IMG/VR virus record: IMGVR_UViG_2974793816_000001
Span: 12,760-76,759 of that record
Direction: 5' to 3' (one strand)
DNA from: a virus
Lineage: Duplodnaviria > Heunggongvirae > Uroviricota > Caudoviricetes > Thumleimavirales > Hafunaviridae
Length of the DNA stretch: 64,000 nt
Part shown: piece by piece, positions 1 to 64,000 of the stretch
Layout of the letters: each line of letters starts with the position of its first letter
How positions within the stretch are numbered: position 1 is the first letter of the stretch
Position numbers and translations under genes: made by a program
The notes under the pieces: generated by a model
Seen by the model: the letters and a program-made list of their open reading frames with translations, nothing else
Told to the model about the DNA's origin: nothing
Databases searched by the model: none

Positions 1-2
1 GT

Positions 3-458
3 TACAGGATTGAGTTCACCGTCAACGGTGAGACTCACACCGGACTTGTTGACTTTGCTCCCTTCGGAGATAAGCGGTATCAGGTGTCCGAATACAAGGT
101 CTACGACGAGACGGCAGGAACGACGGTTCGAGTTGACGCCCGTGACATTACGAGTTACGAAGACACGAACTTCAAGAACCGAGTCGAAGACGCTCCCAAC
201 TTCCTGATTGACGGAACGGATTACGTCAGTCCTCCCGATGAACCGGAACAGGCCGAGAAAGGTGACGAGTACCTGCTATGGTCTTACCGGGAAGGGGAAT
301 TTGTGAGAGCGCGGGTTCATTACGTATCCGACGTTCTTGGGGAAGTCAGGTTCGAGGTCATAGACGGTGACGACAAACCATACGAATGGACGGGGAAGAA
401 CCCTGAGTACGACAGCTCACTTTTCCCCGTGAAACCGATGGGGTACAAGCCGGACTGA
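3..458 (+). CDS. hypothetical virion (neck/tail) protein, 5'-partial; frame is open to the window start
   Basis: In-frame ORF with no stop between nt 3 and the annotated start at 84. Acidic protein. First gene of the + strand structural operon. Confidence 0.4.
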   Translation, partial: YRIEFTVNGETHTGLVDFAPFGDKRYQVSEYKVYDETAGTTVRVDARDITSYEDTNFKNRVEDAPNFLIDGTDYVSPPDEPEQAEKGDEYLLWSYREGEFVRARVHYVSDVLGEVRFEVIDGDDKPYEWTGKNPEYDSSLFPVKPMGYKPD

Positions 459-459
459 C

Positions 460-681
460 ATGGCAAGCGACGAAATTGATTCTCTGGTCGAAAAGTGGGG
501 CGAAGACACCGTTCGGAAGGCGTTTTGGCTCCAGAACCACATCAAGCACCACGGCGTCAAAGGGATTCACTTCATGCACCCCGGCCCGGACGGGGGCGAT
601 AACGCTGAATCTCATATGCGACAGGTGGGGCCGATGACGGCGAAGCGAATCATCGAGGGGGGGCTGGACGACACGTACTGA
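460..681 (+). CDS. hypothetical small structural-module protein
   Basis: 73-aa ORF tightly packed in the structural operon. Confidence 0.35.
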   Translation: MASDEIDSLVEKWGEDTVRKAFWLQNHIKHHGVKGIHFMHPGPDGGDNAESHMRQVGPMTAKRIIEGGLDDTY

Positions 682-717
682 CTCGATGTAGTCTTTCTCT
701 CCTATCTGTTCTCTCTA

Positions 718-1227
718 ATGTTTCCAAAAGAAGCAGTCACAACTCTAATCACGAAACTAAACGGTCGTATTCCCCCGCCTGTCCACACGGCAGGTATTCA
801 GGAAGAAAGACCGATTCCGGCTGTTCTGATTGACGGCGTTGACCTTCAGAATCTCAACCTCCACAACTCGAACTATGCCGGTTCTCAGTTTGATTCAACG
901 ACGGGGCAAGAAGTCGCGGAGATTAACCGCTACTACTACACTCTGCGCTTCGACCTCGTTGTTCGAGACGACTCCGAAACGGGAGCCTACGACATTCTCA
1001 CTCATCTTCAGTCGGCGCTGGCTGAGCTGAGTGCGAGGCCGTGGGAAACGTTCCACCCGGATGTGAACGAAATCCGGCTACTCAGCTCCGGCTCTGTGAA
1101 CTACACGTTCAACGAGCCTGCTGAGACTGAAATACACCAAGCTTTCGAGCTTGTATCGTTCTTCGAGACGACCGATTCCAGCGGCGATGTGATTGAATCG
1201 GTCGTTGACGCAATCGACATTTCCTAA
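718..1227 (+). CDS. hypothetical tail completion/neck protein
   Basis: 169-aa ORF immediately upstream of the candidate sheath gene. Confidence 0.3.
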   Translation: MFPKEAVTTLITKLNGRIPPPVHTAGIQEERPIPAVLIDGVDLQNLNLHNSNYAGSQFDSTTGQEVAEINRYYYTLRFDLVVRDDSETGAYDILTHLQSALAELSARPWETFHPDVNEIRLLSSGSVNYTFNEPAETEIHQAFELVSFFETTDSSGDVIESVVDAIDIS

Positions 1228-1235
1228 TTTTATCT

Positions 1236-2528
1236 ATGGCTGACTACGGCAACACTATCGAACCCGGTATTGTCACGAACGTCAACTCGGCGCTTTCTGT
1301 CACTTCGAGTGGGGGCGCTCCCGCCGACGTTGGACTCGTCGGACAGGCTGACCTCGTGAATGGAACGGCACAGACGAACGCTGTCTATCAGGTCACTCGC
1401 GCTACGATGGCCCGCGAGTGGTTCGGTGAGGACAGTCCCCTGACTCAGAACGTCCTCGATGCTCTCGCGGAGGGAGCCTACCCGGTCTACGCGGTCGCGG
1501 TTGACCTCGTGGATGTTACGGGCGAAGACCTCTCCGGTCTTAGCTCGAACACGGGCACGCTGGCCGAGGGGCCGGTGAGCGAGAACGCCGCCGATACGGT
1601 GTTCAGCATCAACGGCTCTGACCTTACGACCGTTCTGAGATACGAAGACCTCTCTACCCTCTCTCCGGGTGCTGGCGAGGTCTACGTCAACCCATCGACG
1701 GGGGAGTTCAAGATTGACGCCGACGTGACCGTGGGCAACGTGGGCGACTCCGTGGACTACGCCTACGGCGACTACGTTGCGGGCAATCAGGCGCTCGCTG
1801 ACGGCGCTGGTAGCGCGGTGGACTTCTTCGTTCCGCTGAGCGAGGATGCTGAGGTCACTCAGGATGCTCAGTCCACGGTCGGCAACATGGCGGGCGAATA
1901 CAACTTCGCGGTTGCTATCGTCGGCGATACGCCCGGCCTTGACCCGTCGAACTACTCCAACCCATTCGATGATTCCCGCGTTCAGGTCGTCTACCCGGCC
2001 CGGAACGCGGAGGGCTACTCCACGCTCGGTTCCTACGCCGGTCGGCGTGCGAAGCTCGGTATCACGACCACGCCCATCAACAAGCGCCTCTCCACGCAGA
2101 AGTCGCTCGGTGTCAGTCTTGACCGCGCGGCCCGTGGTGCGCTGATTGACGAGCGCGTTGTTCCGCTGGCTGACGAGACGGAGGGCGCTCGGATTGCTGA
2201 CGACGTGAACACCGTGAGCGACACGAACACGGACGAGGCGGGTATCCGCTTCGGCTTCACGCGGCTCGTGATGGACTACGTTATCACGGTCATTCGTGTC
2301 AACGAACAGCCCTTCATCGGTCGCCTGAACAGTCGTGCGGTGCGAGCTTCGCTTGAGGGCCTTCTGAGCAACCAGCTCAAGACCCTGAAGCGGTCGAACT
2401 CGATTATCGACTACAACGTGAACGTGTACCGCATCGACGCGACGAGCGCCGCCGTTGAGATTCAGGTTGAGACGGCCAAGCCGCTCCGCTTCATCGAGAA
2501 CACGGTCACGATTGGCGCTTCGGCGTAA
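1236..2528 (+). CDS. putative tail sheath protein
   Basis: 430-aa protein in the sheath position of a P2/Mu-like gene order: sheath, tube, chaperones, tape measure. Confidence 0.45.
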   Translation: MADYGNTIEPGIVTNVNSALSVTSSGGAPADVGLVGQADLVNGTAQTNAVYQVTRATMAREWFGEDSPLTQNVLDALAEGAYPVYAVAVDLVDVTGEDLSGLSSNTGTLAEGPVSENAADTVFSINGSDLTTVLRYEDLSTLSPGAGEVYVNPSTGEFKIDADVTVGNVGDSVDYAYGDYVAGNQALADGAGSAVDFFVPLSEDAEVTQDAQSTVGNMAGEYNFAVAIVGDTPGLDPSNYSNPFDDSRVQVVYPARNAEGYSTLGSYAGRRAKLGITTTPINKRLSTQKSLGVSLDRAARGALIDERVVPLADETEGARIADDVNTVSDTNTDEAGIRFGFTRLVMDYVITVIRVNEQPFIGRLNSRAVRASLEGLLSNQLKTLKRSNSIIDYNVNVYRIDATSAAVEIQVETAKPLRFIENTVTIGASA

Positions 2529-2556
2529 AGACTCAACTTCTACTTTTTAACTCATT

Positions 2557-3102
2557 ATGTCTGCTTCTAACGTTGACCGGATTGAGAGCGCGGCGAACAT
2601 CACTCTGAACATCTCGCGTGGTGGGTCGCAGGTCACGACGGATTCTGTTTCGGCTCCCGCTGACGATGGTGGTAGCTTCACCGATTCCGAGCGTGCTGAG
2701 GCTGTTGATGCGGGTACTCTCCGAGTCCCCATCTCGCAGTTGGACACCACGAAGGACATTGAGATTTCCGAGATTCGGGAATCTTCGCTGAAGGCGAGTG
2801 GCTATTCGGTCACTTCCATCAGCTACTCCGGCTCGATGATGTTCAAGGGCGAGCGGGTTCACGGCCCCGACAACGAGCCGGTTTCCATCGAGTCGCTGAT
2901 TTACGACGACGATGGCGTTCCGATTCCCTGCTCTGTCACCATCACCCACGAACTCTCTGGTAAGACGGAGACGTTCGAGGACGTTCTCGTGACCAGCGAT
3001 TCCTACGAGGTTCAGTCTGAGTCTGAGACTGAGACTGCCTTCGACTGGATTGCGATGGACAAGGTGACGAAAGACCCGAAGACGGACTCCGAGAGTTCGT
3101 AA
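2557..3102 (+). CDS. putative tail tube protein
   Basis: 181-aa protein between the sheath candidate and the chaperone ORFs. Confidence 0.4.
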   Translation: MSASNVDRIESAANITLNISRGGSQVTTDSVSAPADDGGSFTDSERAEAVDAGTLRVPISQLDTTKDIEISEIRESSLKASGYSVTSISYSGSMMFKGERVHGPDNEPVSIESLIYDDDGVPIPCSVTITHELSGKTETFEDVLVTSDSYEVQSESETETAFDWIAMDKVTKDPKTDSESS

Positions 3103-3155
3103 TCGCGCTTCTCGCTGAATAGCTCTCTGACTAATCTTTTACACTTTCATTTATC

Positions 3156-3626
3156 ATGGCTGACGAAACCGACAACGACAGTAACGACGTTAACATCTCG
3201 AAGCTCCGCGAACTGGCTCTCAGAGGGAAGAACTACCGCGAGGAGTTTGAAACCAACTACCTCGGTGAGACGCTGACCCTCTACCTCAAGCCGCTAACCG
3301 ACCTTGAGTTCCTGCCGATTGCGGCGTTCCTCGAAGAAAAGCTGGACATGGACACCGAGGAAGCGAAGGAACGCATCGAGGAGGAGCGAGAGGCCGGTGA
3401 CGACGACTCGATTGATATTACGAACTTCGACAAGGAGTTCGTCGGTATTATGCAGGAAGCGGCGGCGAAGGGCGTTGACACCACGCAGGGTGACGCCGAA
3501 GGTCTGGACGACGAGCTGGTTCTCGAAACCATCCGTGACCTGATTGGCGGCAAGTCCATCGAGATTGCGGAGCGTGTGCTGGACATTTCCAGCAACGCAG
3601 AGGACGCTGAGAAGTTTCGCAGATAG
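3156..3626 (+). CDS. tail assembly chaperone (G-like)
   Basis: 156-aa acidic protein directly upstream of the tape measure. Its last 83 nt overlap the next ORF in the +1 frame. Confidence 0.5.
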   Translation: MADETDNDSNDVNISKLRELALRGKNYREEFETNYLGETLTLYLKPLTDLEFLPIAAFLEEKLDMDTEEAKERIEEEREAGDDDSIDITNFDKEFVGIMQEAAAKGVDTTQGDAEGLDDELVLETIRDLIGGKSIEIAERVLDISSNAEDAEKFRR

Positions 3627-3936
3627 TGGGGCCGCGAGCGTAATTTTCGGCCTCAAGTCTGAGATTGGTGCTGGCTTCGTTGGCTCAGACGACCAGCTCG
3701 AACTAACACCGTTCCAGAGACAGGTGTTTGAGGCCGAGAAAGTTCGTGAACACCGCGAGCAGGAAAAGAGGATGGAAGCCGCTCAGAACGGTAACATGGG
3801 CGGTGGAGGTCGCACTCCGAACGCCGCACACCCAAACGTGGGCGGTCGTGGTCGGCGCTCTCGGAGTGAGACAGTACGGTATGTGAACGACAGTTCTGAG
3901 GAGAATCCAGAGGCGAACGTCACGTTCGTTGACTAA
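3544..3936 (+). CDS. tail assembly chaperone frameshift extension (GT-like)
   Basis: Open +1 frame overlapping the 3' end of the preceding ORF. It has no plausible own start until residue M77 and ends 2 nt before the tape measure ATG. Confidence 0.4.
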   Translation: MAASPSRLRSVCWTFPATQRTLRSFADSGAASVIFGLKSEIGAGFVGSDDQLELTPFQRQVFEAEKVREHREQEKRMEAAQNGNMGGGGRTPNAAHPNVGGRGRRSRSETVRYVNDSSEENPEANVTFVD

Positions 3937-3938
3937 TT

Positions 3939-5756
3939 ATGTCTGTTAAAATCGACCTCGACCTTCAGGCCGGGGACGTTATGGCGAAGTTGACCGAAAT
4001 CAAGGGCCAGCTTGAGGCTCTTGAGGACGACTTCGACTTCTCTTTTGACGGCGACTTCAGGGCACAACTGGATGAGATTGCTGACACCCTCGATGGGTTG
4101 GGCGACAATCTGGTAAAAGACCTCGATGAAGTTGCTACTCGGCTTGAAGACCTCGAAATTGACGTAGGCGCTCCTGTTGGTGGGGGCGATTCCGGTGGGG
4201 ACACCGGAAGTGATAGCGGAGATAAGTATTTCGCAGACGGCCCCGGCTCGGGGATGAGTATGCGGGAGATTCTTCGCCGGGTGGAAAGCTCTGGATACGG
4301 AACTACCGCGAGAGATGTTGCTGACGCCGACCTCGGTTTCGAGATTGACCGTCAGAACAACATCAAGAAAATCAACGAGGCTCTTTCGGAGACTCTTGGT
4401 GACGGTCTTCTCTCGGGATTCGTAACCAGTAACTCGAATTGGGGCGGGGTGACCTCTGACCGGAGTAAGGGGGTCGCTTCGCTTCTGGACGCGAAGGGGG
4501 TTTCCCCGGACAGTCTCCGGCTTGGTCGGATGGGGAAAATGACCAAGCGGCTCAGCGGTCGTGTCTCGAACCTTCGAGGCATTATCCGTAGCGCGATTCC
4601 CTCTATGGCGAAGTGGTGGCAACTGATTGCTCTCGCGCTCCCGGCCCTGATTGCGTTCGCTGTTCAGGCGTCCGGCGTTGCTACCTCGATGCTCGCTATG
4701 GCCGGTGCGGGTGCGGCGTTCATCGGCCTCGGTCTTGTCGGCCACGGTAACAGTATGGCCGAGTCGTGGCGGAACGCTCAGCAACAGCTCTCCCAACTCA
4801 AGGAAGACCTGTACGAGACGTTCCTCCCCTCGATGCAGACTTTCGCTCCGGTTCAGGACGCCTTCTTCGATATGCTCCCGGTGGAGCTTGGGAAGGTCAA
4901 TGACGCGCTACAATCGCTCGCCGGAACCAGCTACCAGTACGCCCTGTTCGACGGACTTCGGGGAGTTACGGGCTGGATTTCTGAGTTGATTTACTCGATG
5001 CGCGACCTCGATTCGATTGCCACGCAGGTCACGATGCGGTTCGGTGGCATCATCGGGACGAAAGTTATCGACTTCTTCGAGTGGGCGACGATTGAGGCGT
5101 ACCGGAATCAGGAGAGCCTGATTAAGCTCGGTGGCGTCATCATGTCGGTCATTGAGATTATCTACAATCTCTCTACGATTTTCGCTCACCTCGTGATTAT
5201 GCTCTCCCCGGTGATTGACGCCGTGGTTTGGCTGACTCAGGTTCTCAGCCAGCCGATGTACCGGGCGCTCGCGTCGGTTATCGTCATGTTCACGCTCATC
5301 GGAGTGGTGCTGGCGAAGACCATCGTGACGATTGCGAAGGTTCGCATGGCGTTCGCTATTCTCGGTATCACGGGTTCGGGCGCAATGGCCGGACTCGCTT
5401 CGAGCGCGGTCGGGGCGATGGCGACGGTGAAGGGCGCTGTTATGTCTGCCGTCGCTTCGCTTGGGCTTCTCCAAGCGGCTCTTATCGCTACCGGGATTGG
5501 CGCTCTGGTGGTCGGCGGTGGCTACCTCGCGTACCAAGCGATGAAGCCGAAAGGCCCGCCGTCTGCCGGTAGTGGCTCCGGTTACGGCGGTAGCGGTTCT
5601 GGTAGTACGGTAATCAACGAGGGCGACACCTACAACTTCAACGTTGACGGCTCGACGGACGGGCCGACGACTCAGAAGATGCTCGATGTGGCTACGTTGA
5701 ACAATCAGACCGACTCCACTCGGTCACTCTCTCTTAGTGGTGGAAATGGAAGATAA
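3939..5756 (+). CDS. tail tape measure protein
   Basis: 605 aa with an N-terminal coiled-coil, central hydrophobic helices and Gly-rich segments. Canonical position after the chaperone pair. Confidence 0.75.
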   Translation: MSVKIDLDLQAGDVMAKLTEIKGQLEALEDDFDFSFDGDFRAQLDEIADTLDGLGDNLVKDLDEVATRLEDLEIDVGAPVGGGDSGGDTGSDSGDKYFADGPGSGMSMREILRRVESSGYGTTARDVADADLGFEIDRQNNIKKINEALSETLGDGLLSGFVTSNSNWGGVTSDRSKGVASLLDAKGVSPDSLRLGRMGKMTKRLSGRVSNLRGIIRSAIPSMAKWWQLIALALPALIAFAVQASGVATSMLAMAGAGAAFIGLGLVGHGNSMAESWRNAQQQLSQLKEDLYETFLPSMQTFAPVQDAFFDMLPVELGKVNDALQSLAGTSYQYALFDGLRGVTGWISELIYSMRDLDSIATQVTMRFGGIIGTKVIDFFEWATIEAYRNQESLIKLGGVIMSVIEIIYNLSTIFAHLVIMLSPVIDAVVWLTQVLSQPMYRALASVIVMFTLIGVVLAKTIVTIAKVRMAFAILGITGSGAMAGLASSAVGAMATVKGAVMSAVASLGLLQAALIATGIGALVVGGGYLAYQAMKPKGPPSAGSGSGYGGSGSGSTVINEGDTYNFNVDGSTDGPTTQKMLDVATLNNQTDSTRSLSLSGGNGR

Positions 5757-6320
5757 ATGGTAAACGCATTTGCGAGAGGTGGGGGTTCTGATGATACCTA
5801 CATCGAGGAAGACCCCATTCAGGCAGGCCCGAACGAGGGTATCCAGTTCAAGGTTATCGCCTTGGGACAGCCCGAGACGGACGATTCGAGCGACGTGTCG
5901 GCTGAGGATAACAAGCCCGTTCTGTTTGAGTTTAATCCTCTGTTCTTCCCCGACCGCTTCAATCAGAGCTTCGACAAGGAACTTCGGCGCGAAGGCCAGC
6001 AATGCCGTGGCGAAGACGTGTCTATCAAGAATCTGAAAAACTCCGAGTTTCACGCTACTGGAGTTATTCTTGAGGAAAACCTCCGGGTCGTCCAGAAGCT
6101 CGCTGAACACAACGGCGTCGTGGATATGATTACTCCGATTTCCCCGAACGGCGGGATGGAGTGTTACATCAAGGGCGGCGACGTGGGCGAGCTGGAAGGC
6201 TGGAATCCGGTCTACCGGCAATGGATGTTCACGTACACGTTCGACTTCGTTTCGACCGGCCTCGATGAGTTCGGCAACAGTACGGAAAACGACGTGGTAA
6301 GCAGTATTCTTGACGGATGA
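5757..6320 (+). CDS. hypothetical tail/baseplate protein
   Basis: 187-aa ORF, start adjacent to the tape-measure stop. Confidence 0.3.
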   Translation: MVNAFARGGGSDDTYIEEDPIQAGPNEGIQFKVIALGQPETDDSSDVSAEDNKPVLFEFNPLFFPDRFNQSFDKELRREGQQCRGEDVSIKNLKNSEFHATGVILEENLRVVQKLAEHNGVVDMITPISPNGGMECYIKGGDVGELEGWNPVYRQWMFTYTFDFVSTGLDEFGNSTENDVVSSILDG

Positions 6321-7750
6321 ATTGTGAAGACGCCAATATCTCCATAGCGATTCTGGACGACGACGGAGATTTCCAGAACCCGCTCGTGGAGATTAGACCC
6401 TTGGAGTTCAACTTCCAGCGGAACCGAGGCCAGTTCGACTACGTTCGGGCAAAGTTCTCGCAGGGAGTTGCCGACCACATCCAAGAGTCGGTTCAAGATG
6501 AAGATGGCGCACTTCACCGCCGCCGTCCTGCTCTCATCAAGTTCGGTGATGTTGTCGTTCACCGGATGCTCTACCTCCCCGACGCAGTTCAGTTCGGGGC
6601 GAACAATGTCCACATCGAGCTACACGACGTTCAGAAACATCTCGATATTGGCGTCGTAGACTACCAGCGTCAGAACGTTACTCTCGAAGAAGCCTACCGC
6701 TACGTGTTCAATCAGCGGGACACTTCCACGGGAGAGCTGTTCTCTGGTATCGAATTTGCGATTCCCGACTCTGCTTTCGAGCGCGTGATTTCTATGTCCT
6801 CTCGTGAGGGCCTTAGACACTACGAGCGTGCGAAGGATAGAGAGTCGATGAGGGAGCTTAGCGATGGAAACTACTTCGGTGTCCTCGATAAGACAAAGGC
6901 TCTCCGCAATTACGAGCAGGAAGAAAATCTGAACATCGTCAAGTCGAACTACGCTCTGGACTTCAAGCAGGTCACTCCGTGGGAGGCGATTCTTGAAATG
7001 AACGAGAAGTTCGGAGTTACAACGTGGGTGGCCCCGGACGGGAAGTTTTGGGTCGGTAGTCGCGGCGCTACTGGTATCGACCACGTTGCGGCTCCCGACG
7101 ACTCCCGAGTGTGGAAACTCATCGACTACAACATCACCCCTCCACGCGACCCGATTATGAAGGTCGTCGTTCGGGGGAAGATGATTCACGACCCGAACGA
7201 GAGTTGGGGCGAACAGCTCGGTGAGCTGGTGAACATGAGTCGCGGGACGAAGGACTACCGCGCCGAGGGAGTTGCTGAGCGGCCCGACCTCGATTTCGGT
7301 CGAATCGTTGAACCGGAAGACCTCGAAGTTGCGGCTGACGGTCTGGAACACGTTGCGAAGCGCCGGATGAAGAAAATCCAGCGCGACCAATGGAGCGGGA
7401 ATCTCGAAATCCTACCATCCCACTCTGGAACGGAGTGGACTGATATTCGTAAGGTACAGGTCGGTGATAACATCGTGACTGTTCCACCCGAGAACGCGGG
7501 TGGGGAGTGTGGTACGAATATCCGGCGCGAAGCGTTCAATATCACCGGAGTAAACCACATCCTGAACGAGTCGGGAGAGTGGGTTCTTCGACTCGATGTG
7601 GTTCCGCTCATGGACGGACACCTTGACCCGGAACACATCAAGTCCTATATGCGGTACTTCGACCCGCACAAGAAGGAATACATCTCCGAGGAGGCTTACG
7701 AGGCCGACAAGAAGGCTGACGAGGGGATTGAACTCTCCGACTTCATCTGA
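6317..7750 (+). CDS. putative baseplate hub / tail protein D-like
   Basis: 477-aa ORF between the tape measure and the spike/PAAR genes. Overlaps the upstream gene by 4 nt. Confidence 0.35.
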   Translation: MNCEDANISIAILDDDGDFQNPLVEIRPLEFNFQRNRGQFDYVRAKFSQGVADHIQESVQDEDGALHRRRPALIKFGDVVVHRMLYLPDAVQFGANNVHIELHDVQKHLDIGVVDYQRQNVTLEEAYRYVFNQRDTSTGELFSGIEFAIPDSAFERVISMSSREGLRHYERAKDRESMRELSDGNYFGVLDKTKALRNYEQEENLNIVKSNYALDFKQVTPWEAILEMNEKFGVTTWVAPDGKFWVGSRGATGIDHVAAPDDSRVWKLIDYNITPPRDPIMKVVVRGKMIHDPNESWGEQLGELVNMSRGTKDYRAEGVAERPDLDFGRIVEPEDLEVAADGLEHVAKRRMKKIQRDQWSGNLEILPSHSGTEWTDIRKVQVGDNIVTVPPENAGGECGTNIRREAFNITGVNHILNESGEWVLRLDVVPLMDGHLDPEHIKSYMRYFDPHKKEYISEEAYEADKKADEGIELSDFI

Positions 7751-7752
7751 TT

Positions 7753-8190
7753 ATGATTCACGGAATAGCTACTTCTACGGATTTCAAGTCCGGCATTTTA
7801 CTGGTTGACGTTCAGGTTGCGCGAGCGGGGGTAACTTACAAGAACGTGCCTGTTCTCCACCAGTTCCCCGGACACGTCCAGTCTATCACGGAGGGTTCTC
7901 GCGTCGTTCTCGAACAGACGGAGGACAATCTGTGGGTCATTCTCGGAGTCCTTGAAACGGATAGTGACCTTCTGACCGAGAAGCCGGTCGCCTACGAGCA
8001 GGTGATGGCTTTCGATGATGGAACGGAGATTAGCGTTAAAGAGGCGGAATCCGGCGGATACGACGTGAATATCAACGCATCGAGCGAGTTGAACATCAAA
8101 GCGACCGGGGACGTGACTGTTGAAACTGAGGGACACCTTCAGTTCAAGTCGTCCTCGGTGGACTTCGATACGTCGGGTGGTTCTGCGTGA
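7753..8190 (+). CDS. putative baseplate spike (gpV-like)
   Basis: 145-aa protein immediately upstream of the PAAR-like gene. Confidence 0.35.
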   Translation: MIHGIATSTDFKSGILLVDVQVARAGVTYKNVPVLHQFPGHVQSITEGSRVVLEQTEDNLWVILGVLETDSDLLTEKPVAYEQVMAFDDGTEISVKEAESGGYDVNINASSELNIKATGDVTVETEGHLQFKSSSVDFDTSGGSA

Positions 8191-8552
8191 GCAAGAATCT
8201 CGCCGTCCACGGCGCGACGTGTGAGGCTGACGGACACCCTTCGGAGTGCCAAGCTACGGTGACGGGACAGACGAAGGACGCTGACGGCGATACGTCGGTG
8301 ACTATCAACGGGGTTCCGCTCACCGACCACGGCGACTCGATGCACTTTCCCTCTCACGCTCACGCATATAGTGGCGACCCACCGGCTTGTACGAGCTATT
8401 CTTCCCACGACCTCGTTCCCGACGAGTCTCCATCGTTCACGGTGAACGGGCGGCCCGTCGTTCGGGTAGGTGACTCCACGAGCGACCCCGGCGCGGGGAC
8501 GGCTCAGGTGGTTGATAGTGGCGGAAATGGCGCTGTAACGCACACGGAATAG
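8187..8552 (+). CDS. PAAR-repeat-like spike tip protein
   Basis: 121 aa with His/Cys metal ligands and repeated VNGxPvvRVGD-type segments (INGVPLTDHGD, VNGRPVVRVGDSTSDPG) typical of PAAR domains. Confidence 0.55.
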   Translation: MSKNLAVHGATCEADGHPSECQATVTGQTKDADGDTSVTINGVPLTDHGDSMHFPSHAHAYSGDPPACTSYSSHDLVPDESPSFTVNGRPVVRVGDSTSDPGAGTAQVVDSGGNGAVTHTE

Positions 8553-8615
8553 CTCACATCATATATAAACCCTTTACCATTAATAGTAGTAGAGACAGCC
8601 CTTCTTCACCCCTTC

Positions 8616-8942
8616 ATGCTGGATTTAGCCCTAAATAGTGACTTCTCTGTTTTTCTAAACGAGAACGGCGACCTCGGTACGGTGAGTGGGCGCGAGGAGT
8701 TCGAGCAGTCGGTTGTGATTCTAATGACCGAGCTAATGCGTAGCTCGGCTATCGGAGAGTTCGACCAATCTACGATTGAGCAGAAGCTCAAGCTCGAAGC
8801 AACTCGGGTCGCACGGAAACACGATTTCCTCACGGACATTTCTGGAATCGACGTTTCGCCGCACAAGGAGAACCCTCACACATACGTTGTAAGTATCGAC
8901 TACAAATCAGACCGAATTTTCGAGGAGAATATTAGCGGATGA
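8616..8942 (+). CDS. baseplate wedge protein (gpW/gp25-like)
   Basis: 108-aa protein in the conserved position before a J-like gene. Confidence 0.45.
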   Translation: MLDLALNSDFSVFLNENGDLGTVSGREEFEQSVVILMTELMRSSAIGEFDQSTIEQKLKLEATRVARKHDFLTDISGIDVSPHKENPHTYVVSIDYKSDRIFEENISG

Positions 8943-10174
8943 CGATTTCCCAAGACGGCTCTTTTGACGGCGACACCGAGGAGGAAATCCTCGATGCGAT
9001 GATTGCCGACGCGAAGCAGTATTGGTCGGATGACATTAAGGAATCCGAGCTTGCTGTAATCAGGCAGTTCTACCGGCCTATCGCTCGGCGTCTCGCACAG
9101 GCACAGGACGACATTGGACTTGTCCTCGAATCCACTCAGATTGATAACGCCGAAGGAACGGCCCTCGGTCTTCTCACGGCTCTAATCGGAGTGAAGCGAC
9201 AGCCTTCCGTCCGTGCTACGGGCGAGGTTACGTTCTCTCGGGAGAACATGGCTGAGCTTGATTACAACATCCCGGCGGGGACGAAGGTTCAGACGGCCTC
9301 GGAGCCGCCGACGCAGTTCGTCACTACGCAGGGCGCGACTATCGAGCAGGGGACTTCGAGCGCGACCGCCCCGATTATCGCGGTGGAACCCGGCGCTGAC
9401 GGGAACGTTGGCGCGAACGCGATTTCGGTTCTTCCGGTTCCGCTCGCGGGTATCGAGACGGCCACGAACGCGAACGAGACGGTCGGTGGCGAGAACGAGG
9501 AAACCGACGACCAGCTTCGCAAGCGAGCGAAGGAGGAGTTGGCCGAGGGTTCGAGCGCGACCGCTCCGGCGCTGGTGAGCGCGGTTCAGAACGTGGAGGG
9601 CGTCACGTCCGTCAGCATCCTCGTGAACGACACGAAGGACGACAACGGGCGAGGACACAACCTCCCGTCTAACTCCGGTGAGCTGGTCGTCACGGGCGGC
9701 GAGGACGCGGATGTGGCGCAGGCTATCCTCGAAACGAAGGGGATGGATTCGACTCTCGTGGCGGGAGTGAACGGTGTGGCTGTTGAGGGAATCCCTGCGA
9801 ATCTCCCGAACGGTCAGACGCTCCCGGTTGACTTCTCGCGGGCGAACCCCGTGACCATCTACATCGAGGCAGATGTTCAGGTCGATGCCAACTACGAGAG
9901 CGACGAGGACGTGCTGAACAACATCGTCGAGTACGTCGGCGGGCAGACCGTCGAAGGCTTCGAGCGCGACGGCGAGCTTGGCGTGACGGACGACGTTCTG
10001 TATGGCGAGGTCGAATACCGGATTCGGGAAATCCCCGGCGTGTACGACGTTACCTCCCTCAAGGTGGACAGGGTTAGTCCCCCGACCGGGACGAGCAACG
10101 TCTCGATTAGCGATATGGAGGAAGCGACGACTGACGCTCGGCAGGACATTACGATTACGACGAGCGAGGTGTAG
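8939..10174 (+). CDS. baseplate J-like protein
   Basis: 411 aa. Overlaps the upstream W-like gene by 4 nt, as in gpW-gpJ modules. Confidence 0.45.
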   Translation: MTISQDGSFDGDTEEEILDAMIADAKQYWSDDIKESELAVIRQFYRPIARRLAQAQDDIGLVLESTQIDNAEGTALGLLTALIGVKRQPSVRATGEVTFSRENMAELDYNIPAGTKVQTASEPPTQFVTTQGATIEQGTSSATAPIIAVEPGADGNVGANAISVLPVPLAGIETATNANETVGGENEETDDQLRKRAKEELAEGSSATAPALVSAVQNVEGVTSVSILVNDTKDDNGRGHNLPSNSGELVVTGGEDADVAQAILETKGMDSTLVAGVNGVAVEGIPANLPNGQTLPVDFSRANPVTIYIEADVQVDANYESDEDVLNNIVEYVGGQTVEGFERDGELGVTDDVLYGEVEYRIREIPGVYDVTSLKVDRVSPPTGTSNVSISDMEEATTDARQDITITTSEV

Positions 10175-10178
10175 CTGA

Positions 10179-10832
10179 ATGGCTACGCTACACGAAGAAA
10201 TTGAGGGTCTGGTTGACTCCCTTCCATCCTACTACGGGAACGGGGAGGACTCTGGTAACTGGAAACTGCTCGATGCGGTTGGTCGCCAAGTTGTAGACCT
10301 CGATGGCGACGTAGAGGAACTTGACCGAGAGACGACCGTTCAGGATGCTCTCGACGTAAACTCCCTCGAAGAACTCGCGGGTATGGTTCAGGTTCAGCGG
10401 TACTCCGGTGAGAGCCGCGACCACTACCGGGCGCGGGTTATCGCTGAGTACCAGCTCAACACGAGCGAGGGAACCACCGAGGACGTTTTCAACACGATGG
10501 CTACAATCCTCGGGTGCGAAATCGAGGACTTGTGGTTTCAGGACTGGCGGTTCCTCTTTGGGGAAGTTCACGACCGAGTAGTGTGCTTCCTTCTCCCCCG
10601 TGACGACGTTCAGAACATCGACCTCTCGGGTGAGGAAATCTCGAAGGTCGCCCGGAAGCTCGCGCCGGTCGGGACGACGGTGAAGACTCAGTATAACGGC
10701 TCGCTCCGCTACAAGACGAAGGAAGACTTCGAGAGCGGGAACTGGAACGGTTACGAAAACGGCTACGACGCTCTTGACTCCGAGGGCAACCCGACCGGAA
10801 CGGGCGGGACAAAAGGAGGATTGATTCAATAA
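10179..10832 (+). CDS. baseplate/tail protein I-like
   Basis: 217 aa following the J-like gene. Confidence 0.3.
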   Translation: MATLHEEIEGLVDSLPSYYGNGEDSGNWKLLDAVGRQVVDLDGDVEELDRETTVQDALDVNSLEELAGMVQVQRYSGESRDHYRARVIAEYQLNTSEGTTEDVFNTMATILGCEIEDLWFQDWRFLFGEVHDRVVCFLLPRDDVQNIDLSGEEISKVARKLAPVGTTVKTQYNGSLRYKTKEDFESGNWNGYENGYDALDSEGNPTGTGGTKGGLIQ

Positions 10833-12242
10833 ATGGCGTACACTTCTAAACTAAAGACGTGGGGAGCCGCCGCTAACGAGCGGGCTGAGTTCCCCGATGG
10901 GTACAGGTACACGAAGGAAAACCCGCCCGTCACCCACTACGATAACTTCCTCGTCTACAATCTCATCGAGGACGTTCAGCACCTCATCGACCTCACGAAT
11001 CTCATCGACCCCGACAACGATGGGCAGGTCGCTGACGCCGAGACGATTCAGGGGAAGTCCCCCGAACAGCTTGGTGGATTCAAGTTCATTCAGTCGGACA
11101 ACCCGACCGAGAACACGCAGGGGACGACGTGGTTCAAGAACAGCAACCACCTTCTGTTCGTCTCTGACGGTTCGAGCTACGACGTGTTCCCCGACGTAGC
11201 GTATCAGGAGTACGACTCGATGGCGGATGGGGACTTGACGGTTCTCCACGAGACGGTTCCGCGAACGAAGCTCACGAAGGACGGTCGGATTATGCTCATC
11301 AACGAGCAGACCGTCGCTGACTTCGAGGAAACATACGAAGCGAACCACGACCTTTGGGCGTGGACGAACGGAACGTCGTTCCTCTCCGCTCAGTCGGGAA
11401 CGGTTCTCTCGGGAACACAGTCGCTTCAGATTCAGGCAAACGGAGAGCGTGCGACTCCCCACCTTTCTCGGGAAGCTCCGATTATCCAAGACCTCGAAGT
11501 GGCTGTTCAGGTGGAGTCTGACACCGCGAACATCAACGATTTCGTTGGTATCGAGGTCTTCAACGGGACGACTCGGATTCTCCGTATCCAGTATAACGAC
11601 GGTGACGGAAACGTTGAGCTGTTTACTGGTAGCGGTACGACCGAGTTGATGGCGAGCTGGAACGTGGGGACAACCCACGCTTACGAGTTCGATTGGGACT
11701 TCGGTAACGACCAGTACGACCTCTACATCGACGGGGTTCTCGATGGAACCTACTCGTTGGAGAGTGCGGCTTCTGGATGGGACGAGTTCCGAGTTGACAA
11801 CAACGCGGCAAATTCCGGTAACACCCGGAACGTCTACGTTGACGACATTCACACGGGCGCTCGTGAGTACGGCGAGGCGGTCGTGAAGTTCCCGAACCCG
11901 GACGAGCGGATTCGGGATTGGGACTTGGTTCGGTACACCAAGACCCTCGCCGGAGAGTCCGTAATCATCGACGTGGAGGACGAAAGCGGGAATGTCCTCG
12001 TTCCTGACGTGGACAACAACGGCGACCTCAGCGCGGCGGTTGATGGGTCGGTGAACCCACAATTCCGCGTTCGGATTAGTCGGGAGGATATGGCTAACAA
12101 CCCCTCCCTCGATGCGGTGTTCCGCAGGTGGACGATGCGACCCGGAGACGCGGGCCTCTCCCCCGAGGACGAGGAGGAATGGAAAGCTCAGGATATGAGG
12201 GCGAGATACCGCCACACGCGGCTCGCTCGGCGGCAAGCATAA
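10833..12242 (+). CDS. putative tail fiber protein
   Basis: 469-aa acidic protein following the baseplate genes. Confidence 0.35.
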   Translation: MAYTSKLKTWGAAANERAEFPDGYRYTKENPPVTHYDNFLVYNLIEDVQHLIDLTNLIDPDNDGQVADAETIQGKSPEQLGGFKFIQSDNPTENTQGTTWFKNSNHLLFVSDGSSYDVFPDVAYQEYDSMADGDLTVLHETVPRTKLTKDGRIMLINEQTVADFEETYEANHDLWAWTNGTSFLSAQSGTVLSGTQSLQIQANGERATPHLSREAPIIQDLEVAVQVESDTANINDFVGIEVFNGTTRILRIQYNDGDGNVELFTGSGTTELMASWNVGTTHAYEFDWDFGNDQYDLYIDGVLDGTYSLESAASGWDEFRVDNNAANSGNTRNVYVDDIHTGAREYGEAVVKFPNPDERIRDWDLVRYTKTLAGESVIIDVEDESGNVLVPDVDNNGDLSAAVDGSVNPQFRVRISREDMANNPSLDAVFRRWTMRPGDAGLSPEDEEEWKAQDMRARYRHTRLARRQA

Positions 12243-12256
12243 TTAATTTCTAATCT

Positions 12257-13426
12257 ATGGTCAACTACGGAAGCGGTCAGCTTGGCGAAGTAACGATTAG
12301 TACGAATACTACGAAGAAGAATCCGATTCTCGAATACACCAACCTCACAGTTGAGGACGGTGTTACTCTCACTCTGCCCTCTCGTGTCCGTCTGATGGTC
12401 ACGGGGACTCTCACCGTCAACGGCACTATTCAGGTACAGAAAGACATTGCTGGTGGCGGTGGTTCTGTTGGTGGAGGAGCTTCTGGTGGGAACCTTGAGC
12501 TATTCGCTAAGGAAATCACCGGAACTGGTGAAATCAATGTTGACGGTGAACACGGCTCTACCGGAAACAATCAGGGTAACAACAGTAAAGCAAACGCAGG
12601 AGCCGCGTATAGCATCCCCGCAACCGCCAAGAACGGAAGTGGCGGAGTCGCCGCAGAGCGAGGCTCTAACGCCTATCGGAATAACAACAACTGGAGCGGC
12701 GACCGCAACGGCTCTGGAAAGGGACAGGCCCACTCGTCTATCTACAACGACTCTACGCTGAAAGCGTACATCGAGGACTACCTCATCTCCGGTGCGTACA
12801 TTACTCAGAGTCCGATTGACACCCTCCTTCCCGGCTCTGGTGGTGGCTCTGGTGGTGGCGGTACTGGTCGGCATCGCCGCTACAGCAATAACAACAACAG
12901 TAACTACCGCGACCGAACGGAGGTCGGCGGTGGCGGTGGTGGAGCTGGTGGTAGCTTCATCACTAAGGGTGGTGATGGAGGTAACGGAGACGAGCGTTAC
13001 TACGACCAGAACAACCTGAGTGTTGACGGAAACACTTACGCGAACGGCAACTACAAGGGTGGTGAAGGAGGCTCCGGCGGCGGTGCTGGCGGATTCATTC
13101 TTCTCGTCTCTGAGAGCGTTTCCCTCGATGTGACTTTCTCTGTCCGTGGCGGTGACGGTGGAGATGGATATTGGGGATGGCGCGACCGTAATGGACTCAA
13201 TTCAGAAAGGGGAGATTGGTCTAAGCTCGATGGTGGTGGCGGTGGTGGTGGCTCCGGCGGCCTCATCATCGGTTTCACCGATAAGACCCCGACTATCAAC
13301 CTCAACGGTGGAACCTACGGTATCCCCGGTGGGGAGCGAAAGGACGGTTCAAACAACGGTTCCAACGCCGGTAAGGGTGGAGAGGATGGGGCTGCGTTCC
13401 TCTACGACGTGAAGGAGCTGGTCTAA
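12257..13426 (+). CDS. glycine-rich tail fiber / receptor-binding protein
   Basis: 389 aa with long poly-Gly/Ser/Asn tracts (GGGGSVGGGASGG, GGGGGAGGSF). Confidence 0.45.
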   Translation: MVNYGSGQLGEVTISTNTTKKNPILEYTNLTVEDGVTLTLPSRVRLMVTGTLTVNGTIQVQKDIAGGGGSVGGGASGGNLELFAKEITGTGEINVDGEHGSTGNNQGNNSKANAGAAYSIPATAKNGSGGVAAERGSNAYRNNNNWSGDRNGSGKGQAHSSIYNDSTLKAYIEDYLISGAYITQSPIDTLLPGSGGGSGGGGTGRHRRYSNNNNSNYRDRTEVGGGGGGAGGSFITKGGDGGNGDERYYDQNNLSVDGNTYANGNYKGGEGGSGGGAGGFILLVSESVSLDVTFSVRGGDGGDGYWGWRDRNGLNSERGDWSKLDGGGGGGGSGGLIIGFTDKTPTINLNGGTYGIPGGERKDGSNNGSNAGKGGEDGAAFLYDVKELV

Positions 13427-13427
13427 A

Positions 13428-13820
13428 ATGGTTCAGGAAATTACTGTTCTCGTTGTTCCAGATGACTACGACGGTAGAGAAATCGGTGACGACCGTGTTG
13501 ATAAGGTCGAAGTTGACCCGGACACGGACTACGCCTATCTGGACGACCGAATTATCTCTGACGGTGGGGAAACTGCGGTTGACCGCGCTCTCGTGACGGA
13601 GGAACGGAAGCAGATTATCGAGACTGCTATCTTGGACTACCACGAGGAATCCTCGAAGGACTCCCCCGACAGGCAGATTCAGCTTGACTGTCTCGAAACT
13701 GCTGTCGCGTATATGTGGGACGTGATGAGCGGTGAAGACGTTGGCTCCGCTGAGCCAGTTGAGGAAACTACCGACTCCACTACGGACGAAAGCACGACGA
13801 CTGACTCTACCTCGGCGTAA
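13428..13820 (+). CDS. hypothetical acidic protein (possible fiber assembly factor)
   Basis: 130-aa, highly acidic ORF. Confidence 0.3.
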   Translation: MVQEITVLVVPDDYDGREIGDDRVDKVEVDPDTDYAYLDDRIISDGGETAVDRALVTEERKQIIETAILDYHEESSKDSPDRQIQLDCLETAVAYMWDVMSGEDVGSAEPVEETTDSTTDESTTTDSTSA

Positions 13821-13841
13821 GCCGGGGTTCTTTTTCTTTCT

Positions 13842-14333
13842 ATGTTCCCGAGATTTCTACTCGATAGTGACGACGATTGGCAGGAAGGTCTACGCGCGTG
13901 GCTGTATCCACGACTACACCCACTTCTGACTCCGTTCGGTGGGTATGGCGTCGGTGAGACGCGACTGAATCAGTACGTCGGTGCGTTCTCCGAAGGGGAG
14001 GAAAGCATCGAGTTGGAGTTGGTCGATGCTGGTTTCCGGCGGAATCCGATTGCGTGTTTCAAGTCACTCCCCGATGGGCGCAAGAGTGAGGGGTCGTGGG
14101 TTCTCATTCCAGAGGACGCCCCCGACTACGTTGCTCCGGGGATGCAACTGCACGTTACGATGTTCAAGAGAGCGGATGGGCAGAAAGGCCGCGAGATGTA
14201 CGCCCATTACGAAGACGATTGGCGTTCGGCTCCGTTCGCTCATCTCCGCGCAAAGAACTTCAGCGCCGCCGCTGGCGTTGATATTGCGCGGGATTACTTG
14301 GACAAGGAGACGTTCCTTGTCCGGCAAGAATAG
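13842..14333 (+). CDS. hypothetical protein
   Basis: 163-aa ORF, last gene of the + strand structural operon. Confidence 0.3.
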   Translation: MFPRFLLDSDDDWQEGLRAWLYPRLHPLLTPFGGYGVGETRLNQYVGAFSEGEESIELELVDAGFRRNPIACFKSLPDGRKSEGSWVLIPEDAPDYVAPGMQLHVTMFKRADGQKGREMYAHYEDDWRSAPFAHLRAKNFSAAAGVDIARDYLDKETFLVRQE

Positions 14334-14348
14334 TAGTTAATCAATCGG

Positions 14349-15191
14349 CTATTCGTCTCCCCCGTTAGGGAGCATCCGCGACCCCGGCTTGTGTTGCCAG
14401 CGGTCGTTTCGGTACATCGAGATTTCAGATGAGAGTTCGTTCTTTGTTCGCGTTCGCTCCAACTGTTCGTCTTCAGTCATAGGTCGCGTTGTGGCGTCTG
14501 GAAGCATCGCGTCCCTCTTGAATGGAATCACCTGAATAATCGGAGTCCCCTTCGGTACGACTCCCTCGAAGTCACCACCAGTCCACATGAACGGCGCGTT
14601 GACGTTGTTGAAGTAGTTGTCAATATCAACCACTCCCGAGAATGGCGTGAACGGTTGTCCGGGTCGGTTCAGCGGGTTAGTGACGAGTACCGAGTAGCCG
14701 TCTGGAACCTTCATGCACCATTGGTTGTTGAACTTCATAATCGGCCACTCGTGGTTGGGGAACATCTCCCCTCCCACTTGCGAAAGGTTGTGATTCGAGA
14801 TTAGTGGCTCTTGGAACTCCCACTCGTAGTTCACGTATCCGTCCTTCGCCTCGAAGTAGATTTCTCCCGAGAGGGGGATGATGAACCCCATCGTCATTGC
14901 CTCCATGAACGGAGCGCAACGCTTGACTGTGGAGCGGCTAATTCCTTCTCTGGTATTCGTTGAGCCAAACTCGCCGTCGTTGGCGGTGTATTGGCCGAGC
15001 TTCTTGTACCAGTCCGGCAGAACCTTGTTCGCCGGGATGGGTTCGGGAATCGCGCCGTACAGTTCTTCGTCGGTCACGAACTCGATGAGCTGGTCTTCTT
15101 CCGGTTCTTCTTCTGCTGGCGAGCCGTCAAGTCGAACCTTGTTAGAGAGGTCACTAACGGCGTCGGTTACACTCGAAAAATCCATCTTCAC
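14349..15191 (-). CDS. hypothetical protein (280 aa)
   Basis: Acidic ORF. A TATA-like TCTTTAAGTCC sits about 28 nt upstream of the start, consistent with a leaderless transcript. Confidence 0.45.
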   Translation of the reverse strand: MKMDFSSVTDAVSDLSNKVRLDGSPAEEEPEEDQLIEFVTDEELYGAIPEPIPANKVLPDWYKKLGQYTANDGEFGSTNTREGISRSTVKRCAPFMEAMTMGFIIPLSGEIYFEAKDGYVNYEWEFQEPLISNHNLSQVGGEMFPNHEWPIMKFNNQWCMKVPDGYSVLVTNPLNRPGQPFTPFSGVVDIDNYFNNVNAPFMWTGGDFEGVVPKGTPIIQVIPFKRDAMLPDATTRPMTEDEQLERTRTKNELSSEISMYRNDRWQHKPGSRMLPNGGDE

Positions 15192-15240
15192 TCTAATAGA
15201 CGTGAGCCAAGGACTTAAAGATTCCTCTTTGAGTCTTTAA
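15189..15240 (+). promoter_or_regulatory. family-1 repeat element with palindromic TATA-like core (CTCACTCTAATAGACG...GGACTTAAAGA...TTGAGTCTTTA)
   Basis: About 55 bp, repeated at least 7 times in the window. TTAAAGA/TCTTTAA lies about 28-30 nt from start codons on both sides. Confidence 0.5.
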
Positions 15241-15251
15241 CACTCAACAAT

Positions 15252-15377
15252 ATGATACCTGAACTCGCAAACACGCCACCTCTCGTAGCGTGGCTACTCG
15301 GATTCTTCATGGCATTGGCACTCAAACGTGGCCGAATCGCGGCCATCCTCGACCGGCTACTCCCGACAGAAAACTAA
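15252..15377 (+). CDS. possible 41-aa membrane micro-protein (MIPELANTPPLVAWLLGFFMALALKRGRIAAILDRLLPTEN)
   Basis: Not in the ORF track. ATG is 30 nt downstream of the TATA-like box of the element at 15189-15240. Hydrophobic helix. Followed by an intrinsic terminator. Confidence 0.25.
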   Translation: MIPELANTPPLVAWLLGFFMALALKRGRIAAILDRLLPTEN

Positions 15378-15382
15378 CCGCA

Positions 15383-15438
15383 TAAGACTTAATTCGGTAT
15401 CTTTAAGTCCTTAGTAGCCGTCTAATAGAGTGAGGAGC
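15383..15438 (-). promoter_or_regulatory. family-1 repeat element (reverse orientation)
   Basis: Reverse complement reads CTCACTCTATTAGACGGCTACTAAGGACTTAAAGATACCG. Convergent with the copy at 15189. Confidence 0.4.
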
Positions 15439-15476
15439 TTACGACGAAGCGAACCTAACTGGTTCACCTCGAAATC

Positions 15477-15515
15477 CACCCCACACTACCCAACTCGGTA
15501 GTGTGGGGCCTTTTT
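15477..15515 (+). terminator. intrinsic terminator (12-bp perfect stem + T5)
   Basis: CCCCACACTACC-caactc-GGTAGTGTGGGG followed by CCTTTTTCC. Confidence 0.55.
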
Positions 15516-15550
15516 CCATCTAACTGATTCACTTAGTTGAGACTGAGATA

Positions 15551-15616
15551 GAACAAACACCTCGATGTGGTGAATCACTCTGAGTAGTTCACCTACTATA
15601 CTACTATACTATACAC
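15551..15616 (+). promoter_or_regulatory. family-2 leader element (GAACAAACACCTCGATGTGGTGAA box + CTACTATA direct repeats) upstream of the ribonucleotide reductase gene
   Basis: Box shared with elements at 24947 and 45412. Followed by three short AT-rich direct repeats that end at the ATG. Confidence 0.4.
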
Positions 15617-15619
15617 AAA

Positions 15620-18040
15620 ATGTCCGTAGTCACTACTGAAACCGAAACCGAAGAACAGACTGTTGAAACCCCCATCAAGACCGCCGACGATTCTCTCACC
15701 GTAGAAGAACGCCTTACAGACAACGCTCTCCACGGTATTCTCCCGGCCCGCTACTTCCGCAAAGACTCGGAGGGCAACATCATCGAGGATGCTGACGACC
15801 TGTTCCGACGAGTCGCTGAAAACGTCGCAGGGGCCGAGGTATCCGACGAGGATTACGAAACGTGGGCTGGCGAGTTTGAACACCAGATGAAGACGCTCCG
15901 GTTCATGCCGAACAGCCCGACCCTGATGAACGCCGGGACGGACATGAACCAGCTCTCTGCGTGCTTCGTGATTGAACCCCGCGACGACATGGAAGACATT
16001 TTTGAGACGGCTCAGCAGGCCGCTCTCATCTTCCAGAGCGGGGGCGGCGTCGGGTATGCCTTCTCCCACCTCCGACCCAAGGGAGCGTTCATCAATTCGA
16101 CTGGCGGCGAAGCGAGCGGCCCGGTGAGCTTCATGCGGGTCTTCGATGAGACGTGTAATCAGGTGAAGCAGGGCGGGAAGCGCCGGGGCGCTCAGATGGG
16201 TATTCTCCGCGCCGACCACCCCGACGTGGGGCGGTTCATCGTGGCGAAGCGGAACGAGGGCGACCTTGCGAACTTCAACATCTCGGTCGCTACGACGGAC
16301 AACTTCATCGAGGCAGTTGAGGCTCAGGATTCCTACACTCTCTACGACCCGGAGACGGACTACGAGGAGCCGTACACCGTCCGAGAGGCGTCGGCCCACT
16401 TCTACTCCCCCGAGTATCAGGACAACCCGCGTGACGCCTTTGACGACGGCGAGGGCGCTATCGTCGCGGAGAACCTGTGGCGAGACTACGCCGACGAGAT
16501 TGAGTGTGAGCTGTTCGGGGAGCGCGTGACGCTCCGCGAGAAGTGGGAGGGCCACGAGGGTCTTCGACTCGAAGTGGGTGAGCCGATGGAGCTTCCCGCC
16601 GCGTTCATTTGGGACGTGATGATTGACGGGGCGTGGCGCAACGGCGAGCCGGGCCTGTTCAACTTCGAGGAGTCGAACCGCCAGCACTCCTTCGACGTGG
16701 AGAAGTACCCCGAGTTCCGCATGAACGCGACTAACCCCTGCGCCGAGCAGATGCTCGTGGAGTACGAGGCGTGTAATCTCGGTCACATCAACCTCAGTCT
16801 GATGCTGAACGAGGACGCCCCGACCTACGACGAGTTCCTGAGCGACAAGCTGGATTCAATCGCTACGGGCGACCTTTCCACCCGCGAAGCCGTGGAGTGG
16901 TACTTCGAGGAGGTCACGAACTTTGAAGACCTGAATCGAACCATCGAGGCGGGGGTTCGGTTCCTCGATAACGTGGTCACGCAGTCGGACTTCCCCATCC
17001 CCGAGATTACCGAGCGCGTCAACGGGATGCGGAAAATCGGACTCGGGATTATGGGCTTCGCTCAGATGCTTTTCCAGATGGGGATTCCCTACGGGACGCA
17101 GGACTCCTACGAGATGGCGCGGTGCGTTATGCGGTACATCGACCGGAAGGGAACGTGGTCGTCGCACAATCTCGCCAAGGAGCGCGGCGTGTTCTCCTAC
17201 TGGGAGAAGTCGAAGTACGCCGACCCGACCGAGTACCCGGAGTGGTTCGCGGCCCGCACCGGGCTTGACCCGAACGACCACGCTGGCGGGTTCTTCATCC
17301 GCAACCACAACATCACGACTATCGCCCCGACTGGAACCACCTCGATGATTGGGAACACGACGGGCGGGTGCGAGCCTGCCTACAACGTGGCGAACTTCAA
17401 GAACGTCAGCGAGGACATTCAGGGCGACGACCTGCTCGTGGAGTTTGACGACTACTTCCTTCGGACGCTTGAGGCGAACGACCTCGATGTGGAGAGCATC
17501 AAGGAGGAAGCCGAGTCGCTGATGCGGAACAACGAGTTTGAGGGAGTCAACGACCTCTCCATCCCCGAGGAGATTGCTGAAATCTTCGTGACCACGCAGG
17601 ACTTGTCCTCTGAACAGCACGGGCTGATGCAGAGAGCGTTTCAGGAGTTTTGCGACTCGGGCATCAGCAAGACGGTGAACCTCCCTAACTCGGCCACGCA
17701 CGACGACGTGAGCGAAGCCTACCAGCTCGCCCTCGATGAGAACCGACGTGGCGCGGTTATCAAGGGCCTCACCGTGTACCGGGATGGCTCTCGGGACGTT
17801 CAGGTTCTCACGACCCGCGTGGACAACAATCTGGACGACGAGGGCGACCGCGACGACGACCTTCTTGAGCTGTACCTCAAGGGTGAGGTGAGCGAGAAGG
17901 CCGCTGTTCAGCTCGGTATCGTTGGAGAGGACGACGTGGGTTCGGATACGCTCACCTGCCCGGAGTGTGGTGACGGTGAGCTGGAGAAGACGGACGACTG
18001 TGCGGTGTGCCCGGAGTGCTGGTACAGTCCGTGTAAGTAG
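15620..18040 (+). CDS. nrdJ: ribonucleotide reductase, class II (adenosylcobalamin-dependent, NrdJ-like)
   Basis: 806 aa with the NPCAEQ active-site motif and a C-terminal CPECGDG...CAVCPECWYSPC zinc ribbon typical of class II enzymes. Confidence 0.8.
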   Translation: MSVVTTETETEEQTVETPIKTADDSLTVEERLTDNALHGILPARYFRKDSEGNIIEDADDLFRRVAENVAGAEVSDEDYETWAGEFEHQMKTLRFMPNSPTLMNAGTDMNQLSACFVIEPRDDMEDIFETAQQAALIFQSGGGVGYAFSHLRPKGAFINSTGGEASGPVSFMRVFDETCNQVKQGGKRRGAQMGILRADHPDVGRFIVAKRNEGDLANFNISVATTDNFIEAVEAQDSYTLYDPETDYEEPYTVREASAHFYSPEYQDNPRDAFDDGEGAIVAENLWRDYADEIECELFGERVTLREKWEGHEGLRLEVGEPMELPAAFIWDVMIDGAWRNGEPGLFNFEESNRQHSFDVEKYPEFRMNATNPCAEQMLVEYEACNLGHINLSLMLNEDAPTYDEFLSDKLDSIATGDLSTREAVEWYFEEVTNFEDLNRTIEAGVRFLDNVVTQSDFPIPEITERVNGMRKIGLGIMGFAQMLFQMGIPYGTQDSYEMARCVMRYIDRKGTWSSHNLAKERGVFSYWEKSKYADPTEYPEWFAARTGLDPNDHAGGFFIRNHNITTIAPTGTTSMIGNTTGGCEPAYNVANFKNVSEDIQGDDLLVEFDDYFLRTLEANDLDVESIKEEAESLMRNNEFEGVNDLSIPEEIAEIFVTTQDLSSEQHGLMQRAFQEFCDSGISKTVNLPNSATHDDVSEAYQLALDENRRGAVIKGLTVYRDGSRDVQVLTTRVDNNLDDEGDRDDDLLELYLKGEVSEKAAVQLGIVGEDDVGSDTLTCPECGDGELEKTDDCAVCPECWYSPCK

Positions 18041-18063
18041 ACTGAGTTAATCAGTTAGCAAGC

Positions 18064-18100
18064 CTCCCCATCGGGCCTTACGGCTCGGTGGGGATTTTTT
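18064..18100 (+). terminator. intrinsic terminator after the ribonucleotide reductase gene (hairpin + T7)
   Basis: CCTCCCCATCGGG...CTCGGTGGGGA followed by TTTTTTT. Confidence 0.5.
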
Positions 18101-18104
18101 TCGT

Positions 18105-21032
18105 TTAGTCCATCATCTCCTTGAGTTCTACCAGCTCGATGAGGAGGTCTACGTAGATTGTCTCAAGGATTTCTTCCATCCGTGTTTCCTCGAACCCGAG
18201 AACAGAGAGGATTGTCTCATCAAGCGTCTTCTTCGGCTCGAATCCATCCCCAAGTTCATCCTCTGCTTCGGGGAAGTGACGCTCCAATGCCGCCGTCTGT
18301 TCGTCGGAAAGGTTATCGGGGTTGACGTTACTCGCCATTTGCTTGACGAGACTCGGAGCCTCCACGTCGTGAACGTCCTCGAAGCAATCCATTAGTAGCT
18401 CCTTGTCCTCGTCGGAGAGCCGGTTCGGGTGGATTGTGTAGAACCGATTTTGCGTGTATTTCCGGTACTTCGTCCAGCCTCCACGACCGGGGACTCGGGT
18501 GAGAAGCATCTGAAGGAGTCCGAATGATGAATCAAACCAGAGTGAGAGAACCTTCGACTCGGCTTCGTTGAGGTCTGAGTGCATCCACATCCGGTGAGAC
18601 ACCCGTGGCTTGCTGGTGAAGTAGACGATGTGGGACGTACCGGGAGCTGTCAAGTCCACCGTCTCTGGAATTGAGGTGTGGGCGGCATTATCGACGATGT
18701 GGGACTCCCACCCATCAGGAATCCCATCTTCTTCTGACAGCGAGAGGAACCTATCGAGTTCATCAAACTCACGGACGACGGTGTGTTCTTCGAGGTCTGT
18801 AATATCGAGCTTCTGTCGGTATGGCTTCCGTAGGAAGTATGGCTCAACTGCATCCCGAGGAACAGTTACCGTCTCTCCTACGTGACGGTGTTTAACCTCC
18901 AACTTGTCCTCGTTCGCTGATTTTACCTGCCATACGTCGCTTTTCCGAAGGTTAGTGTCGGGCGCACCGATACATCCGCCCGTCCACGGGTGACTACTCC
19001 CACCGCGAGTGAGGCCAGCATCGAGGTGCTGTATCTGCGTGAGGTTATCCTCCTGTTCGAGAATATCACCCCATAGCTGGAACAGGGAGTGGTTCTGGAC
19101 TGCGAATGGAGAGAACAAATTGTGAGTGTCCATCTGCTCCCTCGGAACCCGCCAAACCGTAGCGGTGGATGACCCATCCTCGATGGTTTCGACCTCTCCG
19201 GCTTTCTCGTCTTTAAGTTGTTCAGAGACGTTCCGAATCAGGGAGCTATCTACATCTAATCCATCAAGGGAAACGTAGGTCGTGCTTGCATCCTCGGTGT
19301 TCCCCTTCCGGGCGATTATCATTACTTCTCGAAGGTCAGTATCCTCGGAGAAGTTGGGATTGTCTTCTCGTGCGAAAATATACTCAATATCGTAGTCGTT
19401 GAGAAGCATCTCCCGAACGCCGCTGTCGGTGGATTTGTTGAGGACGGTAGCGGGAATGACAGCCGCTATGCGTCCTCCTTCATTGAGGAATTTGTCTGCG
19501 AGATAGAGGAAGTATGAGCAGTAACTCATCTTCCCGTGGATGTGACCCTTGTTGTCTCGTCGGGAGAATCGGTCACGGAGTCGGTCTTTGTATCCGTCAG
19601 CAAATCCTGCGACAGACTCTTGCCGAGTGAAAGGTGGATTCATTATGACGGTATCCATCGTCTTCAGCTCCATCTCCTGACCAATCGCGGCGTCCATTGC
19701 CACGCTACCGGCCTCAATCGCATCCTCGCTCACGTCCGGTTTTTGTCCTTCTGCGAACTCGGAAAGACCTCGTTGTTCGTCTTTTTGTGGTAGAACAAAC
19801 GAGAGAGGGCTGATAGTGCTTCCCGGTGCGAGCTTAGTAGAGTCCTCGATGCCGATATTCACTTCGTCAGTTTCGTATATGGGCGCTTGGAGAGCAAGAT
19901 GGATACAACTCAGGTGAGCCGCGAATGGCATCACGTCAATTCCCGTAATGTCGTCTTCTACGAACTGTTGGTGCATCTTCTCAGTAAATTCGCTATCCAC
20001 CAACGACCGCTTTCGATTGTACGCCGCCGCGAGAAGACTTCCGCTCCCACACGCGGGGTCAAGGACTTTAGCATCAGACGAGTCGATACTGAGGTCAGCG
20101 AGAATCTGTCCCGGCTTGTTCATCGTGTAGTAAGCCGCGACCCGCTTCCTCGCCTCGATGGGGATTAGCTCGTGGAAGACCTTTCCGAGTACGTCGTGCG
20201 TGATTGACTCGGGACGAAGGGCGTAGATAGACTTGATAGCATCAATCAGGATGGTGATGCTGGTTTGTGGCAAGTCCTCCGCAATCCTGAATGAGAATAC
20301 TGGGGTGTAGTCAACTTCGAGTACGAGGTCGAAGTATTCGCTAAGGTCTTTTGGTGAGCCGAGTTTGTCGGGGTCTATCTCGGGGAACTCTTGAGCTGAT
20401 GATAGGACACGGTAGAACGTGATTTGGTTTACGAGAAGGAACCCTGCGGTCTTCTTTGCGGCTTCTCGTTCTTCTTTCCCCTCCGGGGACGCGCCGAGGA
20501 CGTTACGGAACAGGTTTTCTTTTGGTGCGGTTTCCAGTTCCTCATTCAGACGGTACGCCGTCTGTCGAAGGACGGAAACAACCTCGTCCGGGTCGGGTTC
20601 TGGTTTCCGCTCGTTCTTGATGTGCGAATCAAGCCATCGAGGGATTTCGTCCAACGAGAGGCTAACAATATCGGTAGGGGAGTCCCGGCGGAGGAAAGCG
20701 CAGGAGAATTTGTGGCCGCTGAGAACGGACTCTGCTGTATCTGTGAGCCGCGCTTGACCGCCATCCTGTTTCAGTTTTTCCGGGTAGCAGATTAGGAATG
20801 TACCTTCTACCCCGGTGAGCTGGCCGTAGTCTCTCGCCTCTCCGAATCCTTCCCATTTCTTGTTCTCCCATTTCGCTTCACCCACGAAGGTCATTCCGTT
20901 GACCTTGATTTGGAAGTCGGGCTGAGAGCGGGTTCCGGGTGTCGAAATGGAAACCTGCGTAGCGGCATTTACCCCGTTGTCTCGGAGGTAATCTGCCATC
21001 AAGTCGGTTATCCCATCTTCCGTAGCAGACAT
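18105..21032 (-). CDS. Type IIG/IIL restriction-modification enzyme (MmeI-like; PD-ExK nuclease fused to gamma-class N6-adenine methyltransferase and target-recognition domain)
   Basis: 975 aa. N-terminal PD...EAK motif (QPDFQIKVNGMTFVGEAKWE). SAM-binding motif LDPACGSGSLL and catalytic VIMNPPF. About 450 aa of C-terminal target-recognition domain. TATA AATTTATAG about 28 nt upstream of the ATG. Confidence 0.65.
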   Translation of the reverse strand: MSATEDGITDLMADYLRDNGVNAATQVSISTPGTRSQPDFQIKVNGMTFVGEAKWENKKWEGFGEARDYGQLTGVEGTFLICYPEKLKQDGGQARLTDTAESVLSGHKFSCAFLRRDSPTDIVSLSLDEIPRWLDSHIKNERKPEPDPDEVVSVLRQTAYRLNEELETAPKENLFRNVLGASPEGKEEREAAKKTAGFLLVNQITFYRVLSSAQEFPEIDPDKLGSPKDLSEYFDLVLEVDYTPVFSFRIAEDLPQTSITILIDAIKSIYALRPESITHDVLGKVFHELIPIEARKRVAAYYTMNKPGQILADLSIDSSDAKVLDPACGSGSLLAAAYNRKRSLVDSEFTEKMHQQFVEDDITGIDVMPFAAHLSCIHLALQAPIYETDEVNIGIEDSTKLAPGSTISPLSFVLPQKDEQRGLSEFAEGQKPDVSEDAIEAGSVAMDAAIGQEMELKTMDTVIMNPPFTRQESVAGFADGYKDRLRDRFSRRDNKGHIHGKMSYCSYFLYLADKFLNEGGRIAAVIPATVLNKSTDSGVREMLLNDYDIEYIFAREDNPNFSEDTDLREVMIIARKGNTEDASTTYVSLDGLDVDSSLIRNVSEQLKDEKAGEVETIEDGSSTATVWRVPREQMDTHNLFSPFAVQNHSLFQLWGDILEQEDNLTQIQHLDAGLTRGGSSHPWTGGCIGAPDTNLRKSDVWQVKSANEDKLEVKHRHVGETVTVPRDAVEPYFLRKPYRQKLDITDLEEHTVVREFDELDRFLSLSEEDGIPDGWESHIVDNAAHTSIPETVDLTAPGTSHIVYFTSKPRVSHRMWMHSDLNEAESKVLSLWFDSSFGLLQMLLTRVPGRGGWTKYRKYTQNRFYTIHPNRLSDEDKELLMDCFEDVHDVEAPSLVKQMASNVNPDNLSDEQTAALERHFPEAEDELGDGFEPKKTLDETILSVLGFEETRMEEILETIYVDLLIELVELKEMMD

Positions 21033-21530
21033 TGGATACTTCGTGATTTGGAGGTCGGGACTATAAATTATGTCACAGAGACATACCGGAGTGAGAAATC
21101 ACCTCGATGCGTCTGTTCACGAAAAGATTTCTTCGTGAGAAACGTCGCCGTTGTGTTGACGCTCTTTCTCCCACTCGATTTCTCCTTCGACTTTCCCGAA
21201 GATTTCCGAGGCGATGGTGCGGTCTTCGTAGTCGCGGTCTGGATTGTCCTTGATTTGCTCCAACTCGTGTTCCAAAAACGCGAGGTGTTTTGGGGACAAT
21301 TGCATATAAAGAACCACACACCGGGGGGTTATAAAACGGGGGGTAGTGATTTGGACTTCATTTCCCATCACTCGGTTGTGGAAACGGGGTGGTACACGCA
21401 CGGCATACGGCCCTATACCCTCCTGTTTTTTATAAGTAGGATTGGTAGTAGAGTGTAGAGAAGCACGCAGAACGGGATGTTCCCGGCAAAGGTAGCCGCT
21501 TTCAGGGCCGAAGGCCTCCTCGGTAAAGCG

Positions 21531-21577
21531 CGTCCTTGGTAAGGACGAGACCGGGGGTTCAAATCCCCCCTCAGGCT
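21531..21577 (+). other. 3' fragment of tRNA-Thr(GGT) (anticodon arm + T arm + acceptor 3' strand); putative attP core
   Basis: CGTCC-TTGGTAA-GGACG anticodon arm, GGGGG-TTCAAAT-CCCCC T arm, CTCAGGC acceptor strand. No complementary 5' acceptor strand or D arm upstream. Adjacent to the integrase. Confidence 0.5.
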
Positions 21578-21760
21578 TTCAGCCTTCGTGGGGCTTCTCA
21601 CCCCATTTTGCGTGCTTCTTGGACACGTAACAATGCGAACCAAGAAAGCACTCTACCCACAAACGGCCACCCCCGCGCCGTCGTGCGATTCCGTGAATTG
21701 TCAGGACACTATAACGCTGAACCCCGCGCGAGCGCGTATCCTCGGAGTGGGGGTCGGACG

Positions 21761-22957
21761 ATGAACCGCAACGACCCACTCGACAGCGTGGAAATGAGCG
21801 CGGCATCCGAGAATATACCACCCGCGCCCGAACCCATCGAGTTTGGCTTCCCCCTCGTGAGCAAACGCTCGCGCGAAGACCTCGAACAGTTCGGCCTCAA
21901 CATGGTACAGGACTACCACGACTTCAAAGAGGAAGTCCTGACGTGGCTCGGCAACTACGGGAAGAACCCCGACAAGTACGAAGGGCTGGCCCCCACCACC
22001 CTTGAGAGTACCCACTACAAGCTCGAAACCGTCTTCCGCTGGTTATGGAAATACGAGGGCCAATACACCACCACCTTCACGCCCGAACACGCGGATAAAT
22101 TCATCTCGCTGTTGAATCAAGCCGACTCGATGATTGACAGCACCGTACTCCACCACGCCAAGGACATAAAGCGGTACTTCCGCTTCTGTAACCACGCACG
22201 CGGGAAGGAGTACGATTGGGAACTGGACGTAGAACTCAGTCAGTCCAACGGCGGAGACGAACGCGACTACCTCCGACGCGCCGCGTTCGAGCCGCTGTAT
22301 CAAGCCGCGCTTCACCACTCGTCGGTCAAAAGCTACTACTCGTGTACCCCGGAGGAACGAGCAGAGCTGAAAACCTACGTCTCTCAGCGTCTCCAAGTCC
22401 CGAAAGAAAAAGTCGGGGCTGAGGAGTTCAAGAAAGCAAACTCGTGGAAGTATCCCTCGATGATAGCCGCGACTCTCGATACAGGGCTTCGACCCATCGA
22501 GGTGGGACGCGCCAAGGTGTCTTGGGTGAACCTCCAAGATAAAGAGCTGAACATCCCGAAGGACGAGTCCACGAAGAACGTCGGCCATTGGAACTGTGCG
22601 ATTCAGAAGCGCACGGCGAAGGCGCTCGAACGCTGGATAGACGAGCGCGACACGATGGAGAAGTACGACGGTCGGGACGAGCTATGGCTCACGCAGAAAG
22701 CCCGCCCCTACACCTCCGACTCGTGTAACGGCCTCCTTGACCGAATCATCAAGTCGGGGAACGTCCCAATTCCAGAACACCGGCAGGACGAAGTATCGTG
22801 GTACAGCATCCGTCACGGAGTCGCAACGTATTGGGCGAACCACGTCGGGCCTCACCACGCGAAAGAACAGCTCCGGCACAAGTCGGTGACGACGACGATG
22901 AAGTACCTCCACTCGGACTCCGACACCCGAGGGAGCGCGGTCGAACAAATCTGGTAA
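21761..22957 (+). CDS. int: tyrosine recombinase / phage integrase
   Basis: C-terminal region IRHGVATYWAN...LRHKSVTTTMKYLH gives the R...HxxR...Y catalytic signature. The ORF-track start at 21536 (TTG) would overlap the att fragment; the first ATG is near 21761. Confidence 0.75.
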   Translation: MNRNDPLDSVEMSAASENIPPAPEPIEFGFPLVSKRSREDLEQFGLNMVQDYHDFKEEVLTWLGNYGKNPDKYEGLAPTTLESTHYKLETVFRWLWKYEGQYTTTFTPEHADKFISLLNQADSMIDSTVLHHAKDIKRYFRFCNHARGKEYDWELDVELSQSNGGDERDYLRRAAFEPLYQAALHHSSVKSYYSCTPEERAELKTYVSQRLQVPKEKVGAEEFKKANSWKYPSMIAATLDTGLRPIEVGRAKVSWVNLQDKELNIPKDESTKNVGHWNCAIQKRTAKALERWIDERDTMEKYDGRDELWLTQKARPYTSDSCNGLLDRIIKSGNVPIPEHRQDEVSWYSIRHGVATYWANHVGPHHAKEQLRHKSVTTTMKYLHSDSDTRGSAVEQIW

Positions 22958-23425
22958 TCAGAGAGCTTCGACCGAGCGCACCCCGAGGTCGTTCAAGCGG
23001 TACTCCTTCTTTCGTCCATCCCCCTCGAAGGGGCGCTTCTCAACTACGTCACGCTCCGATAGCTCCCACAGAATTTGGCTCACGTCGTCGGGGTCTATAT
23101 CGCAGTCCTCACCAAGTGCGTCCTTGATTTGAGTCGTCGTATGCCAATCCTCTCCGTTGTGTTCGTACAGAAATTCAGCCATTTTCCGAGTACGCGACCC
23201 TTCCTCAAACGTAACGGTATCGGGTGGTTCCGTCTCACGCGATTCTATGTCTTCTCCGGTAATGTATTGAGTCAAATCAATCGGGGAGTCGGCCTCGATT
23301 GTGACTTTGATGTTTTCAACGGTATCGCTGAAACCAGTCTCCTCGATGAACTGGTTGAAGGCGTGGAGTCCCTGTTCACCGGACAGTTCTAATGTCATCA
23401 CACCATCTGGCTCCTCAGATGCCAT
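22958..23425 (-). CDS. winged-helix DNA-binding regulator (possible excisionase/repressor)
   Basis: C-terminal ...EYRLNDLGVRSVEAL winged-helix-like segment. Adjacent to the integrase. Likely start at internal Met (MASEEPDG). Confidence 0.4.
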   Translation of the reverse strand: MASEEPDGVMTLELSGEQGLHAFNQFIEETGFSDTVENIKVTIEADSPIDLTQYITGEDIESRETEPPDTVTFEEGSRTRKMAEFLYEHNGEDWHTTTQIKDALGEDCDIDPDDVSQILWELSERDVVEKRPFEGDGRKKEYRLNDLGVRSVEAL

Positions 23426-23466
23426 AACCTGATATTCTACTGGGGGGTGTGAAAAAGCCACGGCTA

Positions 23467-23506
23467 CAAAATAAAAAAAGACCCCCGACCACGGGGGGTC
23501 GGGGGT
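23467..23506 (-). terminator. intrinsic terminator downstream of RtcB (hairpin + T-run on the minus strand)
   Basis: Minus-strand reading CCACCCCCGACCCCCCGTGGTCGGGGGTC followed by TTTTTTTATTTTG. Confidence 0.6.
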
Positions 23507-23519
23507 GGCAAACACTACT

Positions 23520-24884
23520 CTACTTCTTGAAGTTCATCACGGGCTTCAGCCGGTCAACGACCCCGGCAGTTGGGGTAATGTGTTCCTCGATAAGCTCCAT
23601 TGGCTTGTACGCTTCCGGCACTTCGTCGCCCGGAACCCGAGCAGAGTACGTCCCGTTGTCGTACATCCGCTTTCGAGTCTCGTCGGCGTCGAACTCCGAC
23701 CGCGCCCATCCACGGGAACCGAGTCGGCCCGCGCCGTGGGGAGCCGAGTAGTTGAACTCGGGGTTTCCGCGACCCTGACAAAGCAGGGTTCCGTCCTCCA
23801 TGTTCATCGGGATGGTGAACAGCTCACCGTCCTGAGCGCGGGTGGAACCTTTCCGAATCACCATGTCCTCGAAGTCCACGTAGTTGTGCGGAGAGTTGAT
23901 GAACTTGGTAATCGACGCATCGAGGGTTTCGGCCACCTCCTGAACCATCAGCAGGCGATTGAAGCTCGCGTAAGTCTGAGCGAGCATCATATCGTAGTAG
24001 TACCCGTAGGCTTCGCGGCCTTCGAGGTAATCGAGGTCGTTGTTCCGGTTCGAGTCCGGGGAGTACGACTCAATCTCGGAGCCGATACGCTCGATTTCCT
24101 CGCCCTCGTTGTAGAGGCGAATCTTCTCCCAATCGGGGGAGCCGTCGCGGTTCGTGTAGTGCTTCAACCGCTCGCTCATCTCGCCCCACTTCACGTCGGC
24201 GTCACGGTGTTCGGTCGCCTTCTCCTGCCAGTACGCCGCGACCTTCTGACCGAGGTTGCGGGAGCCGGAGTGAACGACTACCCACAGGTCGCCGGTCAGC
24301 TCGGACTCAGCCAACTCGATGAAGTGATTACCAGAGCCGAGCGTCCCGAGCGAGCGGAGCGCGTACCGTCTTCCAGCTCCAACTCGGGTACACATCTTCT
24401 TGAAGTAGTCCGGGTTGAACATCCCCTCGTCGCGGCTCTCGTAGTCGAAGTCCATCGCGTCGTAGAAGTGGAGTAGCTTCTCGTTGGCCTTCCACCACGG
24501 GAACGACCACTCCAAGTCCACCTGCGGTTCTTTGTGAACGCGACCCGTCCCCATCGGAATCCGGTCGCGCACCTCCTTGTTCACCTCACGGAAGTCGTCT
24601 ATGTCGGAGGGGTAGTCGCAATCCAACACATCGAGGCGGGCCGCCGTCATGCCGCACCCAATGTCTCCCCCGACCGTCTTCGGAATCACACGGTCAGTCA
24701 ACGGCATCGAGAAACCGACGATACACGCGGGGCCGAGTCCCCCGTGACAATCCGGCATGAACTTCACCGGGTTCTGGAACGCCTCGTGGTCAACCATCTC
24801 CTGTATCTCGTCTCGGAGTCCGTCTTCCACTTCTTCTTCTGGTAGGTGTACCTCTGCTGTCGTACTGTCTCCTTCTACAATCAT
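23520..24884 (-). CDS. rtcB: RNA-splicing ligase RtcB
   Basis: 454 aa with conserved RtcB segments (GGDIGCGMT, HSGSRNLGQ, NSPHNYVDFED, HGAGR). Confidence 0.85.
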   Translation of the reverse strand: MIVEGDSTTAEVHLPEEEVEDGLRDEIQEMVDHEAFQNPVKFMPDCHGGLGPACIVGFSMPLTDRVIPKTVGGDIGCGMTAARLDVLDCDYPSDIDDFREVNKEVRDRIPMGTGRVHKEPQVDLEWSFPWWKANEKLLHFYDAMDFDYESRDEGMFNPDYFKKMCTRVGAGRRYALRSLGTLGSGNHFIELAESELTGDLWVVVHSGSRNLGQKVAAYWQEKATEHRDADVKWGEMSERLKHYTNRDGSPDWEKIRLYNEGEEIERIGSEIESYSPDSNRNNDLDYLEGREAYGYYYDMMLAQTYASFNRLLMVQEVAETLDASITKFINSPHNYVDFEDMVIRKGSTRAQDGELFTIPMNMEDGTLLCQGRGNPEFNYSAPHGAGRLGSRGWARSEFDADETRKRMYDNGTYSARVPGDEVPEAYKPMELIEEHITPTAGVVDRLKPVMNFKK

Positions 24885-24946
24885 TAGGTTCTGTTTAGAT
24901 AGAGTGTATAACTCTGAGTGTTCTACTACGGTACTGTCTTAGTTGA

Positions 24947-25013
24947 GTGAACAACCTCGATGTGGTAAAACTCAAAGTAGGTAACTATCAGTAGGTAACT
25001 ACTAAGAGTATAT
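24947..25013 (+). promoter_or_regulatory. family-2 element (GAACAACCTCGATGTGGTAAA box + GTAGGTAACTA x2 direct repeats)
   Basis: Near-identical box to the element at 15551. Lies upstream of RtcB but in the opposite orientation. Confidence 0.35.
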
Positions 25014-25099
25014 GTCTAAGATAGATATTTCGCCCGCGTTATGCGCTCGCGCGAGCTTATTCGGATGTTTCGTCGTATAGTACCGATACGGTACTATAT

Positions 25100-25128
25100 G
25101 ACTTAAAGATGTTGATTTAAGTCTTTAA
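25100..25128 (+). promoter_or_regulatory. partial family-1 element (GACTTAAAGAT...TTAAGTCTTTAAT)
   Basis: Shares the palindromic TATA core but lacks the CTCACTCTAATAGACG arm. Confidence 0.3.
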
Positions 25129-25131
25129 TGT

Positions 25132-25344
25132 CTACTGAGGTGGCTCCAAAAACCGGAGAGGAACCGACCAGTTGCCGCTCATCATCCACACGAAGAACCA
25201 CGGATAGACGAACATCGTCGCCAGCATATTCAGAAGCGAAGCCACCAACACTCCGTAGAACGCGACCTCCAAGAACAGGAGCAAGAACGCCTGAGTCGCA
25301 AATCCAAGGTAGAACGAATAGAAGTAGGCTTTCTTGGATTTCAT
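25132..25344 (-). CDS. small membrane protein
   Basis: 70 aa with two hydrophobic helices. Confidence 0.35.
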   Translation of the reverse strand: MKSKKAYFYSFYLGFATQAFLLLFLEVAFYGVLVASLLNMLATMFVYPWFFVWMMSGNWSVPLRFLEPPQ

Positions 25345-25598
25345 CTATTCCCGAAGTTCGTCTCGCTGATGGGAACGCAGGAGAGGCCACCGCCGTCGTA
25401 AGCAACAGAAGCGTAGCACACGACGCCAGCCTCTCGGTCGATGAATCGGTCAACGGACTTCTGGTTGTCCTCGTAGACCTCCGTGGCGTCAGAAGCATCC
25501 GCCTTAATCGGTGACTCCTCGGGCTGTTCAGCAACACAACCAGCGAGAGCAATAGTCGATACAACCGCGAGAGCAAGTAGAATCTTTCTCCAGTTCAT
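25341..25598 (-). CDS. putative lipoprotein
   Basis: Signal peptide plus LAGC lipobox (MNWRKILLALAVVSTIALAGC). Confidence 0.4.
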   Translation of the reverse strand: MNWRKILLALAVVSTIALAGCVAEQPEESPIKADASDATEVYEDNQKSVDRFIDREAGVVCYASVAYDGGGLSCVPISETNFGNR

Positions 25599-25730
25599 TT
25601 TTTGATTGGTCTTGTGTGGTAGTTCACGCCGTGGTAGCCGGTCGTCGGAACGTCCTTCTCAATCATCTCGATGAGAGGCCACGGAAGCTCGTACCGACCG
25701 AATAGGTAGCCGCAGACGTTTCCGTTGTGG

Positions 25731-25991
25731 TCAGTTATCGCTTGAACCTTCGCGTCGTCGGGAATGGTAGGTGTCGTCATTCACTTCGATGATGTTGATT
25801 CCCACGTCAACCGTGGGGGGCCAGTTGAAGTCCTCGTCGTTCTTCAACCGGATGTAGTGGGCTACGTCCCCACTTTTCGTCCAGTAGAAGTCCGTCACGT
25901 CGTAGTGATAGGACTGGTCTTGGAACAGCGGAGGAAACTCGAAGTCGGAGTCTCCGGGTTCGGTAACAACCTCGATGAGTCCGTTCGTCAC
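25731..25991 (-). CDS. hypothetical protein
   Basis: 86-aa ORF in the minus-strand operon. Confidence 0.3.
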   Translation of the reverse strand: MTNGLIEVVTEPGDSDFEFPPLFQDQSYHYDVTDFYWTKSGDVAHYIRLKNDEDFNWPPTVDVGINIIEVNDDTYHSRRREGSSDN

Positions 25992-26416
25992 GGCTCAATC
26001 ACGGCCCGAGCAAGCCACTCCTTCGCCGTCTCCACCGGGTCAGAGTGTTGCCGATACTCCGACTCGGAGATACTGAACCGGATTTTCGAGATGGGGTCGT
26101 GAGCATCGTAGGACTTCAAGTTAGCCAAGCTCATCGAGTCAACTTCACACCGTTCGAGAATATCCCGGCGGGCTTCTTTCTCCACCTCGTTCCGAATCCG
26201 ATACAGCTCGTGGAACGTCTCCGGGGAGAAGGCTTCGTCGGGAAGCTCCTGAAGGAGCGCGTTCAGGTGGCGAGCCAACCGAACATCCCGAGAGGGTTCG
26301 ACCTCGGGAACGAAGTGCTTGAGTTCCCCAATATCGCCTGCGACTCCGTTCTTGATGGGTTCCTCTCCGAGCTTCGTCTGTTCCAGAAGCTCGTGGACTT
26401 GTTCAAGCCGATTCAT
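25988..26416 (-). CDS. hypothetical protein
   Basis: 142-aa ORF overlapping neighbours by 4 nt. Confidence 0.35.
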   Translation of the reverse strand: MNRLEQVHELLEQTKLGEEPIKNGVAGDIGELKHFVPEVEPSRDVRLARHLNALLQELPDEAFSPETFHELYRIRNEVEKEARRDILERCEVDSMSLANLKSYDAHDPISKIRFSISESEYRQHSDPVETAKEWLARAVIEP

Positions 26417-26960
26417 CGAAGTCCTCGTAGAGACGCGAAGCGGTCGGCCCGGTCTGGTCGTTGTATTTGTTCCCGTTTTCCTCCGAGTAAGCCACGTCCG
26501 GTGTGGTCTTCATGTCGTGTAGTGCGAGCTGGCAAATCCGCATCGACTCTCGTAGCTTGATGGGATACGAAGCCGCGTTGAACAGTTCGAGCGTCACCTG
26601 CCCCCGGAAACCGGGGTCGATGAAGCCCGCGTTGTGGATGAACAGGCCGAGTCGCCCGACTGAGCTACGTCCGTGGAGGATACCCACCTTGTCGTCGGGG
26701 ATGGTGATGTTCTCCTCGGTGTGAGCCAGCGCGAACTTGCCGGGAGAGAGCGAAAGCTCGCTGGTTCTTTCGTAGTGAGCCGGGTAGCTGTCTCGGTCGT
26801 CCACCTCCACCACGCCGGTCGCGGATGGAATCTTCAGCTCGTCTCCGAGGTGCAAATCCATCGAGGCGGGTTCGACGGCGAGAGGCTTCCCACCGCCCCG
26901 AGTCGCCCCGAGGTCGCCACGGCTAATTGACCGCTGAATATCGTGCTGTGACAGAATCAT
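26403..26960 (-). CDS. dcd: dCTP deaminase
   Basis: MILSQHDIQ start and GFIDPGFRGQVTLELFN motif. The ORF-track start at 27023 overlaps thyX; Met at about 26960 gives an ATGA overlap instead. Confidence 0.75.
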   Translation of the reverse strand: MILSQHDIQRSISRGDLGATRGGGKPLAVEPASMDLHLGDELKIPSATGVVEVDDRDSYPAHYERTSELSLSPGKFALAHTEENITIPDDKVGILHGRSSVGRLGLFIHNAGFIDPGFRGQVTLELFNAASYPIKLRESMRICQLALHDMKTTPDVAYSEENGNKYNDQTGPTASRLYEDFDESA

Positions 26961-27661
26961 GGTGCGCGAAGGCTGTTTCCTTTCAGGTGTTCCTCGTAGG
27001 CGTTGAACACGAGCGGCGACCACTCCTTACACTCGTCCAGAACCTTCGTGGCGAACTCGCGGGCTTCCCATTGGGCCTTCATGTTCTTCCGAAGGTCGAA
27101 GAAGTGCATCAGCGTCCGAGCGTTCGCGGAGAACGTCATGTCAACCTCTACGCCGATGGGGAGAACGAACCGGGCGTCCTCTTTCGCCATCCCCTGCTCG
27201 ATGAGCCGTTCGTACAGCTCCACCGAGTTGAGGAAGTGCCCTTCGAGGGCGTCCTTCCCGGTGAAGTTCTGAGCCGGGCCGTCGTACTGACCGAGAACCA
27301 CGTCTTCAGCTCCGGGGTTCTTCTTGTCACCCGGCGGAATCACTATGTCCTTCTCCGAGAAGTCGCAGTACCGCTGGCTCTGAACGTCGAAGCTCATGTG
27401 ACGGTGGCGCGTCACCTGAGCCATAGCCGACCGCGAGAGTCCTTCAACAGCGAAGAACGCTTGGATGTGTTCAAACGGCCCGAAGTGGCCGCGTCGGAGT
27501 AGTTCACCGAGCAGTTCCTCGTGGCTCTTGGGCGTCCCTTCGAGTGCGTCCTCGACGGTCTTGCCGACGAGAGATTCGCTCATGTAGTCGCCCCGAGCGG
27601 CCAGTACCGGAACGTCGTCGGGGTTCTGCGTGCTGTATTCTGTCTTGAGTTCGACTTTCAT
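26957..27661 (-). CDS. thyX: flavin-dependent thymidylate synthase ThyX
   Basis: RHRHMSFDVQSQRY motif (ThyX RHRxxSxxxxSxR signature). Confidence 0.85.
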   Translation of the reverse strand: MKVELKTEYSTQNPDDVPVLAARGDYMSESLVGKTVEDALEGTPKSHEELLGELLRRGHFGPFEHIQAFFAVEGLSRSAMAQVTRHRHMSFDVQSQRYCDFSEKDIVIPPGDKKNPGAEDVVLGQYDGPAQNFTGKDALEGHFLNSVELYERLIEQGMAKEDARFVLPIGVEVDMTFSANARTLMHFFDLRKNMKAQWEAREFATKVLDECKEWSPLVFNAYEEHLKGNSLRAP

Positions 27662-27826
27662 TCGTGGTAGTAAGAAACGGAAAACTCGATTTCGGTCATT
27701 TCCGGCTGGTAGTGATGGGTTTCCTGAAACCCCTCGATGCGGCAGTCCTCTCGTAGTACGTCGCTGAGAACGTCAGCAAGTAGTGATGCGATTTCGTCTT
27801 CGGTAACGGTTTGATAGCGTCTCATA
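27659..27826 (-). CDS. 55-aa micro-ORF translationally coupled to thyX (ATGA overlap)
   Basis: Not in the ORF track. MRRYQTVTEDEIASLLADVLSDVLREDCRIEGFQETHHYQPEMTEIEFSVSYYHE. Its stop overlaps the thyX ATG. Confidence 0.35.
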
Positions 27827-27863
27827 GATGTATCTCTCTGGTTAGAATCTCGCAGAAGTCGCT

Positions 27864-27918
27864 CCTCACTCTAATAGACGTGGAGCAAGGACTTAAAGAC
27901 TTCTATTTGAGTCTTTAG
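27864..27918 (+). promoter_or_regulatory. family-1 repeat element between the polB 3' end and the thyX operon start
   Basis: CCTCACTCTAATAGACGTGGAGCAAGGACTTAAAGACTTCTATTTGAGTCTTTAG. In reverse orientation the TATA core lies about 60 nt upstream of the micro-ORF ATG. Confidence 0.45.
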
Positions 27919-30506
27919 CAGAACGCGGCCAGCCCGGTTTGGCTCTGACCTTCAATCGCGGCGTCAACGTCAATGTCCACCGCTTCGAGGATGTCCACCA
28001 TCGGGTTGCGAACGAGCGTGTCTTGCATCCGCTTCACGTCCACGGTGAGCTGGTCACGGAGGTCGTCCAACTGCGCCCCCCGTTCGTATCCAATCACATC
28101 GAGCGTGTCTTCTCCGAGCGTCGTGTGCTTGAGGTAGACCCGCTTGACCGTGTTCCCCTTCCCGAAGTTACAGTCCTTGATGAACTTGTTAGCGTAGAAC
28201 GCCGCTCGGGGCGAAGCGCCCTTCGGCGTCCCGTCAGACCACGAGTAGTCTTCAAGCTCTTTTCCAAGGCCGCCGGGGATTCCGATGAGGTCGAAGTCCG
28301 GGTTCGAGGCGTCGATGCGCTCGGCTCCCTCTCGGATGATGCGGCGAATCTCGTCTTGAGAGCCACCACGAACAATCGTCTCCAGCGTCTCCCGCTGAAC
28401 TTCCTTGGTGAGCTGAGCCGTGTTCGCCTTCTTACACGGGTAGCCGGAGATGGAGAGCTTGCCCTTCCCGTCCTTGATTTGGGCGTCGTAGTCCATCCCC
28501 TCGTCCCACACCTTCACGTAGGCGTAGAACTTCTTTTGCCCGGACATGAAGAAGTGAGAGGCGTACATCTCGATTTCAATGTCGAACCGGCACGGGTCGG
28601 TCGGCATCCCGTACTCGGCGGCGAGGTCAACGTACACCTCGTTGTTCAGCGTGTCCGTAATTGCGTCAGCGGCTTCGAGGCACTCTCGCTGATTCATCGA
28701 GCTGTCAAACTCGATATAGTTTGAGTCGGTGTCGCCATATGCCACATTAGCGATACTTTCCTCGTCCACGTACTTCGCAGTACGCTTAATCACCGCCTGC
28801 CCCGTAAGGGTGACAGCGGCGGCAATATCGGCGTCGTAGAGGAAGAACCGAACCCACCCAAGAACGCCGTAGATGCTGTTAACTATCGTCTTCCTGACAC
28901 TATACTCCTCGGCCCACTTCGACTTCTCCTCGGCGCTCAGCGAGTCGTCCTTCTTCATCTCGCCAGCGTGTTCCTTGAGGCGGAGAGCTTCGTCCACCAG
29001 TTCGCGGAACACGCCGTCGTAATCGAGTCGGAAGTAAACGTCGTTGGCCGCCTTCGCCACCGGAACGAGGTCGCCGCCTTCCTCCAGAACCGCGTAGAGG
29101 CCGTCGTCGTGTTCCTCCACGTAGAGCGGGTCAACCTTCGTCTCCGGGCTGGCGTTCAGCATCCAGAGCGTGTTCGGATACAGGCTTGCCAAGTCGATTC
29201 CGACGACGTTCTCCTTGAGGCCGTTGAAGGCGTCGAACACAAACGCTCCGTCGTAACTCCCGGTATCCTCGGGTTCGGTAGCCGTTGGCCCGGCATAGCC
29301 CTCCGTGTGTAGCTTCCGGCGAATCATCATCTCGATGAACTCGTTGTTCGCCGTGGTCTGCTCGAAGTCCAGACCAATCGTGTCACGGAGCGCCTTCTTG
29401 AACGCGAGGACGTTCGCGGCTTCGTTGATACCGACCGTGAGGAAAACGTCCTTCGTGTTGTAGTTGAGGAACTTGCGGGTGTTCTCCGAATACAGCTCGT
29501 AGAATCCCTTTTCCGTGTGTTCAATCTTCGCGTCTTCCAACTCCATCTGAGCGGCGTTGTCCAGCGCCCCGCTGACCTTCGTGAACTTGGTGTCCTTCCA
29601 AGCGTCCATCAGGTCGTAGCAGGTGCGTCCCTGAATCGTCGGGCCGCCGTACCCGGTGTAGGCGTTCCCGGTGCGGGAGAGGCGGTCAGCGTTGACACCG
29701 CGCTCTTTCATCCGCTCGATAACGAACGGGGTGTCGAACCCGTTGCTGTTCCACCCAACCACGAGGTCGGCGTCGATTTCCTGAACGTACTTGGCGAAGG
29801 AAGTGAGCATCTTCCGCTCATCCGGCTCGAACTTGAGCTGGCTGAGGTGTTCGAGGCCGAGGTCTTCCGGGTGGCTCACTTCATCGAGGTTGGTGTCGGG
29901 GAAGCGTTCCCCAAGCCCGTGACCGTCGAGGTCGATGAACCCAACGTATTCGTCTCGGTAGTTGTCGTGAGCGACGATGGAGAGGATACGCGCCTGTCCG
30001 TAGTCGGGAAAGCCCTCTCCCCGGTCGTCCGTCTCAATGTCGAACGTCAGAACACGGGGCGGGGCGTCCATCTCCACCGGCTCAATCTCATCGGGAGTGA
30101 CCCGACTCGATGGGACTCGAACGCCGGTCTTGATACCGAGGTCGATACGAAGCCGGTCGGTGTAGTCCACGTCGGCTTCCCACGACTTCGAGAAGAACGA
30201 GGCGACCTCGCCCATCTTCTTCGGGTTGTTGACGATAACCTTCACCAGCTCGTCGCCGTCAACGAGGCCGGTCTTGTCGGTGTCAGCGTACCCTTCGAGG
30301 TAGTCGTTGTCGAACGGGTCAACCTTCCCGCGTTCCTCGGCGGGGACGTAGAAGTAGGCGGGGAAGTTCTCCACCGTAACGGAGTCAGACTTCCCGGCTT
30401 CGGTTCGCCCGAACAGCTTGACTTTCGGGGTGTAATCCTCGTAGACCAGTTCGGTGTTAGTGATGTAGATTTCCTTCATTTCAAATGAGGCAGGCGCTCC
30501 ATCCAC
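27915..30506 (-). CDS. polB: family-B DNA polymerase
   Basis: 863 aa with the YGDTDS polymerase motif and an exonuclease domain. The first ATG (MKEIYIT...) is near 30480. Confidence 0.9.
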   Translation of the reverse strand: MDGAPASFEMKEIYITNTELVYEDYTPKVKLFGRTEAGKSDSVTVENFPAYFYVPAEERGKVDPFDNDYLEGYADTDKTGLVDGDELVKVIVNNPKKMGEVASFFSKSWEADVDYTDRLRIDLGIKTGVRVPSSRVTPDEIEPVEMDAPPRVLTFDIETDDRGEGFPDYGQARILSIVAHDNYRDEYVGFIDLDGHGLGERFPDTNLDEVSHPEDLGLEHLSQLKFEPDERKMLTSFAKYVQEIDADLVVGWNSNGFDTPFVIERMKERGVNADRLSRTGNAYTGYGGPTIQGRTCYDLMDAWKDTKFTKVSGALDNAAQMELEDAKIEHTEKGFYELYSENTRKFLNYNTKDVFLTVGINEAANVLAFKKALRDTIGLDFEQTTANNEFIEMMIRRKLHTEGYAGPTATEPEDTGSYDGAFVFDAFNGLKENVVGIDLASLYPNTLWMLNASPETKVDPLYVEEHDDGLYAVLEEGGDLVPVAKAANDVYFRLDYDGVFRELVDEALRLKEHAGEMKKDDSLSAEEKSKWAEEYSVRKTIVNSIYGVLGWVRFFLYDADIAAAVTLTGQAVIKRTAKYVDEESIANVAYGDTDSNYIEFDSSMNQRECLEAADAITDTLNNEVYVDLAAEYGMPTDPCRFDIEIEMYASHFFMSGQKKFYAYVKVWDEGMDYDAQIKDGKGKLSISGYPCKKANTAQLTKEVQRETLETIVRGGSQDEIRRIIREGAERIDASNPDFDLIGIPGGLGKELEDYSWSDGTPKGASPRAAFYANKFIKDCNFGKGNTVKRVYLKHTTLGEDTLDVIGYERGAQLDDLRDQLTVDVKRMQDTLVRNPMVDILEAVDIDVDAAIEGQSQTGLAAFC

Positions 30507-30600
30507 AGTTCAGGCACGTTTCACAACCGCCCTGAGGGGCGATTCGGGGGCTATCACATCCACACGGTGCGGCTTGCTGGTGACTCTTGTTCTGGTTCAT
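30484..30600 (-). CDS. 39-aa zinc-ribbon micro-protein coupled to polB
   Basis: Not in the ORF track. MNQNKSHQQAAPCGCDSPRIAPQGGCETCLNCGWSACLI. Stop lies 1 nt before the polB ATG. Its ATG overlaps the upstream stop (ATGA). Confidence 0.3.
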
Positions 30601-31070
30601 CGTGATTTGGTGATTGAAACTTCTGACCGCGACCACGACGTGTTCGCCGTGTTTTCCGGTGCGACTCGCTGTACGTCCTCGAATCCAGAGCGATTGCGCT
30701 GAATCCGGCTCTCCCCCTCGATGATGGTATTCGCTTCGGGGTCGTAGGCGACCATATCTCCGTTCAGGAAAGCCGCCGTGTCGTACTCGATTACTCGGGA
30801 GTCGTCCCGCTCGATGATGAACACGGTCTTGACCCCCATCCCCTTGACTCGGGAGAGAATATCCTCGGAGATTGCGTAGCCAGCGTACTTTCGGAAGTAG
30901 TGCTGGTCGGCGTCTCCCTTCCCGTGTCGGTTCCGGGGGAAGGTAGCAACGCGACCTCGGTGGCTATCCTCCCCGAAGTGACCGATTAGAACATCGGATT
31001 TCAGTATCGGTGCGACGAGCTGAACATTCGGTGCTGGTGTTTCGGCGTAGTCGTGTAGTGTGCTACTCAT
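30597..31070 (-). CDS. hypothetical protein (157 aa)
   Basis: First gene of a coupled trio with the zinc-ribbon micro-ORF and polB. Confidence 0.4.
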   Translation of the reverse strand: MSSTLHDYAETPAPNVQLVAPILKSDVLIGHFGEDSHRGRVATFPRNRHGKGDADQHYFRKYAGYAISEDILSRVKGMGVKTVFIIERDDSRVIEYDTAAFLNGDMVAYDPEANTIIEGESRIQRNRSGFEDVQRVAPENTANTSWSRSEVSITKSR

Positions 31071-31251
31071 TATCTCGATGTTTCTCCTTCATTGTCGCTG
31101 TCTTTGCCACCTCGAAACAGAGAGGACAGAGCGACTTGCCGGGAATCGGCTCTCGCTTTTCGCATTTTCTACAAGTGGTCATATCTCTGGATTCGTGCCG
31201 CACCGCCAGCGGATGCTGACGGTGTTTCGACCGAAACAGAGAATTAGAGAA

Positions 31252-32166
31252 TTAGAGATACGCCGGGGACTCTCCCCGATACTCGTCTTTCCACTCAGCG
31301 TAGCTGAGCGTGTCGTCGCGGTAGAAATACTCCCGACCGGGGAACGGGTGTTCCTCGTTCGGCCCGATACACATTTCCTCCCGAGAGGGAGGACGGGCCT
31401 TTCGCTCGGGTTCAAGAAGTGACGGTGCTTGTGGGTGTTCGACCTCCCGCCGTCGCCGGTTCAGGAACGCAGAGTCAACGCGGTCTTCTTTGTTCCAAGA
31501 TTTCAGGACGTTCTCCATCGACCGCTCGATGCGGTCATAGTAGTTGTAGCCGTCCTCTCCCCACTTGTCTCCCTGCCACACGTCTCCGAATTGGGCCGCT
31601 TTCAGGGGAGAGGCGGTGTCCACGGAGTGAACAGGAACGTAGTGGGACAGCTCGAACTGGCGGTGTGGGCTTCCACCGAGGATATGAACACTCCGGCAGT
31701 TACGGTACTCCCATACCGGCCACGGTACACCACCAAAGCGGTCTTGAGCGGGGAGTCCGACGCGGAACCGGGAGGGAACACGGTCGGGTTTGACGCCCTT
31801 CGGAACCACGATAACAACGTCTGCGTGGCGACGGAGACGGTCAGCTTTAGCAAGAATAGAAGTGAGGTCAGACTCGTCTCCAATATCAGGCGCAACAGCA
31901 TATTTTGGCTTCTCGCGTTTCACCACATCGAGGTGGGCTTTCCACTTCTGCTCGAACGAGAGGTCGTCCTGTAAGAACGGCCAATCGACGAACTCCACCG
32001 GAATCTCCCTCGGTGGTCGGGCTTTCGTACTCTCCATCCCCACGAGCGAGCCACCACGGTAGGCCGCTCGGGGCATATCTTCTCCGCCGCAGGACGTGAC
32101 TATAACATCAACATCGTTTCGTGAGCTGGTGCTGTTGCTGGTCGGTGCGTACTCGGTGAGACTCAT
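31252..32166 (-). CDS. tRNA-guanine transglycosylase-family protein (DpdA-like, putative 7-deazaguanine DNA transglycosylase)
   Basis: RSVHILGGSPHRQ...VHSVDTASP aligns with the RPVHLFGAGHP...VDLFDSASY segment that I recall from archaeal/bacterial TGT enzymes. An N-terminal VTSCGGE segment resembles the TDSGG box. Confidence 0.45.
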   Translation of the reverse strand: MSLTEYAPTSNSTSSRNDVDVIVTSCGGEDMPRAAYRGGSLVGMESTKARPPREIPVEFVDWPFLQDDLSFEQKWKAHLDVVKREKPKYAVAPDIGDESDLTSILAKADRLRRHADVVIVVPKGVKPDRVPSRFRVGLPAQDRFGGVPWPVWEYRNCRSVHILGGSPHRQFELSHYVPVHSVDTASPLKAAQFGDVWQGDKWGEDGYNYYDRIERSMENVLKSWNKEDRVDSAFLNRRRREVEHPQAPSLLEPERKARPPSREEMCIGPNEEHPFPGREYFYRDDTLSYAEWKDEYRGESPAYL

Positions 32167-32461
32167 TAGGAATTGTCAGCTACTTCAGGCTGTGAGCGTG
32201 CTGTGCGTACAGGGTGTTGCGAATCGTCTCCGCGTTCTCCGCTTCACCGTGCTGTCTCACCACGCGCTTCATCTGAGCGTACTCGGTCAGAATGGTAGCG
32301 AGGTCATCGAACGATTCGTTGTGTAGGACGAAGCTGAGGTTGCCTTCGGTCATTTTCGGTTATTGATTTCGTATCGCAGGTAGTCGTATATCGCTCCAAG
32401 TCCGTAGCTCAGCACGAGAACGCCGAGCGGGATTAGGCAGAGTCGCAGGAACACTTCCCCG

Positions 32462-32662
32462 TCACTCATCGAGGCCGAGTTGAGCGGGGATTTTCGTGTT
32501 GCCAAACGGGGCGCACCCGGTACAGTAGACGACCGAGGCGGTCGCCCCACGGTAGCGGGCGCTTCTTTTCTGGACTACGTAGTAATCCTCGTTCGACTCG
32601 GGGTTCAGGTAGTTGAACTCCTTGTTACACTTCGTACAGTTGTGGGGTAGATTGAAGTCCAT
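32462..32662 (-). CDS. zinc-ribbon protein
   Basis: CTKCNKEF...CTGCAPF, two CxxC pairs. Confidence 0.3.
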   Translation of the reverse strand: MDFNLPHNCTKCNKEFNYLNPESNEDYYVVQKRSARYRGATASVVYCTGCAPFGNTKIPAQLGLDE

Positions 32663-32890
32663 TTACTCGTTGATGCTCAGCACCTCGATGCTTCCTTGCC
32701 GTAGGTCGATTCCGTCTCGGATGATTTCCACGGGGTCGTTGTGGAACCAGTAGTCAGCGTCCACCCCATCCTCGATTTCGTCTGGTGGATAGATTGTCAG
32801 CCGTTGCGTGAACTCTACGTCGAGTGTGATTCCATCTGTCATTAGTGAATCCGAACGAGGCCCCAACAGTTGTGGCACTTCGTGGCCCAC
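32663..32890 (-). CDS. hypothetical small protein
   Basis: 75-aa acidic ORF. Confidence 0.3.
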   Translation of the reverse strand: MGHEVPQLLGPRSDSLMTDGITLDVEFTQRLTIYPPDEIEDGVDADYWFHNDPVEIIRDGIDLRQGSIEVLSINE

Positions 32891-32969
32891 GTTTCGCCGT
32901 CGTGGTGGTCGGGGCTGATTTCCTCTTTGTAGTGGTCTTGTTCCTCAGGTGAGCAGTCGCAATGAGACA

Positions 32970-33986
32970 TTAGTAGGGATACCAGTTCTTCGTTCGCTTG
33001 TGGTTCGTTATCTCGTCTTTCGGCTTCGTAGAGCCATCAGGCTCCGCGAATCCGTGGTAGCCTTCGCCGCCCTTCTTCCCCCACGACGACGGGCATTGGT
33101 CGTAGAAGAAGCACTTGCCGTGACCGTAGTGACAGAGCGGGCCGGTGTCTATGTCGTAGTTCTCCACCTCGGGCTTCATCTGCATCCCGAGGACAGCCTT
33201 GCGGATGATGTGTCGGCGGTCTTCGTCCGGGTACGGACTGACGACCAGCTCATCCTCTTGCGGGTAGTACCCGGCGACCCCGGCGATTTCGTAGTCGAGG
33301 TCGTTCTCGAACAGCCACCCGTAGAACTCACCCTCAAGGTAGATTCCCTTGTGGCGGTACTTCGGGTCTTGAACCTTCCCGGTCTTGTAGTCGAGAATCA
33401 CCACTCCTTCATCCGCCTCGATGCCGGGAACCGTTGCGGCGTGAAGCAGGGCGTCGGCGTATCCCATCCACGGGATGTTTCCGATGGGAATGTCGTCGCC
33501 TTCGAGCCGACCTTCGACTTCAACCCCGATGGGGAGCCACGCATCGAGGGCGTACTCCATCACGGTCTTCCCGTCTCGGGGGTCGTCCAGAGCGCGGAAC
33601 TTCGCGGCGGCGTAGTCGCAGGCCAGCTCCCACCGCTTGTCCTCGAACTTCCAGAAGTTCGCAATGTGGGGGTGGAGCCATTGCGCCCAATCCTCCCACG
33701 GCCCCATCAACTCGGCATACGTCTCGGGACGCTCACCGTGTTCCTGAACGTACTCGATGAGGTTGAGGTGGAAGTCTTCGTAGGCCCGGTGAATCTGACT
33801 CCCCTTCTCCGTGTGGTAAGAGCCGGGTGTCCGGTTCCCACACCAGTAGGAGTAGTAGAACTTCCGGGGACATTGAAGGTACGTCTTGACTCGGGACTTC
33901 GAGACGTGTTCGAGTCCGTTCTCAACGTGTTCGTCGGGAACAGTAAGGTCGATTTCCTCTCCGTCGTCGGTGAGTGCCTTACTCAT
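32970..33986 (-). CDS. Cas4-like / RecB-family PD-(D/E)xK exonuclease with Fe-S cysteines
   Basis: N-terminal QCPRKFYY motif, core VILDYKTGK motif, C-terminal CHYGHGKCFFYDQC cysteine triad. Confidence 0.75.
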   Translation of the reverse strand: MSKALTDDGEEIDLTVPDEHVENGLEHVSKSRVKTYLQCPRKFYYSYWCGNRTPGSYHTEKGSQIHRAYEDFHLNLIEYVQEHGERPETYAELMGPWEDWAQWLHPHIANFWKFEDKRWELACDYAAAKFRALDDPRDGKTVMEYALDAWLPIGVEVEGRLEGDDIPIGNIPWMGYADALLHAATVPGIEADEGVVILDYKTGKVQDPKYRHKGIYLEGEFYGWLFENDLDYEIAGVAGYYPQEDELVVSPYPDEDRRHIIRKAVLGMQMKPEVENYDIDTGPLCHYGHGKCFFYDQCPSSWGKKGGEGYHGFAEPDGSTKPKDEITNHKRTKNWYPY

Positions 33987-34127
33987 CGACCTTCTCCACG
34001 TTCACCTCGTAGCTTCCAGAGGGCCGTTCGAGGATGATGGAACCCTCGTCACCGAGGTCGGGGTCGGCGTCGTAACCCCCATCGTCGCAGATTGCCTTGA
34101 GCCACGAGTCGGTTGGGCTGTGGGGAT

Positions 34128-34352
34128 TCACTCGCTTTCCTCCAGAGTCTTTACGTGGTCGGTAATGTCCATCGCGTGAAGCTCTCCATCCGTCTTCTGG
34201 AACTCGATTACCGCCCTGTCCTGAGAGGCCGCTCGCTGGAGAATGTCCATCAGAACATCCTTCGTCTCTTGCGGGAGTCCGACGCTCACGAGAACAACGC
34301 CTCCGCTTGATTCTTCATCACTCGGGGTTCCGGGTCGAACACGCCCTCCCAC
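34128..34352 (-). CDS. hypothetical small protein
   Basis: 74-aa ORF. Confidence 0.3.
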   Translation of the reverse strand: MGGRVRPGTPSDEESSGGVVLVSVGLPQETKDVLMDILQRAASQDRAVIEFQKTDGELHAMDITDHVKTLEESE

Positions 34353-34443
34353 TTTTTGTTCCGCTCCTTTGCTATCTTGATTGACCGCTCGATTTCGAGT
34401 GCGAGCGAGTCAATCTCGTCGTGTAGGTCTTGGTCTTCTTTCA

Positions 34444-34725
34444 TCATCGCAAGTTGCTTGCGAGGTTGACGTAGCCGAGTCGGTCACGGTAGTCGTCCTC
34501 ATTATAATCGCCACCCTGCGCTCGGGCCAATTTGAACAACGCCATCATCTCAGCCACGTCAGCGGGCCGGATGTTCGGGTCGGGACAGCCCGTGTTCAGG
34601 AAGTAAGCGTTCCAGTAGTGAGCGATTCGTTGAAACGAGTCCTCCGGCGCACCGTGTGTTTCAGTACGCCCCTCGATGATTTCCTGTGCTTCTTCGAGCA
34701 GTCTCCCGTTATTCACTTCGTCCAT
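34444..34725 (-). CDS. hypothetical small protein
   Basis: 93-aa ORF. Confidence 0.3.
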   Translation of the reverse strand: MDEVNNGRLLEEAQEIIEGRTETHGAPEDSFQRIAHYWNAYFLNTGCPDPNIRPADVAEMMALFKLARAQGGDYNEDDYRDRLGYVNLASNLR

Positions 34726-35095
34726 GTCGTACTCGGTCGTATTTGATTTCGTCCACGTCCATCCGAACGTGGTCGGTCACTTCCTCGCAAACCGGACACA
34801 CCATCTCGGTCTGCTCACCCCTGTCTCGCTGGCTGATTACGTCCGTCTCGAAGTCACCGCACTCCGAACAGCGGTAACGGAAGGCGTCCTTGATACCTCG
34901 AACTTGCGACCGGACGATTCGACCGCCCTGAATCTGCTTGAGTCCGTTCTCGTAGTAGAACTTCACCGTCCCATCAGGGAGGTTCATCACATCGACTACG
35001 TTCTCGTACTCTCGGAAGTTCGTGAGGTTGCCGTCGTCGTCAACCTGAGCGAGATGGATGTTGTGGCTAATTCCGTCTGTTCCGAAACTCATCAT
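34709..35095 (-). CDS. zinc-finger protein
   Basis: CSECGDF...CPVCEE. Confidence 0.35.
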   Translation of the reverse strand: MMSFGTDGISHNIHLAQVDDDGNLTNFREYENVVDVMNLPDGTVKFYYENGLKQIQGGRIVRSQVRGIKDAFRYRCSECGDFETDVISQRDRGEQTEMVCPVCEEVTDHVRMDVDEIKYDRVRHGRSE

Positions 35096-35113
35096 TGGTG
35101 GTGAAGGGCGCGT

Positions 35114-35494
35114 TTACTCGTCGTCCGGTGCGAAGTACCCGGAGTGCTTGCCGTCGCGTTCTCCGAGTAGTTCGAGGTCGCCTCTCTGGAGTCTGAGGTA
35201 GACGCCGAAAGAAGACTCCTTGAGTCCTTCCAGAATCTCGATGAGCTGTTCGTCCTTCTCGCCCTTCGCCATGAGAATCCGCTCATCGAGGGCATTACTC
35301 AGCTTGAGTGCCCCCGACTTGTAGGCGTCCAGCTCTTGATGGGCCGTCTTAATGTCGCCCACGAGGTCGGAGAGACGTTCTTCCTCACCCCCGATTTCCA
35401 CGGTCGTCTCGTTCATCAGGCGTTTCAACTCCTCGGTCTTCTCAGTAGGGTCTGTCATTTCCATATTAGATTCCTCCAGCTTCAGCGGAGACAC
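35114..35494 (-). CDS. coiled-coil protein
   Basis: 126 aa, charged, helical. Confidence 0.35.
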   Translation of the reverse strand: MSPLKLEESNMEMTDPTEKTEELKRLMNETTVEIGGEEERLSDLVGDIKTAHQELDAYKSGALKLSNALDERILMAKGEKDEQLIEILEGLKESSFGVYLRLQRGDLELLGERDGKHSGYFAPDDE

Positions 35495-35891
35495 GACCCG
35501 CCGCCTTCGGGTCGTTTACTACTTCGTAGGTCGGTCGCCCTTCGTCGCAGATAAGACCGCACTCCGGGCACACCGGCTCTCCCGTGTCGATTTTTCGGGC
35601 GGCTTCTTCGCAGTCCGGGCAGACGATGGTTTCCTCTTTGACCTTCTTCTTGAGGACTTTGCCTCTCGGGGAGTCGTGAGCGATGGGAATGAACTCGTCG
35701 TAGTAGCCCTCCATCAGCTCCCCATCAATCATTCGTCCGGGGTGGTAGCGGCGGAGGTGGGTCGGCATCCAGTCGTACTCGGTTTCGAGGGCGAACTTGT
35801 GAAGCGCCCAGTAGTTGTGGATTCCCTCCCCGCTCTCGATGGTCGTCGTGTCTGCTCTCGGCGTGCCGAAGAACTCGTCTTTGTTGTCCAT
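35466..35891 (-). CDS. zinc-ribbon protein
   Basis: CPDCEE...CPECGLIC. Confidence 0.35.
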   Translation of the reverse strand: MDNKDEFFGTPRADTTTIESGEGIHNYWALHKFALETEYDWMPTHLRRYHPGRMIDGELMEGYYDEFIPIAHDSPRGKVLKKKVKEETIVCPDCEEAARKIDTGEPVCPECGLICDEGRPTYEVVNDPKAAGRVSAEAGGI

Positions 35892-35979
35892 TTGGTGTCC
35901 TGCTGTTTGCGTACTGCTAAAGAGTCGAAGCTCGGTACATAACTCTTAAGATAAGAGTCGGAACTACCTCGATGAGTCT

Positions 35980-37161
35980 TTACGGCTGATACTGAACGTC
36001 GTAGAGCCACGTCAGCGGGAGGCTGTCGGAGACTCCGTGGATGGTCGCGCCGGGCATCGACCACTCAGAGATAGATTCCTCGAAGTCACCCGGCGGCTTG
36101 ATGGAACCGGAGCGAATCACGGGGACGTTCATCACGCGGTCAACGCCCTGCGTGTGGTAATGGCCTGCGTAGGCAATCTCGAAGTCGTGCTGGAGAAGCC
36201 ATCCTCTCCAGTCGCGCTTCGCCGCCGCCGTTCCGATGTGTTCCGCCGCGTTCTGACCGTGGCGGATGTGGGCGCGGTGTCCACGAATCTCGAAGTTCGT
36301 GAAGCCCGTCCGGTCGTTGCGGATGAAGGTGATGTTGTCGTACTCCGACGCCCGAACAACCGCATCGAGCATCCGGTACACAATGTCGTCACCGTTCGCC
36401 TGCTGGCTGGAGCCGTTAATCCGAATCTCGCCGTGGTTGCCGGTCTGACACACCACCTGAACGGCGTCGAAGTTCTCCGCGAGAGTCCGAATCTGCTCGA
36501 AGTGAACCTGCGTAGCAATGTCGATTTGCTCGTTGAGGTTCAGCTCCATCTCCCACGCTTGGCCGAGGTAGATACCGGAGCCGGTGATAATGTCGCCGCC
36601 CATCACGTAGTGAACCGTGTGGAAGTCCCACCCGGCCTTCCGCTGGCGCTCAATCAGTTCGAGCGTCTTCTGCGTCCGGTAGCGAATCCGCTCCAGAGCG
36701 ATTTCGGTGTTGAAGACCTCGTTCCCGAACTCGTCTTCGAGAACGTCTCCAATGTGGTCGTCCGTGACGTGAATCACCACGTCTTCCTCGCCACCCTCGG
36801 AGAGCGGGACGGCGCTCACGGCGGGTTCCGTGTTGTTCAGCACCTTATCGAGACGCCGCGAGAGCGACCCGGCGGCCTTGTTCAGCCGCTTTGTCTTGGT
36901 CGCCTTCTTGTTAGAACCGTAGTCGCGGGTTCGGTTCTGGTTGGTGGGGTGTTCCTTCTCCACGTCCCGCATATACGCTTCGACCTTGCCCCCGTCGATG
37001 CGTCTTTTCGCAAGGGGAGCGCCCTTGCGCTCGATACTGCTGATGTGGTCGCGGGCCGTAGACTCGGAGAATCCGAACTCCTCAGAGAGAGCGGCGTAGG
37101 TCGCGGGAAGGTAGTCGATGATTTCCAGTTCGGTCGGGGTGAGGTTCTGTTCGTAGTTCAT
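35980..37161 (-). CDS. winged-HTH + calcineurin-like metallophosphoesterase (Mre11/SbcD-like)
   Basis: N-terminal wHTH (LTPTELEIIDYL...ARDHISSIERKG). Phosphoesterase motifs HVTDDH, GDIITGSG, GNHGE. Likely start MNYEQNL, giving an ATGA overlap with the primase gene. Confidence 0.5.
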   Translation of the reverse strand: MNYEQNLTPTELEIIDYLPATYAALSEEFGFSESTARDHISSIERKGAPLAKRRIDGGKVEAYMRDVEKEHPTNQNRTRDYGSNKKATKTKRLNKAAGSLSRRLDKVLNNTEPAVSAVPLSEGGEEDVVIHVTDDHIGDVLEDEFGNEVFNTEIALERIRYRTQKTLELIERQRKAGWDFHTVHYVMGGDIITGSGIYLGQAWEMELNLNEQIDIATQVHFEQIRTLAENFDAVQVVCQTGNHGEIRINGSSQQANGDDIVYRMLDAVVRASEYDNITFIRNDRTGFTNFEIRGHRAHIRHGQNAAEHIGTAAAKRDWRGWLLQHDFEIAYAGHYHTQGVDRVMNVPVIRSGSIKPPGDFEESISEWSMPGATIHGVSDSLPLTWLYDVQYQP

Positions 37162-38393
37162 GTAGGTACGTATTCGTTTTCGTAGATTCGGCAGGATTCG
37201 TCCGAGCGGTCGTTCATTCCGACGCAGAACTCGCCACCAGCGTCCCATACGTTCTGACAAACGAACGGGCCTTCGTAGCGGGAGATTAGGTCTTCAACCA
37301 GAGAGCGCGTGGTTCCCTCGCTGAATCCCTCGATAGGGCGGAAGAAGTTTACAATCACGTCGATTGGAACCTTCTTCTGGATTAGCTCCTTCATCACATT
37401 GATTTCCATAATGCGACTCTCGGAACCGTACCCGTAGGAGTCGTTGCGCTTGACAAACTCCATGATACAGGGCTTGTTCGCAACGAGAAGCGGAATGTCG
37501 CTTACCTTGATTCGGTCGTTCGATTCCTCCTCGTAGCGTTTCACCGCCTTCGGGTCTTTCACCGAACCACGGCGCTCGCTATGATATTCGCCACCGCTGG
37601 CGTTCCGTACTTCGAGGGCGACTTCCCGGCGTCCTGCCGCCGAGGGCGACCGCTCCGTGATAGGAACGGGCCGGGGGCCGCTGGTCAATTCGAGGTAGTC
37701 GTCTGGTGACAAGTTCACCAGCTCCTCGATGCTCACCGGAACACACCAGCTCGTTTCCTCCCGGTGTTCAGCTCCGGGGTGGGGCGTGTTCGGATGCCGG
37801 ACGAGTCGTGCGAGGTCGGAGCTGTCAACGTCAACCCACGGGTCGATGTTGATTCCGCCTGCGATTTCGTCCAGTTGAGCTATCATCTGGTCGCCGTACT
37901 TTTCGAGTCCACGTTTGAACTGAGTGTACGACCCGTTGGCTACATCCACCGGCTCGAAGTCGAAGAACAGGTGGATTCCCTTGTGACCGGATAGGGAAGC
38001 CCGCCAATGCTCTTGTTTTCCTCCAGCGATGATTGCCTCAGCGACGAGCTGAACGCGAATCAGAAGGTCACTCATCGAGCGTTTCCACGCATCGAGGGTT
38101 CGGTTCCGTTCGCGGTACTCGGAGTCGGCGGGAACGTCGAAGTCGATGAAGATAGTGTCTATCTTCGGGATGTTGTCCCCGTCGTCGGTGTGGCCCCGAG
38201 GGAAGGAGTAGGTGGATACGAACCCGTCCTTCCCGGCGTTGCCTGCTTCCAGAAGATTGCTTACCAGTTCTACTCGATTGTTCACCGGCTCTTGTATCCT
38301 AAACCGGGTACTCGCCCTCCGTGGAGCGTCCGGCCCCACGTCGGGACACCAGACTTTGCTCGCTTGCCATAGAAGCTTCTCGTGATTTCCCAT
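37158..38393 (-). CDS. archaeo-eukaryotic primase (PriS/PrimPol-like)
   Basis: Catalytic FIDFDVPAD (DxD) and SGHKGIHLFFDF (sGxxGxH) motifs. Confidence 0.65.
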   Translation of the reverse strand: MGNHEKLLWQASKVWCPDVGPDAPRRASTRFRIQEPVNNRVELVSNLLEAGNAGKDGFVSTYSFPRGHTDDGDNIPKIDTIFIDFDVPADSEYRERNRTLDAWKRSMSDLLIRVQLVAEAIIAGGKQEHWRASLSGHKGIHLFFDFEPVDVANGSYTQFKRGLEKYGDQMIAQLDEIAGGINIDPWVDVDSSDLARLVRHPNTPHPGAEHREETSWCVPVSIEELVNLSPDDYLELTSGPRPVPITERSPSAAGRREVALEVRNASGGEYHSERRGSVKDPKAVKRYEEESNDRIKVSDIPLLVANKPCIMEFVKRNDSYGYGSESRIMEINVMKELIQKKVPIDVIVNFFRPIEGFSEGTTRSLVEDLISRYEGPFVCQNVWDAGGEFCVGMNDRSDESCRIYENEYVPT

Positions 38394-38518
38394 TTGTGTG
38401 AGTGGTCATTCTTCGCACCTCTCGGTGAAGCTCGTACAACCCGCGCTCTGACAGGACGGGCAGTATTCAGAGACGCCACCCGTGCTGGTTTCACAGCACC
38501 GGCACGTCCAGCGTCCGT

Positions 38519-40003
38519 TCATCCGAGCGTTCCGCCAGCGAAGGCTTGCTGAGCGTCGGACTCATCCCCGGCGTCGTCGGTGTCGTCGGAGTCCCCACCG
38601 TAGAGGTCTTGGGAGAACACGTCTTCCTCGGCCTCGGTCGCTTCTTCGACCTTATCTTCGAGGATGTTCTGTTTGGTGATGTTCAGCTTCTCCCCGGTGA
38701 AGGGGTGCGTCACGAACAGGCCGTCGCCTTCGCAGAACCGCTCGATGTATTCCTCCGCCACGTCTTCCGGCAGGGCCTTCCGAGCGGTTTCCTTCGTGTC
38801 TTCGACCATCTCTGCCCAATCGAGAGTCACGTCACGCTTCGCCTGCGCCGCGAACTCGGACGCCTTCCACATCACGGGGTTCTCGCTCTGGTCTTTCCGC
38901 ACGTAGCCCTTCGTGAGCATATTGTTCAGCGCGGAGTGAACGTCGCGGTTCGTGATGTTGAAGCCCCGGTCGCGCATCTCCATCTGAATCTCCGCCTTCG
39001 AGTAGCCGTCGTTCGTGTCTCGAAGCATCGACAGCATCTCGAAGTCGATTTCCCGAAGGTTCAGAGCCGAGAGAATCATCTGCTCACCGAAGATTCGCAT
39101 GGCGTACCACACGTCGGCTGGCGTGATTAGGAGAGTCGCCGTCTCCGTCCGGTCGGGGAGAGCCGGAGTCATTCGGTCTTTGTAGTGGAACAGCGCCACC
39201 GACCGGCAGAAGTCCAGAAGGCGCGGGAAGTCCTGCCGGGCCTCCGTGAAGTGCTGAGGGAGCGGATTCTGGTTGTTCAGCGCAACCGACACCGGGTTCA
39301 GCGTTCCCCCGTTCGGGCCGTCGTCGGAAGCGAACATCTTGACCGGGATGCCGGAAACGTACCGGCGAATCTCGTCGCGCTCCTCCTCGGTGAAGTTATA
39401 CTCGACGAGTCCCGCTTCCTGCCGGGCCTGCCGCTCGTTGACCTCCTTGGTCAGCTCCTCGCTGGCGTCAATGGAGACGACGAGAGCGCGGTTCCGAAGT
39501 TCGGGGTAGTCGTTGAGGTCTACCTGCTCGTTGTCCGAAGCCACGAACAGCACGAAAGCGTCCGGGGGCTTCAGCTCGAACGACTCGGTTTGACCACTCG
39601 TACCGAGAGCGCGGGAGTGGGTAGCCGACTTGCCCTCTCCGTGGCGCTTCATTATCTCCTCCAAGTGCTGTTTGTCTTGGAGAGTCGCAATGTCCGGGTA
39701 ACGGTGGACACGAGCCGAGTTCATCTGGTCTTCTTTCATGTAGAGGTCGGTCTTACTGGTCGAATCGGGAACCTTGAACACGAAGTCCCCCATCGTACAG
39801 TAGTCAGCCGCGTCCACCACCATGTCCTTGCCACCTCGTGAGAGGCCGGTCATAGCGACGAACCCTCCGTTGAACCACGAGAGGAATACGGTCTGAAGGG
39901 TGTCTTCTTCCCCCATCAGCCCGAAATCCTCTTTCATCAGCGTCAGGTCGTACAGGTTCGGAATGTAGGTATCTTCCATCTGGTTGAGAACGGGTATGTT
40001 CAT
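38519..40003 (-). CDS. putative replication-associated protein (degenerate P-loop + C-terminal winged helix)
   Basis: MTGLSRGGKD P-loop-like segment, C-terminal wHTH, acidic tail. Positioned after the primase. Confidence 0.3.
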   Translation of the reverse strand: MNIPVLNQMEDTYIPNLYDLTLMKEDFGLMGEEDTLQTVFLSWFNGGFVAMTGLSRGGKDMVVDAADYCTMGDFVFKVPDSTSKTDLYMKEDQMNSARVHRYPDIATLQDKQHLEEIMKRHGEGKSATHSRALGTSGQTESFELKPPDAFVLFVASDNEQVDLNDYPELRNRALVVSIDASEELTKEVNERQARQEAGLVEYNFTEEERDEIRRYVSGIPVKMFASDDGPNGGTLNPVSVALNNQNPLPQHFTEARQDFPRLLDFCRSVALFHYKDRMTPALPDRTETATLLITPADVWYAMRIFGEQMILSALNLREIDFEMLSMLRDTNDGYSKAEIQMEMRDRGFNITNRDVHSALNNMLTKGYVRKDQSENPVMWKASEFAAQAKRDVTLDWAEMVEDTKETARKALPEDVAEEYIERFCEGDGLFVTHPFTGEKLNITKQNILEDKVEEATEAEEDVFSQDLYGGDSDDTDDAGDESDAQQAFAGGTLG

Positions 40004-40080
40004 TGCGAGCGAAATTTCAGGAACCTATTTCATGGCCTATGCTCGGGACTATACTACTTCATCGAGCGGGAGAACAGAGC

Positions 40081-40332
40081 CTACTCGTCCGACTTGCGAA
40101 CGTGCTTCTCCCACCGCTCCATGATGCTCCTCTCGGTGGACTCCCACGCGAGGTCTTCCAGCGCCTCGATGACTTCCTCCGGGTCGTCAACGGGGTCGCC
40201 GTTCTCGTCGTGGGGAATCTCGGCGGTGAGGAACGTGTGTGCCGTCGCTGGCTCGTACTGACCGAGCTGTTTCTTCTTGTCCGAACCGACCTGTACCTCT
40301 GTAACGTATTGCTTGGCGTCTTCCTTGTCCAT
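40081..40332 (-). CDS. hypothetical small acidic protein
   Basis: 83-aa ORF. Confidence 0.3.
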   Translation of the reverse strand: MDKEDAKQYVTEVQVGSDKKKQLGQYEPATAHTFLTAEIPHDENGDPVDDPEEVIEALEDLAWESTERSIMERWEKHVRKSDE

Positions 40333-40382
40333 TTCTATGAGTTAACAGCGTGCTTCCGAGTCTTTACACCGAGGGAGAGAAC

Positions 40383-41339
40383 CTACATCCGGTTCTCAAT
40401 CTCGGCAATCACCGCATCGAGGTCGTACTCGGCGTCACCGACTTCACCAGCGACGAGCTGTTCGACGTTCTCCGGGTTCGTCTCACCCGTGTTCGCCATG
40501 AAGTCGATAATCTGGTCGGCGGCCTGCGGAACACCCTCAGGAAGCTCCTCGTCGGAGTCGTCGCCGCCACCGAGCGAGCCACCCGAGCTACCGGAGGACT
40601 CGTCGGAGTCGTCGCCGTCGCCGCCCGAGTTGGCGATGGTGATACCAGCGAACGTCTCAGCATCAAGAACCTTCGCGTCGGTGTATTCCACGTAGTCGTC
40701 TTCGCTCTCCGCGTCGTCCGGCAGGAAGCCGTCCTTGTAGTAGGAGAGGATGATACGGCGGCCTTCGAGGTCGTCGCGGAGTTCGAGGGCGTCGTCGTTC
40801 AGCCAGTTGTAGTTGTCGTCCTTGTCGTCCACCACGTCGTGACCGGCAGGCGTGATGACCTTGGCGAAGGTGCGGTTCTTCGTCCCGTTCGAGAGCCACA
40901 GCGTACAGTTGCCGAGGCTCACCGGGTCGTCGTCCTCACGCACGGCCTCCTGAAGCTTGTACGTGAAGTTGTTGCTACCGAACTGCTCGTTGTGACGGGA
41001 GGGAACTTCGTCAACCCCCACATCCTCGGTCGGAGCGCCGTTGTCGTCGGTGGCGAACCACGTATCCCAACCGAACACCTTGATGGTGTCGTCGGACTCG
41101 TCGCCCGGCGACCGCTCCATCACGATGCCGTCGATTACCTCCACGTCGTCGGCGTCCACGATGAGGGACTGACCGTAGGACGACCCGGTGTATTCACCGA
41201 GACGCCCAATCTTGAACGAGATGAAGGCGTAGTTGTTCATCTTCAGGGAGATACGCTCCTCGAAGTCGCCGCTCGCGCCGCTGTTGTTCGTGTTGCCGCC
41301 GCTGTTGTAGTCGGTGTCGAAAAGGCTCATTTGTTGAAG
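40383..41339 (-). CDS. hypothetical acidic protein
   Basis: The ORF-track start at 41561 would run through tRNA-Tyr. Internal Met MSLFDTDYN near 41339 is the plausible start. Confidence 0.35.
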   Translation of the reverse strand, partial: LQQMSLFDTDYNSGGNTNNSGASGDFEERISLKMNNYAFISFKIGRLGEYTGSSYGQSLIVDADDVEVIDGIVMERSPGDESDDTIKVFGWDTWFATDDNGAPTEDVGVDEVPSRHNEQFGSNNFTYKLQEAVREDDDPVSLGNCTLWLSNGTKNRTFAKVITPAGHDVVDDKDDNYNWLNDDALELRDDLEGRRIILSYYKDGFLPDDAESEDDYVEYTDAKVLDAETFAGITIANSGGDGDDSDESSGSSGGSLGGGDDSDEELPEGVPQAADQIIDFMANTGETNPENVEQLVAGEVGDAEYDLDAVIAEIENRM

Positions 41340-41411
41340 TAGGTTTCTCTGGTTCTGTTTGTCACTCGTTTCGGAGCCAACTACGGCATAGGTGTTTTCG
41401 CCGTAGAAAAG

Positions 41412-41480
41412 TCTGGACGGACGGAATCGAACCGCCCTTGGGAGGTTTACAGCCTCCGCGTTCGCCTTGAACACGTCCAG
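41412..41480 (-). tRNA. tRNA-Tyr (anticodon GTA)
   Basis: CTGGACG/CGTCCAG acceptor stem with a C1-G72 pair, which I recall as typical of archaeal tRNA-Tyr. GGAGG-CTGTAAA-CCTCC anticodon arm. GGCGG-TTCGATT-CCGTC T arm. The D arm is short. Confidence 0.65.
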
Positions 41481-41562
41481 AAAAGGGCCTATGATTGGGG
41501 GTGTCCACACCGCGTGAACGGGAGTGGCTACAAAGGTACGGCCAGCACCTCGCGTAGCCAAG

Positions 41563-41635
41563 CGCCGAGGGGAGGACTCGAACCTCCGACCACCGTGTTA
41601 ACAGCACGGCGCTCTACCAACTGAGCTACCTCGGC
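41563..41635 (-). tRNA. tRNA-Asn (anticodon GTT)
   Basis: Full cloverleaf: GCCGAGG/CCTCGGC acceptor, GCTC/GAGC D stem, CCGTG-CTGTTAA-CACGG anticodon arm, GGAGG-TTCGAGT-CCTCC T arm. Confidence 0.85.
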
Positions 41636-41663
41636 AAGAGAAAGGGGGGATTGAGGTGCTTGT

Positions 41664-41717
41664 CCTCACTCTATTAGATGTGGGACTAAGACTTAAAGAT
41701 ACCTATATGAGTCTTAG
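41664..41717 (+). promoter_or_regulatory. family-1 repeat element
   Basis: CCTCACTCTATTAGATGTGGGACTAAGACTTAAAGATACCTATATGAGTCTTAGAG. Confidence 0.4.
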
Positions 41718-41799
41718 AGTTCATCGGGAGGGATGCCCCGCTCGATGAAGTTAGTAGCAAGTGGAGAACCACAACCGGGAGAGATAGAAGTAGCAGACA

Positions 41800-42012
41800 T
41801 TACTTGTCGAAGCGGTTGACCCACGTAGAGAGATTCTTGATAGAGAGGCCATCCGCCCGAACGTCGTCAGCGAGAGAAGTGAGAGAATCCAGCAGAGTAG
41901 AATCGTTCCACGAGACGGGGTATTCGAGAGAGATGATGTCCACCTCGTCGCCGTTGCCGAAGGGTTCGAGAGTCGCTTCGAGGTCGCCGGAGGTCTGAGT
42001 GTAGGCAGTCAT
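41800..42012 (-). CDS. hypothetical small protein
   Basis: 70-aa acidic ORF. Its ATG overlaps the stop of an upstream 43-aa micro-ORF at 42010-42141. Confidence 0.3.
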   Translation of the reverse strand: MTAYTQTSGDLEATLEPFGNGDEVDIISLEYPVSWNDSTLLDSLTSLADDVRADGLSIKNLSTWVNRFDK

Positions 42013-42140
42013 GCTGGAGTGTTGATGGGGTTCACGACGTGGTTCGGCTCCGCAGTAGGAGCGAGCGGGACTTCCGGGCCGATTGGTTCGTTGAAGGAGA
42101 CAGCGCCGACGCCACCCGAGGGGGTATCGTCGTCGTCCAT

Positions 42141-42551
42141 CTACTCCTCCGCGAGCTGGTCGAAGTTCGGGACGACCGTGCCGTTCACTCGGTTGCCGGG
42201 AACGCTCATCCCCGAAAGCTCGAACACGTCGGCCGCCTTCTCGATACCGAACGCATCGAGCAGGTCGAAGAACTCGGCACTCGCGTCCTCGATACCATCA
42301 GGGAGGTCGAACTCCAAGTCAGCGGGGTTCGGGCCGTTCTCCGTGTACGTCGGGATGACCACGTAGAGGTCTTCGGTCAGCTCACCCCGGTCGATGAGTC
42401 TCGGCTCACCAAGCTGAATCTGAACCTCGAACCCGGAGTCCGTGCGCTCCGTGATTGCGTTGAAGACCGCCTCGGCCCCACCGAGGTCGAGGTAGTCACG
42501 TTCGTCGTCGTTACTTCGCCGGAACAGTAGGTTTCGGATGAATCCAAACAT
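42141..42551 (-). CDS. hypothetical protein
   Basis: The ORF-track start at 42737 overlaps the tRNA-like element. Internal Met MFGFIRN near 42551 is the plausible start. Confidence 0.35.
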   Translation of the reverse strand: MFGFIRNLLFRRSNDDERDYLDLGGAEAVFNAITERTDSGFEVQIQLGEPRLIDRGELTEDLYVVIPTYTENGPNPADLEFDLPDGIEDASAEFFDLLDAFGIEKAADVFELSGMSVPGNRVNGTVVPNFDQLAEE

Positions 42552-42633
42552 TGTTTCTCTCTGGTTTCCAGCGGATAACCGCCGCTGGCACGGCTTAGGT
42601 AGCGTAGTACCGAATCCCCTATGACGGAGGGGA

Positions 42634-42705
42634 AGCAACCGGCGGGAATCGAACCCGCAGAGCGTGGCTTTCGCTTCGCCCCCATTGCCAGTAGGTGTCG
42701 GTTGC
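42634..42705 (-). ncRNA. tRNA-like element with non-canonical anticodon region (possible pseudo-tRNA)
   Basis: Perfect 7-bp acceptor stem GCAACCG/CGGTTGC, T arm GCGGG-TTCGATT-CCCGC and D stem CCTA/TGGG. The anticodon arm is replaced by an extended stem capped with a GAAA tetraloop, so no 7-nt anticodon loop exists. Confidence 0.4.
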
Positions 42706-42781
42706 GAGTCGCGGATTGCCGCACCCCCGCCCATCAAGGGGCAGGGTCATACGGCCCCCACCGGAGCGACTATCCGGCTCA

Positions 42782-42852
42782 TGCGACCGGAGGGAATCGA
42801 ACCCCCGTTGGCGGCTTGGAAGGCCGCCGTGATACCACTACACTACGGTCGC
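42782..42852 (-). tRNA. tRNA-Gly (anticodon TCC)
   Basis: GCGACCG/CGGTCGC acceptor, GCGGC-CTTCCAA-GCCGC anticodon arm, TTCGATT T loop. Confidence 0.85.
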
Positions 42853-42870
42853 AAAAAGGAGAACGAGCCT

Positions 42871-43005
42871 ACTACTCGTTCTTCATCTCGTACATCGTCT
42901 CCTCGTGTTCCAACTCGGCCTTCTTTCGGAAGTATCCGAACGCGGCCACCGTGATAACCGTCACGAGGAAAAGCCACAGAATAATCAAGAAGACGACTTT
43001 GAACA
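42871..43005 (-). CDS. 44-aa membrane micro-protein downstream of the SPFH gene (NfeD-like partner?)
   Basis: Not in the ORF track. MFKVVFLIILWLFLVTVITVAAFGYFRKKAELEHEETMYEMKNE. Start lies 1 nt after the SPFH stop. Confidence 0.3.
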
Positions 43006-43007
43006 TC

Positions 43008-43880
43008 CTACTCGTCCTCGTCCGTATCCTTCACGAGAGTCGGAGTTTCGTCGGAGGGAAGGTAGATGGTCTTACCGTCAGAGTTCTTGATTGCCTCGAT
43101 GTAGCGAATCTGAATCAGCTCGGGGTTGTTGCGAACAGACTCCGCGACAATCTCGTTCGCCTTGGCTTCACCCTGAGCGCGTTCAATCTGAGCGCGAGCT
43201 TCCTGCTTCGCCACTTCGACCTCTGCCTCAGCCTTCAGTTCACGCTGTTGCGCGACCTCCTTCTCCGTGATGGAACGCTCGTAGGACTCGGGGAAGTTGA
43301 CCTTCGTAATCTGGACGGAATCCAGAATCAGGCCGGTGTTCGAGAACTTCTCCTCCAGTCTCTCTCGCGCGTCCATCGTAATCTGAGTCTGACCGGCGGA
43401 GGTGTAGACCTCGCTCGTCGCCATGCTACCCGTCGTAATGAGCATCTGCTTCGAGAGGGTCGTCCGAATCATCCGCTGTTCGGCGTTCTCCAGAGTCTTG
43501 TAGTCCGTGTAGAAGTCAGTCACCTGCTCCGGGTCGTTCGGGAGCTGGTAGCGAACGGTCACGTCGAAGGTCGTCTCAACACCGTCAGCGGTTTTCACCA
43601 CGATGGGGTCAGCAAAGTCCTTCGCCCCCTCTCCGGGGTTCGAGGTCATGGTGTACGCCTGCTGTCGGGTGGAGAGCGTCACCGTATCGTGTTTGACCGG
43701 CGTAATCCAGTTCGCACCGGGCTGAAGAACCTCACCAGTTGCGTCACCCCACTCGGTGACAACCGCCACGTTTCCTTCGTCAACAGGCTCCCAAGCCATC
43801 GCACCAACCGCTCCGGTGGTGAGAATGAGGAAAGCCATACCGACTGCGATAGCCTTCAGTTTGAATGTAGTTAGTTCCAT
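43008..43880 (-). CDS. SPFH/band-7 (prohibitin/HflC-like) membrane protein
   Basis: N-terminal transmembrane helix, SPFH core and C-terminal coiled-coil (ELKAEAEVEVAKQEARAQIERAQGEAKANEIVAESV). The ORF-track start at 44345 would run through tRNA-Arg; the MELTTFKL start is near 43880. Confidence 0.75.
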   Translation of the reverse strand: MELTTFKLKAIAVGMAFLILTTGAVGAMAWEPVDEGNVAVVTEWGDATGEVLQPGANWITPVKHDTVTLSTRQQAYTMTSNPGEGAKDFADPIVVKTADGVETTFDVTVRYQLPNDPEQVTDFYTDYKTLENAEQRMIRTTLSKQMLITTGSMATSEVYTSAGQTQITMDARERLEEKFSNTGLILDSVQITKVNFPESYERSITEKEVAQQRELKAEAEVEVAKQEARAQIERAQGEAKANEIVAESVRNNPELIQIRYIEAIKNSDGKTIYLPSDETPTLVKDTDEDE

Positions 43881-43924
43881 TTCGTAGATTTCTCTCTGGT
43901 CTGTTTGAAAGCCGATACACCGCA

Positions 43925-43999
43925 CGGAGACGATGGGATTTGAACCCACGCGCTTTCGGTTAGAAGCCGAACGCTCTGTCCGAGCTGAGCTACGTCCCC
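43925..43999 (-). tRNA. tRNA-Arg (anticodon TCT)
   Basis: GGGGACG/CGTCTCC acceptor (one G-U pair), GCTC/GAGC D stem, TTCGG-CTTCTAA-CCGAA anticodon arm, GTGGG-TTCAAAT-CCCAT T arm. Confidence 0.85.
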
Positions 44000-44087
44000 A
44001 AAATGCCACCGTGAGCGGTGGCTGGACACCAATGACAACTATGACAGGAGTTAGCCAAGCAAACGAGTTGGGAGGCCACCGCGACCT

Positions 44088-44140
44088 CCTCACTCTAATA
44101 GACGCGAGCCAAGGACTTAAAGATACCGCTTTGAGTCTTA
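44088..44140 (+). promoter_or_regulatory. family-1 repeat element
   Basis: CCTCACTCTAATAGACGCGAGCCAAGGACTTAAAGATACCGCTTTGAGTCTTAGAATG. Lies between tRNA-Arg and the + gene at 44196. Confidence 0.45.
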
Positions 44141-44195
44141 GAATGTTGGCGAGACTATGGCAAAGACTTAATAGCGTGACTTCATCTTTACACTC

Positions 44196-44747
44196 ATGGC
44201 GAAGACGAAGCACAAGAACAAGGAGAAAGTCGTCAAATGCCCCGTTGATGGGTGCGACCACGAAGGTCTGTCCCGAGGGATGCACCTTCACGTCCGACAG
44301 TCGAGCGGCAACGGACACGGCCCGAACGGAGACGTTCCAGAACACTTAGACTTTAGTGATTTGGAAGTAGTTGGCACACAAGAAGTTGAGATGGATTACC
44401 CCGAAACTCGAAAGGGAGAAGACGTTGCTCGCCTCTGTCCTTTCTGCCGCCGACCGTTCAGCGGCTATCAGGGCGTAATGATTCATCTTGGTCAGATTGC
44501 CGGGAAGGAGAATCACCCGGAGGATGCTACCGACCTCGTTGACAAGGGTGACTGTCCGGTTGCTCACGTCGATGAAGACCGCAACGTGGTTGAAGTGGTC
44601 GATGAGGGCGACCCCGACCTGATGCCGTCCACGGAAGAACGGAGAGAAGGCTCCGTGCCGCGAGCTGATGTGATTGCCTACATCGAGTGGGCTGAATCCA
44701 ACGACCACCTCACGGCGGCGAACAAGGCACGAGAGATACTACTCTAA
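44196..44747 (+). CDS. zinc-finger protein
   Basis: CPVDGCDHEG and CPFCRRPF motifs. 183 aa. Confidence 0.4.
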   Translation: MAKTKHKNKEKVVKCPVDGCDHEGLSRGMHLHVRQSSGNGHGPNGDVPEHLDFSDLEVVGTQEVEMDYPETRKGEDVARLCPFCRRPFSGYQGVMIHLGQIAGKENHPEDATDLVDKGDCPVAHVDEDRNVVEVVDEGDPDLMPSTEERREGSVPRADVIAYIEWAESNDHLTAANKAREILL

Positions 44748-45229
44748 AGCTCGATTTCGTCTCGCCACTTCTCCGAGAAGAACTCGGGTTCGTACTTCCA
44801 CTTATTTATCGACGGGTCGTTACGGTACAGTTCGTTCGTCAGCTCCACCATCTCGTAGAAGCCCTGCTTCGTCAGGTACTCCTTCTCCCGATACGCCGGG
44901 AGGATTTCTCCCATGAAGATGGAAGCCAACTCGCTCTGCTGAATCAGGTACGGAGCCAGCGGCCCGTAGAACCGCTCGATTGATTCAGCATCCGAGATTT
45001 TGAACAGCATCGTCGTTCCGCTATCTTTGATTTCCCACCGGACTCCCTGCTCGGAACAGTATTCCTCGAACAGCCCGAACACGGCAGTTTGTGGGTCGCT
45101 ACGACTAATTTGAACGTATGGTTCTATCTTGTATCCTGTCTTGAAATCGCTATCCTCGCTGATTTCCACTCGGAACCGACCGAGTGAATCGACTACTCCG
45201 GCTATGTACGCTACGTCGTCCTCTTTCAT
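44744..45229 (-). CDS. LAGLIDADG-like homing endonuclease candidate
   Basis: 161 aa with an N-terminal AYIAGVVDSLGRF segment resembling a single LAGLIDADG motif. Flanked by family-1 elements. Confidence 0.3.
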   Translation of the reverse strand: MKEDDVAYIAGVVDSLGRFRVEISEDSDFKTGYKIEPYVQISRSDPQTAVFGLFEEYCSEQGVRWEIKDSGTTMLFKISDAESIERFYGPLAPYLIQQSELASIFMGEILPAYREKEYLTKQGFYEMVELTNELYRNDPSINKWKYEPEFFSEKWRDEIEL

Positions 45230-45280
45230 ACCCGGCCAGTACGGGCCGGGTGGGTGTTAAGTCATTCATTGTTCACGAAT

Positions 45281-45337
45281 CTAAAGACTTAGAATCGGTA
45301 TCTTTAAGTCCTTAGTTCCCGTCTATTAGAGTGAGGA
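45281..45337 (-). promoter_or_regulatory. family-1 repeat element (reverse orientation)
   Basis: Reverse complement reads CTCCTCACTCTAATAGACGGGAACTAAGGACTTAAAGATACCGATTCTAAGTCTTTAG. Lies upstream of the minus gene at 45229. Confidence 0.45.
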
Positions 45338-45411
45338 GTTCTTCCGAACGGGTTACTAACCAGTATAGTACCTACTCTACTCTAACACTCTACTACACTC
45401 TGTTAGGTAAA

Positions 45412-45480
45412 GAGACTCGATGAAGTGAATCTCTCTTAGTTATACACTTAGTAGTTATACAGTAGTAGTTATACAGTTAG
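45412..45480 (+). promoter_or_regulatory. family-2 element (GAGACTCGATGAAGTGAATCTCTC box + TAGTTATACA x3 direct repeats)
   Basis: Three near-perfect 14-15-bp direct repeats. Lies upstream of the + gene at 45520. Confidence 0.4.
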
Positions 45481-45519
45481 TGGCCTCTCTCGGGGGAATC
45501 TCACTTGAGATGATATTCT

Positions 45520-45999
45520 ATGGAAACTCTAACCGAGAAGCAACCACCTGAAGCACTAACTCCCGATACCGAAAACGCGACCTATTTCGACCCGAACGAG
45601 CGGAACAGCACGCCGGACAAGTTCAGACGGCTGATGCTCTACAATCGGGGAACGTGGCACGACCGCCGCGAAGAAAACAAGCGAGTCACCCACCGACAGG
45701 ATAACCTCGCTATCCTCGACTCCCTTTCCGGCCAGCTCGAATTGACTCGGTTCCAGAAGCAGAAGGCGCGGAGAATCTATGACAAACTCGACCTACAAAA
45801 CCTCGGCAAGCCAGCTTGTCTCGTTGCTTTTGGCGTCTGTGCTGTCGTGGCTAACGACGACGTTCACGATGGGACTCGTTACTGGCCGACCGCCAACGAA
45901 ACCTGCGAGCTGTTCGAGTCCATCTCGGACAATCTCGGGTTCACGGAGAACCAGCAACTCAGCATCATTCTCACCATCGACCACCGGAGGTCGGAATGA
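45520..45999 (+). CDS. hypothetical protein
   Basis: 159-aa ORF downstream of the iteron-like repeats. Confidence 0.35.
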   Translation: METLTEKQPPEALTPDTENATYFDPNERNSTPDKFRRLMLYNRGTWHDRREENKRVTHRQDNLAILDSLSGQLELTRFQKQKARRIYDKLDLQNLGKPACLVAFGVCAVVANDDVHDGTRYWPTANETCELFESISDNLGFTENQQLSIILTIDHRRSE

Positions 46000-46460
46000 G
46001 CGAGTTTACGATTCTTCGGGATACCCGAGAACACGACGGTCACGGGTACTGGTTCGAGGATTACCCGGTCGATGTGAAGGAAAAGAAAATGCGTACCGGA
46101 GACTACGCCGTAGAGCAACCGGGCTACTACGGGAAGCACGGTACGTATGTCCCTCCCTTTGCCGTAGAGCGGAAGGCAAAGGGCGACTTCCTCAACTCCA
46201 TCACTCACGAACGCGACCGCTTCGAGAGGGAGTTGGGACGAGCGGATGATTGGGATGCTCCGATGCCGGTCGTCGTTGAAGCTCCGTGGCTCGATTTCAC
46301 TCAGGGGAATTACTACCGAAATGTGAATCCGAACTCGATTATCGGGACTGTTGAGAAGTGGCCCGGCTACTACAACGTTGATTTCTTCTTCAAGCCAACT
46401 GTCGCTGACGCCGAGCAGTTCACCTTCGAGTTCCTTCGCTGGTGGAACAACCGTTCTTGA
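45996..46460 (+). CDS. PD-(D/E)xK nuclease (Hjc/restriction-endonuclease-like)
   Basis: GDYAVE...AVERKAKGDF gives a D...E-x-K arrangement. 4-nt overlap with the upstream gene. Confidence 0.4.
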   Translation: MSEFTILRDTREHDGHGYWFEDYPVDVKEKKMRTGDYAVEQPGYYGKHGTYVPPFAVERKAKGDFLNSITHERDRFERELGRADDWDAPMPVVVEAPWLDFTQGNYYRNVNPNSIIGTVEKWPGYYNVDFFFKPTVADAEQFTFEFLRWWNNRS

Positions 46461-46777
46461 GCGCCGTGGATTCTGTCAACTTTCTTCTGACGAATCACGA
46501 TACTCCTTGGGTTGCCTAACTCTGCCGCTGATTCCCGCCCTATACGCTCACTATTCGTACCGTTCGTGCTTGATAACATCGCTTAATGCTACGACTTTTC
46601 CGTGAGACAAAATCACTCGGTCAGTAGAAGATAGAACGCTCAGGGCGCACTCCGAGTGGAAAAGATAATTTTCTGTGATTTTTCTGCCAATACGTGAAGT
46701 TTTGACGATGAACGCACTCATTTAGTGTTCAATACTCGATTTTAACTCATCGAGGGGAGTGTACCGCAGTATTTCGA

Positions 46778-46960
46778 TTACGACTTTGGCTTCTTCCTGC
46801 CTTTCAACCGCTGGCGTTCTGCTACTTCCTTCATCTTCTCGTGACGATTCTTGTTCCGTTCTTCAGACACCATTTTCTGAAGCATGAACAGGGGAAGGAG
46901 GACGACCGCCCCAACTGTAAAAGCTCCAAAAACCATCAGACCGGCGACCAGCTCACTCAC
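46778..46960 (-). CDS. small membrane protein
   Basis: 60 aa with a hydrophobic helix. Confidence 0.3.
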   Translation of the reverse strand: MSELVAGLMVFGAFTVGAVVLLPLFMLQKMVSEERNKNRHEKMKEVAERQRLKGRKKPKS

Positions 46961-47300
46961 GGTTCTCAGACACCCATGTTACTGCCGTGGCAAGGGCGCT
47001 CATCATCTCCATGAAATACGGCCCGGTCTGTTGAGGGAAAACGGGGTATCCGTCTTCAATATACTCGTCGGGTGTTCCCTCGTTCACTATCTCGAACTCT
47101 CGAACGACGATGTTGTATCCCTCGTCGGGGTCGTCGTTCTCCGGGTACACCTCCACTTCAACGCACTTCTCGTAGTTGACGAGCCGGAAGTCATAGCCCC
47201 CGGTGGCCCCGCTGATTGGGACGTACTCCCAATCGTACTTCGTGAGGTCGGGGCCGACGTGGTTGCCGGTCGTGTCCGTCTTGACCCCCATCACAACCAC
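46953..47300 (-). CDS. hypothetical protein
   Basis: 115-aa acidic ORF. Confidence 0.3.
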   Translation of the reverse strand: MVVMGVKTDTTGNHVGPDLTKYDWEYVPISGATGGYDFRLVNYEKCVEVEVYPENDDPDEGYNIVVREFEIVNEGTPDEYIEDGYPVFPQQTGPYFMEMMSALATAVTWVSENRE

Positions 47301-47587
47301 CCGAGGTCTTCAGCAATATCCTTCCCGACCCTCGCCTTTCGCTCGGCGGCGTACTCATCCCGCTCGATGCTTTCGACCGCCGCGAGCCACGCTTGGCGTG
47401 CTTTTTCCTCGGGGATAACTGAATGGGCGTTCCCCAAGTCCAGTTCCCGAACGTAGTAGTCGTAAGTCTCTGCTATCTCGGTGGACTCATCGCCCGTGTT
47501 CGGGGCGTAACCTGCCGCGACCGCCGGGCAAGAGCATCCACCAATCGTGTCCTTTCCGTAAGCGAAGTTTTGGGTTTGCGTACTCAT
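47291..47587 (-). CDS. hypothetical protein
   Basis: 98-aa ORF with a CSCPAVAAG segment. Confidence 0.3.
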   Translation of the reverse strand: MSTQTQNFAYGKDTIGGCSCPAVAAGYAPNTGDESTEIAETYDYYVRELDLGNAHSVIPEEKARQAWLAAVESIERDEYAAERKARVGKDIAEDLGWL

Positions 47588-48036
47588 TGTTCGTAGACGA
47601 CCTCGTACTTGTCACCGACCCGAACCCGAACGTACCCGTCACCGTAGTCGTTCGGCGGGTCACAATCCACAATCTCGATTTCCTCGAAGTCCGTGATTTC
47701 CACGGCCACCAGAGCGTCTTCGTACAAACGCTCGATGAAGCCCCACTCGTTGTGGTAGTCTTCTTCCGACGCGAGGTAAGCCACGTCCGGCTCACCGTCG
47801 CGGAGTAGAACCACGCGCTCCACGTCGCATCGAAGCGACCGCATTTCCTCACACTCCCATCCCTCTCCCCATCGACCCTCGGCGTAGTGACACGCCTCGA
47901 TGAAGATTGCCGCTCCGTCCTCGAAGATGGGGTAGTCCGGCTCGCAGGGCATCCACTCGTGGTCGTGAGAATGGTCGGGAGCGTTCCACGGCGCTCGTGG
48001 GTCGCCAGCCGACGTACCCGGCGGGTAGTTGCTCAC
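47584..48036 (-). CDS. hypothetical protein
   Basis: 150-aa acidic ORF. Confidence 0.35.
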   Translation of the reverse strand: MSNYPPGTSAGDPRAPWNAPDHSHDHEWMPCEPDYPIFEDGAAIFIEACHYAEGRWGEGWECEEMRSLRCDVERVVLLRDGEPDVAYLASEEDYHNEWGFIERLYEDALVAVEITDFEEIEIVDCDPPNDYGDGYVRVRVGDKYEVVYEQ

Positions 48037-48326
48037 GCTTCCACCTCTCGCCGCGTGGAGGACGGCCCGTAGCTCAGGATAGCCGAGAACGAGAGCGACT
48101 TTCGCTCGCCCCTACTCAGGTCGTGTTCGTCGGCGTGCTTTTCCACGATTTCCGTCTGCCGGTCGCCATCGAGGTAGTGGTCAGCGTACCAACCACTCCC
48201 GTACTCGTCGGGGTTCTCCAGCACTTCATCGAAATCGAGGGGCGGTTCTGCCTCCGCGTACATCTCGCGGAGAACGTCGTTAAGGACTTCTCGTAGGTTT
48301 GTCATAGGTTGAATCGCTCGTTCCAC
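48033..48326 (-). CDS. hypothetical protein
   Basis: 97-aa ORF. Confidence 0.3.
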   Translation of the reverse strand: MERAIQPMTNLREVLNDVLREMYAEAEPPLDFDEVLENPDEYGSGWYADHYLDGDRQTEIVEKHADEHDLSRGERKSLSFSAILSYGPSSTRREVEA

Positions 48327-48442
48327 CGGGGGTTGTCCATGAACGTCGTACCACAGTCAGGACACTCGAACGTCGTCTCACGTCCGTCCTGTAACACGGC
48401 TGTACCGGGGCACTCTACGCAGGCCCTCGTCTCCGCCATCAC
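48302..48442 (-). CDS. zinc-ribbon micro-protein
   Basis: CVECPGT...CPDCGTTF. Start set at an internal Met to avoid overlapping the upstream gene. Confidence 0.3.
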   Translation of the reverse strand: MMAETRACVECPGTAVLQDGRETTFECPDCGTTFMDNPRWNERFNL

Positions 48443-48870
48443 TCGTCTCCGTGAACCACCGGGGCGATTGCGAGGTACTGCTCGGAGTCCTCGGGCTTCA
48501 CCACGAGAATGAAGTTCCACTCGGGGTGGATGAACAGCGCCTCCGGGTTCTCCCGAAGGTTCACGTCGAAGAACTCCTCGGCGTGGTCGAAGTAGGAGAA
48601 CTGAACGCGGGTCTTCTTGCTCTCGTCGCCTTCCTCCGGGTAGAGGTCAACGTAGTGGCCGTTGTCCGTTCGCTGAACGTCCACCGGGTGTTCCGACGCG
48701 AGCTGGTAGTCCCACGTAATCCGCTTGTTCTTCTTCCTCAGGTCGTCCCCGTAGGTTCCGAGGCAGACCGTGTTTTCGTCGTTCTCGATTGCGCCCTCCA
48801 GCGTGTCGGTGTTGACGCTACCGAACAGTTCCTCGAACTTCTCATCATCAGTTGTAGTGGTAACACTCAT
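48439..48870 (-). CDS. hypothetical protein
   Basis: 143-aa acidic ORF. Confidence 0.35.
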   Translation of the reverse strand: MSVTTTTDDEKFEELFGSVNTDTLEGAIENDENTVCLGTYGDDLRKKNKRITWDYQLASEHPVDVQRTDNGHYVDLYPEEGDESKKTRVQFSYFDHAEEFFDVNLRENPEALFIHPEWNFILVVKPEDSEQYLAIAPVVHGDE

Positions 48871-49298
48871 TATTGGTTCTCTGAGACTTTGCCGCGAAGC
48901 TCATACAGAGTCTTCACGAACTCCGTCATGTTCTCGAAGCTACTCCGCTCGACCTTCTCGCCGTCGTAGTACCCCGATTGGTTGTCTCGAACCATATCGA
49001 GGCAATCGTCGCACAGTCCGTTTCGAGGGCCGGGAGTCTCGTTGCCGCACACCTCGAAGTATTCGCACTCCCAATCCTCTGCTTGCGGTTCTCGCTGAGC
49101 GGTGTTGTGCTTCGTGTGGGTCGTATTGACCCCGAGCTTGTCCATCCAGTAGGAGATTGTCCCGGCTGAACAGCCAAGCTCGTCGCCCATCTCAGACTGG
49201 TCAAGTCCTTTGTCGTGATACAGCTCACGGAGCGTTTCTTTGTCCTTCCACGCTTCCTTCTCGGGGATTTCCGCCCCGAAGTCAGCGAGAGTAGACAT
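48870..49298 (-). CDS. HTH transcription regulator
   Basis: LGCSAGTISYWMDKLGV helix-turn-helix, plus a C-terminal Cys cluster CEYFEVCG...CDDC. Confidence 0.4.
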   Translation of the reverse strand: MSTLADFGAEIPEKEAWKDKETLRELYHDKGLDQSEMGDELGCSAGTISYWMDKLGVNTTHTKHNTAQREPQAEDWECEYFEVCGNETPGPRNGLCDDCLDMVRDNQSGYYDGEKVERSSFENMTEFVKTLYELRGKVSENQ

Positions 49299-49474
49299 TA
49301 GTGAAGCCTCCGTTCTTTGAACTCCTCGATGTGGATTGACTCGAACTGTTCCTCACCGTCTTTGTACCCAACGGAACACCACACGTAGGGGTGTTCGGGG
49401 GACGGCCCGGCCTTAACCAAAACGCGACCGTAACCACGGAGGTCGTAGCCGCTTCCTTTTGCTGGTGCTTTCAT
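49298..49474 (-). CDS. hypothetical small protein
   Basis: Internal-Met start MKAPAKG. Coupled by ATGA to the upstream micro-ORF. Confidence 0.25.
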   Translation of the reverse strand: MKAPAKGSGYDLRGYGRVLVKAGPSPEHPYVWCSVGYKDGEEQFESIHIEEFKERRLH

Positions 49475-49607
49475 AGATTCTCCAGAACCTTCTTGCCACA
49501 CTTGAAGCAGGTGTAGCTCGCTTCTCCATCGTCGTCGTATCTCAGTCCGAATACGATTCCGTAGGAGCCGTTTTCGCGGGCTGATTCGCCGCACTCGGTA
49601 CACGGCA
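49470..49607 (-). CDS. 45-aa zinc-ribbon micro-protein
   Basis: Not in the ORF track. MPCTECGESARENGSYGIVFGLRYDDDGEASYTCFKCGKKVLENL. Confidence 0.3.
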
Positions 49608-49757
49608 TTACTCTAAGAGGCCGTCTCCATCGGGTTCATACTCTCCTCCGAATCCATCCAGTAGGTCGGGAAGGGGTGAGTCGGCAGTAACCAATCGGGC
49701 TGACATACCGACGCTAACAACACGGGGTTGATTCCCCGGTCTTTCACTACGTGACAC

Positions 49758-50024
49758 CTACCACCACCCCTCGAAGCCCATCACTTGACGGGCGAGTTGG
49801 TCGATAGAATCACGTCCGTTCAGGAACAGGACGTTCGACACCATCTGCTTGATAGCATCGAGTCGGGGAAACACCGCTTCCCGAACTTCCATCCACTCCT
49901 TCACGACTCCCCGGAGGGAGCGGGTCTTGTCGTAGAACGCCGCCACCAACTCGGCAGAGAACTGCCGGGCGAGGTTCCACGCTTCGAGCTGTTCGAGGTA
50001 GCGTCCGTGTAGTCCATTATCCAT
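49758..50024 (-). CDS. hypothetical protein
   Basis: 88-aa ORF. Confidence 0.3.
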   Translation of the reverse strand: MDNGLHGRYLEQLEAWNLARQFSAELVAAFYDKTRSLRGVVKEWMEVREAVFPRLDAIKQMVSNVLFLNGRDSIDQLARQVMGFEGWW

Positions 50025-50423
50025 TTAAGCCGTCACCTCAGGGGCGTGAGCCGGTCGGGTCGAATTGATGCGCCGAACACCGAACACTTCCATCAGGATT
50101 GCCTGATTGTTGTAGTCGGCTCGGGAGTACGCTTTGTAGAGGTCGCCGTCCCACAGCGCCGCGAAGAAGTGACCGCCGTAGTGGTCGAAGTCCTCGGCGT
50201 TACCCTCGTCCAGATTCTCCCACTCCCGAAGGTACTTCTTGACCTCCGTGAGAGCCGAGTTTCGGCTAACCTCCTTGCCGTCTCCGCGTTCGTTCTCCAT
50301 CGTGGTAATGTCGAACTGACACACCTCGATGAGTCGTTCATCAGCTCCGGCCCACCGGAGCAGGGTTCGTTCTTGGTCGGTCAGGTCGGGCGTCGGGTCG
50401 CTGAATTTTGTTAGGTCGTCCAT
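50025..50423 (-). CDS. hypothetical protein
   Basis: 132-aa acidic ORF. Confidence 0.35.
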   Translation of the reverse strand: MDDLTKFSDPTPDLTDQERTLLRWAGADERLIEVCQFDITTMENERGDGKEVSRNSALTEVKKYLREWENLDEGNAEDFDHYGGHFFAALWDGDLYKAYSRADYNNQAILMEVFGVRRINSTRPAHAPEVTA

Positions 50424-50472
50424 TGGTTGTGTTCCTCTAAGACTCGGAGTGGTATCTATAAGTCTTTACCGA

Positions 50473-50823
50473 TTATCGAACGAAGACCTCGTAGGAGTGA
50501 ACGCGGCTGTCATCGAATCCCATGTAGGGAATCGAGAACTCCCACGTTCGGCCCGCTCCGAGGTTATTGATGTTGTCGAACCCGCTCTCCAACTGAGTTC
50601 CACGAGAATCGTAGAACACGCCTTCAACTTGGGCGTAGGAGAGTCGCCGGTTCGAGGTGTTCTTCGCGGTTCCTACAATCTCTAACCCACCAAACATCCC
50701 ACTCGATGCTCGGTGGCTTGTGATTTCGAGGCTACTGCCACCACCAACACATCCAGCGGTGGCGACCACCCCTCCGATTGTAGCTACTGTGCTTGCTGTT
50801 TTCAGAAATTCACGTCGCTTCAT
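50473..50823 (-). CDS. Tat-signal lipoprotein
   Basis: MKRREFLKTASTVATIGGVVATAGCVGG: twin-arginine motif plus lipobox. Confidence 0.45.
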   Translation of the reverse strand: MKRREFLKTASTVATIGGVVATAGCVGGGSSLEITSHRASSGMFGGLEIVGTAKNTSNRRLSYAQVEGVFYDSRGTQLESGFDNINNLGAGRTWEFSIPYMGFDDSRVHSYEVFVR

Positions 50824-50833
50824 AATTGCTGGT

Positions 50834-50893
50834 CAGCTCATCAAAGGCCGGGGCGACCACCCCCCGACGACACCGAAAACAGGTGTTTCGCCG
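50834..50893 (-). ncRNA. hammerhead-like structured RNA element, copy 2 (5' leader of the lipoprotein gene)
   Basis: Minus strand reads CGGC-GAA-ACACC(UGUUUUC)GGUGU-C-GUCGGGG(GGUGGUCG)CCCCGGC-CUUUGAUGA-GCUG. It begins at the stop codon of the upstream gene. Confidence 0.4.
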
Positions 50894-51136
50894 TTATACG
50901 TTCTCAGGAAGCTCGGTGACTCCAGCGGGGCCACCAATCTCGAACTGTTCTCCACATTCTCCGCACTCCACGACGGTTAGAACCCACACCCCACCGACTC
51001 CACCTCGAACCCGAGTAGGGCTTGCTCCACCGCGCCGCCCGGCAACCTCGATTTTTGACTCCCCAAGCTCCTCGTCACACGAGGGACACGATACATCACC
51101 GTTCACGTCGTCAGCGGTTTGGACTGTTTTACTCAT
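50894..51136 (-). CDS. zinc-ribbon protein
   Basis: CPSCDEE...CGECGEQF. Confidence 0.35.
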   Translation of the reverse strand: MSKTVQTADDVNGDVSCPSCDEELGESKIEVAGRRGGASPTRVRGGVGGVWVLTVVECGECGEQFEIGGPAGVTELPENV

Positions 51137-51407
51137 CTTCAGGTTCCTCGAACGTAATCCTCAGCTCGTCGTCGGTTGCTTCAACCCACAAGAACTTCTT
51201 ATCCTCGACGGGTTCGAGCGCCATCGAGTGTTCGAGATAGTTGAGTTTCATCCCGCCGATTCGGATTCGGGACTTGTCCGTTTCGTAGGTCGTTGAGTCC
51301 TCCATGTAGGCTCCGACCACTCGGACTTTTCCAGATTCCTGTTTCAGAATCTCAACCATCTCAAAAGTAGCTGTTCCAGTTATCGTACCGATTGCGTCGT
51401 CGCCCAT
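51129..51407 (-). CDS. hypothetical protein
   Basis: ORF upstream-adjacent to the helicase gene. Start set at an internal Met. Confidence 0.3.
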   Translation of the reverse strand: MGDDAIGTITGTATFEMVEILKQESGKVRVVGAYMEDSTTYETDKSRIRIGGMKLNYLEHSMALEPVEDKKFLWVEATDDELRITFEEPEDE

Positions 51408-51430
51408 GAATCTCCAGTTGTTATGGCTAC

Positions 51431-53236
51431 CTATGAAGGTTGCCGCCACGGGGCGGCTTCCGGGTCGCTCCAATGTTCCGGGGGTTCATCCCGAATCGCC
51501 TCGGTGAACCACTCCGGCGGCTTCGTCCTGTTCATCAGCTTGTTGAACGCCCCGTCGATGATGTAATATGACGCGGCTTCACTCGGCTCCGGGCCACGGA
51601 CAGCTCGCCCCACGGACTGCTGAACATCCAGAGAAGCCGACTCCATGTACCAGTCCCAGTCGTTCCGCTCATCGAGCAGGTAGGACACCCGGTTGTCACC
51701 GAGGTAGGGGTAGGGAACCTTCAAGAGAACCTGCCACCGGCAACGGTCGCCGTGGAGGTCTACGCCCTCCATCATCGACGGAGAGATTAGAATGTCCTTC
51801 TCGCTGTTCACCCACTCCTCAATCATCTCCTCCTTGTCCTTGTCTTGGTCTTGGACGATGACGTTCTTCCGACCGAGGGAGTCAGCGAGCTTTTCGGCCC
51901 GCTTGTAGGAGTTGGTGTGAATCAGGCCGTTCTCCCCCTTGTGGTGAGAGTGAATCTCGCGGATTGTGTTAATGACCTTCCGCCAGTTCTGTTCTTCACC
52001 TTCGCCGCTCATCGAGCCGACGATGGTGTTCTTGTGAATCAGCCGGTGTTCCTCGGGGAACGGCATCGGTCGGCTGATAAGCTTCGTGGAGCCTTCGAGT
52101 CCGATTCGCTCGGCCCACTCAGCGATGTTCTCCCTGTACGGAATCGTCGCGGAGGAAATGACCCTCTTGTTTCCACGGCTCCAAATGAACCGTTCGAGGA
52201 ACTTGTCCACGTCCACCGGACTAATCACCATCTTCTTCTGACCCAACTTGCCGAACTTGCTCACCGTCACCGTCCACGGCCTTCCGTCCTTCACCTCCCG
52301 GTGACAGTATTCGACCTTCTTGATGAAGTCCTTACATTGGTCAACCTCGGCGGTCTTGTTCGGGTCTTCATCGTGGCGGTCAACGAAGTTCGTCGCTCGG
52401 TCGTAGAGGCTGTTGAGGATGTGGGTAATGTCCTCGAAGCGTTCGTAATCCCACGAGATTTTGTCGTCCGTGTTCCGGTAGACCTTGTTCGGGAGAGTCC
52501 ACGGAGAGATTGTGAACCCGGCGAACAGCGAAGCCACTTGGCTTTCGAGGCCGTGACCCTCATCAACAATCACGAGGTCGCGGTTGTCGAACGAAATCTG
52601 TTCCTCCTGAACGTCGTTCACCAGAATCGTCGTCGGCAGGTAGTTGTCCACGACGAGCATAGCGAACGTGAGAGCCGCTATGTCGGCGTCCATCGCTCGG
52701 GCCTTCGACCGCCAGTAGGTACACCCGGCAATAGTTCGGCAGGACTGATTCTCCATCTCGTCGGGGAGAGAGCAGTCCTTACAGTTGTCGCCGCTTGCTC
52801 CGCAGATGTAGTCCTGCCGGGACTTCAGCATCGTGACGTATTCCTGAAGGTCAACGTCGTTGGCGAGCTGATTACGGAGTTGTTTCTGTGGGGTAGTGTA
52901 GAAGGACTTGCCCGACTCGATGCCGTAGAGCTTGTAGTTGAAATGGTCTTCAATCCGACTCTTGTTCTTCTTCAAGTGGGAAATCACCCGACCGAGAGTG
53001 ACGTTGATGGGAGACTTCCCAATCCCGGTGGGGCCGTCGATTACGACGTTCGTGTGCCCCTCGATGAACAGGGCTTCGAGAGCGCCCTTCAGAATCTCAT
53101 CTTGGTAGTCACGGTATCCGGGGAACGGAAATAGGTCGTCAGCGAGGTGAAACAGGTACTCTCGAAGCCCATCTCGATTCCTCGAATAGTTAGCTAACGG
53201 TTCAACTCTCGGGACGCTTTGGCTTACTGAGGACAT
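51431..53236 (-). CDS. XPD/Rad3-family (DinG-like) Fe-S DNA helicase
   Basis: Walker A GPTGIGKS and a DEGH box (VIVDEGHGLE). A four-Cys cluster lies between them (CGASGDNCKDC...C...C). Confidence 0.65.
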   Translation of the reverse strand: MSSVSQSVPRVEPLANYSRNRDGLREYLFHLADDLFPFPGYRDYQDEILKGALEALFIEGHTNVVIDGPTGIGKSPINVTLGRVISHLKKNKSRIEDHFNYKLYGIESGKSFYTTPQKQLRNQLANDVDLQEYVTMLKSRQDYICGASGDNCKDCSLPDEMENQSCRTIAGCTYWRSKARAMDADIAALTFAMLVVDNYLPTTILVNDVQEEQISFDNRDLVIVDEGHGLESQVASLFAGFTISPWTLPNKVYRNTDDKISWDYERFEDITHILNSLYDRATNFVDRHDEDPNKTAEVDQCKDFIKKVEYCHREVKDGRPWTVTVSKFGKLGQKKMVISPVDVDKFLERFIWSRGNKRVISSATIPYRENIAEWAERIGLEGSTKLISRPMPFPEEHRLIHKNTIVGSMSGEGEEQNWRKVINTIREIHSHHKGENGLIHTNSYKRAEKLADSLGRKNVIVQDQDKDKEEMIEEWVNSEKDILISPSMMEGVDLHGDRCRWQVLLKVPYPYLGDNRVSYLLDERNDWDWYMESASLDVQQSVGRAVRGPEPSEAASYYIIDGAFNKLMNRTKPPEWFTEAIRDEPPEHWSDPEAAPWRQPS

Positions 53237-53250
53237 TTTTCAGAAGTATC

Positions 53251-53313
53251 TGGTCGGCTCGTCAACAGCCGGGACGACCAACTCCCGACGACACCCACGG
53301 TGGGTGTTTCGCC
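53251..53313 (-). ncRNA. hammerhead-like structured RNA element, copy 1 (5' leader of the helicase gene)
   Basis: CGGC-GAA-ACACCCAC(CG)GUGGGUGU-C-GUCGGGA(GUUGGUCG)UCCCGGC-UGUUGACGA-GCCG. Covariation against copy 2 in stems I and II. Confidence 0.4.
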
Positions 53314-53488
53314 GTTATTCTTGCCAGTACCGCCGCTCTATGTTGATTATCTCCGATACATCACGCCGGGGCTTCGACTTGCCACGACGCCGCCAGCAAG
53401 CCTTCCTTCGAAGGGAGTAGAAATACTCGTAGTCGGCTTGCTCGATTTTCTCTATGTCTTCTTCCATACTACCGGGGTGACACCGCAG

Positions 53489-53932
53489 TTATTCGTCGGC
53501 CTGTTCAAACCAGAACTTCACTCCGACTCCCTTTCCGGTGAGGGTGGAGAATGAGAACTTGAATCCGAACTCCTCCATCGTCTTCCGCTCGCTGTTCATC
53601 ACGAGGTGGGAACATGGGTCGCCACTACTGTCCACGTAGGGATGGAACGGAATCAGGAGCATCTGAACGTCTCCCTCGTTCCCGATTCGGATGTGACTCA
53701 GCTCACGGAACCGCTCGGGAAGCTCGTCGAGGATTCGTTCTTCGAGGTCGTCGTAGTCCACGTCCTCGGTCGTCGGTTCGTCGGTGCTGTCGCTACCTGC
53801 CGGAAGTGCTTTGGTACTCATTTGAGGATTACTCGCTGGTTTCTCGCTCTCGCTCTCGCCGGGCGCAGATGTTGCTGAGGAACAGCTTGAGCGAATACTC
53901 GGGAATCGGTCGGTCGGCGTTCTCCACGGCAA
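53489..53932 (-). CDS. hypothetical protein
   Basis: 147-aa acidic ORF. Confidence 0.3.
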   Translation of the reverse strand: MPWRTPTDRFPSIRSSCSSATSAPGESESEKPASNPQMSTKALPAGSDSTDEPTTEDVDYDDLEERILDELPERFRELSHIRIGNEGDVQMLLIPFHPYVDSSGDPCSHLVMNSERKTMEEFGFKFSFSTLTGKGVGVKFWFEQADE

Positions 53933-54482
53933 CCCGTGGGCTGATTACCTCGAACGGCACACCGTCCGGGTCGTACATCCGCCACTCTCCCTGTCCGAGA
54001 GCTTCGAGGGTGTACGTCACCGGCTCCTTCGATGACAGGCTGATGTGGTAGTCGTACTCGTACCGGACTCCCTCGGAGTGAAGCGGCCCTTCGAGCAGTT
54101 GTATCGCTTCACCCAAGTCCTCTCGGGTTTCCTCGATGAAGCGAAGCTTCGTGATGATGTCGTTGTAGAGTCCAGCGTAGGCGAGCTGTTGAACAGCCTC
54201 CTGCTGGTCTTCCGGGTCGTCGTAGAACCGTTCACCTCCCTCGTTGTAGAACCCTTCATCGGCGTGATAAATCACGCACCGCTGGTAATACTGGATGAGG
54301 TCGTGGTTCTGAACGGCGGCCTCAGCGACCGCCCACAGCGGGATTTCCTCCGGTAACTCGTTCGGACAGTAGGCCGGGGTTCGTATCTCCTCGGCCCCCT
54401 CCAGAGCGTAGTCGTAGTATCGCTTTGCCGTTGCCTGTACCTCTCGGATGTAACTCTCGAACGTGTCGTACTTGTTAGTCAT
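53829..54482 (-). CDS. hypothetical protein
   Basis: 217-aa ORF. Confidence 0.35.
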   Translation of the reverse strand: MTNKYDTFESYIREVQATAKRYYDYALEGAEEIRTPAYCPNELPEEIPLWAVAEAAVQNHDLIQYYQRCVIYHADEGFYNEGGERFYDDPEDQQEAVQQLAYAGLYNDIITKLRFIEETREDLGEAIQLLEGPLHSEGVRYEYDYHISLSSKEPVTYTLEALGQGEWRMYDPDGVPFEVISPRVAVENADRPIPEYSLKLFLSNICARRERERETSE

Positions 54483-54489
54483 AGTCTGA

Positions 54490-54939
54490 TTACCGCCGGA
54501 GTCCCTTCATCGACGGGCAACCTGCCTCGATGTAGCTGAACAGAGCGCAGGTGTAGAAGTCCTGCTTGAACCTCCACGGAGTGTGGGGGTGGTTCACCAT
54601 CGCTTCCATCTCGTAGAACAGAGTCGGAGTGATTGTGGTCTGGATGTTGTTGTCGCTCGTTCTGTTGGCGACCTCCAGAATCTCCGCCACGTCACGAGTC
54701 TCCCCGGTCGCATCGAGGTAGAACAGAAGTGCGTCGTTCACGAACTGACTGACGCTCCGCCACTTCGCGCTCCGAATCGCCGTCTCCGTCACGAAGCTCT
54801 TGACCTTATCGTTGACGTAGACCTTCGCCGCCTTCGTCCGGTTTTCCGTGGTCGTCTTGAACTTGTAGGTGACTGCTTCGCTCGGAGTGTGGTCGTCGTA
54901 CAGTTCGTCGTTAACGTCGATGGTGGTATCGGCAGACAT
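54490..54939 (-). CDS. hypothetical protein
   Basis: Start set at internal Met MSADTTIDV, about 35 nt downstream of hammerhead-like copy 3. Confidence 0.35.
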   Translation of the reverse strand: MSADTTIDVNDELYDDHTPSEAVTYKFKTTTENRTKAAKVYVNDKVKSFVTETAIRSAKWRSVSQFVNDALLFYLDATGETRDVAEILEVANRTSDNNIQTTITPTLFYEMEAMVNHPHTPWRFKQDFYTCALFSYIEAGCPSMKGLRR

Positions 54940-54974
54940 AGTTCTAACTCGTTTGCTCCTCCGCCTTTCCGTGG

Positions 54975-55037
54975 CTGGCATCATCAGGACAGTAGCGCCA
55001 CCTACTGCCGACACTCCCCGAGGGAGTGTTTCGCCAA
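54975..55037 (-). ncRNA. hammerhead-like structured RNA element, copy 3 (canonical CUGAUGA box)
   Basis: UUGGC-GAA-ACACUCCC(UCGG)GGGAGUGU-C-GGCAGUAG(GUGGCG)CUACUGUC-CUGAUGA-U-GCCAG. Preceded by a TAATTTAAATATC TATA box. Confidence 0.45.
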
Positions 55038-55190
55038 AATTGATATTTAAATTATATGTGGGAAACTTCTGCTCCGATAACCGCCGCCCAAATTAGAACC
55101 CAAATCAGAAAGACCGCGAACAGACTCACACCGACACCGCACAACAGGCCCCGCCACCGCCTCGTCGCTTGAAGAACTCTCGAAGGAGGT

Positions 55191-56042
55191 CTACCACAGC
55201 TCGACCCCCGGAGTATCCACGTACAGCGGGCCGATTAGCTCCGTCACTTCGCTGAAGTTCTCCGGCTCCACGATGAAGCCCCGCCACGCCAAGCTGAACT
55301 TCCCGAGGTCACGTTCCTTCAGCTCCTCGTCAATCACCCGGCAGATGTGACCGTTGTAGAGCCGGGGAATCACGAAGAACCCCTGAGGGAACTGTTCTAT
55401 CTGGAAGGTCGTCGGCTTCTCCTTCACGAGTGAACCCCACAGGTGGGTCTTCTCCGGGTCGCTTCCGTGCTGAGACTTCCACATCTGAGTCACGAGGCTC
55501 CGGTAGCGTTCGTGGGTGTGGAGAGCTTCGACGTTCCTCGGCTCTTTCAACACATCGAGCGTGTCTATCTCATCGAGGTGGTGCTTGAGGTCGTCCACCA
55601 CGAGGGCCTTTGCGATGTTCTCGTTCAGCTCCTTCATCACGCCGTAGAGGGTATCCGACGCCCATCCATCCTCCACGGTCTGCTCGATTGTCTCCGGGTC
55701 AAGAACGAACCGGCGGTTGTAGGAGAACACCTTACCACCGACCGATTCGTAATACTGCTCGATGCGTCCGAACTCCGTCTCCCACACCTTCGGGTCGTCG
55801 TTGGCGGCCTCGAAGTCAGGACGTTCCTCGAAAATCGTCTTGCTCTTTCCGTTGAAGATTTCCCGAATCCAGAAGTCGTCGTAGAGAGGCTTCGGGTCGT
55901 CCGGGTCGGTGAGCTGACCGGCCTTCCACACCGGATGAACCGGGTCGTCGGGCTTCAGGGTCGTCGTTCCGATGTGTTTGTTCTTCTTAAGTTCGACCAG
56001 CGATTCTCCAGCCGTCGTCTCGATAGCAGTTGGAACGCTCAT
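55191..56042 (-). CDS. hypothetical protein (283 aa)
   Basis: Acidic ORF. Confidence 0.35.
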   Translation of the reverse strand: MSVPTAIETTAGESLVELKKNKHIGTTTLKPDDPVHPVWKAGQLTDPDDPKPLYDDFWIREIFNGKSKTIFEERPDFEAANDDPKVWETEFGRIEQYYESVGGKVFSYNRRFVLDPETIEQTVEDGWASDTLYGVMKELNENIAKALVVDDLKHHLDEIDTLDVLKEPRNVEALHTHERYRSLVTQMWKSQHGSDPEKTHLWGSLVKEKPTTFQIEQFPQGFFVIPRLYNGHICRVIDEELKERDLGKFSLAWRGFIVEPENFSEVTELIGPLYVDTPGVELW

Positions 56043-56246
56043 TTTGAGTCTTTAGGGTTTACCGAGTCATTCGCCGCGCCGCCATTCCACCAACGAACTT
56101 CTGGTGGTGCTGTCCACAGAGGATGAACCGCGCCGTGTCGTCCTCCGCAATCCGACTCCCCTCGTAAGGGCAGGGGTCGTCGTCGGTCGCAACTTCTCGT
56201 CCGTGGTGACACATCTCGCCGCCGTGGTAGTGTTGAAATTCAACCA

Positions 56247-56489
56247 TTAGTGGGAAGTCTCCTCGTGAAGTACCGCGCTGAACATATCGTTCCGGTCTTG
56301 CCACCACCGCTTCCAGAGGCAACGGAAGTTGCTACACCGGACTCCGTAACTTCGTTCTTCAACGGTGCTGTCACACCGTGGGCAGTTCTTTGGGTAGTCG
56401 TCGTGTGGTTCCATTACTGAGTGACCTCTCTCGCACAGCTCCGGCAGTAGTACCGCTTGTCCGAATCGCTCGGGAAGGCTATTCGCCAC
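56247..56489 (-). CDS. zinc-ribbon protein
   Basis: CPRCDSTVEERSYGVRCSNFRC. Confidence 0.3.
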   Translation of the reverse strand: MANSLPERFGQAVLLPELCERGHSVMEPHDDYPKNCPRCDSTVEERSYGVRCSNFRCLWKRWWQDRNDMFSAVLHEETSH

Positions 56490-56695
56490 TCTCCAGTCTC
56501 ATTATCCCGAGTAACAGGAGTTCCGTTCAATCGAGGGCCGCCACATCTCTCACACTCTAAGGCCACGTTCCACCTCGGAACTCGATGAAGCGGTCTTCGT
56601 CGTGGTCGTAGTAGCCCCGAACTTCTCGGTGACAGTCGTTACATCGCCACTTGGTTCGCTTTCCCCGACCGACTAACCAACGGCGGTCTTGATGC

Positions 56696-56965
56696 TCACA
56701 CATTGATGGTCAGCTCCAGAATCTCGCTCGTTCGGAACGGCTTGCTCGGGTCTTGTCCCTGAACGGTGGACTCGATAACGACCTCCGCCACCTTCTCGTG
56801 GGGATAGTCCTTAGCGTACACTCCGGCTTCTTCAAGCCTCGATGCGACTTCCCGCCGAGTTTCCAGCGGGAGCTTGTTCGGCTTGAGGTAGAACATATGT
56901 CCACCTCGGGAGTCGTTCTTCGGCCCGGCTCGAACGTCGTGAGTCTTGGTATGGGTGACACTCAT
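56696..56965 (-). CDS. hypothetical small protein
   Basis: 89-aa ORF. Confidence 0.3.
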   Translation of the reverse strand: MSVTHTKTHDVRAGPKNDSRGGHMFYLKPNKLPLETRREVASRLEEAGVYAKDYPHEKVAEVVIESTVQGQDPSKPFRTSEILELTINV

Positions 56966-57333
56966 CGGTTGTCAGGGTGGAAGATGTGGTTCTTCGGGTA
57001 GTCTCTCTGAGCCGACCATCCGAAGGACTTGAGCCACACCGAGAGACAGCCTTCACAGAGGAAGACCGTCATATAGCCGCCGTTGATACCTCCGGTGTAA
57101 TCGCTCAGCACTCCTTTGTCCCGACCTCCCCGGTTACACTCCGGGCAGTAGTCGTCGTGGTGGTATCCCTCGAAGTGAATCCCCGAAGGCATCGACCGGA
57201 AGGGGTTGTCGTCAGAAGCGTGAGGCATCTCGAAGTCTTCGGTATCCACTCCCCACGTTTCCACGAGGGCTTCCCGTCGCTCGATTCCGATTAACTCTCT
57301 ATCACCGTCGCTGTCGTTGGTTTCAACACTCAT
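56962..57333 (-). CDS. zinc-binding protein
   Basis: CPECNRGG...CEGC. Confidence 0.35.
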   Translation of the reverse strand: MSVETNDSDGDRELIGIERREALVETWGVDTEDFEMPHASDDNPFRSMPSGIHFEGYHHDDYCPECNRGGRDKGVLSDYTGGINGGYMTVFLCEGCLSVWLKSFGWSAQRDYPKNHIFHPDNR

Positions 57334-57351
57334 TATTGTATCTCCGAGTCT

Positions 57352-58020
57352 TTAGACCGAACCGACGACCGTAATCTCCTCACTCTCGATAGCGGCGTCC
57401 AACTCCATCGAGTCGTCCCAAACCTTTCCGCAATCCTCACAGAACGCTTCTGCTCCGTAGGTTCCTCGGTCGGTCACTACGTGGTCGTGGTCACAGACCT
57501 CGTTCTGGTAGTGGAATTTCTCCTCACGGAGTTCGTCGATGCGCTCCTCGACGGCCCAATGAAGGGCATTTCGGATGGAAGCCTCGATTTCGGCCTCGTT
57601 GACGCCGTTCTCGTAGGCATCCTTAATCTCTCCCGGCGTTGCCTCGACGGTGAACTCGACAGTCACCGTTCCCCACTTCTCTCCGGTGTATTCCTCACAC
57701 CGGAGCTTCGAGCCGCCACGAGAACCGTGCTTCATCTCCCACTTCCCTCGGGAGTAGGGGACGACCTGCCAATCCGGGGAGCAGGCATACTTCGCCATTC
57801 CCTCGATGTGACCCTTGTGGTCATACGTTTTCAGGGTGACGTGGGGGAGCTTCACCCGGAGATGCTTCATATCCCTCGGGTACAGCTCGAACCATCGTCC
57901 CATCCAGCGGGCCTTCCGAACCCGCTTCCACGCTTCCTCATCGTTGGCGTGGAATCGGTAGTGGTAGTCCCGACCGTCCGGGTTCCCCATCCAGTCCTTG
58001 GGGTAGTCTCTCCACGTCAT
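57352..58020 (-). CDS. hypothetical protein (222 aa)
   Basis: ORF with a C-terminal Cys pair CEDCGKVW. Confidence 0.35.
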   Translation of the reverse strand: MTWRDYPKDWMGNPDGRDYHYRFHANDEEAWKRVRKARWMGRWFELYPRDMKHLRVKLPHVTLKTYDHKGHIEGMAKYACSPDWQVVPYSRGKWEMKHGSRGGSKLRCEEYTGEKWGTVTVEFTVEATPGEIKDAYENGVNEAEIEASIRNALHWAVEERIDELREEKFHYQNEVCDHDHVVTDRGTYGAEAFCEDCGKVWDDSMELDAAIESEEITVVGSV

Positions 58021-58138
58021 TACTCGTCGTCCTCCGGTAAGAGGTCGCCGTACTTCGTCTTGCTACGCTTGCTTCGCCGCTCGGCTTTCTCGATGTTGTC
58101 CAGCTCGTCGTCGGTTAGGGTTTCTTCGAGTGTCGTCA

Positions 58139-58393
58139 TTAGGCTTCAACCTCCTCGATGGGGAGAATCAGCGGTTCGTTCTCCACGTCAATCGGGTCTT
58201 CCGACCAGAAGAACACACCAAATGTCTCCGAGTCGTACTGGTGAACGTCGTAGGCTTCGGTGTAGTTCTCGTCGTCTTCAAACGACTCGTTGAACGTCGT
58301 GACTGCTTCCACATCCGAGTCGGCAGTAACGGTGATTTCGTAGCGGTTCTCTCTCATCCCGTGGTTACTGAGTCCTATTACTGACATTATCAC
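58139..58393 (-). CDS. hypothetical small protein
   Basis: 84-aa acidic ORF. Confidence 0.3.
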   Translation of the reverse strand: MIMSVIGLSNHGMRENRYEITVTADSDVEAVTTFNESFEDDENYTEAYDVHQYDSETFGVFFWSEDPIDVENEPLILPIEEVEA

Positions 58394-58496
58394 TCCACGA
58401 TGTAGTGACCGTTCGGCGTCTCGTAGACCGTACCGGGCTTCACGTAGTCGTCGTCCTCTGCCATTACCTCACTCACCGCGATTTCGAGAATGTCCA

Positions 58497-58772
58497 TTAG
58501 TATCCTGCCTCGTAGACCGCTTCCGCTTGCTCGAACTCCGATTCATCAGCGTCGGTGAATAACTCGATTTCCACTACGGCTCGGGGATAACCCTCGGTAT
58601 CCACGATGAAGTTCTCGTAGAGAATCCATCGCTCACCGAGTCCGAGGTCTTCCTCCAGAAGCTCCGTCGCCGCGAAGATAGCATCGAGGTCGTCGTCTTC
58701 GTCCACCGCATATTCAGCGGCGAACACATCCAGACTTTCTTTGAGAGAGCTGATTACTTTCTCGTAGTTCAT
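58497..58772 (-). CDS. hypothetical small protein
   Basis: 91-aa acidic ORF. Confidence 0.3.
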   Translation of the reverse strand: MNYEKVISSLKESLDVFAAEYAVDEDDDLDAIFAATELLEEDLGLGERWILYENFIVDTEGYPRAVVEIELFTDADESEFEQAEAVYEAGY

Positions 58773-59290
58773 TCCTTGATGATTTGGAGTCCCCGATTCG
58801 CTTCGAGGACGTGTTCCGCCGCTTCCTTCGAGGGGAACGACTCGATAATCTCGAATCGTGCTTCCTCGTTCTCTACAACCGGCTCTGTCGGGTCGATTAG
58901 GTGGTATTTCATACTGCTACCAGCTCAGGTTTTGCTCGGTGTTGTGGTTCCGACGTTGGAGCCATCGAGACTATCGGGCCGGATGGTTCGACTGTCACCG
59001 CCACGGCTCCCGCCGCTGGTGGTTCGTCGTCGTCGCTTCCGTCGTCCCTCGGTCGAATCTTCAGGAGAGGATTCGCGTTGCTCTCGTCGTCGCTTCCACT
59101 CTCGGTATCGCTCTCGTCGGATTGTTTGGGCAAGTATGTCACCGCTCAAAGGTGAGCAACCTTCTCCATCGGGTCGTTGAAGCCGTCCAGTTCGTCCATA
59201 TCGAAGCCGGGTTCATCCCGGTCGTCGTAGCTCGATGCGTCGTTCATCTCCGGGTCGTGGAAGTCGGGGTAGTAGTTGTTCATCGTTGGA

Positions 59291-59581
59291 TTACAGCACG
59301 TTCAGAGCATCTTCCAGCTCCTTGTCGAACAGCGCCACAAGTTGCTCAATCGCCTGTCCCTCTCGGTCGATTGCGTTGAACGGGAAGCCATCTACATCGT
59401 AAACGATGTAGGAAGCCTCAGTCGGCTCAATCGCAATTGAACCCCACTCGATTTGGTCGTCGTAGAACTTCGCTACCGAAGCTCGCCGGAGTCGGTGGAG
59501 GTAGTCTCCGACCTTCTTTTCGAGGTCGGCTTCGCTTAGGTCGATACGCCGGTCTTCGTTTGGTGTCGTTGCTACTGCCAT
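59291..59581 (-). CDS. hypothetical small protein
   Basis: Internal-Met start MAVATTPNEDRR. Confidence 0.3.
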   Translation of the reverse strand: MAVATTPNEDRRIDLSEADLEKKVGDYLHRLRRASVAKFYDDQIEWGSIAIEPTEASYIVYDVDGFPFNAIDREGQAIEQLVALFDKELEDALNVL

Positions 59582-59681
59582 AGGTGTCACCCGGTAGCTC
59601 GTGCTACCAGAAGCTCCGCTACGGAGTCGAACCGTAGTTGCCGCCACTCGGAGCAAGAGTTGAAGTTGCTTGTCTGAGTCT

Positions 59682-60041
59682 TTATACCGGAGAAAGTGCG
59701 ATTTTCCTCCCGTTCCTTACGTCGTTATCGAGGTGAACGTGGTTGTGCTGAGTCTCGTGCTTCTTTCCATCCTCTCGAAGCTCCACGTAGTCGGCGTCGG
59801 TTACTGTCCCGGTGTCGTACTCCATCGTGAAGGCTTCTCGCTCTCGAATCCACGAGAGTCCAGCTCCCGTATCCCACAGGTAGAACAGTCCTTCCTCGAT
59901 ACGGTCTTCGGGAGCTTCGGGTTCTTCGCTTAGGTGAAGTGCCGTCTCACCTACCCCGTCGATGAGTTTAACCTCCCATTCTCCGTAAGCGTTCTTCCAC
60001 GTTCGGTACACCTCATAGTCCGGTATCTCGTTGTATTCCAT
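59682..60041 (-). CDS. hypothetical protein
   Basis: 119-aa ORF. Confidence 0.3.
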   Translation of the reverse strand: MEYNEIPDYEVYRTWKNAYGEWEVKLIDGVGETALHLSEEPEAPEDRIEEGLFYLWDTGAGLSWIREREAFTMEYDTGTVTDADYVELREDGKKHETQHNHVHLDNDVRNGRKIALSPV

Positions 60042-60360
60042 CTTTAGAACCTCGTGTATCCTCTACGGTAGTCAGCTCGCTTTGCTCGTTCGAGGTCGCA
60101 GTACCAACAGTCACAGTCCGGCTTGAAGGAGTGCGGTCGCTTCATAGGCAGTTGGAGTAACCGCAGGCTTCGCATCCGAAGGCTCCAAAAGAGGCTCCTC
60201 CGACGTGTGTTGGCTCATCCTCCCAATACGATTCCTCACCGGCTTCGCAGTCGTCGTTGAAGTGGCACATTTGACTTTAGTGGTTACTCACATCGAGTCG
60301 TTGTCCCCGAGAAAGGTCTTCACTCTCAAAGACAACGTTGCGGTATTAAGTCTTTACTGT

Positions 60361-60720
60361 TTACATCCAAGCTCCGGTATAGGCCGCTCCGCGACCTTCC
60401 CGAATCTTTTGCTGGCGTTCTCTCCGGCGCTTTTCCTGTTGCTGGAGGCTCTTGAGCTTCTTACCCGTCCCTCGGTAGGTCGTCACTATCGACTCGTCCT
60501 TCGGGTCTATGACCACCGTGATGAGCTGACCGCTCCATCGAGTCTCTAAGAGAACCCGACCTTTGCGACCGAGGTGTGCCTCGCCGCTCTCGATAGCTTG
60601 GTCTATCGCTTCCATCGCAATCCGTCGCTCGCGCCGCCGGTTCCCTCCGTGGGAAAGTGGGTTGTATTCGTAGTCCTTTGCGTCTCGGCTGAAGGTTGGT
60701 GTCTCGTTCATAGTTGTCAC
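60361..60720 (-). CDS. hypothetical basic protein
   Basis: 119 aa, Arg/Lys-rich. ATGA overlap with the upstream gene. Confidence 0.3.
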   Translation of the reverse strand: MTTMNETPTFSRDAKDYEYNPLSHGGNRRRERRIAMEAIDQAIESGEAHLGRKGRVLLETRWSGQLITVVIDPKDESIVTTYRGTGKKLKSLQQQEKRRRERQQKIREGRGAAYTGAWM

Positions 60721-61055
60721 TCGCTGTCGTGGTAACTGGAGTAGCGCCGCCGGTACTTCTCGGCTTTCTTACGATTCTCGATTTCCTCGTCGGTAAGGCC
60801 GGAGCCTTCGTATTCCTCCGGCTCTCTCGTTGGCTCGTGATGGGGATGAATCTCACTTGGGTCGGGAGTCCATCCCATATACTCGGCTAACTCCTCACCT
60901 TTCAGAAGCTCTCCCTCACGTCGTTCCTCAACTACCGCTCCGAAGGCTCGATGCCTCTGGTCGATTTTGAGGTCAGCTCGGTGGCTCCATTGGTTTTGCT
61001 TCTCGCTATCGGACTGTGTTACAGTCCCGAGTTTTGGCGAAAACATTGGTGTCAC
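60717..61055 (-). CDS. hypothetical protein
   Basis: 112-aa ORF. Confidence 0.3.
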   Translation of the reverse strand: MTPMFSPKLGTVTQSDSEKQNQWSHRADLKIDQRHRAFGAVVEERREGELLKGEELAEYMGWTPDPSEIHPHHEPTREPEEYEGSGLTDEEIENRKKAEKYRRRYSSYHDSE

Positions 61056-61148
61056 TTGCCGGTAGCTTACGCTACCGAGGCCCTTCCGGGGAGTCGAACC
61101 CCGGTGTCGCCACTAAGGGTTAAAGAAGTGTCTTTGAGTCTTTGCGCC

Positions 61149-62050
61149 TTACTCGGAGTTTTCGAGCAACTGCTGGAGAAGGGCGTCCTTCTCGCGCTGG
61201 CTCATCTCACTCACGTCGGGAACCTCCGGCTCGGGAAGCTCGACGTGTTCCTCGTAGTCTTCCCAGTCCAGACTAATCTGGTTCTCCACGATGTGCTGGA
61301 GCAGAGCCTTCCCGTACTTGTTCCCGATACCCTTCACTTCCGTAGGGTCGAACAGGTCGCCGGGAAGCCCAAGACCTTCCTCGGTGTCACTACCGCTATC
61401 GCCGTCGCTGTTGTTCGTATCGTTCGATTCCGCCGTCTCATCGACTTCGACTTCTCCGAAGTAGTCACTCAGAAGGGTCTTGAGGCGTTCCTCGGCTTCC
61501 TCGTAGGTCGGAACAGCTCCGACCTCGAAGCCTTCCGTAGCCTCTTGACGACCTTCACTTGCCACTACCGGGACAATCGGCTCCCCGTCGCTGTTGATGG
61601 GAACCATCACGGTGTCACTTGCCTCGATGATTTCTTGCGAGAGCAGTAGCTCACGCTGGAACTCATCTGCCTCGGCAAGAGGCTTCACACCGAACCCGCC
61701 GTTTTCCTCCTTTAAGGAGTCGTACTTGCCACTAAAGGCGTTGTAGTCGTTGGCGGTGTAGTCGGTGGAAAGGAAGAACGCTCTCCCGAGGGAGCCGTCG
61801 CTATCGTTAGCTTCGCACGGCTCAATCAGGTTCACATTCCGGGGCGCTTCACACCACTTAGCGATGTCACTCTCGCCGCCCTTCTTCACAGAATCCTCTC
61901 CAAAGGCTTTCCGAACCTCGTGAGCTAAGCTCACAACGGAGTGGTCGTCCTTCTGAAGAAGGTCGTAGAGGTCGCTAACAGGGTTAGCGCCGATGGTGTT
62001 CACCGTGTTCTCAACGAAGTCGCCGTCGCTGTTGACTTTCACAGACATAG
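61149..62050 (-). CDS. helix-hairpin-helix DNA-binding protein
   Basis: C-terminal LFDPTEVKGIGNKYGKALL motif. Start at MSVKVNSDGDF. Confidence 0.35.
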
Positions 62051-62135
62051 TTCGTTGGGTGTCACTTAGTGCTACTTTCCGAAGGGGAAGCACCAAACCC
62101 CCCATTCCGACAGGTAGGAGAGAGATTAGTCTCAC

Positions 62136-64000
62136 TCACTACTGTCGTGGTTTGCTTAGCGAGGGTCTTAGACCCTCAAAGCGTCAATCCTCGTCAATTC
62201 GAGGTAGCTTCCGCTGGTTCCTTTACGTCTATCCTTCCCCGCCCCTTACGGGACGGGCCGAACATACTAACGAGCGTTTTAAACGTGACACTCATCCCTT
62301 TAGGCCGAATACTGTTGTCACTATGGCAGGGTCATCCTCAATTCTCAAAGAGTCTTTCGCGTTAATCGCTATGAGCTAAGCTCTTGACTACTATGTTCGT
62401 CGTCCTACGAACCTGTTTATGGCATAGACTTTCAGACCATAGGCTAAGCGCCTATTGTTTTAACCGTAACCGCAACCGAAAGTGGGTGGACTTCACATTT
62501 CCATAGCTGTCGCTAAGGACAGCCGGTTCGACAGTTTCGAGGCATTAATGCTCGATGTGTCTATTTTCGTCACTCTTTGCCCTAAGGGTCGCTCTTTGTT
62601 CGGGCCATACTCCCCCTGTTACCTGAAAATACACTCCGGGGCCGTCTCCCCGGTTTCGGGCCGTCACTACGAAACGGGCCGCTTTCGCGGGCCGGTTCCG
62701 TTCGGGCCGTACTTACGACGTAACGCCGGGAAACCCGTTCGGGGCCGGGCAGGGTTTTCACCTATGGTCACAAACCATAGTGTGCCTAACTACCCGGAGG
62801 GTTTCCTTTGTCGTTTCAGGGGCAGGGGCCGGTTTCACGGTTACAAACCGTTTCGCCGGGCCGCCCCTACTTTCCCGTCCCGGCCCCTATGGGCCGGTTC
62901 CGTCTCCCCGTACTAACACGGGCCTATGTGGTTTTGGGTCGTTTCGCACTATGTTCCGGTTTTAAACCCCGTCCGTGGGGATTAGCGATTAATTCGCCGG
63001 TATTCGTACTGATAGGTTACTGATACCCGGCCCCGGTATCCACACCGGGGTTTCCGGCCCCTAAGGGCCGTTTCACCGTGAAAGGCGGGCCGTCTCCGGC
63101 CCGTCTCCTACATTTCGTAAGGGTCAATTCGGCCCCGGTTCCGTCTCTCCGGGCGGCCCGTAACAGGGGCCGGAACCGGAGAAACCTACCCGAGACGTAC
63201 TTACCCGCCCCCGTCCGTTCGGGGGAGACGTAACGGTAATTCCGTCGTAAGGTGGCAACGAACTAACCAAAACCACCAACGCCGGGCGCATATGGCAACG
63301 CCGACGGAAAGCGGGAATTAAACCGCTTTTCCGGGGTTTCGGGGCCTTTTCCGCCGGGGAGTGTATCCCCCGGCCCATTTCAGGGGGCCGCCGTCCCGGT
63401 TAACATCAAACCGGGGCGGGCCGCCTTTCGCCGGGCGACATTCAACCAGAATACCCGGTTTCATATAAACCCGTCGATTCGGATTAGTATATAAAGACGG
63501 GAAACACCGGAAACGCCGAACGTGAAGGGTACAAGCCTCGATGCGGTAAAACACGGTAAACGGAAAAGAGGGAGATATACCCGAATATGGGTAAGGGTAG
63601 GGGGCCGGAGAGACGGGCCGGGACGGGGAGAGACGGGGAGAGACGGGACGGACGGGACGGACGGGGAGTAAACGGGGCGTACTTACCGATTCCGCCGGTT
63701 TCAGGGGCCGGAGAGATACCGGATAACGGCCCGTATGGACGGCCCGAGAGACGGGACGAGAGACGGCCCGCGCGGGACGGGGGCAGGGGGCCGGGCCGTA
63801 TCGAGAGACGGACGGGCAGGGACGGGCAGGGACGGGCCGGGGGCCGGGGCAGGGGCAGGGAACCAGCTACGAACAGGCAGGCACGCCGCCCGCGCGTAGG
63901 GCGGTCAGCAACGTACATATCCGAGGGTACAAGCCCCCACGACGGGACGGGACGGGGGCCGGTTAGAACATTGAGTGTCTTTCCGCACGCACAGTTTAGT
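62136..64000. repeat. non-coding, repeat-rich region (candidate genome terminus / origin / packaging region)
   Basis: 1.8 kb without credible ORFs. Dense short direct repeats (GAGAGACGG, GACGGGACG, GGGCAGGGACGG), GGGCCG/CCGG words and twin hairpins CTATGGTcacaaACCATAG and ACGGTTacaaACCGT. Confidence 0.5.

Follow-up and report, generated by a model that had tools for sequence, protein, structure and literature searches.

The seven copies of a ~57-bp intergenic element found in this DNA are very probably, to judge by sequence, position and orientation, the class I intergenic repeats IR1c, IR2, IR3, IR4, IR4.5, IR5c and IR6 of the genus Haloferacalesvirus, each of them a self-contained archaeal promoter that is essentially one-directional. 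The window (the whole 64-kb stretch analysed, record positions 12760-76759) comprises the final 64 kb of Halorubrum tailed virus 10 (HRTV-10), a member of that genus: positions 26759-42759 of MZ334496.1 (HRTV-10) match window positions 14000-30000 at 100%. The element family is already known as the "class I intergenic repeat" of HF2-like haloarchaeal viruses, and the additions to the published HF2 work are small: only the alpha/beta dyad symmetry and some eight further promoters that carry alpha-type TATA modules. Tang et al. (2002) is said to be a source, alongside Russ et al., for the class I intergenic repeats of HF1 and HF2. The GenBank record of HF2 annotates IR1c, IR2, IR3, IR4, IR5c and IR6 as 'AT-rich intergenic repeats that contain promoter motifs'; the HRTV-10 record carries no IR annotation, and the name HRTV-10 does not appear in the text of PMC8707807. 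In HF2 the promoter function of the class I repeats was established with reporter assays, primer extension and scanning mutagenesis, the last of these on IR4 (Russ, Pfeiffer & Dyall-Smith, Viruses 2021, PMC8707807).

The repeated element of the original prediction is real: all seven copies are present, within a few bases of where they had been placed and far beyond chance. The 16-mer CTCACTCTAATAGACG, with up to three mismatches, occurs at six sites (15187(+), 15434(-), 27865(+), 41665(+), 44089(+) and 45335(-)), against a mean of 0.56 matches in shuffled sequence, where none of 100 shuffles reached six. The core GACTTAAAGA-N8-TNAGTCTT, with up to two mismatches, returned 10 matches against 0.00 expected; six of the 10 are exact, including that in the copy at 25100, and the copy at 45281-45337 is missed by the pattern because of a 1-nt insertion in that arm. 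Exact TTTAAGTC occurs eight times in 64 kb, each time within one of the seven copies, the eighth match being the alpha arm of IR4.5 on the opposite strand. Within the 64-kb window (record positions 12760-76759), the beta motif (CTTTAAGT / TCTTTAAGTC) is confined to class I repeats. Four more degenerate relatives were also found (the gp122, gp95, tRNA-like and gp20 entries of Table 1), three of them beyond the range of the original prediction.

Table 1. Class I repeat copies and related modules in the window; strand is the direction of predicted transcription, and starts and targets are predictions.
Feature	Coordinates	Strand	Predicted start	Gene or tRNA downstream	Core identity to syntenic HF2 repeat	Remarks
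IR6 orthologue	15185..15241	-	G 15193	gp35 (ATG 15185)	54/57	8-nt leader
IR5c orthologue	15383..15438	+	15428	class II ribonucleotide reductase gp37 (ATG 15620)	47/57	
IR4.5 orthologue, class I variant	25071..25128	-	near 25080	RtcB (ATG 24884)		
IR4 orthologue	27864..27918	-	27871	gp50 (ATG 27825), thymidylate synthase, dCTP deaminase, genes beyond	47/57	overlaps polB stop codon (27915-27917)
IR3 orthologue	41664..41717	-	41671	tRNA-Asn (41635-41563), tRNA-Tyr, long replication-gene block	54/57	
IR2 orthologue	44088..44140	-	44095	tRNA-Arg (43999-43925), SPFH/prohibitin gene gp77	51/57	
IR1c orthologue	45281..45337	+	45329	gp80 (ATG 45520), ERCC4 nuclease gp81	58/58	
Compact relative GTAAAGACTTAATACCGCAACGTTGTCTTTGAGAGTGAAGA	60317..60356	-		gp122		alpha-type TATA module and gamma-like initiator, no beta
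Compact relative TAAAGACTTATAGATACCACTCCGAGTCTTAGAGG	50430..50468	-		gp95		resembles alpha/beta dyad without gamma
Alpha + beta-like (TCTTTAAC) dyad	61117..61144	-		tRNA-like structured element		class I spacing, no gamma
Alpha-type TATA module (cAAAGACTTAATA)	44161..44173	+		gp78 (ATG 44196)		33 nt upstream of ATG; outside IR2
Alpha-like module (gaATGACTTAAC)	45256..45267	-		gp79 (ATG 45229)		27-34 nt upstream of ATG; outside IR1c
Alpha-type module (TAAAGACTCAAC...)	2526..2553	+		tail-tube gp20 (ATG 2557)		T1+31 exactly on A of ATG

Alignment of every copy, which had been proposed as a check, bears out the blocks said to be common to all. The elements are 56-58 bp long and carry alpha, beta (with TCTTTAAGTC) and gamma (with CGTCTNNTAGAG) in constant order and spacing. 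Six copies align without gaps to IR1c-IR6 of HF2, with 31 invariant columns, and 47 instances drawn from different viruses conform as well; the IR3 copy reads CATCT instead of CGTCT, as do several other viruses at the IR3 site. The seventh copy, at 25100, had been called partial. It is a full-length variant in which alpha and beta (TATA) are present and a 9-bp inverted repeat replaces gamma, that is, the CTCACTCTAATAGACG arm; on the minus strand it reads ...TCTTTAAGTCATATAGTACCGTATCGGTACTATACG. Its anatomy is exactly that described for IR4.5 (PMC8707807), and the surrounding region is 96% identical to HF2 37260-37530, where the HF2 primers IR4J span 37273-37330.

The flanking genes of all seven copies match those of HF2. 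IR1c lies between a LAGLIDADG endonuclease and the ERCC4 operon in both viruses, IR2 has tRNA-Arg and the prohibitin gene downstream in both, IR3 precedes tRNA-Asn/Tyr, IR4 sits at the 3′ end of PolB (polB|thyX), IR4.5 belongs to RtcB, IR5c lies upstream of Rnr, and IR6 is found between a micro-ORF and the gp35/HrrHF2_475 homologue. The orthology of the IR4 and IR5c copies rests on position, since by sequence alone both are slightly nearer to HF2 IR1c than to their syntenic partners. In all seven cases a gene or tRNA of the same orientation follows the gamma end. All copies fall at 15.2-45.3 kb, the early/middle arm, outside the tail genes at 1-14.3 kb; as promoters they would serve early-to-middle genes, namely gp35, ribonucleotide reductase, RtcB, gp50-thyX-dcd, the tRNA/replication block, tRNA-Arg/SPFH and gp80-ERCC4. 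The leader of gp37 is long (192 nt) and structured (fold z = -6.1). The HF2 transcript that begins at IR3 is 18 kb long and takes in PolB and RtcB (PMC8707807).

The working parts of the element have been defined in HF2, where the TCTTTAAGTC block holds the TATA box, the start G lies inside CGTCTAWTAGAG and the transcript exits through the CTCACTCTAATAGACG arm; the start is the same G in gamma in all copies except IR4.5 (PMC8707807). In its native orientation every HF2 class I repeat is a strong promoter, and activity in Haloferax volcanii needs no viral protein; changes to TATA and gamma lose activity, whereas changes to alpha and the BRE do not (PMC8707807). Given 82-100% identity and matching positions, the HRTV-10 copies probably share this behaviour. 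Transferred to the window, and written in the direction of transcription, the alpha block would be TAAAGACTYA at about -46 to -37; the beta block would be TATCTTTAAGTC, its TTTAAG forming the TATA box from -26 with a short BRE-like stretch before it; and the gamma block would be CGTCTAWTAG(+1)AGTGAGGA, with the initiator and bases +1 to +9 of the transcript. The promoter would be read by host RNA polymerase with TBP and TFB, the transcript starting at the G of TAG and leaving via the gamma end. The position of +1 is deduced from the wording of PMC8707807 ('AT-motif beginning at -26') and may be off by ~2 nt. The view that these elements are promoters built around a TATA box has stood, the HF2 orthologues having all driven a bgaH reporter from start sites inside the element; the direction first assigned to them, and their bidirectionality, have not.

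With transcription starting 26 nt downstream of TTTAAG, at the G of CGTCTAWTAG, the true orientation is the reverse complement of that proposed, and therefore copies labelled (+) fire on the minus strand and vice versa. The pair at 15189-15438, taken to be convergent, is divergent: it points outward to gp35 and the ribonucleotide reductase gene. Likewise the copy at 27864, which was thought to send an antisense RNA into polB, fires away from that gene and into the same-strand genes gp50/thyX/dcd; as it sits at the polB stop and drives same-strand genes, no antisense RNA is expected. Two details of the gene-start argument also change. The minus-strand gene said to begin at 15191 has its annotated start at ATG 15185, 15191 being an in-frame GTG, and the spacing of 28-30 nt to start codons on either side is roughly true for the first copy only.

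It is nonetheless worth asking whether a palindromic TATA box could launch leaderless transcripts both ways, antisense RNA into polB included, as the original prediction had it. The alpha and beta arms are near-palindromic, and the first copy matches the dyad pattern on both strands. Low reverse activity was recorded for HF2 IR1c and IR3, and a long reverse transcript, R52, may start at HF2 IR3 (PMC8707807). The conserved micro-ORF gp36 has nothing but the reversed IR6 directly upstream, and the candidate gp95 promoter at 50430-50468 resembles the reverse strand of the class I dyad. Against this, reverse activity of the HF2 class I repeats was 'low (IR1c, IR3) or negligible', even for IR4, whose alpha arm is a perfect TTTAAGTC on the other strand (PMC8707807), although the assay took 56-58-bp fragments out of their context and into a heterologous host, where a reverse start at a fragment edge (toward gp36, for example) could be missed. 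A TATA box alone is insufficient, since mutation of gamma abolishes activity (PMC8707807). The divergent neighbours gp78 and gp79 have TATA-like modules of their own (AAGACTTA/ATGACTTA), 27-34 nt upstream of the ATG and outside the repeats; the 27864 copy points away from polB; and a start codon is close to one copy only, the predicted starts of the others lying 36-192 nt from the next gene or tRNA. General bidirectionality is thus unlikely. A weak reverse start may occur at IR6 toward the conserved 41-aa gp36.

The conservation of gamma bears on a second alternative, which places the function in the RNA: the invariant first nine transcribed bases, GAGUGAGGA, would mark the 5′ end of every class I transcript for translation, stability or processing. 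Positions +1 to +9 are nearly invariant in 47 instances, and GAGUGAGGA is purine-rich and loosely Shine-Dalgarno-like. However, part of the +1 to +9 stretch is itself fixed by the search pattern, two of the seven copies lie ahead of tRNAs, which lose their leaders, and distances to the start codon range from 8 to 192 nt. The loss of promoter activity in the HF2 gamma mutant suggests an initiator acting at the DNA level (PMC8707807), and we regard an RNA tag as very unlikely.

Outside gamma and the TATA box, conservation extends to parts that a basal promoter can do without. An inverted repeat of 10 bp, AAGACTYAAA-N8-TTTAAGTCYT, made up of alpha and the non-TATA part of beta, straddles the BRE and the TATA box; the text of PMC8707807 contains none of 'palindrom', 'dyad' or 'operator', and the alpha/beta dyad is not described there. 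These conserved yet dispensable parts would be bound by a protein that controls promoter timing, whether encoded by the virus or one particular TBP/TFB paralogue of the host. A stronger version holds that the repeat is conserved first of all to bind a dedicated viral DNA-binding protein, with promoter activity secondary. Alpha and non-TATA beta are indeed conserved though dispensable for basal activity (PMC8707807), the dyad is spaced for a dimer, among the viral proteins are winged-helix, HTH and many zinc-finger types, and virus-encoded regulators are favoured by the HF2 authors (PMC8707807). Yet the HF2 class I repeats are strong without viral protein (PMC8707807), which makes promoter function primary; several other promoters also carry the alpha octamer 29-43 nt from the start codon, where a TATA box would be expected, so that a BRE/TATA-type module fits equally well; and a binding protein for class I repeats is only putative. 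We consider the operator-first reading possible but clearly the less probable one. The idea of a dedicated regulator has fared accordingly: the HF2 authors likewise propose (putative) sequence-specific regulators, but the arm originally assigned to the regulator is primarily part of the core promoter, containing the initiator and start site, and its mutation abolished activity in Haloferax volcanii, without viral protein.

Related modules lie elsewhere in the window. The compact relative upstream of gp122 corresponds to GTCTCTTAGAGTGAGGA in HF2, where the primers IRB span 3666-3706, and the region occurs in all 41 related records; that upstream of gp95 is kept in six viruses with variable flanks. 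The dyad at 61117 is orthologous to the HF2 'IRA' fragment (primers IRA span 2880-2937). IRA and IRB are among several extra alpha-bearing fragments (IRA, IRB, IRCc, IRDc) that the HF2 authors had chosen, according to their supplementary primer table. The module at 44161 has a conserved HF2 counterpart (L002 4338-4345) and is a candidate for gp78's own promoter; the alpha-like module at 45256 is probably that of gp79, and the module at 2526 may be a leaderless late promoter for gp20. Tentatively, we suggest that the class I repeat is a composite: two TAAAGACTYA BRE/TATA-type modules placed head to head (beta mirroring alpha) with a dedicated gamma initiator, the lone decamer serving about eight other conserved promoters ~31 nt upstream of the predicted start, and the resulting 10-bp dyad around BRE/TATA acting as an operator for a dimeric viral protein or a pair of host TBP/TFB paralogues. 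If this is true, binding at the dyad would switch the class I promoters on or off as a block, in the early-to-middle transition or in a lysogenic state.

A search for beta-N16-gamma found 41 instances in 25 viral stretches, and all those examined were HF1/HF2-like viruses or related metagenome contigs. Beta and gamma are preserved at the RNR and polB/thyX sites of two contigs whose best database match has ~67% DNA identity over a third to half of the query. In 596 Gb of genome sequence the pattern gave only eight scattered single matches, in unrelated bacteria, and none in haloarchaeal genomes. These distributions speak to the question of whether the repeats derive from a mobile or recombinogenic element, being MITE-like remnants or marking recombination sites at module boundaries. 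Several copies exist, in both orientations and with internal inverted symmetry; they stand at gene-module boundaries, and the virus group is known for large recombination events. Position and orientation are nevertheless kept across the genus (PMC8707807), copy by copy, in viruses of different continents and hosts; haloarchaeal genomes hold no match to beta-N16-gamma; the inverted symmetry is internal (alpha/beta) rather than terminal; and the HF2 repeats have direct promoter evidence (PMC8707807). MITE-like repeats were rejected on these grounds, and a mobile origin of either kind is largely refuted and extremely improbable.

Compared with the class I repeats of HF1/HF2 and other Haloferacalesvirus members, those of HRTV-10 are the same in length (56-58 bp), blocks, spacing, number (seven), positions, orientations and downstream genes, with 82-100% identity to HF2 per copy; nothing essential differs, HRTV-10 being drawn in the opposite genome orientation with a few base changes in the spacers. 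The class II intergenic repeats (IR11c, IR12c) of the same viruses are also repeated, conserved, AT-rich promoter elements, but they measure 29 bp and their sequence (TATATAAACCCCTTTACCATTAATAG) is unrelated; they belong to the late morphogenesis arm, and the reporter assay showed them to be strongly bidirectional (PMC8707807). One class II copy lies in the window, at 8563-8592 upstream of the baseplate gene gp28. Assignment of the seven copies to class II was rejected: they share no sequence with it, and the window's sole CCCTTTAC, at 8570-8577, stands apart from them. The idea of bidirectional promoters fits class II, not the class I family. With generic haloarchaeal promoters (Haloferax volcanii) the class I repeats share a TATA box near -26/-27, an upstream BRE-like stretch, a purine start and the host transcription machinery; in contrast, class I conservation spans -46 to +9 with hardly any variation from copy to copy or from virus to virus, and haloarchaeal genomes have no match to the beta-to-gamma pattern. 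In 47 aligned instances, alpha AAGA..A, CGTCTA (-9 to -4) and GGA (+7 to +9) hold 1.4-2.0 bits, counted outside the bases fixed by the search pattern. The HF2 authors drew a comparison with T7 promoters and the middle promoters of the lactococcal 936 group, in which one conserved promoter is likewise reused before a temporal gene class and the genome is linear and terminally repeated (PMC8707807). The class I repeats differ in operating without a virus-encoded RNA polymerase: host factors suffice in an uninfected heterologous host (PMC8707807).

The element is genuinely repeated in the window. The 16-mer CTCACTCTAATAGACG, allowing up to three mismatches, has six sites against 0.56 expected, and no shuffle gave six; the core GACTTAAAGA-N8-TNAGTCTT, with up to two mismatches, has 10 matches where zero are expected. 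A scan of the window confined exact TTTAAGTC to seven copies, and alignment of the copies shows common blocks. The copy at 25100, originally regarded as partial, is present but is a full-length variant with a different third block. Four more degenerate relatives were also found (see table).

Window positions 14000-30000 match positions 26759-42759 of Halorubrum tailed virus 10 (HRTV-10; MZ334496.1) with 100% identity, which places the window at 12760-76759 of that record: the final 64 kb of a 76,759-bp linear genome (Hafunaviridae, genus Haloferacalesvirus). Tail genes occupy the plus strand over the first 14.3 kb; between 14.3 and 62 kb, most of the replication genes, nucleotide-metabolism genes and numerous small early genes are on the minus strand. 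The genus is represented by 41 matching records in the phage collection (40 besides HRTV-10), HF1 and HF2 among them, with hosts in Halorubrum, Haloarcula and Haloferax.

Comparison with HF2 identifies the element. In HF2 the class I repeats are 56-58 bp long and share three conserved motifs, namely alpha, beta (with TCTTTAAGTC and the TATA box) and gamma (with CGTCTNNTAGAG and the start site); the late arm of HF2 carries an unrelated 29-bp class II repeat (Russ, Pfeiffer and Dyall-Smith, Viruses 2021, PMC8707807). IR1c, IR2, IR3, IR4, IR5c and IR6 are annotated in the HF2 GenBank record; the HRTV-10 record has no annotation of class I repeats. The six full window copies align with the HF2 repeats without gaps, sharing 31 invariant columns, and each has the same neighbours as in HF2. 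The seventh matches HF2 IR4.5 in a region that is 96% identical; HF2 IR4.5 has a 9-bp inverted repeat in place of gamma (PMC8707807), and in the window copy gamma is likewise so replaced. Because alignment, synteny and the anatomy of IR4.5 all agree with HF2, the family assignment is secure: the repeat is a real, functional element, already described and experimentally tested.

Class I repeats of the HRTV-10 window, with related and neighbouring features (identity is that of the core to the same-position HF2 repeat; starts are predicted)
Feature	Position	Strand	Start	Distance	Identity	Neighbours or remarks
IR6	15185-15241	-	15193	8 nt to next gene	54/57	HrrHF2_475 homologue
IR5c	15383-15438	+	15428	192 nt to next gene	47/57	Rnr
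IR4.5	25071-25128	-	~25080	~195 nt to next gene		
IR4	27864-27918	-	27871	46 nt to next gene	47/57	polB stop codon, then small ORF, thyX, dcd
IR3	41664-41717	-	41671	36 nt to next tRNA	54/57	tRNA-Asn, tRNA-Tyr
IR2	44088-44140	-	44095	96 nt to next tRNA	51/57	tRNA-Arg, prohibitin gene
IR1c	45281-45337	+	45329	191 nt to next gene	58/58	LAGLIDADG endonuclease on one side, gp80-ERCC4 on the other
Degenerate relative	2526-2553					
Degenerate relative	50430-50468					
Degenerate relative	60317-60356					
Degenerate relative	61117-61144					
gp78 TATA-like module				33 nt before gp78 ATG		cAAAGACTTAATA, outside repeat
gp79 TATA-like module				27-34 nt before gp79 ATG		gaATGACTTAAC, outside repeat
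Micro-ORF gp36	15252-15377	+				41 aa, MIPELANTPPLVAWLLGFFMALALKRGRIAAILDRLLPTEN, between two back-to-back repeats
Metagenome contig L011 (own coordinates)	1861-1894	-				beta and gamma intact, alpha diverged
Metagenome contig L014 (own coordinates)	11664-11697	+				beta and gamma intact, alpha diverged
IR5c leader	15428-15625	+				198 nt; hairpin at 15479-15517
Class II repeat	8563-8592	+		24 nt upstream of gp28 (ATG 8616)		ATATATAAACCCTTTACCATTAATAGTAGT
Motif array	45430-45475	+				TAGTTATACA three times, 11-13 nt start to start; between IR1c and gp80
Hammerhead ribozyme	54969-55036	-				between small early genes
Hammerhead ribozyme	50828-50893	-				between small early genes
Paralogous structured element	61040-61118	-				
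Paralogous structured element	59580-59656	-				
tRNA-Tyr	41411-41480	-				inside annotated gp72 (40383-41510)

How class I promoters work has been studied by experiment in HF2. All class I repeats gave strong bgaH reporter expression in native orientation, and when reversed they showed 'low (IR1c, IR3) or negligible activity' (PMC8707807). Primer extension mapped initiation to one and the same G of gamma in all copies except IR4.5, the TATA box being an AT motif from -26 with the BRE immediately upstream (PMC8707807). Scanning mutagenesis of IR4 showed the TATA box and the gamma/initiator region to be essential, and alpha, the BRE and beta outside its TATA box proved dispensable; the promoters are active in Haloferax volcanii without any viral gene (PMC8707807). 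By analogy, +1 in the window copies, taken as the G lying 26 nt from the initial T of TTTAAG, would be the G in the TAG of CGTCTAWTAGAG, and the predicted starts in the table are derived from this position.

As the start sites lie in gamma, the native direction is the reverse complement of that in which the element was first written. The original prediction, made from sequence alone, thus rightly saw a promoter family but had its direction wrong, and with it three structural inferences that depended on direction. IR6 and IR5c, described as convergent, are back-to-back and fire outward. IR4, proposed to drive an antisense RNA into polB, spans the polB stop codon and is directed downstream; firing away from polB, it cannot yield such an RNA. 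The CTCACTCTAATAGACG arm, taken to suggest a dedicated DNA-binding regulator, is gamma: the initiator and the first nine transcribed bases. Two finer details also need amending: the neighbouring minus-strand gene, said to start at 15191, has its annotated start at ATG 15185, and a spacing of 28-30 nt to start codons on either side is true of one copy only.

The view that class I repeats are bidirectional promoters merits low confidence. As a general property it is contradicted by the HF2 reporter data (PMC8707807). The alpha arm of HF2 IR4 reads a perfect TTTAAGTC on the opposite strand, yet reverse activity of that repeat is negligible. Moreover, of the three genes diverging from a repeat, gp78 and gp79 each have a TATA-like module of their own outside it. 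The third, gp36, has no TATA-type module of its own, only the reversed IR6 upstream, and for this reason bidirectionality is retained at all: gp36 is the sole place where the idea survives. It encodes a hydrophobic peptide conserved in seven viruses, with substitutions mostly at third codon positions (7, 4 and 13 changes at positions 1, 2 and 3 relative to HF2); given this conservation and codon-position bias, gp36 is probably a real small membrane protein. Neither flanking repeat is directed into it. A long late transcript has been reported in HF2 (PMC8707807), and gp36 may be expressed by read-through of a transcript of this type or from a weak reverse start. For the family as a whole, we favour promoters that fire essentially in one direction, through gamma.

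The pattern TCTTTAAGTC-N16-TAGAGTGA, joining beta to gamma, occurs 41 times in 25 IMG/VR stretches; examined carriers were HF2, HRTV-5, HRTV-8, Serpecor1, HSTV-4, HJTV-2 and related metagenome contigs. Across one genome per species from 185,579 species (596 Gb of bacterial and archaeal sequence) there were eight single matches, all in unrelated bacteria and close to chance expectation, and none in haloarchaeal genomes. The possibility, raised at the outset, that the motif is a generic host-wide sequence is thereby answered in the negative. A mobile element is likewise rejected, since the repeats keep their positions from virus to virus and no copies occur in host genomes. A Rfam gathering scan found no known RNA family at the repeats (its only hits were tRNAs and two hammerhead ribozymes elsewhere), and that identity was also discarded.

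Among 47 aligned instances, high information content reaches beyond the bases fixed by the search pattern: alpha, AAGA(C)(T).A.AA, at -45 to -36; GG.A at -32 to -29; CGTCTA at -9 to -4; and GGA at +7 to +9. Two distant contigs match known haloferacalesviruses at only ~66-68% DNA identity, across between a third and a half of the query; at their polB/thyX and RNR sites both beta and gamma are preserved intact. The promoter core therefore reaches more distant relatives than the isolates compared previously (PMC8707807).

The window holds several further elements. The IR5c leader, from the predicted start to the first ribonucleotide reductase codons (ATG 15620), has an unusually stable fold (-62.9 kcal/mol, z = -6.1) and matches no Rfam family; its 12-bp GC-rich hairpin, followed by CCUUUUUCC, looks like a terminator or attenuator. 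The class II repeat upstream of the baseplate wedge gene gp28 is the orthologue of HF2 IR11c, with one C fewer; class II repeats are the strongly bidirectional class in HF2 (PMC8707807). By position, the motif array beyond IR1c is probably the equivalent of HF2 nt 17022-17068, a 'complex bidirectional promoter region' with 12-bp repeat boxes (PMC8707807). Both ribozymes are type II hammerheads (Rfam RF02276; 54 and 42.3 bits, each over the gathering score); in HF2 a single such ribozyme is annotated (HrrHF2_135, upstream of the Rad3 helicase), and in the HRTV-10 record none. The tRNA-Tyr, found by ARAGORN, is absent from the Rfam gathering scan list; the HF2 annotation has a tRNA-Tyr at the equivalent place and a later CDS start, and the gp72 start in HRTV-10 is probably annotated too far upstream.

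Immediately upstream of each of the two paralogous structured elements is an alpha-type promoter motif. Both elements combine a 5-bp acceptor-like stem around AGTGGCGRC with a tRNA T-arm-like hairpin (loop TTCGACT), followed by a GGTAGC-N4-GCTACC hairpin and then GTGACACC-N-ATG. The consensus fold (two paralogues, two viruses) has 21 pairs, seven with compensatory double changes, and the match to the tRNA-like mascRNA family is weak and sub-threshold (25 bits, E=0.026). They may serve the early transcript as tRNA-like signals for processing or regulation.

Taken together, alpha and beta make up an inverted repeat of 10 bp (AAGACTYAAA-N8-TTTAAGTCYT) with its centre in the BRE/TATA region, a symmetry that the text of the HF2 paper does not mention (PMC8707807). 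The window has 18 occurrences of the alpha octamer AAGACTYA, where 4.0 would be expected. Outside the repeats, eight of 10 octamers are intergenic (binomial P ~1.4e-7, the intergenic share of the window being 8.8%), all eight are directed at the next gene, and their HF2 counterparts are kept at the same positions. Two of the eight, upstream of gp95 and of gp122 (in HF2, GTCTCTTAGAGTGAGGA), have a gamma-like initiator at a fixed distance. An exact 17-mer of one site, resembling the HF2 fragment IRB, matched only HF2 and one unrelated contig in IMG/VR; by BLAST the region is present in 41/41 related records. A predicted start 31 nt from T1 of the alpha-type module (T1+31) fits the gp95 and gp122 sites and, for gp20, gp78 and gp79, coincides with the ATG or precedes it by a few nt, but fails the sole experimentally mapped case, HF2 T-4384, which is 40 nt from T1; this spacing rule is tentative. 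TAAAGACTYA could be a BRE/TATA-type unit of the virus group, and the class I repeat two such units head to head with a dedicated initiator, a reading that fails for the mapped spacing of T-4384.

Class I repeats are the main control points of early and middle expression in a widespread genus of haloarchaeal myoviruses, and compact, strong promoters that work in Haloferax volcanii. The seven HRTV-10 transcription units that they head can now be annotated. The HF2 authors have already raised the modest question of which factor recognises the alpha/beta arms, conserved yet dispensable, and by what means temporal control comes about (PMC8707807). These authors also remarked on one alpha-like box, T-4384, and among the fragments in the primer table of their supplement are IRA, IRB, IRCc, IRDc and IRPc, located at or close to alpha-type sites (PMC8707807), so that the extra alpha sites were at least partly anticipated. 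The dyad and the alpha-type modules are small additions, in part foreseen, to the HF2 account; the seemingly unusual repeat itself is the promoter described and tested there, with its direction now corrected.

Follow-up and report, generated by a model that had tools for sequence, protein, structure and literature searches.

An RtcB-type RNA ligase gene in Halorubrum tailed virus 10

The stretch of DNA analysed here, a window of 64,000 nt, is 100% identical to record positions 12760-76759 of Halorubrum tailed virus 10 (HRTV-10, MZ334496.1, genus Haloferacalesvirus) and covers most of the genome of this virus. The ORF at its centre of interest runs from ATG to stop over exactly the interval given in Table 1 and corresponds to HRTV-10 gp42, which carries the GenBank label "RNA-splicing ligase RtcB". 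In Haloferacalesvirus, rtcB is positioned between Dcd and a winged-HTH/integrase module; the partial tRNA-Thr adjoining the integrase, overlooked in the original prediction, is the attP site. We also corrected the HRTV-10 annotation at the starts of gp72, gp75 and gp103, and added tRNA-Tyr and two hammerhead ribozymes.

Table 1. Features of the window discussed in the text (positions count from the first letter of the window)
Feature	Positions	Strand	Evidence or remark
Partial tRNA-Thr-GGT, attP site adjoining integrase	21507-21577	+	overlooked in the original prediction
Terminator-like hairpin (23506-23481) and T7 run, 14 nt past RtcB stop	23470..23506	-	fold, HF2 comparison
RtcB RNA ligase gene (HRTV-10 gp42, 454 aa)	23520..24884	-	ORF, PF01139 185 bits, catalytic residues, AlphaFold, GenBank
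TTATACA TATA-like box	24905..24911	-	conserved in HF2
Two tandem TAGTTACCTACT copies, like the AGTAGTTATACA promoter-region repeat	24976..25003	-	within structured intergenic region
tRNA-Tyr (GTA)	41412..41480	-	ARAGORN, Rfam 39 bits
tRNA-Asn (GTT)	41563..41635	-	ARAGORN, Rfam 74.3 bits
IR3-like, AT-rich promoter region 5' of tRNA-Asn	~41681..41721	-	alignment with HF2 IR3
tRNA-like structured RNA	42634..42705	-	fold; HF2 counterpart
Conserved long hairpin between tRNA-Gly and tRNA-like element	42715..42760	-	fold; HF2/HRTV-10 covariation
tRNA-Gly (TCC)	42782..42852	-	ARAGORN, Rfam 71 bits
tRNA-Arg (TCT)	43925..43999	-	ARAGORN, Rfam 66 bits
Predicted hammerhead copy C, unannotated paralogue of B, fills gp97-gp96 gap; predicted cleavage after C50869	50828..50893	-	Rfam 42.3 bits
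Hammerhead copy B, HF1/HF2 'HHphage' variant, 13 nt 5' of helicase ATG; predicted cleavage after C53290	53249..53314	-	
Predicted hammerhead copy A, unannotated; predicted cleavage after C55010	54969..55036	-	Rfam 54 bits

gp42 is an RtcB-type RNA ligase with an intact active site. Residues 32-453 match the Pfam RtcB profile PF01139 with 185.4 bits (cutoff 27, E 2.8e-54), and the alignment spans profile positions 7-425 of 426. In 23 homologues, D45, H47, D74, C77, N186, H187, H205, H333, H383-GAGR and K453 are invariant. The catalytic residues correspond by alignment to D65, H67, D95, C98, N202, H203, H234 and H404 of the P. horikoshii enzyme, while H333 and K453 were matched to H329 and K480 through their motifs, not through a printed alignment. 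The ligands of the two-metal site (D74, C77, H187, H205 and H333) and the GTP-binding N186 are all present, and so is the invariant nucleophile motif H383-G-A-G-R387, whose H383 is the counterpart of P. horikoshii H404. An AlphaFold model (pLDDT 86.6, pTM 0.84) has 16 significant matches in the PDB, every one of them an RtcB (TM 0.62-0.65, best E 2.4e-21). Two NCBIfam RtcB equivalogs leave gp42 below cutoff, PRK09588 with 98.4 against 407 bits and TIGR03073 with 63.8 against 271.8. The latter describes the release-factor-H-coupled RtcB, and the HRTV-10 annotation shows no PrfH-like gene.

RtcB enzymes seal a 3'-phosphate or 2',3'-cyclic phosphate directly to a 5'-OH. From its residues, gp42 is predicted to carry out GTP/Mn2+-dependent sealing, presumably by the same three-step mechanism as characterised RtcBs, in which His383 of the HGAGR motif would act as the nucleophile and form a histidine-GMP intermediate. 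The original prediction had recognised no polynucleotide kinase partner, and neither the annotation nor the Pfam scan of window proteins yields one; its absence is immaterial, because RtcB joins such ends without prior healing. More broadly, Pfam revealed no archease, RtcA, polynucleotide kinase, 2H phosphoesterase or TROVE protein among the 28 larger window proteins, and gp68 gave a weak calcineurin-like phosphoesterase match (E 0.002) below cutoff.

RtcB and two tRNAs likely share one transcription unit

Downstream of gp42, a 10-bp stem with 8 G-C pairs (dG -21.2 kcal/mol, z -3.8) is followed by T7, and the HF2 stem differs by a compensatory C-G to U-A change. The strong intrinsic terminator that had been proposed at the 3' side of RtcB is thus real and conserved in HF2, and it probably forms the 3' end of a middle transcription unit of ~18 kb. 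In HF2, an 18-kb transcript (F52) that includes PolB and RtcB starts at promoter IR3, which lies 32 nt ahead of tRNA-Asn/Tyr (PMC8707807). The IR3-like region of HRTV-10 probably starts a unit that ends past RtcB, the distance from this region to the terminator being 18.2 kb. By synteny with HF2, then, tRNA-Asn and tRNA-Tyr likely open, and RtcB closes, a single transcription unit of ~18 kb, and we infer the HRTV-10 expression pattern from that of HF2. Since the HF2 transcript spans both, the joint presence of RtcB and tRNAs is more than co-location.

The 247-nt intergenic region upstream of RtcB is structured (z -2.9) and contains the tandem TAGTTACCTACT copies. The TTATACA box described earlier at about -30 is present and conserved, but it occupies positions -27 to -21 relative to the ATG. 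It is a possible internal promoter for a leaderless RtcB mRNA, judging from its sequence and placement. The same heptamer also occurs three times at 45440-45475, a region homologous to that of the mapped HF2 promoters T-17064 and T-17022; the HF2 promoter paper reports no mapped transcription start at RtcB.

Viral tRNAs, a tRNA-like RNA and codon demand

All four tRNAs that had been called intact (Asn, Tyr, Gly and Arg) hold up, three of them with Rfam scores of 66-74 bits. tRNA-Tyr scores lower and is unannotated in the HRTV-10 GenBank record, which instead places the gp72 CDS over it. It is nevertheless genuine, because it carries the archaeal Tyr signature C1-G72/A73, its HF2 homologue (48 bits) is annotated as tRNA-Tyr, and the anticodon stems of the two differ by several changes that compensate for each other, while the GTA anticodon is kept; its cloverleaf is also the MFE structure (z -3.8). 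In tRNA-Asn, too, the anticodon stem and the T stem differ from HF2 by compensatory changes, and tRNA-Gly was found in only 9 related records. The tRNAs of HRTV-10 and HF2 are 69-75 nt long and fold into standard cloverleaves with no intron.

The element between tRNA-Asn and tRNA-Gly is a real structured RNA. The original prediction had called it tRNA-like, and it does have an acceptor stem of 7 bp (GCAACCG/CGGTTGC), a perfectly paired T arm (GCGGG-TTCGATT-CCCGC) and a D-like arm containing GG; the HF2 counterpart maintains the acceptor pairing via a compensatory change. However, a GAAA-capped stem takes the place of the anticodon arm, and neither ARAGORN nor Rfam tRNA matching at E<=1 recognises the element. 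The long hairpin beside it contains positions that covary between HF2 and HRTV-10. We considered that this element, or the 80-nt element of HF2, might be an intron-containing or split tRNA that needs RtcB, and rejected the idea because too little is left once the long hairpin is removed; by eye, no bulge-helix-bulge motif was noticed.

A tRNA supplementation system had also been proposed, and codon usage bears this out in part. Relative to a proxy of chromosomal genes from two other haloarchaeal genera, which may differ from the real Halorubrum host, the virus makes higher use of Asn (2.2x), GGA (1.6-2.9x) and Tyr (1.3x) codons. For tRNA-Arg-TCT a simple codon-supplement reading was rejected, as AGA is equally rare in virus and host, with 2.4/1000 for the virus and a published 1.8/1000 for Halorubrum (PMC7230728). 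Codon and amino-acid demand alone accounts adequately for the viral tRNAs.

These tRNAs also bear on the proposal that viral RtcB boosts ordinary splicing-type ligation, of host intron tRNAs, rRNA intermediates or viral intron tRNAs, under shut-down or raised demand. The GenBank name would fit such a role, as would membership of the same subfamily as the chromosomal haloarchaeal RtcBs found among housekeeping genes, and in HGTV-1 two tRNAs, a tRNA-Ala and a tRNA-Asp that adjoins RtcB, are annotated as containing introns. Yet the HRTV-10 and HF2 tRNAs are intronless, the host enzyme is presumably stable through one infection cycle, and the window proteins scanned include no splicing endonuclease or archease, so that we regard a splicing role as unlikely.

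Conservation and origin of the viral enzyme

The original prediction of a well conserved RtcB was correct: orthologues of gp42 occur in 41 of 41 Haloferacalesvirus records, with 88-100% aa identity across the genus, in addition to the Pfam match and intact active site described above. The order PolB-ThyX-Dcd-RtcB-integrase is kept in environmental relatives at ~60% identity. The RtcBs of HGTV-1 and HCTV-1 are 39-42% identical to the Haloferacalesvirus copy and are probably independent acquisitions. In a crude tree, the RtcBs of the three halovirus lineages branch at different places among the chromosomal haloarchaeal enzymes, which suggests that haloviruses captured RtcB repeatedly; in Haloferacalesvirus the gene would have been taken from a haloarchaeal host lineage. 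The chromosomal enzymes belong to the same subfamily and lie among housekeeping genes (ArgRS, LigT, ribosomal proteins, Pus10). That the viral enzyme represents a non-host type of RtcB was rejected on these neighbourhoods and because the chromosomal haloarchaeal RtcBs are equally far from P. horikoshii. A contig scan with the RtcB alignment returned, among the matches listed, mainly bacterial RtcBs of ~380 aa (30-35% identity) and one Halobacteriales locus.

Could rtcB be a passenger with no RNA role in infection, for example a recently gained host gene beside an integrase and homing endonucleases? It adjoins the integrase/attP module, GIY-YIG, LAGLIDADG or HNH endonuclease genes flank it in relatives, and it is absent from both known integrated proviruses (PMC7230728), an absence that is also consistent with a function in the lytic cycle. 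Against this stand its presence in every isolate, the same position in relatives of such low identity, the invariance of all catalytic residues and the conservation of the terminator and upstream region, and we consider a passenger gene extremely unlikely.

Hammerhead ribozymes and a possible link to RtcB

HRTV-10 carries three type II hammerhead ribozymes (Rfam RF02276), which the original prediction had overlooked; their description, including two unannotated copies, is new here. Copies A and C are predicted to be type II hammerheads because they have the conserved core and covarying stems I and III and score above the Rfam gathering value of 37. Copy A has a divergent HRTV-14 homologue (50.5 bits) in which stem I is fully compensated. 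Copy B, of the published HF1/HF2 'HHphage' type (Perreault 2011, PMC3088659), reaches 34.6 bits in Rfam, below the gathering score, and 77 bits with our own covariance model; its HF2 orthologue scores 41.1 bits. Across the hammerhead stems, 95% of cells are paired, compensatory changes occur at 11 of 14 pairs, and 0 of 500 shuffles did as well. A pattern scan of IMG/VR for halovirus-type hammerheads gave 11 matches, 10 of them plausible ribozymes; all lie on contigs of unrelated phages, shortly before an ORF start, and no homologues of RtcB, helicase, gp96 or gp103 were found at these loci.

Hammerhead cleavage yields a 2',3'-cyclic phosphate and a 5'-OH, exactly the ends that RtcB joins. One HF2 transcript has its 5' end <=3 nt from the hammerhead cleavage site (PMC3088659), so ends generated in this way exist in vivo, and in animals RtcB is reported to circularise hammerhead-flanked RNAs (PMC7229834). 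Copy A is a possible source of RtcB-compatible ends. RtcB might thus act on the virus's own hammerhead-cleaved early polycistronic RNA, rejoining ends or circularising the segments between ribozymes. The geometry would allow it: the three ribozymes lie on the coding strand and exactly fill intercistronic gaps, copies A and B being 1720 nt apart and B and C 2421 nt apart with the helicase between them, and interchangeable stem II halves (UGGC/GCCA, CGGC/GCCG and CGGC/GCUG) would bring the ends together. Copy B is also co-conserved with RtcB: all 8 genus members sampled have it ahead of the helicase. Taken further, RtcB and the hammerheads would form one RNA-processing system, in which long early transcripts are cut at cassette boundaries and cassettes are spliced together or, in viruses where two ribozymes flank it, the 2.4-kb helicase segment is circularised.

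We give little credence to this action of RtcB on viral RNA, and a dedicated processing system is just as improbable. Using Rfam and our own covariance model, we scanned the whole of HGTV-1, HCTV-1 and HSTV-2, the HF2 early region and early segments of five Haloferacalesvirus members for co-occurrence. An association of RtcB with hammerheads across haloviruses was rejected: it exists only within the genus, where both are universal and the association is uninformative, and fails in the other two RtcB-positive lineages, HGTV-1 and HCTV-1, which have neither a hammerhead nor another Rfam ribozyme, with our own model in agreement. The scanned regions of HF2, HRTV-24 and HRTV-5 contain just one hammerhead each, too few for a circularisable fragment, and yet these viruses keep an RtcB that is 91-94% identical. 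Plain religation would achieve nothing, since the ribozyme would cleave the product once more; after cleavage the halves would be linked by a stem II of only 4 bp; and the other phage type II hammerheads retrieved from IMG/VR showed no RtcB in their flanking DNA. Given the RtcB-positive viruses without hammerheads and the retention of RtcB in single-hammerhead relatives, the link is unlikely as a conserved role of RtcB.

A proposed role in RNA repair during lytic infection

With moderate confidence, we consider it most likely that RtcB performs RNA repair that sustains translation in lytic infection, alongside the viral supply of tRNAs. We infer its substrates and biological role as follows. 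The gene would be transcribed at the far end of the ~18-kb middle unit for replication and nucleotide metabolism, which tRNA-Asn and tRNA-Tyr open, and its own TTATACA promoter may add to this expression. The enzyme would reseal tRNAs of host or virus, and perhaps further RNAs, after cleavage by metal-independent ribonucleases of host defence, toxin or stress origin, which leave cyclic-phosphate and 5'-OH ends. In parallel, the viral tRNAs would supply Asn, Tyr and GGA-Gly codons as well as the rare AGA codon. The sole tRNA of HCTV-1 precedes RtcB by 2.7 kb and shares its strand, and in HGTV-1 RtcB is 1.2 kb from the intron-containing tRNA-Asp and near a TROVE/Ro-like gene. RtcB is widespread in phages, with 678 phage records, and has been interpreted there as repairing tRNAs cleaved by RNase effectors (PMC7824862; PMC8651126); tRNA repair has likewise already been suggested for halovirus RtcB (PMC8651126, PMC8707807).

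Other observations weigh against repair. The hosts already have their own RtcB, which belongs to the same subfamily and is encoded among housekeeping genes; this leaves the need for a viral copy unexplained. Halorubrum is not known to have an anticodon nuclease. The Pfam scan of the 28 larger window proteins gave no RNA-repair partner for RtcB, and the viral tRNAs are accounted for by codon and amino-acid demand. RtcB-negative HSTV-2 also carries a tRNA, so tRNA genes do not require RtcB.

A related proposal is that RtcB mends collateral damage from a host shut-off RNase that the virus induces or encodes, rescuing RNAs the virus needs. Most early genes have no assigned function, leaving room for a viral RNase, and rtcB is kept in lytic isolates and lost in both known proviruses (PMC7230728); but no RNase domain was found in the window proteins scanned, and the proposal is speculative and quite unlikely.

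Comparison with known RNA-sealing systems

The gp42 gene and the idea of tRNA repair are already known and published, and no new object is described in this respect. The RtcBs of HF1/HF2, HGTV-1 and Druskaviridae were already annotated and tRNA repair already proposed for them (PMC7230728, PMC8651126, PMC8707807). Those of HF1/HF2 and other Haloferacalesvirus members (HrrHF2_430) are orthologous and in the same position, so that HRTV-10 is a further member with no material difference. What we add are corrected annotations, evidence for several captures of RtcB by haloviruses, and an explicit but disfavoured link between RtcB and ribozyme-generated ends. An RNA-sealing enzyme in a virus points to a conflict at the RNA level between haloarchaea and their viruses that has so far gone unobserved, and no experimental work on RtcB or on viral tRNA function exists for archaeal viruses (PMC13532342, 2026). 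An RtcB-hammerhead system, if true, would imply stable or differently translated viral RNAs in an archaeal DNA virus.

Chromosomal haloarchaeal RtcBs (for instance Halalkaliarchaeum P0104 and Halococcoides P0065) are 40-45% identical to gp42 along the full length and have the same catalytic residues; they differ in their housekeeping neighbourhoods, and the viral clade is separate in the crude tree. With P. horikoshii PH1602, human RTCB and T. thermophilus TTHA1785, gp42 has in common the fold and the active-site residues, whereas identity to the structurally characterised RtcBs is ~20% (~40 bits in a single-sequence search) and HRTV-10 encodes no archease partner. Its intronless tRNAs, and the lack of archease and endonuclease in the proteins scanned, set HRTV-10 apart from the archaeal/eukaryal tRNA-splicing ligase system, with host partners possible. 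Neither RtcA nor a Ro/TROVE protein with Y RNA is present in HRTV-10, as the bacterial Rtc and Rsr-Y RNA-RtcB modules would have them; HGTV-1, by contrast, has its TROVE protein near RtcB.

Retrozymes and viroid-like circular RNAs likewise bring hammerhead products and an RtcB-type ligase together within one cell. In HRTV-10 the ribozymes are instead of type II, lie between the cistrons of a dsDNA virus 1.7-2.4 kb apart, and are often single in relatives.

The functional paradigm for viral repair is phage T4, in which polynucleotide kinase and Rnl1 repair tRNA-Lys cut by the host anticodon nuclease PrrC, whose cleavage leaves 2',3'-cyclic phosphate and 5'-OH ends. T4 needs end healing followed by an ATP-dependent ligase, while RtcB seals directly, and both polynucleotide kinase and ATP-dependent RNA ligase are absent from the annotation and the Pfam matches of the window proteins. 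By analogy, the HRTV-10 system may work like T4-type repair without being a member of it. Closer in form are the RtcBs of mycobacteriophages, SPO1-like Bacillus, Listeria A511-like and jumbo phages, which are 26-34% identical to gp42, stand alone in tRNA-carrying phages and have been interpreted as counter-defence RNA repair (PMC7824862). Compared with these, gp42 serves a virus of an archaeal host, is acidic, has a haloarchaeal-type insertion and would have been acquired from haloarchaea rather than from bacteria.

RtcB of HRTV-10

A megablast search (query 20000-28000) matched the window at 100% to Halorubrum tailed virus 10 (HRTV-10, MZ334496.1; Hafunaviridae, Haloferacalesvirus), record positions 12760-76759. 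GenBank labels our gene gp42, "RNA-splicing ligase RtcB", so it had been described before the present scan. The limits given for RtcB in the original prediction are exact, and the Pfam RtcB match is full-length (185 bits, E 2.8e-54); no NCBIfam RtcB model reached its cutoff for gp42. To RtcBs of solved structure, gp42 shows little sequence similarity (about 40 bits with the single sequence, 100 bits with a profile), and the AlphaFold model (pLDDT 86.6, pTM 0.84) has RtcB structures as its only matches (E 2.4e-21, TM 0.62-0.65). Residues D45, H47, D74, C77, N186, H187, H205, H333-N334, H383-GAGR387 and K453 are invariant in 23/23 homologues. In both single-sequence and profile alignments, invariant residues fall on D65, H67, D95, C98, N202, H203, H234 and H404 of P. 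horikoshii RtcB, while H333 and K453 were paired with its H329 and K480 by motif. Read from these active-site residues, gp42 is a predicted catalytically intact, strongly conserved RtcB. RtcB works without a kinase, and the absence of a polynucleotide kinase partner held in Pfam scans of 28 larger window proteins, which also found no archease, RtcA, 2H phosphoesterase, Hen1 or TROVE.

Features of HRTV-10 in window positions
Feature	Position	Strand	Details
gp42 RtcB	23520-24884	-	ORF; Pfam RtcB; GenBank
Terminator-like hairpin + T7	23506-23481	-	dG -21.2 kcal/mol, z -3.8
TTATACA box	24905-24911	-	27 to 21 nt 5' of RtcB ATG; kept in HF2
tRNA-Asn		-	ARAGORN; Rfam 74 bits
tRNA-Gly-TCC		-	ARAGORN; Rfam 71 bits
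tRNA-Arg-TCT		-	ARAGORN; Rfam 66 bits
tRNA-Tyr		-	ARAGORN; Rfam 39 bits; missing from GenBank record
tRNA-like RNA	42634-42705	-	7-bp acceptor stem, perfect T arm, D-like arm
Hammerhead A, type II	54969-55036	-	Rfam 54 bits
Hammerhead B, type II	53249-53314	-	Rfam 34.6 bits, under gathering score
Hammerhead C, type II	50828-50893	-	Rfam 42.3 bits

The viral protein shares 40-45% identity with chromosomal haloarchaeal RtcBs, which are as distant from the P. horikoshii enzyme as it is and are set in housekeeping gene neighbourhoods. This argues that the viral gene is a diverged copy of the host-lineage ligase; the comparison ruled out an exotic type. The closest non-haloarchaeal relatives among the matches listed are bacterial RtcBs of about 380 aa (30-35% identity). 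RtcB occurs in 41/41 Haloferacalesvirus records at 88-100% amino-acid identity. HSTV-2, HRTV-7, HRTV-11, HCTV-6, HRTV-25 and HRTV-27, from other Hafunaviridae genera, were among the TerL relatives and absent from the RtcB matches. In a crude neighbour-joining tree, the RtcBs of the gp42 clade, HCTV-5 and HGTV-1 form separate branches among cellular haloarchaeal RtcBs, and this rough tree suggests that haloviruses captured the gene at least three times. The two known integrated proviruses of HRTV-10's group lack RtcB (Dyall-Smith et al., PMC7230728).

Environmental contigs with about 60%-identical RtcB keep the order PD-(D/E)XK nuclease, PolB, ThyX, Dcd, RtcB, followed by variable small genes or homing endonucleases and then an integrase in opposite orientation. 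Homing-endonuclease genes (GIY-YIG, LAGLIDADG, HNH) repeatedly flank halovirus RtcB (compared loci L103 11652-11942, L105 11359-12054 and L111 25769-26458; VOLN27B). In HRTV-10, a partial tRNA-Thr-GGT at 21507-21577 (+; Rfam 34.8 bits), which adjoins a tyrosine integrase (21761-22957, +), corresponds to the attP published for the HF1 group; it lies 600 nt beyond the RtcB/winged-HTH block.

Transcription signals and the link to tRNAs

The terminator proposed after RtcB was borne out as a terminator-like hairpin, with a compensatory change in HF2. The TTATACA box is likewise present, although not at about -30 as first placed (see table). Elsewhere in the window this heptamer has only three copies, all in 45440-45475 at 14-15 bp spacing, a segment homologous to the HF2 region of the mapped repeat-embedded promoters T-17064/T-17022. 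This clustering makes an internal promoter at the RtcB box plausible, as an unmapped candidate. Three AGTAGTTATACA copies at 45436-45480 (+), spaced 14-15 bp, mark the divergent gp79/gp80 promoter region, and relatives of this repeat occur 5' of RtcB at 24905-25003 (-), TAGTTACCTACT in two copies and AGTTATACA in one, which hints at a shared regulator. The 247-nt intergenic region 5' of RtcB (24885-25131, -) is highly conserved in HF2 and folds as a set of hairpins (z -2.9), with two directly after the gp43 stop codon; it matched no Rfam family.

HF2 has the class I repeat IR3 at 32 nt 5' of tRNA-Asn/tRNA-Tyr, and this repeat drives an 18-kb transcript with PolB and RtcB (PMC8707807). As HRTV-10 retains the IR3 region, 18.2 kb from the hairpin after RtcB, we infer one transcription unit there too, with tRNAs at its start and RtcB at its end. 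The sole tRNA of HCTV-1 precedes RtcB by 2.7 kb and shares its strand. HGTV-1 RtcB lies 1.2 kb from an intron-containing tRNA-Asp, near a TROVE (Ro-like) protein and a nucleotidyltransferase (L008 16169-23279; record 66069-73179), a cluster similar to bacterial Rsr-Y RNA-RtcB repair modules. Yet HSTV-2 has a tRNA and no RtcB, so the association is loose.

Viral tRNAs and codon demand

All four predicted minus-strand tRNAs were called by ARAGORN, with strong Rfam scores for all except tRNA-Tyr, across which the GenBank record draws the gp72 CDS. In HF2 the homologue is annotated as tRNA-Tyr and the gp72 homologue begins downstream; the HRTV-10 version folds into a cloverleaf with C1-G72/A73. 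The anticodon stems of tRNA-Asn and tRNA-Tyr carry multiple compensatory changes between HF2 and HRTV-10, with anticodons unchanged. The viral tRNAs are authentic. The tRNA-like RNA has the tRNA features claimed for it, with a GAAA-capped stem in place of the anticodon arm, and neither ARAGORN nor Rfam called it a tRNA.

This element belongs to a conserved structured RNA (42634-42781, -) between the prohibitin operon and gp75, where HRTV-10 has tRNA-Gly, a hairpin and the cloverleaf-like element. The 80-nt HF2 counterpart (L004 19660-19740, +) has acceptor stem GCGACC/GGTCGC, a 17-bp hairpin and a T arm. Against it, the HRTV-10 acceptor stem, GCAACCG/CGGTTGC, shows a compensatory change, and the hairpin also covaries; the RNA may act as a signal for RNase P / RNase Z processing. 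As annotated, gp75 (42549-42734, -) and gp72 (41385-41510, -) seem to start too far upstream, gp75 running over the tRNA-like element and gp72 over tRNA-Tyr; the HF2 homologues are shorter, with downstream starts.

Per 1000 codons, the virus uses 45.0 Asn, 36.5 Tyr, 18.4 GGA and 2.4 AGA (16,015 codons), against 20-21, 27-28, 6-11 and 0.5-2.1 in two haloarchaeal chromosomal samples that are proxies, not the real host. Codon demand thus accounts, with no need to invoke RtcB, for tRNA-Asn, tRNA-Gly-TCC and, weakly, tRNA-Tyr, in support of tRNA supplementation; the idea is not supported for tRNA-Arg-TCT, whose codon AGA is rare in virus and host alike (1.8/1000 reported in Halorubrum; PMC7230728). 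Viral proteins are unusually asparagine-rich (45 versus about 20 per 1000 codons; 60 CDSs versus the two samples).

Hammerhead ribozymes

Three type II hammerheads lie on the coding strand between cistrons of the early region. B and C start right after the upstream stop codon, and the next start codon follows 13 nt past B and 4 nt past C. In an alignment of 19 sequences, stems I and III are 95.2% paired, with compensatory changes at 11/14 pairs; 0/500 shuffles did as well, and slid controls reached at most 51%. B, 13 nt before the helicase start, is the published HF1/HF2 "HHphage" variant, and in HF2 the mapped 5' end of the transcript is no more than 3 nt from where B cleaves (PMC3088659). 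It is the only one of the three known before; no record annotates A or C as a ribozyme. Short core insertions in B and C resemble those of published salt-dependent variants. B was found in 8/8 genomes sampled; in the regions scanned, HRTV-10 has three copies, HRTV-14, VOLN27B and HJTV-1 two, and HF2, HRTV-24 and HRTV-5 one.

The annotated gp103 start (54979-54981) is the ATG within the CUGAUGA core of A, and the in-frame ATG at 54936 is the more likely true start. Tiny CDSs HRTV5_97 (L110 3989-4081) and HJTV-1 gp98 (L108 5569-5646) overlie B; all three look like ribozyme-caused annotation artefacts. The hammerhead-plus-downstream-ORF units (50473-51407, 54490-55036) look like variable cassettes. 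HF2 lacks gp98-gp97-HHR-C-gp96 and HHR-A-gp103; copy C directly follows the helicase in VOLN27B (L107 3064-3130) and precedes a different ORF in HJTV-1 (L108 3166-3231).

Hammerhead products bear exactly the ends that RtcB can join, and co-occurrence was therefore tested. The two do not travel together: HGTV-1 and HCTV-1 carry RtcB without a ribozyme, and HSTV-2 has neither. Moreover, a single ribozyme cannot yield a fragment with both 5'-OH and cyclic-phosphate ends, yet such viruses keep RtcB. Thus, ligation of ribozyme products is a very improbable role for gp42.

Proposed role

We propose that RtcB would be expressed in the middle phase together with tRNA-Asn/Tyr and would directly seal the cyclic-phosphate and 5'-OH breaks that metal-independent RNases make during infection, whether in tRNAs or in other RNAs of translation; the viral tRNAs would be a parallel supply measure. 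Rival readings are that RtcB boosts splicing-type ligation, repairs self-inflicted damage, or is a passenger gene. No experimental study of archaeal virus tRNA function had appeared as of 2026 (PMC13532342). Phage RtcB is common (678 records) and already interpreted as counter-defence RNA repair (PMC7824862). With gp42 annotated in its source record, and halovirus RtcB and "tRNA repair" in print (PMC8651126, PMC8707807), the finding is already known, and its role in biology is a proposal only. The closest functional paradigm is T4 PNK/Rnl1, which differs from gp42 in enzyme family and chemistry and acts against the nuclease PrrC, whereas no counterpart nuclease is known for gp42.

Follow-up and report, generated by a model that had tools for sequence, protein, structure and literature searches.

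The founding member of the DpdA4 family, to which the gene considered here belongs, is gene 69 of HVTV-1; in the DNA of that virus, ~30% of G is dPreQ1 (PMC6884629). A host DpdA was once proposed as the source of this modification. Hutinet et al. (2023, NAR 51:9214; PMC10516641) renamed the Pfam family DUF6610 'DpdA4' from HVTV-1 gene 69, reported an HHpred value of 92.5% for HVTV1_69 against PF01702, and listed a lone DpdA4 copy for Halorubrum phage HF2, while tests of DpdA4 in E. coli failed. In the solved DpdA of Salmonella, Leu236 stacks on the substrate base and Asp256 is the nucleophile, and activity is abolished in the mutants D256A and D95A (PMC10164549). Use of host preQ0 by a virus with a lone DpdA was proposed for HRTV-29 by Liu et al. 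2021 (PMC8651126). The only lone-DpdA phages tested were 7-11, with dADG at just 0.02% of G, and Orion, with no modification; as precedents for the virus studied here these two are poor.

The window, i.e., the whole stretch of 64,000 bases that was analyzed, is the final part of the genome of Halorubrum tailed virus 10 (HRTV-10; MZ334496/NC_062758), with window position equal to record position minus 12759. The gene under study encodes HRTV-10_gp54 (UBF19638.1), which is annotated as 'hypothetical protein'. In window coordinates, the genes referred to below are as follows:

31252..32166, minus strand: gp54 ORF, DUF6610/'DpdA4', putative DNA-guanine transglycosylase, ATG start, 304 aa plus stop
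27915..30479, minus strand: PolB, separated from gp54 by two small ORFs
18105..21032, minus strand: gp38, Type IIG enzyme with N6_Mtase and Eco57I domains

The 304-aa protein described in the preliminary description was recovered, with both RSVHILGGSPHRQ (containing H161) and VHSVDTASP (containing D183) present and their codons verified. Its placement next to polB also holds, the two small ORFs intervening, and gp54 lies within a replication module with PolB, a Cas4-like nuclease, ThyX, and Dcd alongside. A full-length ortholog was present in 41/41 HF1/HF2-like (Hafunaviridae) records of the phage collection at 88-100% aa identity, including a syntenic one in HF2 (93% identity), and, judged from sequence conservation, gp54 is a real gene under selection. 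PHROG searches matched gp54 to 'unknown function' families only (PHROG 16059), and NCBIfam and PADLOC scans of the protein returned nothing informative.

Family membership was clear from Pfam, in which DUF6610 (PF20314) matched gp54 at E = 6e-63, over gp54 residues 35-225 and model positions 1-198; the score was 212.5 bits, where 27 is enough for a match. HVTV1_69 scored 190.8 bits on the same model, and the two proteins are homologous over gp54 residues 22-202 (25% identity; E = 1e-6 to 7e-13 by tblastn/blastp). The transglycosylase idea for gp54 is reasonable but not new, having appeared in print in 2023 with regard to HF2, a sister virus; this already known assignment is sound, and biochemically it is still a prediction. 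The present study adds a residue-level map of gp54 onto the solved DpdA active site, evidence for a DUF6610 range much broader than 'archaeal viruses only', and the repeated finding of DUF6610 together with canonical DpdA.

The assignment of gp54 to the TGT family in the preliminary description held up in part, as it was borne out by sensitive methods but not by a plain Pfam scan, in which neither TGT (PF01702) nor DpdA (PF23859) matched gp54 even at E ≤ 10. The AF2 model of gp54 (pLDDT 90.7, pTM 0.89) is a TIM barrel, and its best Foldseek match in the PDB was the Z. mobilis TGT (E = 5.6e-5), with a TM-score of only ~0.45. In BFVD, below the DUF6610 proteins and at E ~5e-5 and weaker, the matches included DpdA/TGT-annotated proteins of Sulfolobales, Arthrobacter, Achromobacter, and Mycobacterium viruses, as well as a phiST protein. 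When a DpdA2 HMM was run over the 616 ORFs of the genome, gp54 ranked top (E = 0.03), the runner-up scoring 2.3 bits. Alignments of DUF6610 by hhalign were weak (P = 0.002-0.005, probability 7-14%), and PDB sequence searches with gp54, the DUF6610 profile, and a 57-aa motif segment returned chance matches only, TGT/DpdA not being recovered. On the basis of Foldseek on the predicted model, the DpdA2 HMM, and targeted HMM alignment, a remote relationship of gp54 to TGT/DpdA is supported.

For the residue-level comparison, motifs were set against the solved Salmonella DpdA and E. coli Tgt, and conservation was counted in a DUF6610 alignment of 202 sequences. The domains and candidate active-site residues of gp54 are located as follows:

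31492..32064, minus strand: DUF6610 core, residues 35-225, predicted as a minimal TIM barrel of 8 strands that has neither the insertions nor the zinc subdomain of TGT
31975..31986, minus strand: FVD61-W-P-F64 motif, with an aromatic residue and an Asp that is a candidate for the general acid/base; compare Salmonella DpdA GD95CGAF99
31885..31887, minus strand: D94 in AVAPD94I, candidate Asp for recognition of the base; compare ALD69V of DpdA2 and VSLD130 of Salmonella DpdA
31672..31686, minus strand: VH161-I-L163-G-G motif, counterpart of the strand-7 motif VH234-L-L236-G of Salmonella DpdA
31606..31626, minus strand: S181-V-D183-T-A-S-P187 motif, candidate nucleophile Asp; compare SID256STTPL (Salmonella DpdA) and MFD264CVMP (E. 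coli Tgt)
31255..31491, minus strand: C-terminal extension, residues 226-304, with a conserved PFPGRxYFY motif

All of the candidate residues D61, D94, H161, L163, G164, G165, S181, and D183 are present in gp54, and they are nearly invariant in the family: D61 is Asp in 197/197 aligned sequences, with an aromatic residue at the F64 position in 195/197; D94 is kept in 202/202; H161 and L163 are each kept in 200/201, and G164 and G165 in 201/201; S181 occurs in 197/200 and D183 in 200/200. In the predicted model, strand 3 has D61, and strand 8 has D183, at its C-terminal end, the same places as Asp95 and Asp256 of DpdA. The C-terminal half of the core gave the firmest correspondence, in that the DUF6610 HMM aligned VHILGG/SVDTASPL to VH234LLG/SID256STTPL of 7ui4 with 9.5 bits, a score reached by 0/2000 shuffles; hhalign also paired D183, weakly, with D264 of E. 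coli Tgt and D168 of DpdA2. The N-terminal half, where the equivalents of Asp95 and Asp130 of Salmonella DpdA, corresponding to Asp102 and Asp156 of the Z. mobilis TGT, would lie, gave no significant HMM alignment to the solved DpdA, and no clear counterpart of DpdA His181 emerged. D94 was aligned to DpdA2 D69 (hhalign, P = 0.002), its direct HMM alignment to Salmonella DpdA not being significant, and D61 was aligned only by low-stringency hhalign through DpdA2 D33, within a VDWPF rather than a DSGGF motif and again with no significance by HMM. The absence of a zinc site, reported in the preliminary description, was confirmed across the family, as no Cys column is more than 36% conserved in the 202 sequences and the only Cys residues of gp54 are 26, 157, and 266. 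The C-terminal extension, modelled at pLDDT ~80-92, is confined in the alignment to haloviral and halophile long forms, being lacking from short forms of ~200 aa.

These comparisons bear on whether gp54 might be a TIM-barrel enzyme whose chemistry in this virus has nothing to do with 7-deazaguanine, such as a DNA glycosylase/lyase or an enzyme of nucleotide metabolism for replication, whose resemblance to TGT would reflect a shared ancient barrel only. This explanation is considered improbable, given that the motifs correspond in order to the nucleophile and base-stacking residues of DpdA, that Foldseek and the DpdA2 HMM both single out the TGT/DpdA family, and that DUF6610 has been found inside preQ0 operons twice, independently. 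The first of these is in HVTV-1, where gene 69 abuts FolE, QueE, QueD, QueC, and QueF, and the second is in Mycobacterium phage Rinkes.

The best explanation, and on balance a probable one, is that gp54 is a DpdA4-type transglycosylase of the TGT/DpdA superfamily that would put host preQ0 into viral DNA. It would be a stripped-down, zinc-free TIM-barrel enzyme of ~190 residues whose expression goes along with that of the replication genes. In a mechanism proposed from those of TGT and DpdA, Asp183 would attack the C1' of a deoxyguanosine that is flipped out of the double-stranded viral DNA, forming a covalent enzyme-DNA intermediate and releasing guanine, with Asp61 as the putative general acid/base. 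Asp94 would read the edge of the base, on which Leu163 and Phe64 would stack. The covalent intermediate would then be resolved by a free 7-deazaguanine base, the incoming base being preQ0 from the host archaeosine pathway, so that some of the G positions would end up as dPreQ0 or a derivative of it. Such modified G could weaken certain host defences that target DNA, restriction among them. We infer the DNA substrate, the base exchange, the preQ0 donor, and the anti-restriction benefit of gp54; the insertion of host preQ0 as an anti-restriction measure is plausible.

The supply of the base was considered in relation to the gene content of the virus. The preliminary description had seen no QueC, QueD, QueE, or FolE genes, which is true genome-wide: FolE, QueC, QueD, QueE, and QueF were absent from the 76.8-kb genome by tblastn with the HVTV-1 proteins, by annotation, and by Pfam on the larger hypothetical proteins. 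Because HRTV-10 is without FolE/QueD/QueE/QueC, preQ0 would have to come from the host. Haloarchaea make archaeosine and hence offer a host supply of preQ0. A genome-contig scan with HVTV-1 QueC for the Halorubrum preQ0 pathway returned thaumarchaeal and other non-halophile loci only. With no linked 7-deazaguanine synthesis genes, gp54 belongs to the 'singleton' class, as does HF2 in PMC10516641. Separately, gp72 was matched weakly by the C-terminus of HVTV-1 QueC (E = 0.016) and was rejected as a QueC because Pfam finds nothing in it, the match being attributed to chance or a zinc-ribbon-type similarity.

As to restriction, the Type IIG enzyme named in the preliminary description does occur in the genome, as gp38, and a tie between it and gp54 is speculative because gp38 includes an N6-adenine methylase domain with which to protect itself. 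GATC occurs 0 times in HRTV-10 against 370 expected, and 44/64 hexamer palindromes are absent. This extreme purging of restriction palindromes suggests that HRTV-10 is not broadly shielded, though HVTV-1 is likewise without GATC in the 18.5 kb examined. A published analysis of HF1-group virion DNA for modification was not found in the literature.

An RNA-directed transglycosylase acting on viral or host tRNAs, instead of DNA, would accord with the founders of the superfamily being tRNA enzymes, with the five tRNAs (Pro, Thr, Asn, Gly, and Arg) encoded by HRTV-10, and with a tRNA near the cluster of HVTV-1. We nevertheless hold it to be very unlikely. TGT and ArcTGT have a zinc subdomain and C-terminal/PUA-type domains for tRNA binding, all of which gp54 is without; the modification of HVTV-1 sits in DNA; and viral tRNAs should already be served by the ArcTGT of the host, from what is established on archaeosine biosynthesis. 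In addition, the fusion partners of DUF6610 include a ParB N-terminal domain (in P0201 and Rinkes gp1), helix-hairpin-helix (HhH) arrays, and a canonical DpdA domain in tandem; these fusions, DNA-binding modules (HhH, ParB) among them, point to DNA. A link of the ParB-DUF6610 fusion to the experimentally characterized phage Rosebush was also considered and dropped, because the full fusion occurs in only 3 phage records.

An exhaustive search placed the DUF6610 family at 768 clusters at 50% identity, with members in actinophages, on haloarchaeal chromosomes, and in giant proteins rich in HhH, and in three unrelated contexts DUF6610 stands together with canonical DpdA. In Rinkes, gene 1 (ParB plus DUF6610) is near gene 3 (DpdA-like) and preQ0 genes; in an uncultured HF1-like contig (L009), DUF6610 and a 262-aa true DpdA (PF23859, 29.1 bits) lie between PolB and ThyX; and in P0094 both domains are within one 1993-aa polypeptide. 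The exact role of DUF6610 may therefore differ from that of DpdA. These three independent co-occurrences, and the retention of every candidate catalytic residue in both Rinkes gp1 and HVTV-1 gp69, would suit DUF6610 as a second, non-redundant module of the 7-deazaguanine DNA-modification machinery, no stand-in for DpdA, that might be a transglycosylase specific for another base or sequence, a protein that forms a heterodimer with DpdA (as QTRT2 does with QTRT1), or a DNA-loading subunit. With such a module alone in HRTV-10, the output could differ from textbook dPreQ0 insertion. We regard this possibility as rather unlikely, since HVTV-1 bears heavy dPreQ1 with no other recognizable viral DpdA, which fits the sufficiency of DUF6610; since the invariant Asp/His/Asp argue for a catalytic protein over a scaffold; and since an extra DpdA was present in no isolated Hafunaviridae virus. 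A related proposal, also rather unlikely, is that DUF6610 is more than a fourth kind of DpdA restricted to archaeal viruses and is a distinct, minimal, zinc-free base-exchange module, widespread and acting beside canonical DpdA where both occur. In the HF1 group, where it is a replication-module gene conserved throughout and synthesis genes are lacking, it might place a 7-deazaguanine of host origin at particular sites or perform an undescribed exchange or excision.

If gp54 does insert host preQ0 into the DNA of the virus, all haloarchaeal viruses of the HF1/HF2 type would have an unnoticed DNA hypermodification. The way they evade restriction, their signals in sequencing, and their host range would then be read differently in this classic model group, some members of which infect genetically tractable Haloferax. 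It would also offer the first genetically tractable system for proving the DpdA4 activity that failed in E. coli. As it stands, gp54 adds no new kind of system, the prediction having been published.

Compared with known systems, gp54 shares with TGT (PF01702) the predicted fold and the nucleophile motif, D183 aligning with E. coli D264 (MFDCVMPTRNARNG vs SVDTASPLKAAQFG, hhalign), whereas it differs from TGT/ArcTGT in having no zinc site and no C-terminal/PUA domains, in being half the size, and in its predicted substrate, DNA instead of tRNA. gp54 is below the Pfam DpdA threshold. The Salmonella Montevideo DpdA (7UI4, 413 aa; PMC10164549) carries Ins1-3 and a 128-residue Ins8, which the ~190-aa core of gp54 is without, and it needs the ParB-like ATPase DpdB and ATP, whereas no ParB-like gene is among the HRTV-10 annotations. 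The lone-DpdA phages Salmonella phage 7-11 and HRTV-29 share the logic of a transglycosylase without synthesis genes that draws on a host pool, but theirs is a canonical DpdA. DpdA2 (Vibrio phage nt-1 type, and mycobacteriophage proteins such as Rinkes gp3) is similar to gp54 in size (~290 aa) and in D-D-H-D spacing (36/81/18 vs 33/67/22 in DUF6610), and Pfam TGT matches neither family; DpdA2 keeps the canonical DSGAF where DUF6610 has VDWPF, the profile-profile comparison gave P = 0.002-0.005, and the two coexist in Rinkes. HVTV1_69 is only 25% identical to gp54 over the core, has an N-terminal extension of ~134 aa (Pfam match from residue 135) where gp54 has ~80 aa at the C-terminus instead, and has FolE, QueC, QueD, QueE, and QueF beside it, of which HRTV-10 has none. 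It is nonetheless a DUF6610 protein with the same D/D/H/D set as gp54, and the HF2 homolog, like gp54, stands alone in a genome with no Que genes.

Halorubrum tailed virus 10 (HRTV-10, MZ334496/NC_062758) is a Hafunaviridae myovirus of the HF1/HF2-like type, and the window corresponds to the final 64,000 bases of its record; subtracting 12759 from a record position gives the window position. The linear genome carries an exact 316-bp terminal direct repeat (window 63685-64000 = record 76444-76759 = record 1-316), the left copy of which lies outside the window. A further 278-aa hypothetical protein, gp35 (window 14349-15185, minus strand), showed a sub-threshold DUF6065 match (22.1 bits vs a cutoff of 26.6). 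The gene under study is the following:

31252..32166, minus strand, gp54, 304 aa, annotated in the record as "hypothetical protein"

The two motifs quoted in the preliminary description are present in this ORF, with the codons verified. According to the record annotation, gp54 belongs to the minus-strand replication module. Five small ORFs separate it from a Cas4-like PD-(D/E)XK nuclease on one side and two small ORFs from PolB on the other, and beyond PolB a single small ORF precedes ThyX and Dcd; the earlier placement next to polB is thus correct, with the two small ORFs in between. Full-length orthologs with 88-100% identity, each annotated as hypothetical, were found in all 41 Hafunaviridae records of the phage collection, indicating that gp54 is a conserved, selected gene. 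Directly downstream lies gp52 (window 30597-31070, minus strand, 157 aa, without a Pfam match), and L009, an uncultured HF1-like virus contig syntenic with HRTV-10, has a similarly sized protein of 153 aa at the equivalent position (10917-11378); gp52 is a possible functional partner of gp54.

Pfam analysis assigned residues 35-225 of gp54 to DUF6610 (PF20314; 212.5 bits, E=6e-63), a family comprising 768 clusters at 50% identity in an exhaustive profile search. Neither the TGT model (PF01702) nor that of the DpdA family (PF23859) was matched in Pfam even at E<=10, and NCBIfam, PADLOC, and PDB sequence searches with gp54 added nothing. The Pfam match to PF01702 proposed earlier as a check did not appear, whereas the TGT/DpdA reading itself is supported by sensitive methods and the literature. 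The protein is homologous (25% identity, E=7e-13) to HVTV-1 gene 69, which directly adjoins FolE, QueE, QueD, QueC, and QueF in a virus with dPreQ1 in place of about 30% of the G in its DNA (PMC6884629). Hutinet et al. 2023 re-examined HVTV-1, reported HHpred matches of HVTV1_69 to DUF6610 (100%) and PF01702 (92.5%), and named the family DpdA4, while their trials of its activity in E. coli were unsuccessful (PMC10516641). The prediction, including the lone copy in HF2 (ortholog 93% identical to gp54), is thus already known, and the preliminary description correctly re-derived it; the 2021 paper describing HRTV-10 did not recognise gp54 in this way.

An AlphaFold model of gp54 built from 54 sequences (pLDDT 90.7, pTM 0.89) revealed an eight-stranded barrel. 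In Foldseek comparison with the PDB, the first match was the Z. mobilis TGT (E=5.6e-5), with a TM of only about 0.45 and other barrels interleaved. Against viral models, the first two matches were DUF6610 proteins (a ParB-fused phage protein and HCTV-1 DpdA4), and those at E about 5e-5 and weaker included DpdA/TGT-annotated proteins of Sulfolobales, Arthrobacter, Achromobacter, and Mycobacterium viruses, together with a phiST protein and interleaved uncharacterised proteins. At the profile level, hhalign of the 202-sequence DUF6610 profile with the DpdA2 profile gave a weak match (P=0.002-0.005) with the motifs in the same order, and a DpdA2 HMM ranked gp54 first among 616 six-frame ORFs of HRTV-10 (E=0.03, 8.6 bits; runner-up 2.3 bits). 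The best PDB match of the DpdA2 profile was the solved Salmonella DpdA (7ui4), with the motifs visible in the alignment. The DUF6610 HMM scored 9.5 bits against the DpdA segment with VH234LLG and SID256STTPL, with none of 2000 shuffles as high, which is significant as a single pre-specified comparison but would not be at database scale, in agreement with PDB sequence searches with the DUF6610 profile and with the 57-aa motif segment, which gave chance matches only. Taken together, gp54 very probably belongs to the TGT/DpdA superfamily.

The Salmonella DpdA uses Asp256 as its nucleophile and Asp95 as general acid/base, and loses activity when either is replaced by alanine. Base recognition there falls to Asp130 and His181, with Phe99 and Leu236 providing the stacking contacts (PMC10164549). 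Across 202 DUF6610 sequences, conservation was nearly complete at D61 (197/197), D94 (202/202), H161 and L163 (each 200/201), G164 and G165 (each 201/201), S181 (197/200), and D183 (200/200), in gp54 numbering. The proposed counterpart of D183 is Asp256, and those of H161/L163 are His234/Leu236, as aligned significantly by HMM; for D94 it is Asp130, through D69 of DpdA2 by hhalign, and D61 and F64 are proposed as equivalents of Asp95 and Phe99 by low-stringency alignment only. In the gp54 model, strands 3 and 8 end with D61 and D183, respectively, matching the locations in DpdA of Asp95 (just before Ins3) and Asp256 (at the start of Ins8). K123, conserved in 194/202, may be the equivalent of His181. 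All these residues are kept in HVTV-1 gp69 and in gp1 of Mycobacterium phage Rinkes. No cysteine is conserved across the 202 sequences, so that a TGT-type zinc site is absent, as observed earlier, and the core of about 190 residues is devoid of the insertions of DpdA and TGT.

For base supply, tblastn of the whole HRTV-10 genome with HVTV-1 FolE, QueE, QueD, QueC, and QueF found nothing credible, extending to the whole genome the absence of QueC/D/E/FolE noted before, and no canonical DpdA or TGT was detected in it. Any 7-deazaguanine must thus be host-derived. One marginal tblastn match (E=0.016) joined the C-terminal part of HVTV-1 QueC to gp72 (window 40383-41510, minus strand, 375-aa hypothetical protein); as Pfam gave no match in gp72, it probably reflects chance or a similarity of the zinc-ribbon kind. 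Haloarchaea make preQ0 for archaeosine; a genome scan for preQ0 synthesis in Halorubrum yielded no direct demonstration. By analogy, it is plausible that gp54 would insert host-derived preQ0 into viral DNA with an anti-restriction benefit, and the full mechanism is considered somewhat more likely than not. Action of gp54 on tRNA is a minor alternative, and the following tRNA genes are relevant only to it (the virus has five, of which the window holds these four):

21507-21577, tRNA-Thr
41563-41635, tRNA-Asn
42782-42852, tRNA-Gly
43925-43999, tRNA-Arg

Returning to insertion into DNA, the Type IIG enzyme invoked in the preliminary description is indeed encoded (gp38, Type IIG-like, with N6_Mtase and Eco57I domains), but its link to gp54 is speculative since such enzymes shield their own DNA via adenine methylation. 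The HRTV-10 genome lacks GATC (0 vs about 370 expected) and CTAG (0 vs about 146), is depleted in TGCA (22 vs 80), and lacks 44 of the 64 hexamer palindromes. This extreme purge, a known HF1-group trait (PMC7230728), indicates ongoing restriction exposure and speaks against modification giving blanket protection; yet GATC is also absent from the 18.5 kb examined of the modified virus HVTV-1.

DUF6610 and canonical DpdA occur together in three unrelated settings, suggesting that the two are not redundant. In Rinkes, gene 1 encodes ParB+DUF6610 (L004:1-1302) and gene 3 a DpdA-like protein (1688-2560), followed by QueC, QueD, QueE, and FolE; L009 has a 262-aa DpdA between PolB and ThyX (14229-15017, plus strand) that passes the Pfam threshold (PF23859, 29.1 bits) and is absent from all isolated Hafunaviridae viruses examined; and the 1993-aa P0094 (L011:625-6606) carries both domains in tandem. 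Other fusion partners include ParB_N, helix-hairpin-helix arrays, DUF6884, and GNAT acetyltransferases. Eight giant proteins of 1,400-3,100 aa (P0088, P0092, P0094, P0100, P0104, P0107, P0131, and P0143) carry DUF6610 at the start or within; among those scanned with Pfam, P0092, P0100, P0107, and P0143 have multiple helix-hairpin-helix DNA-binding motifs, and DUF6884 was found in P0100, P0107, and the 496-aa P0116. In P0055 and P0089, a GNAT acetyltransferase lies at the N-terminus of DUF6610, hinting, as pure speculation, at further change to the inserted base, e.g., acylation of an aminomethyl group. An unexpected cellular context was seen for P0065 (L007:10001-11080), a 359-aa DUF6610 protein within an apparent haloarchaeal archaellum/chemotaxis cluster (CheF, archaeal flagellins, FlaC/D/E), with no viral or Que genes nearby in L007. 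The range of DUF6610 is clearly wider than "specific to archaeal viruses", and its fusions and co-occurrences with DpdA point firmly to DNA and to the deazaguanine system.

Among known systems, bacterial DpdA requires the ParB-like ATPase DpdB (PMC10164549), and from the co-occurrences and fusions it seems that DUF6610 cannot simply stand in for DpdA. The precedents for a lone DpdA are sobering: Salmonella phage 7-11 carries dADG at 0.02% of G, and Mycobacterium phage Orion has no modification because its host lacks the pathway.
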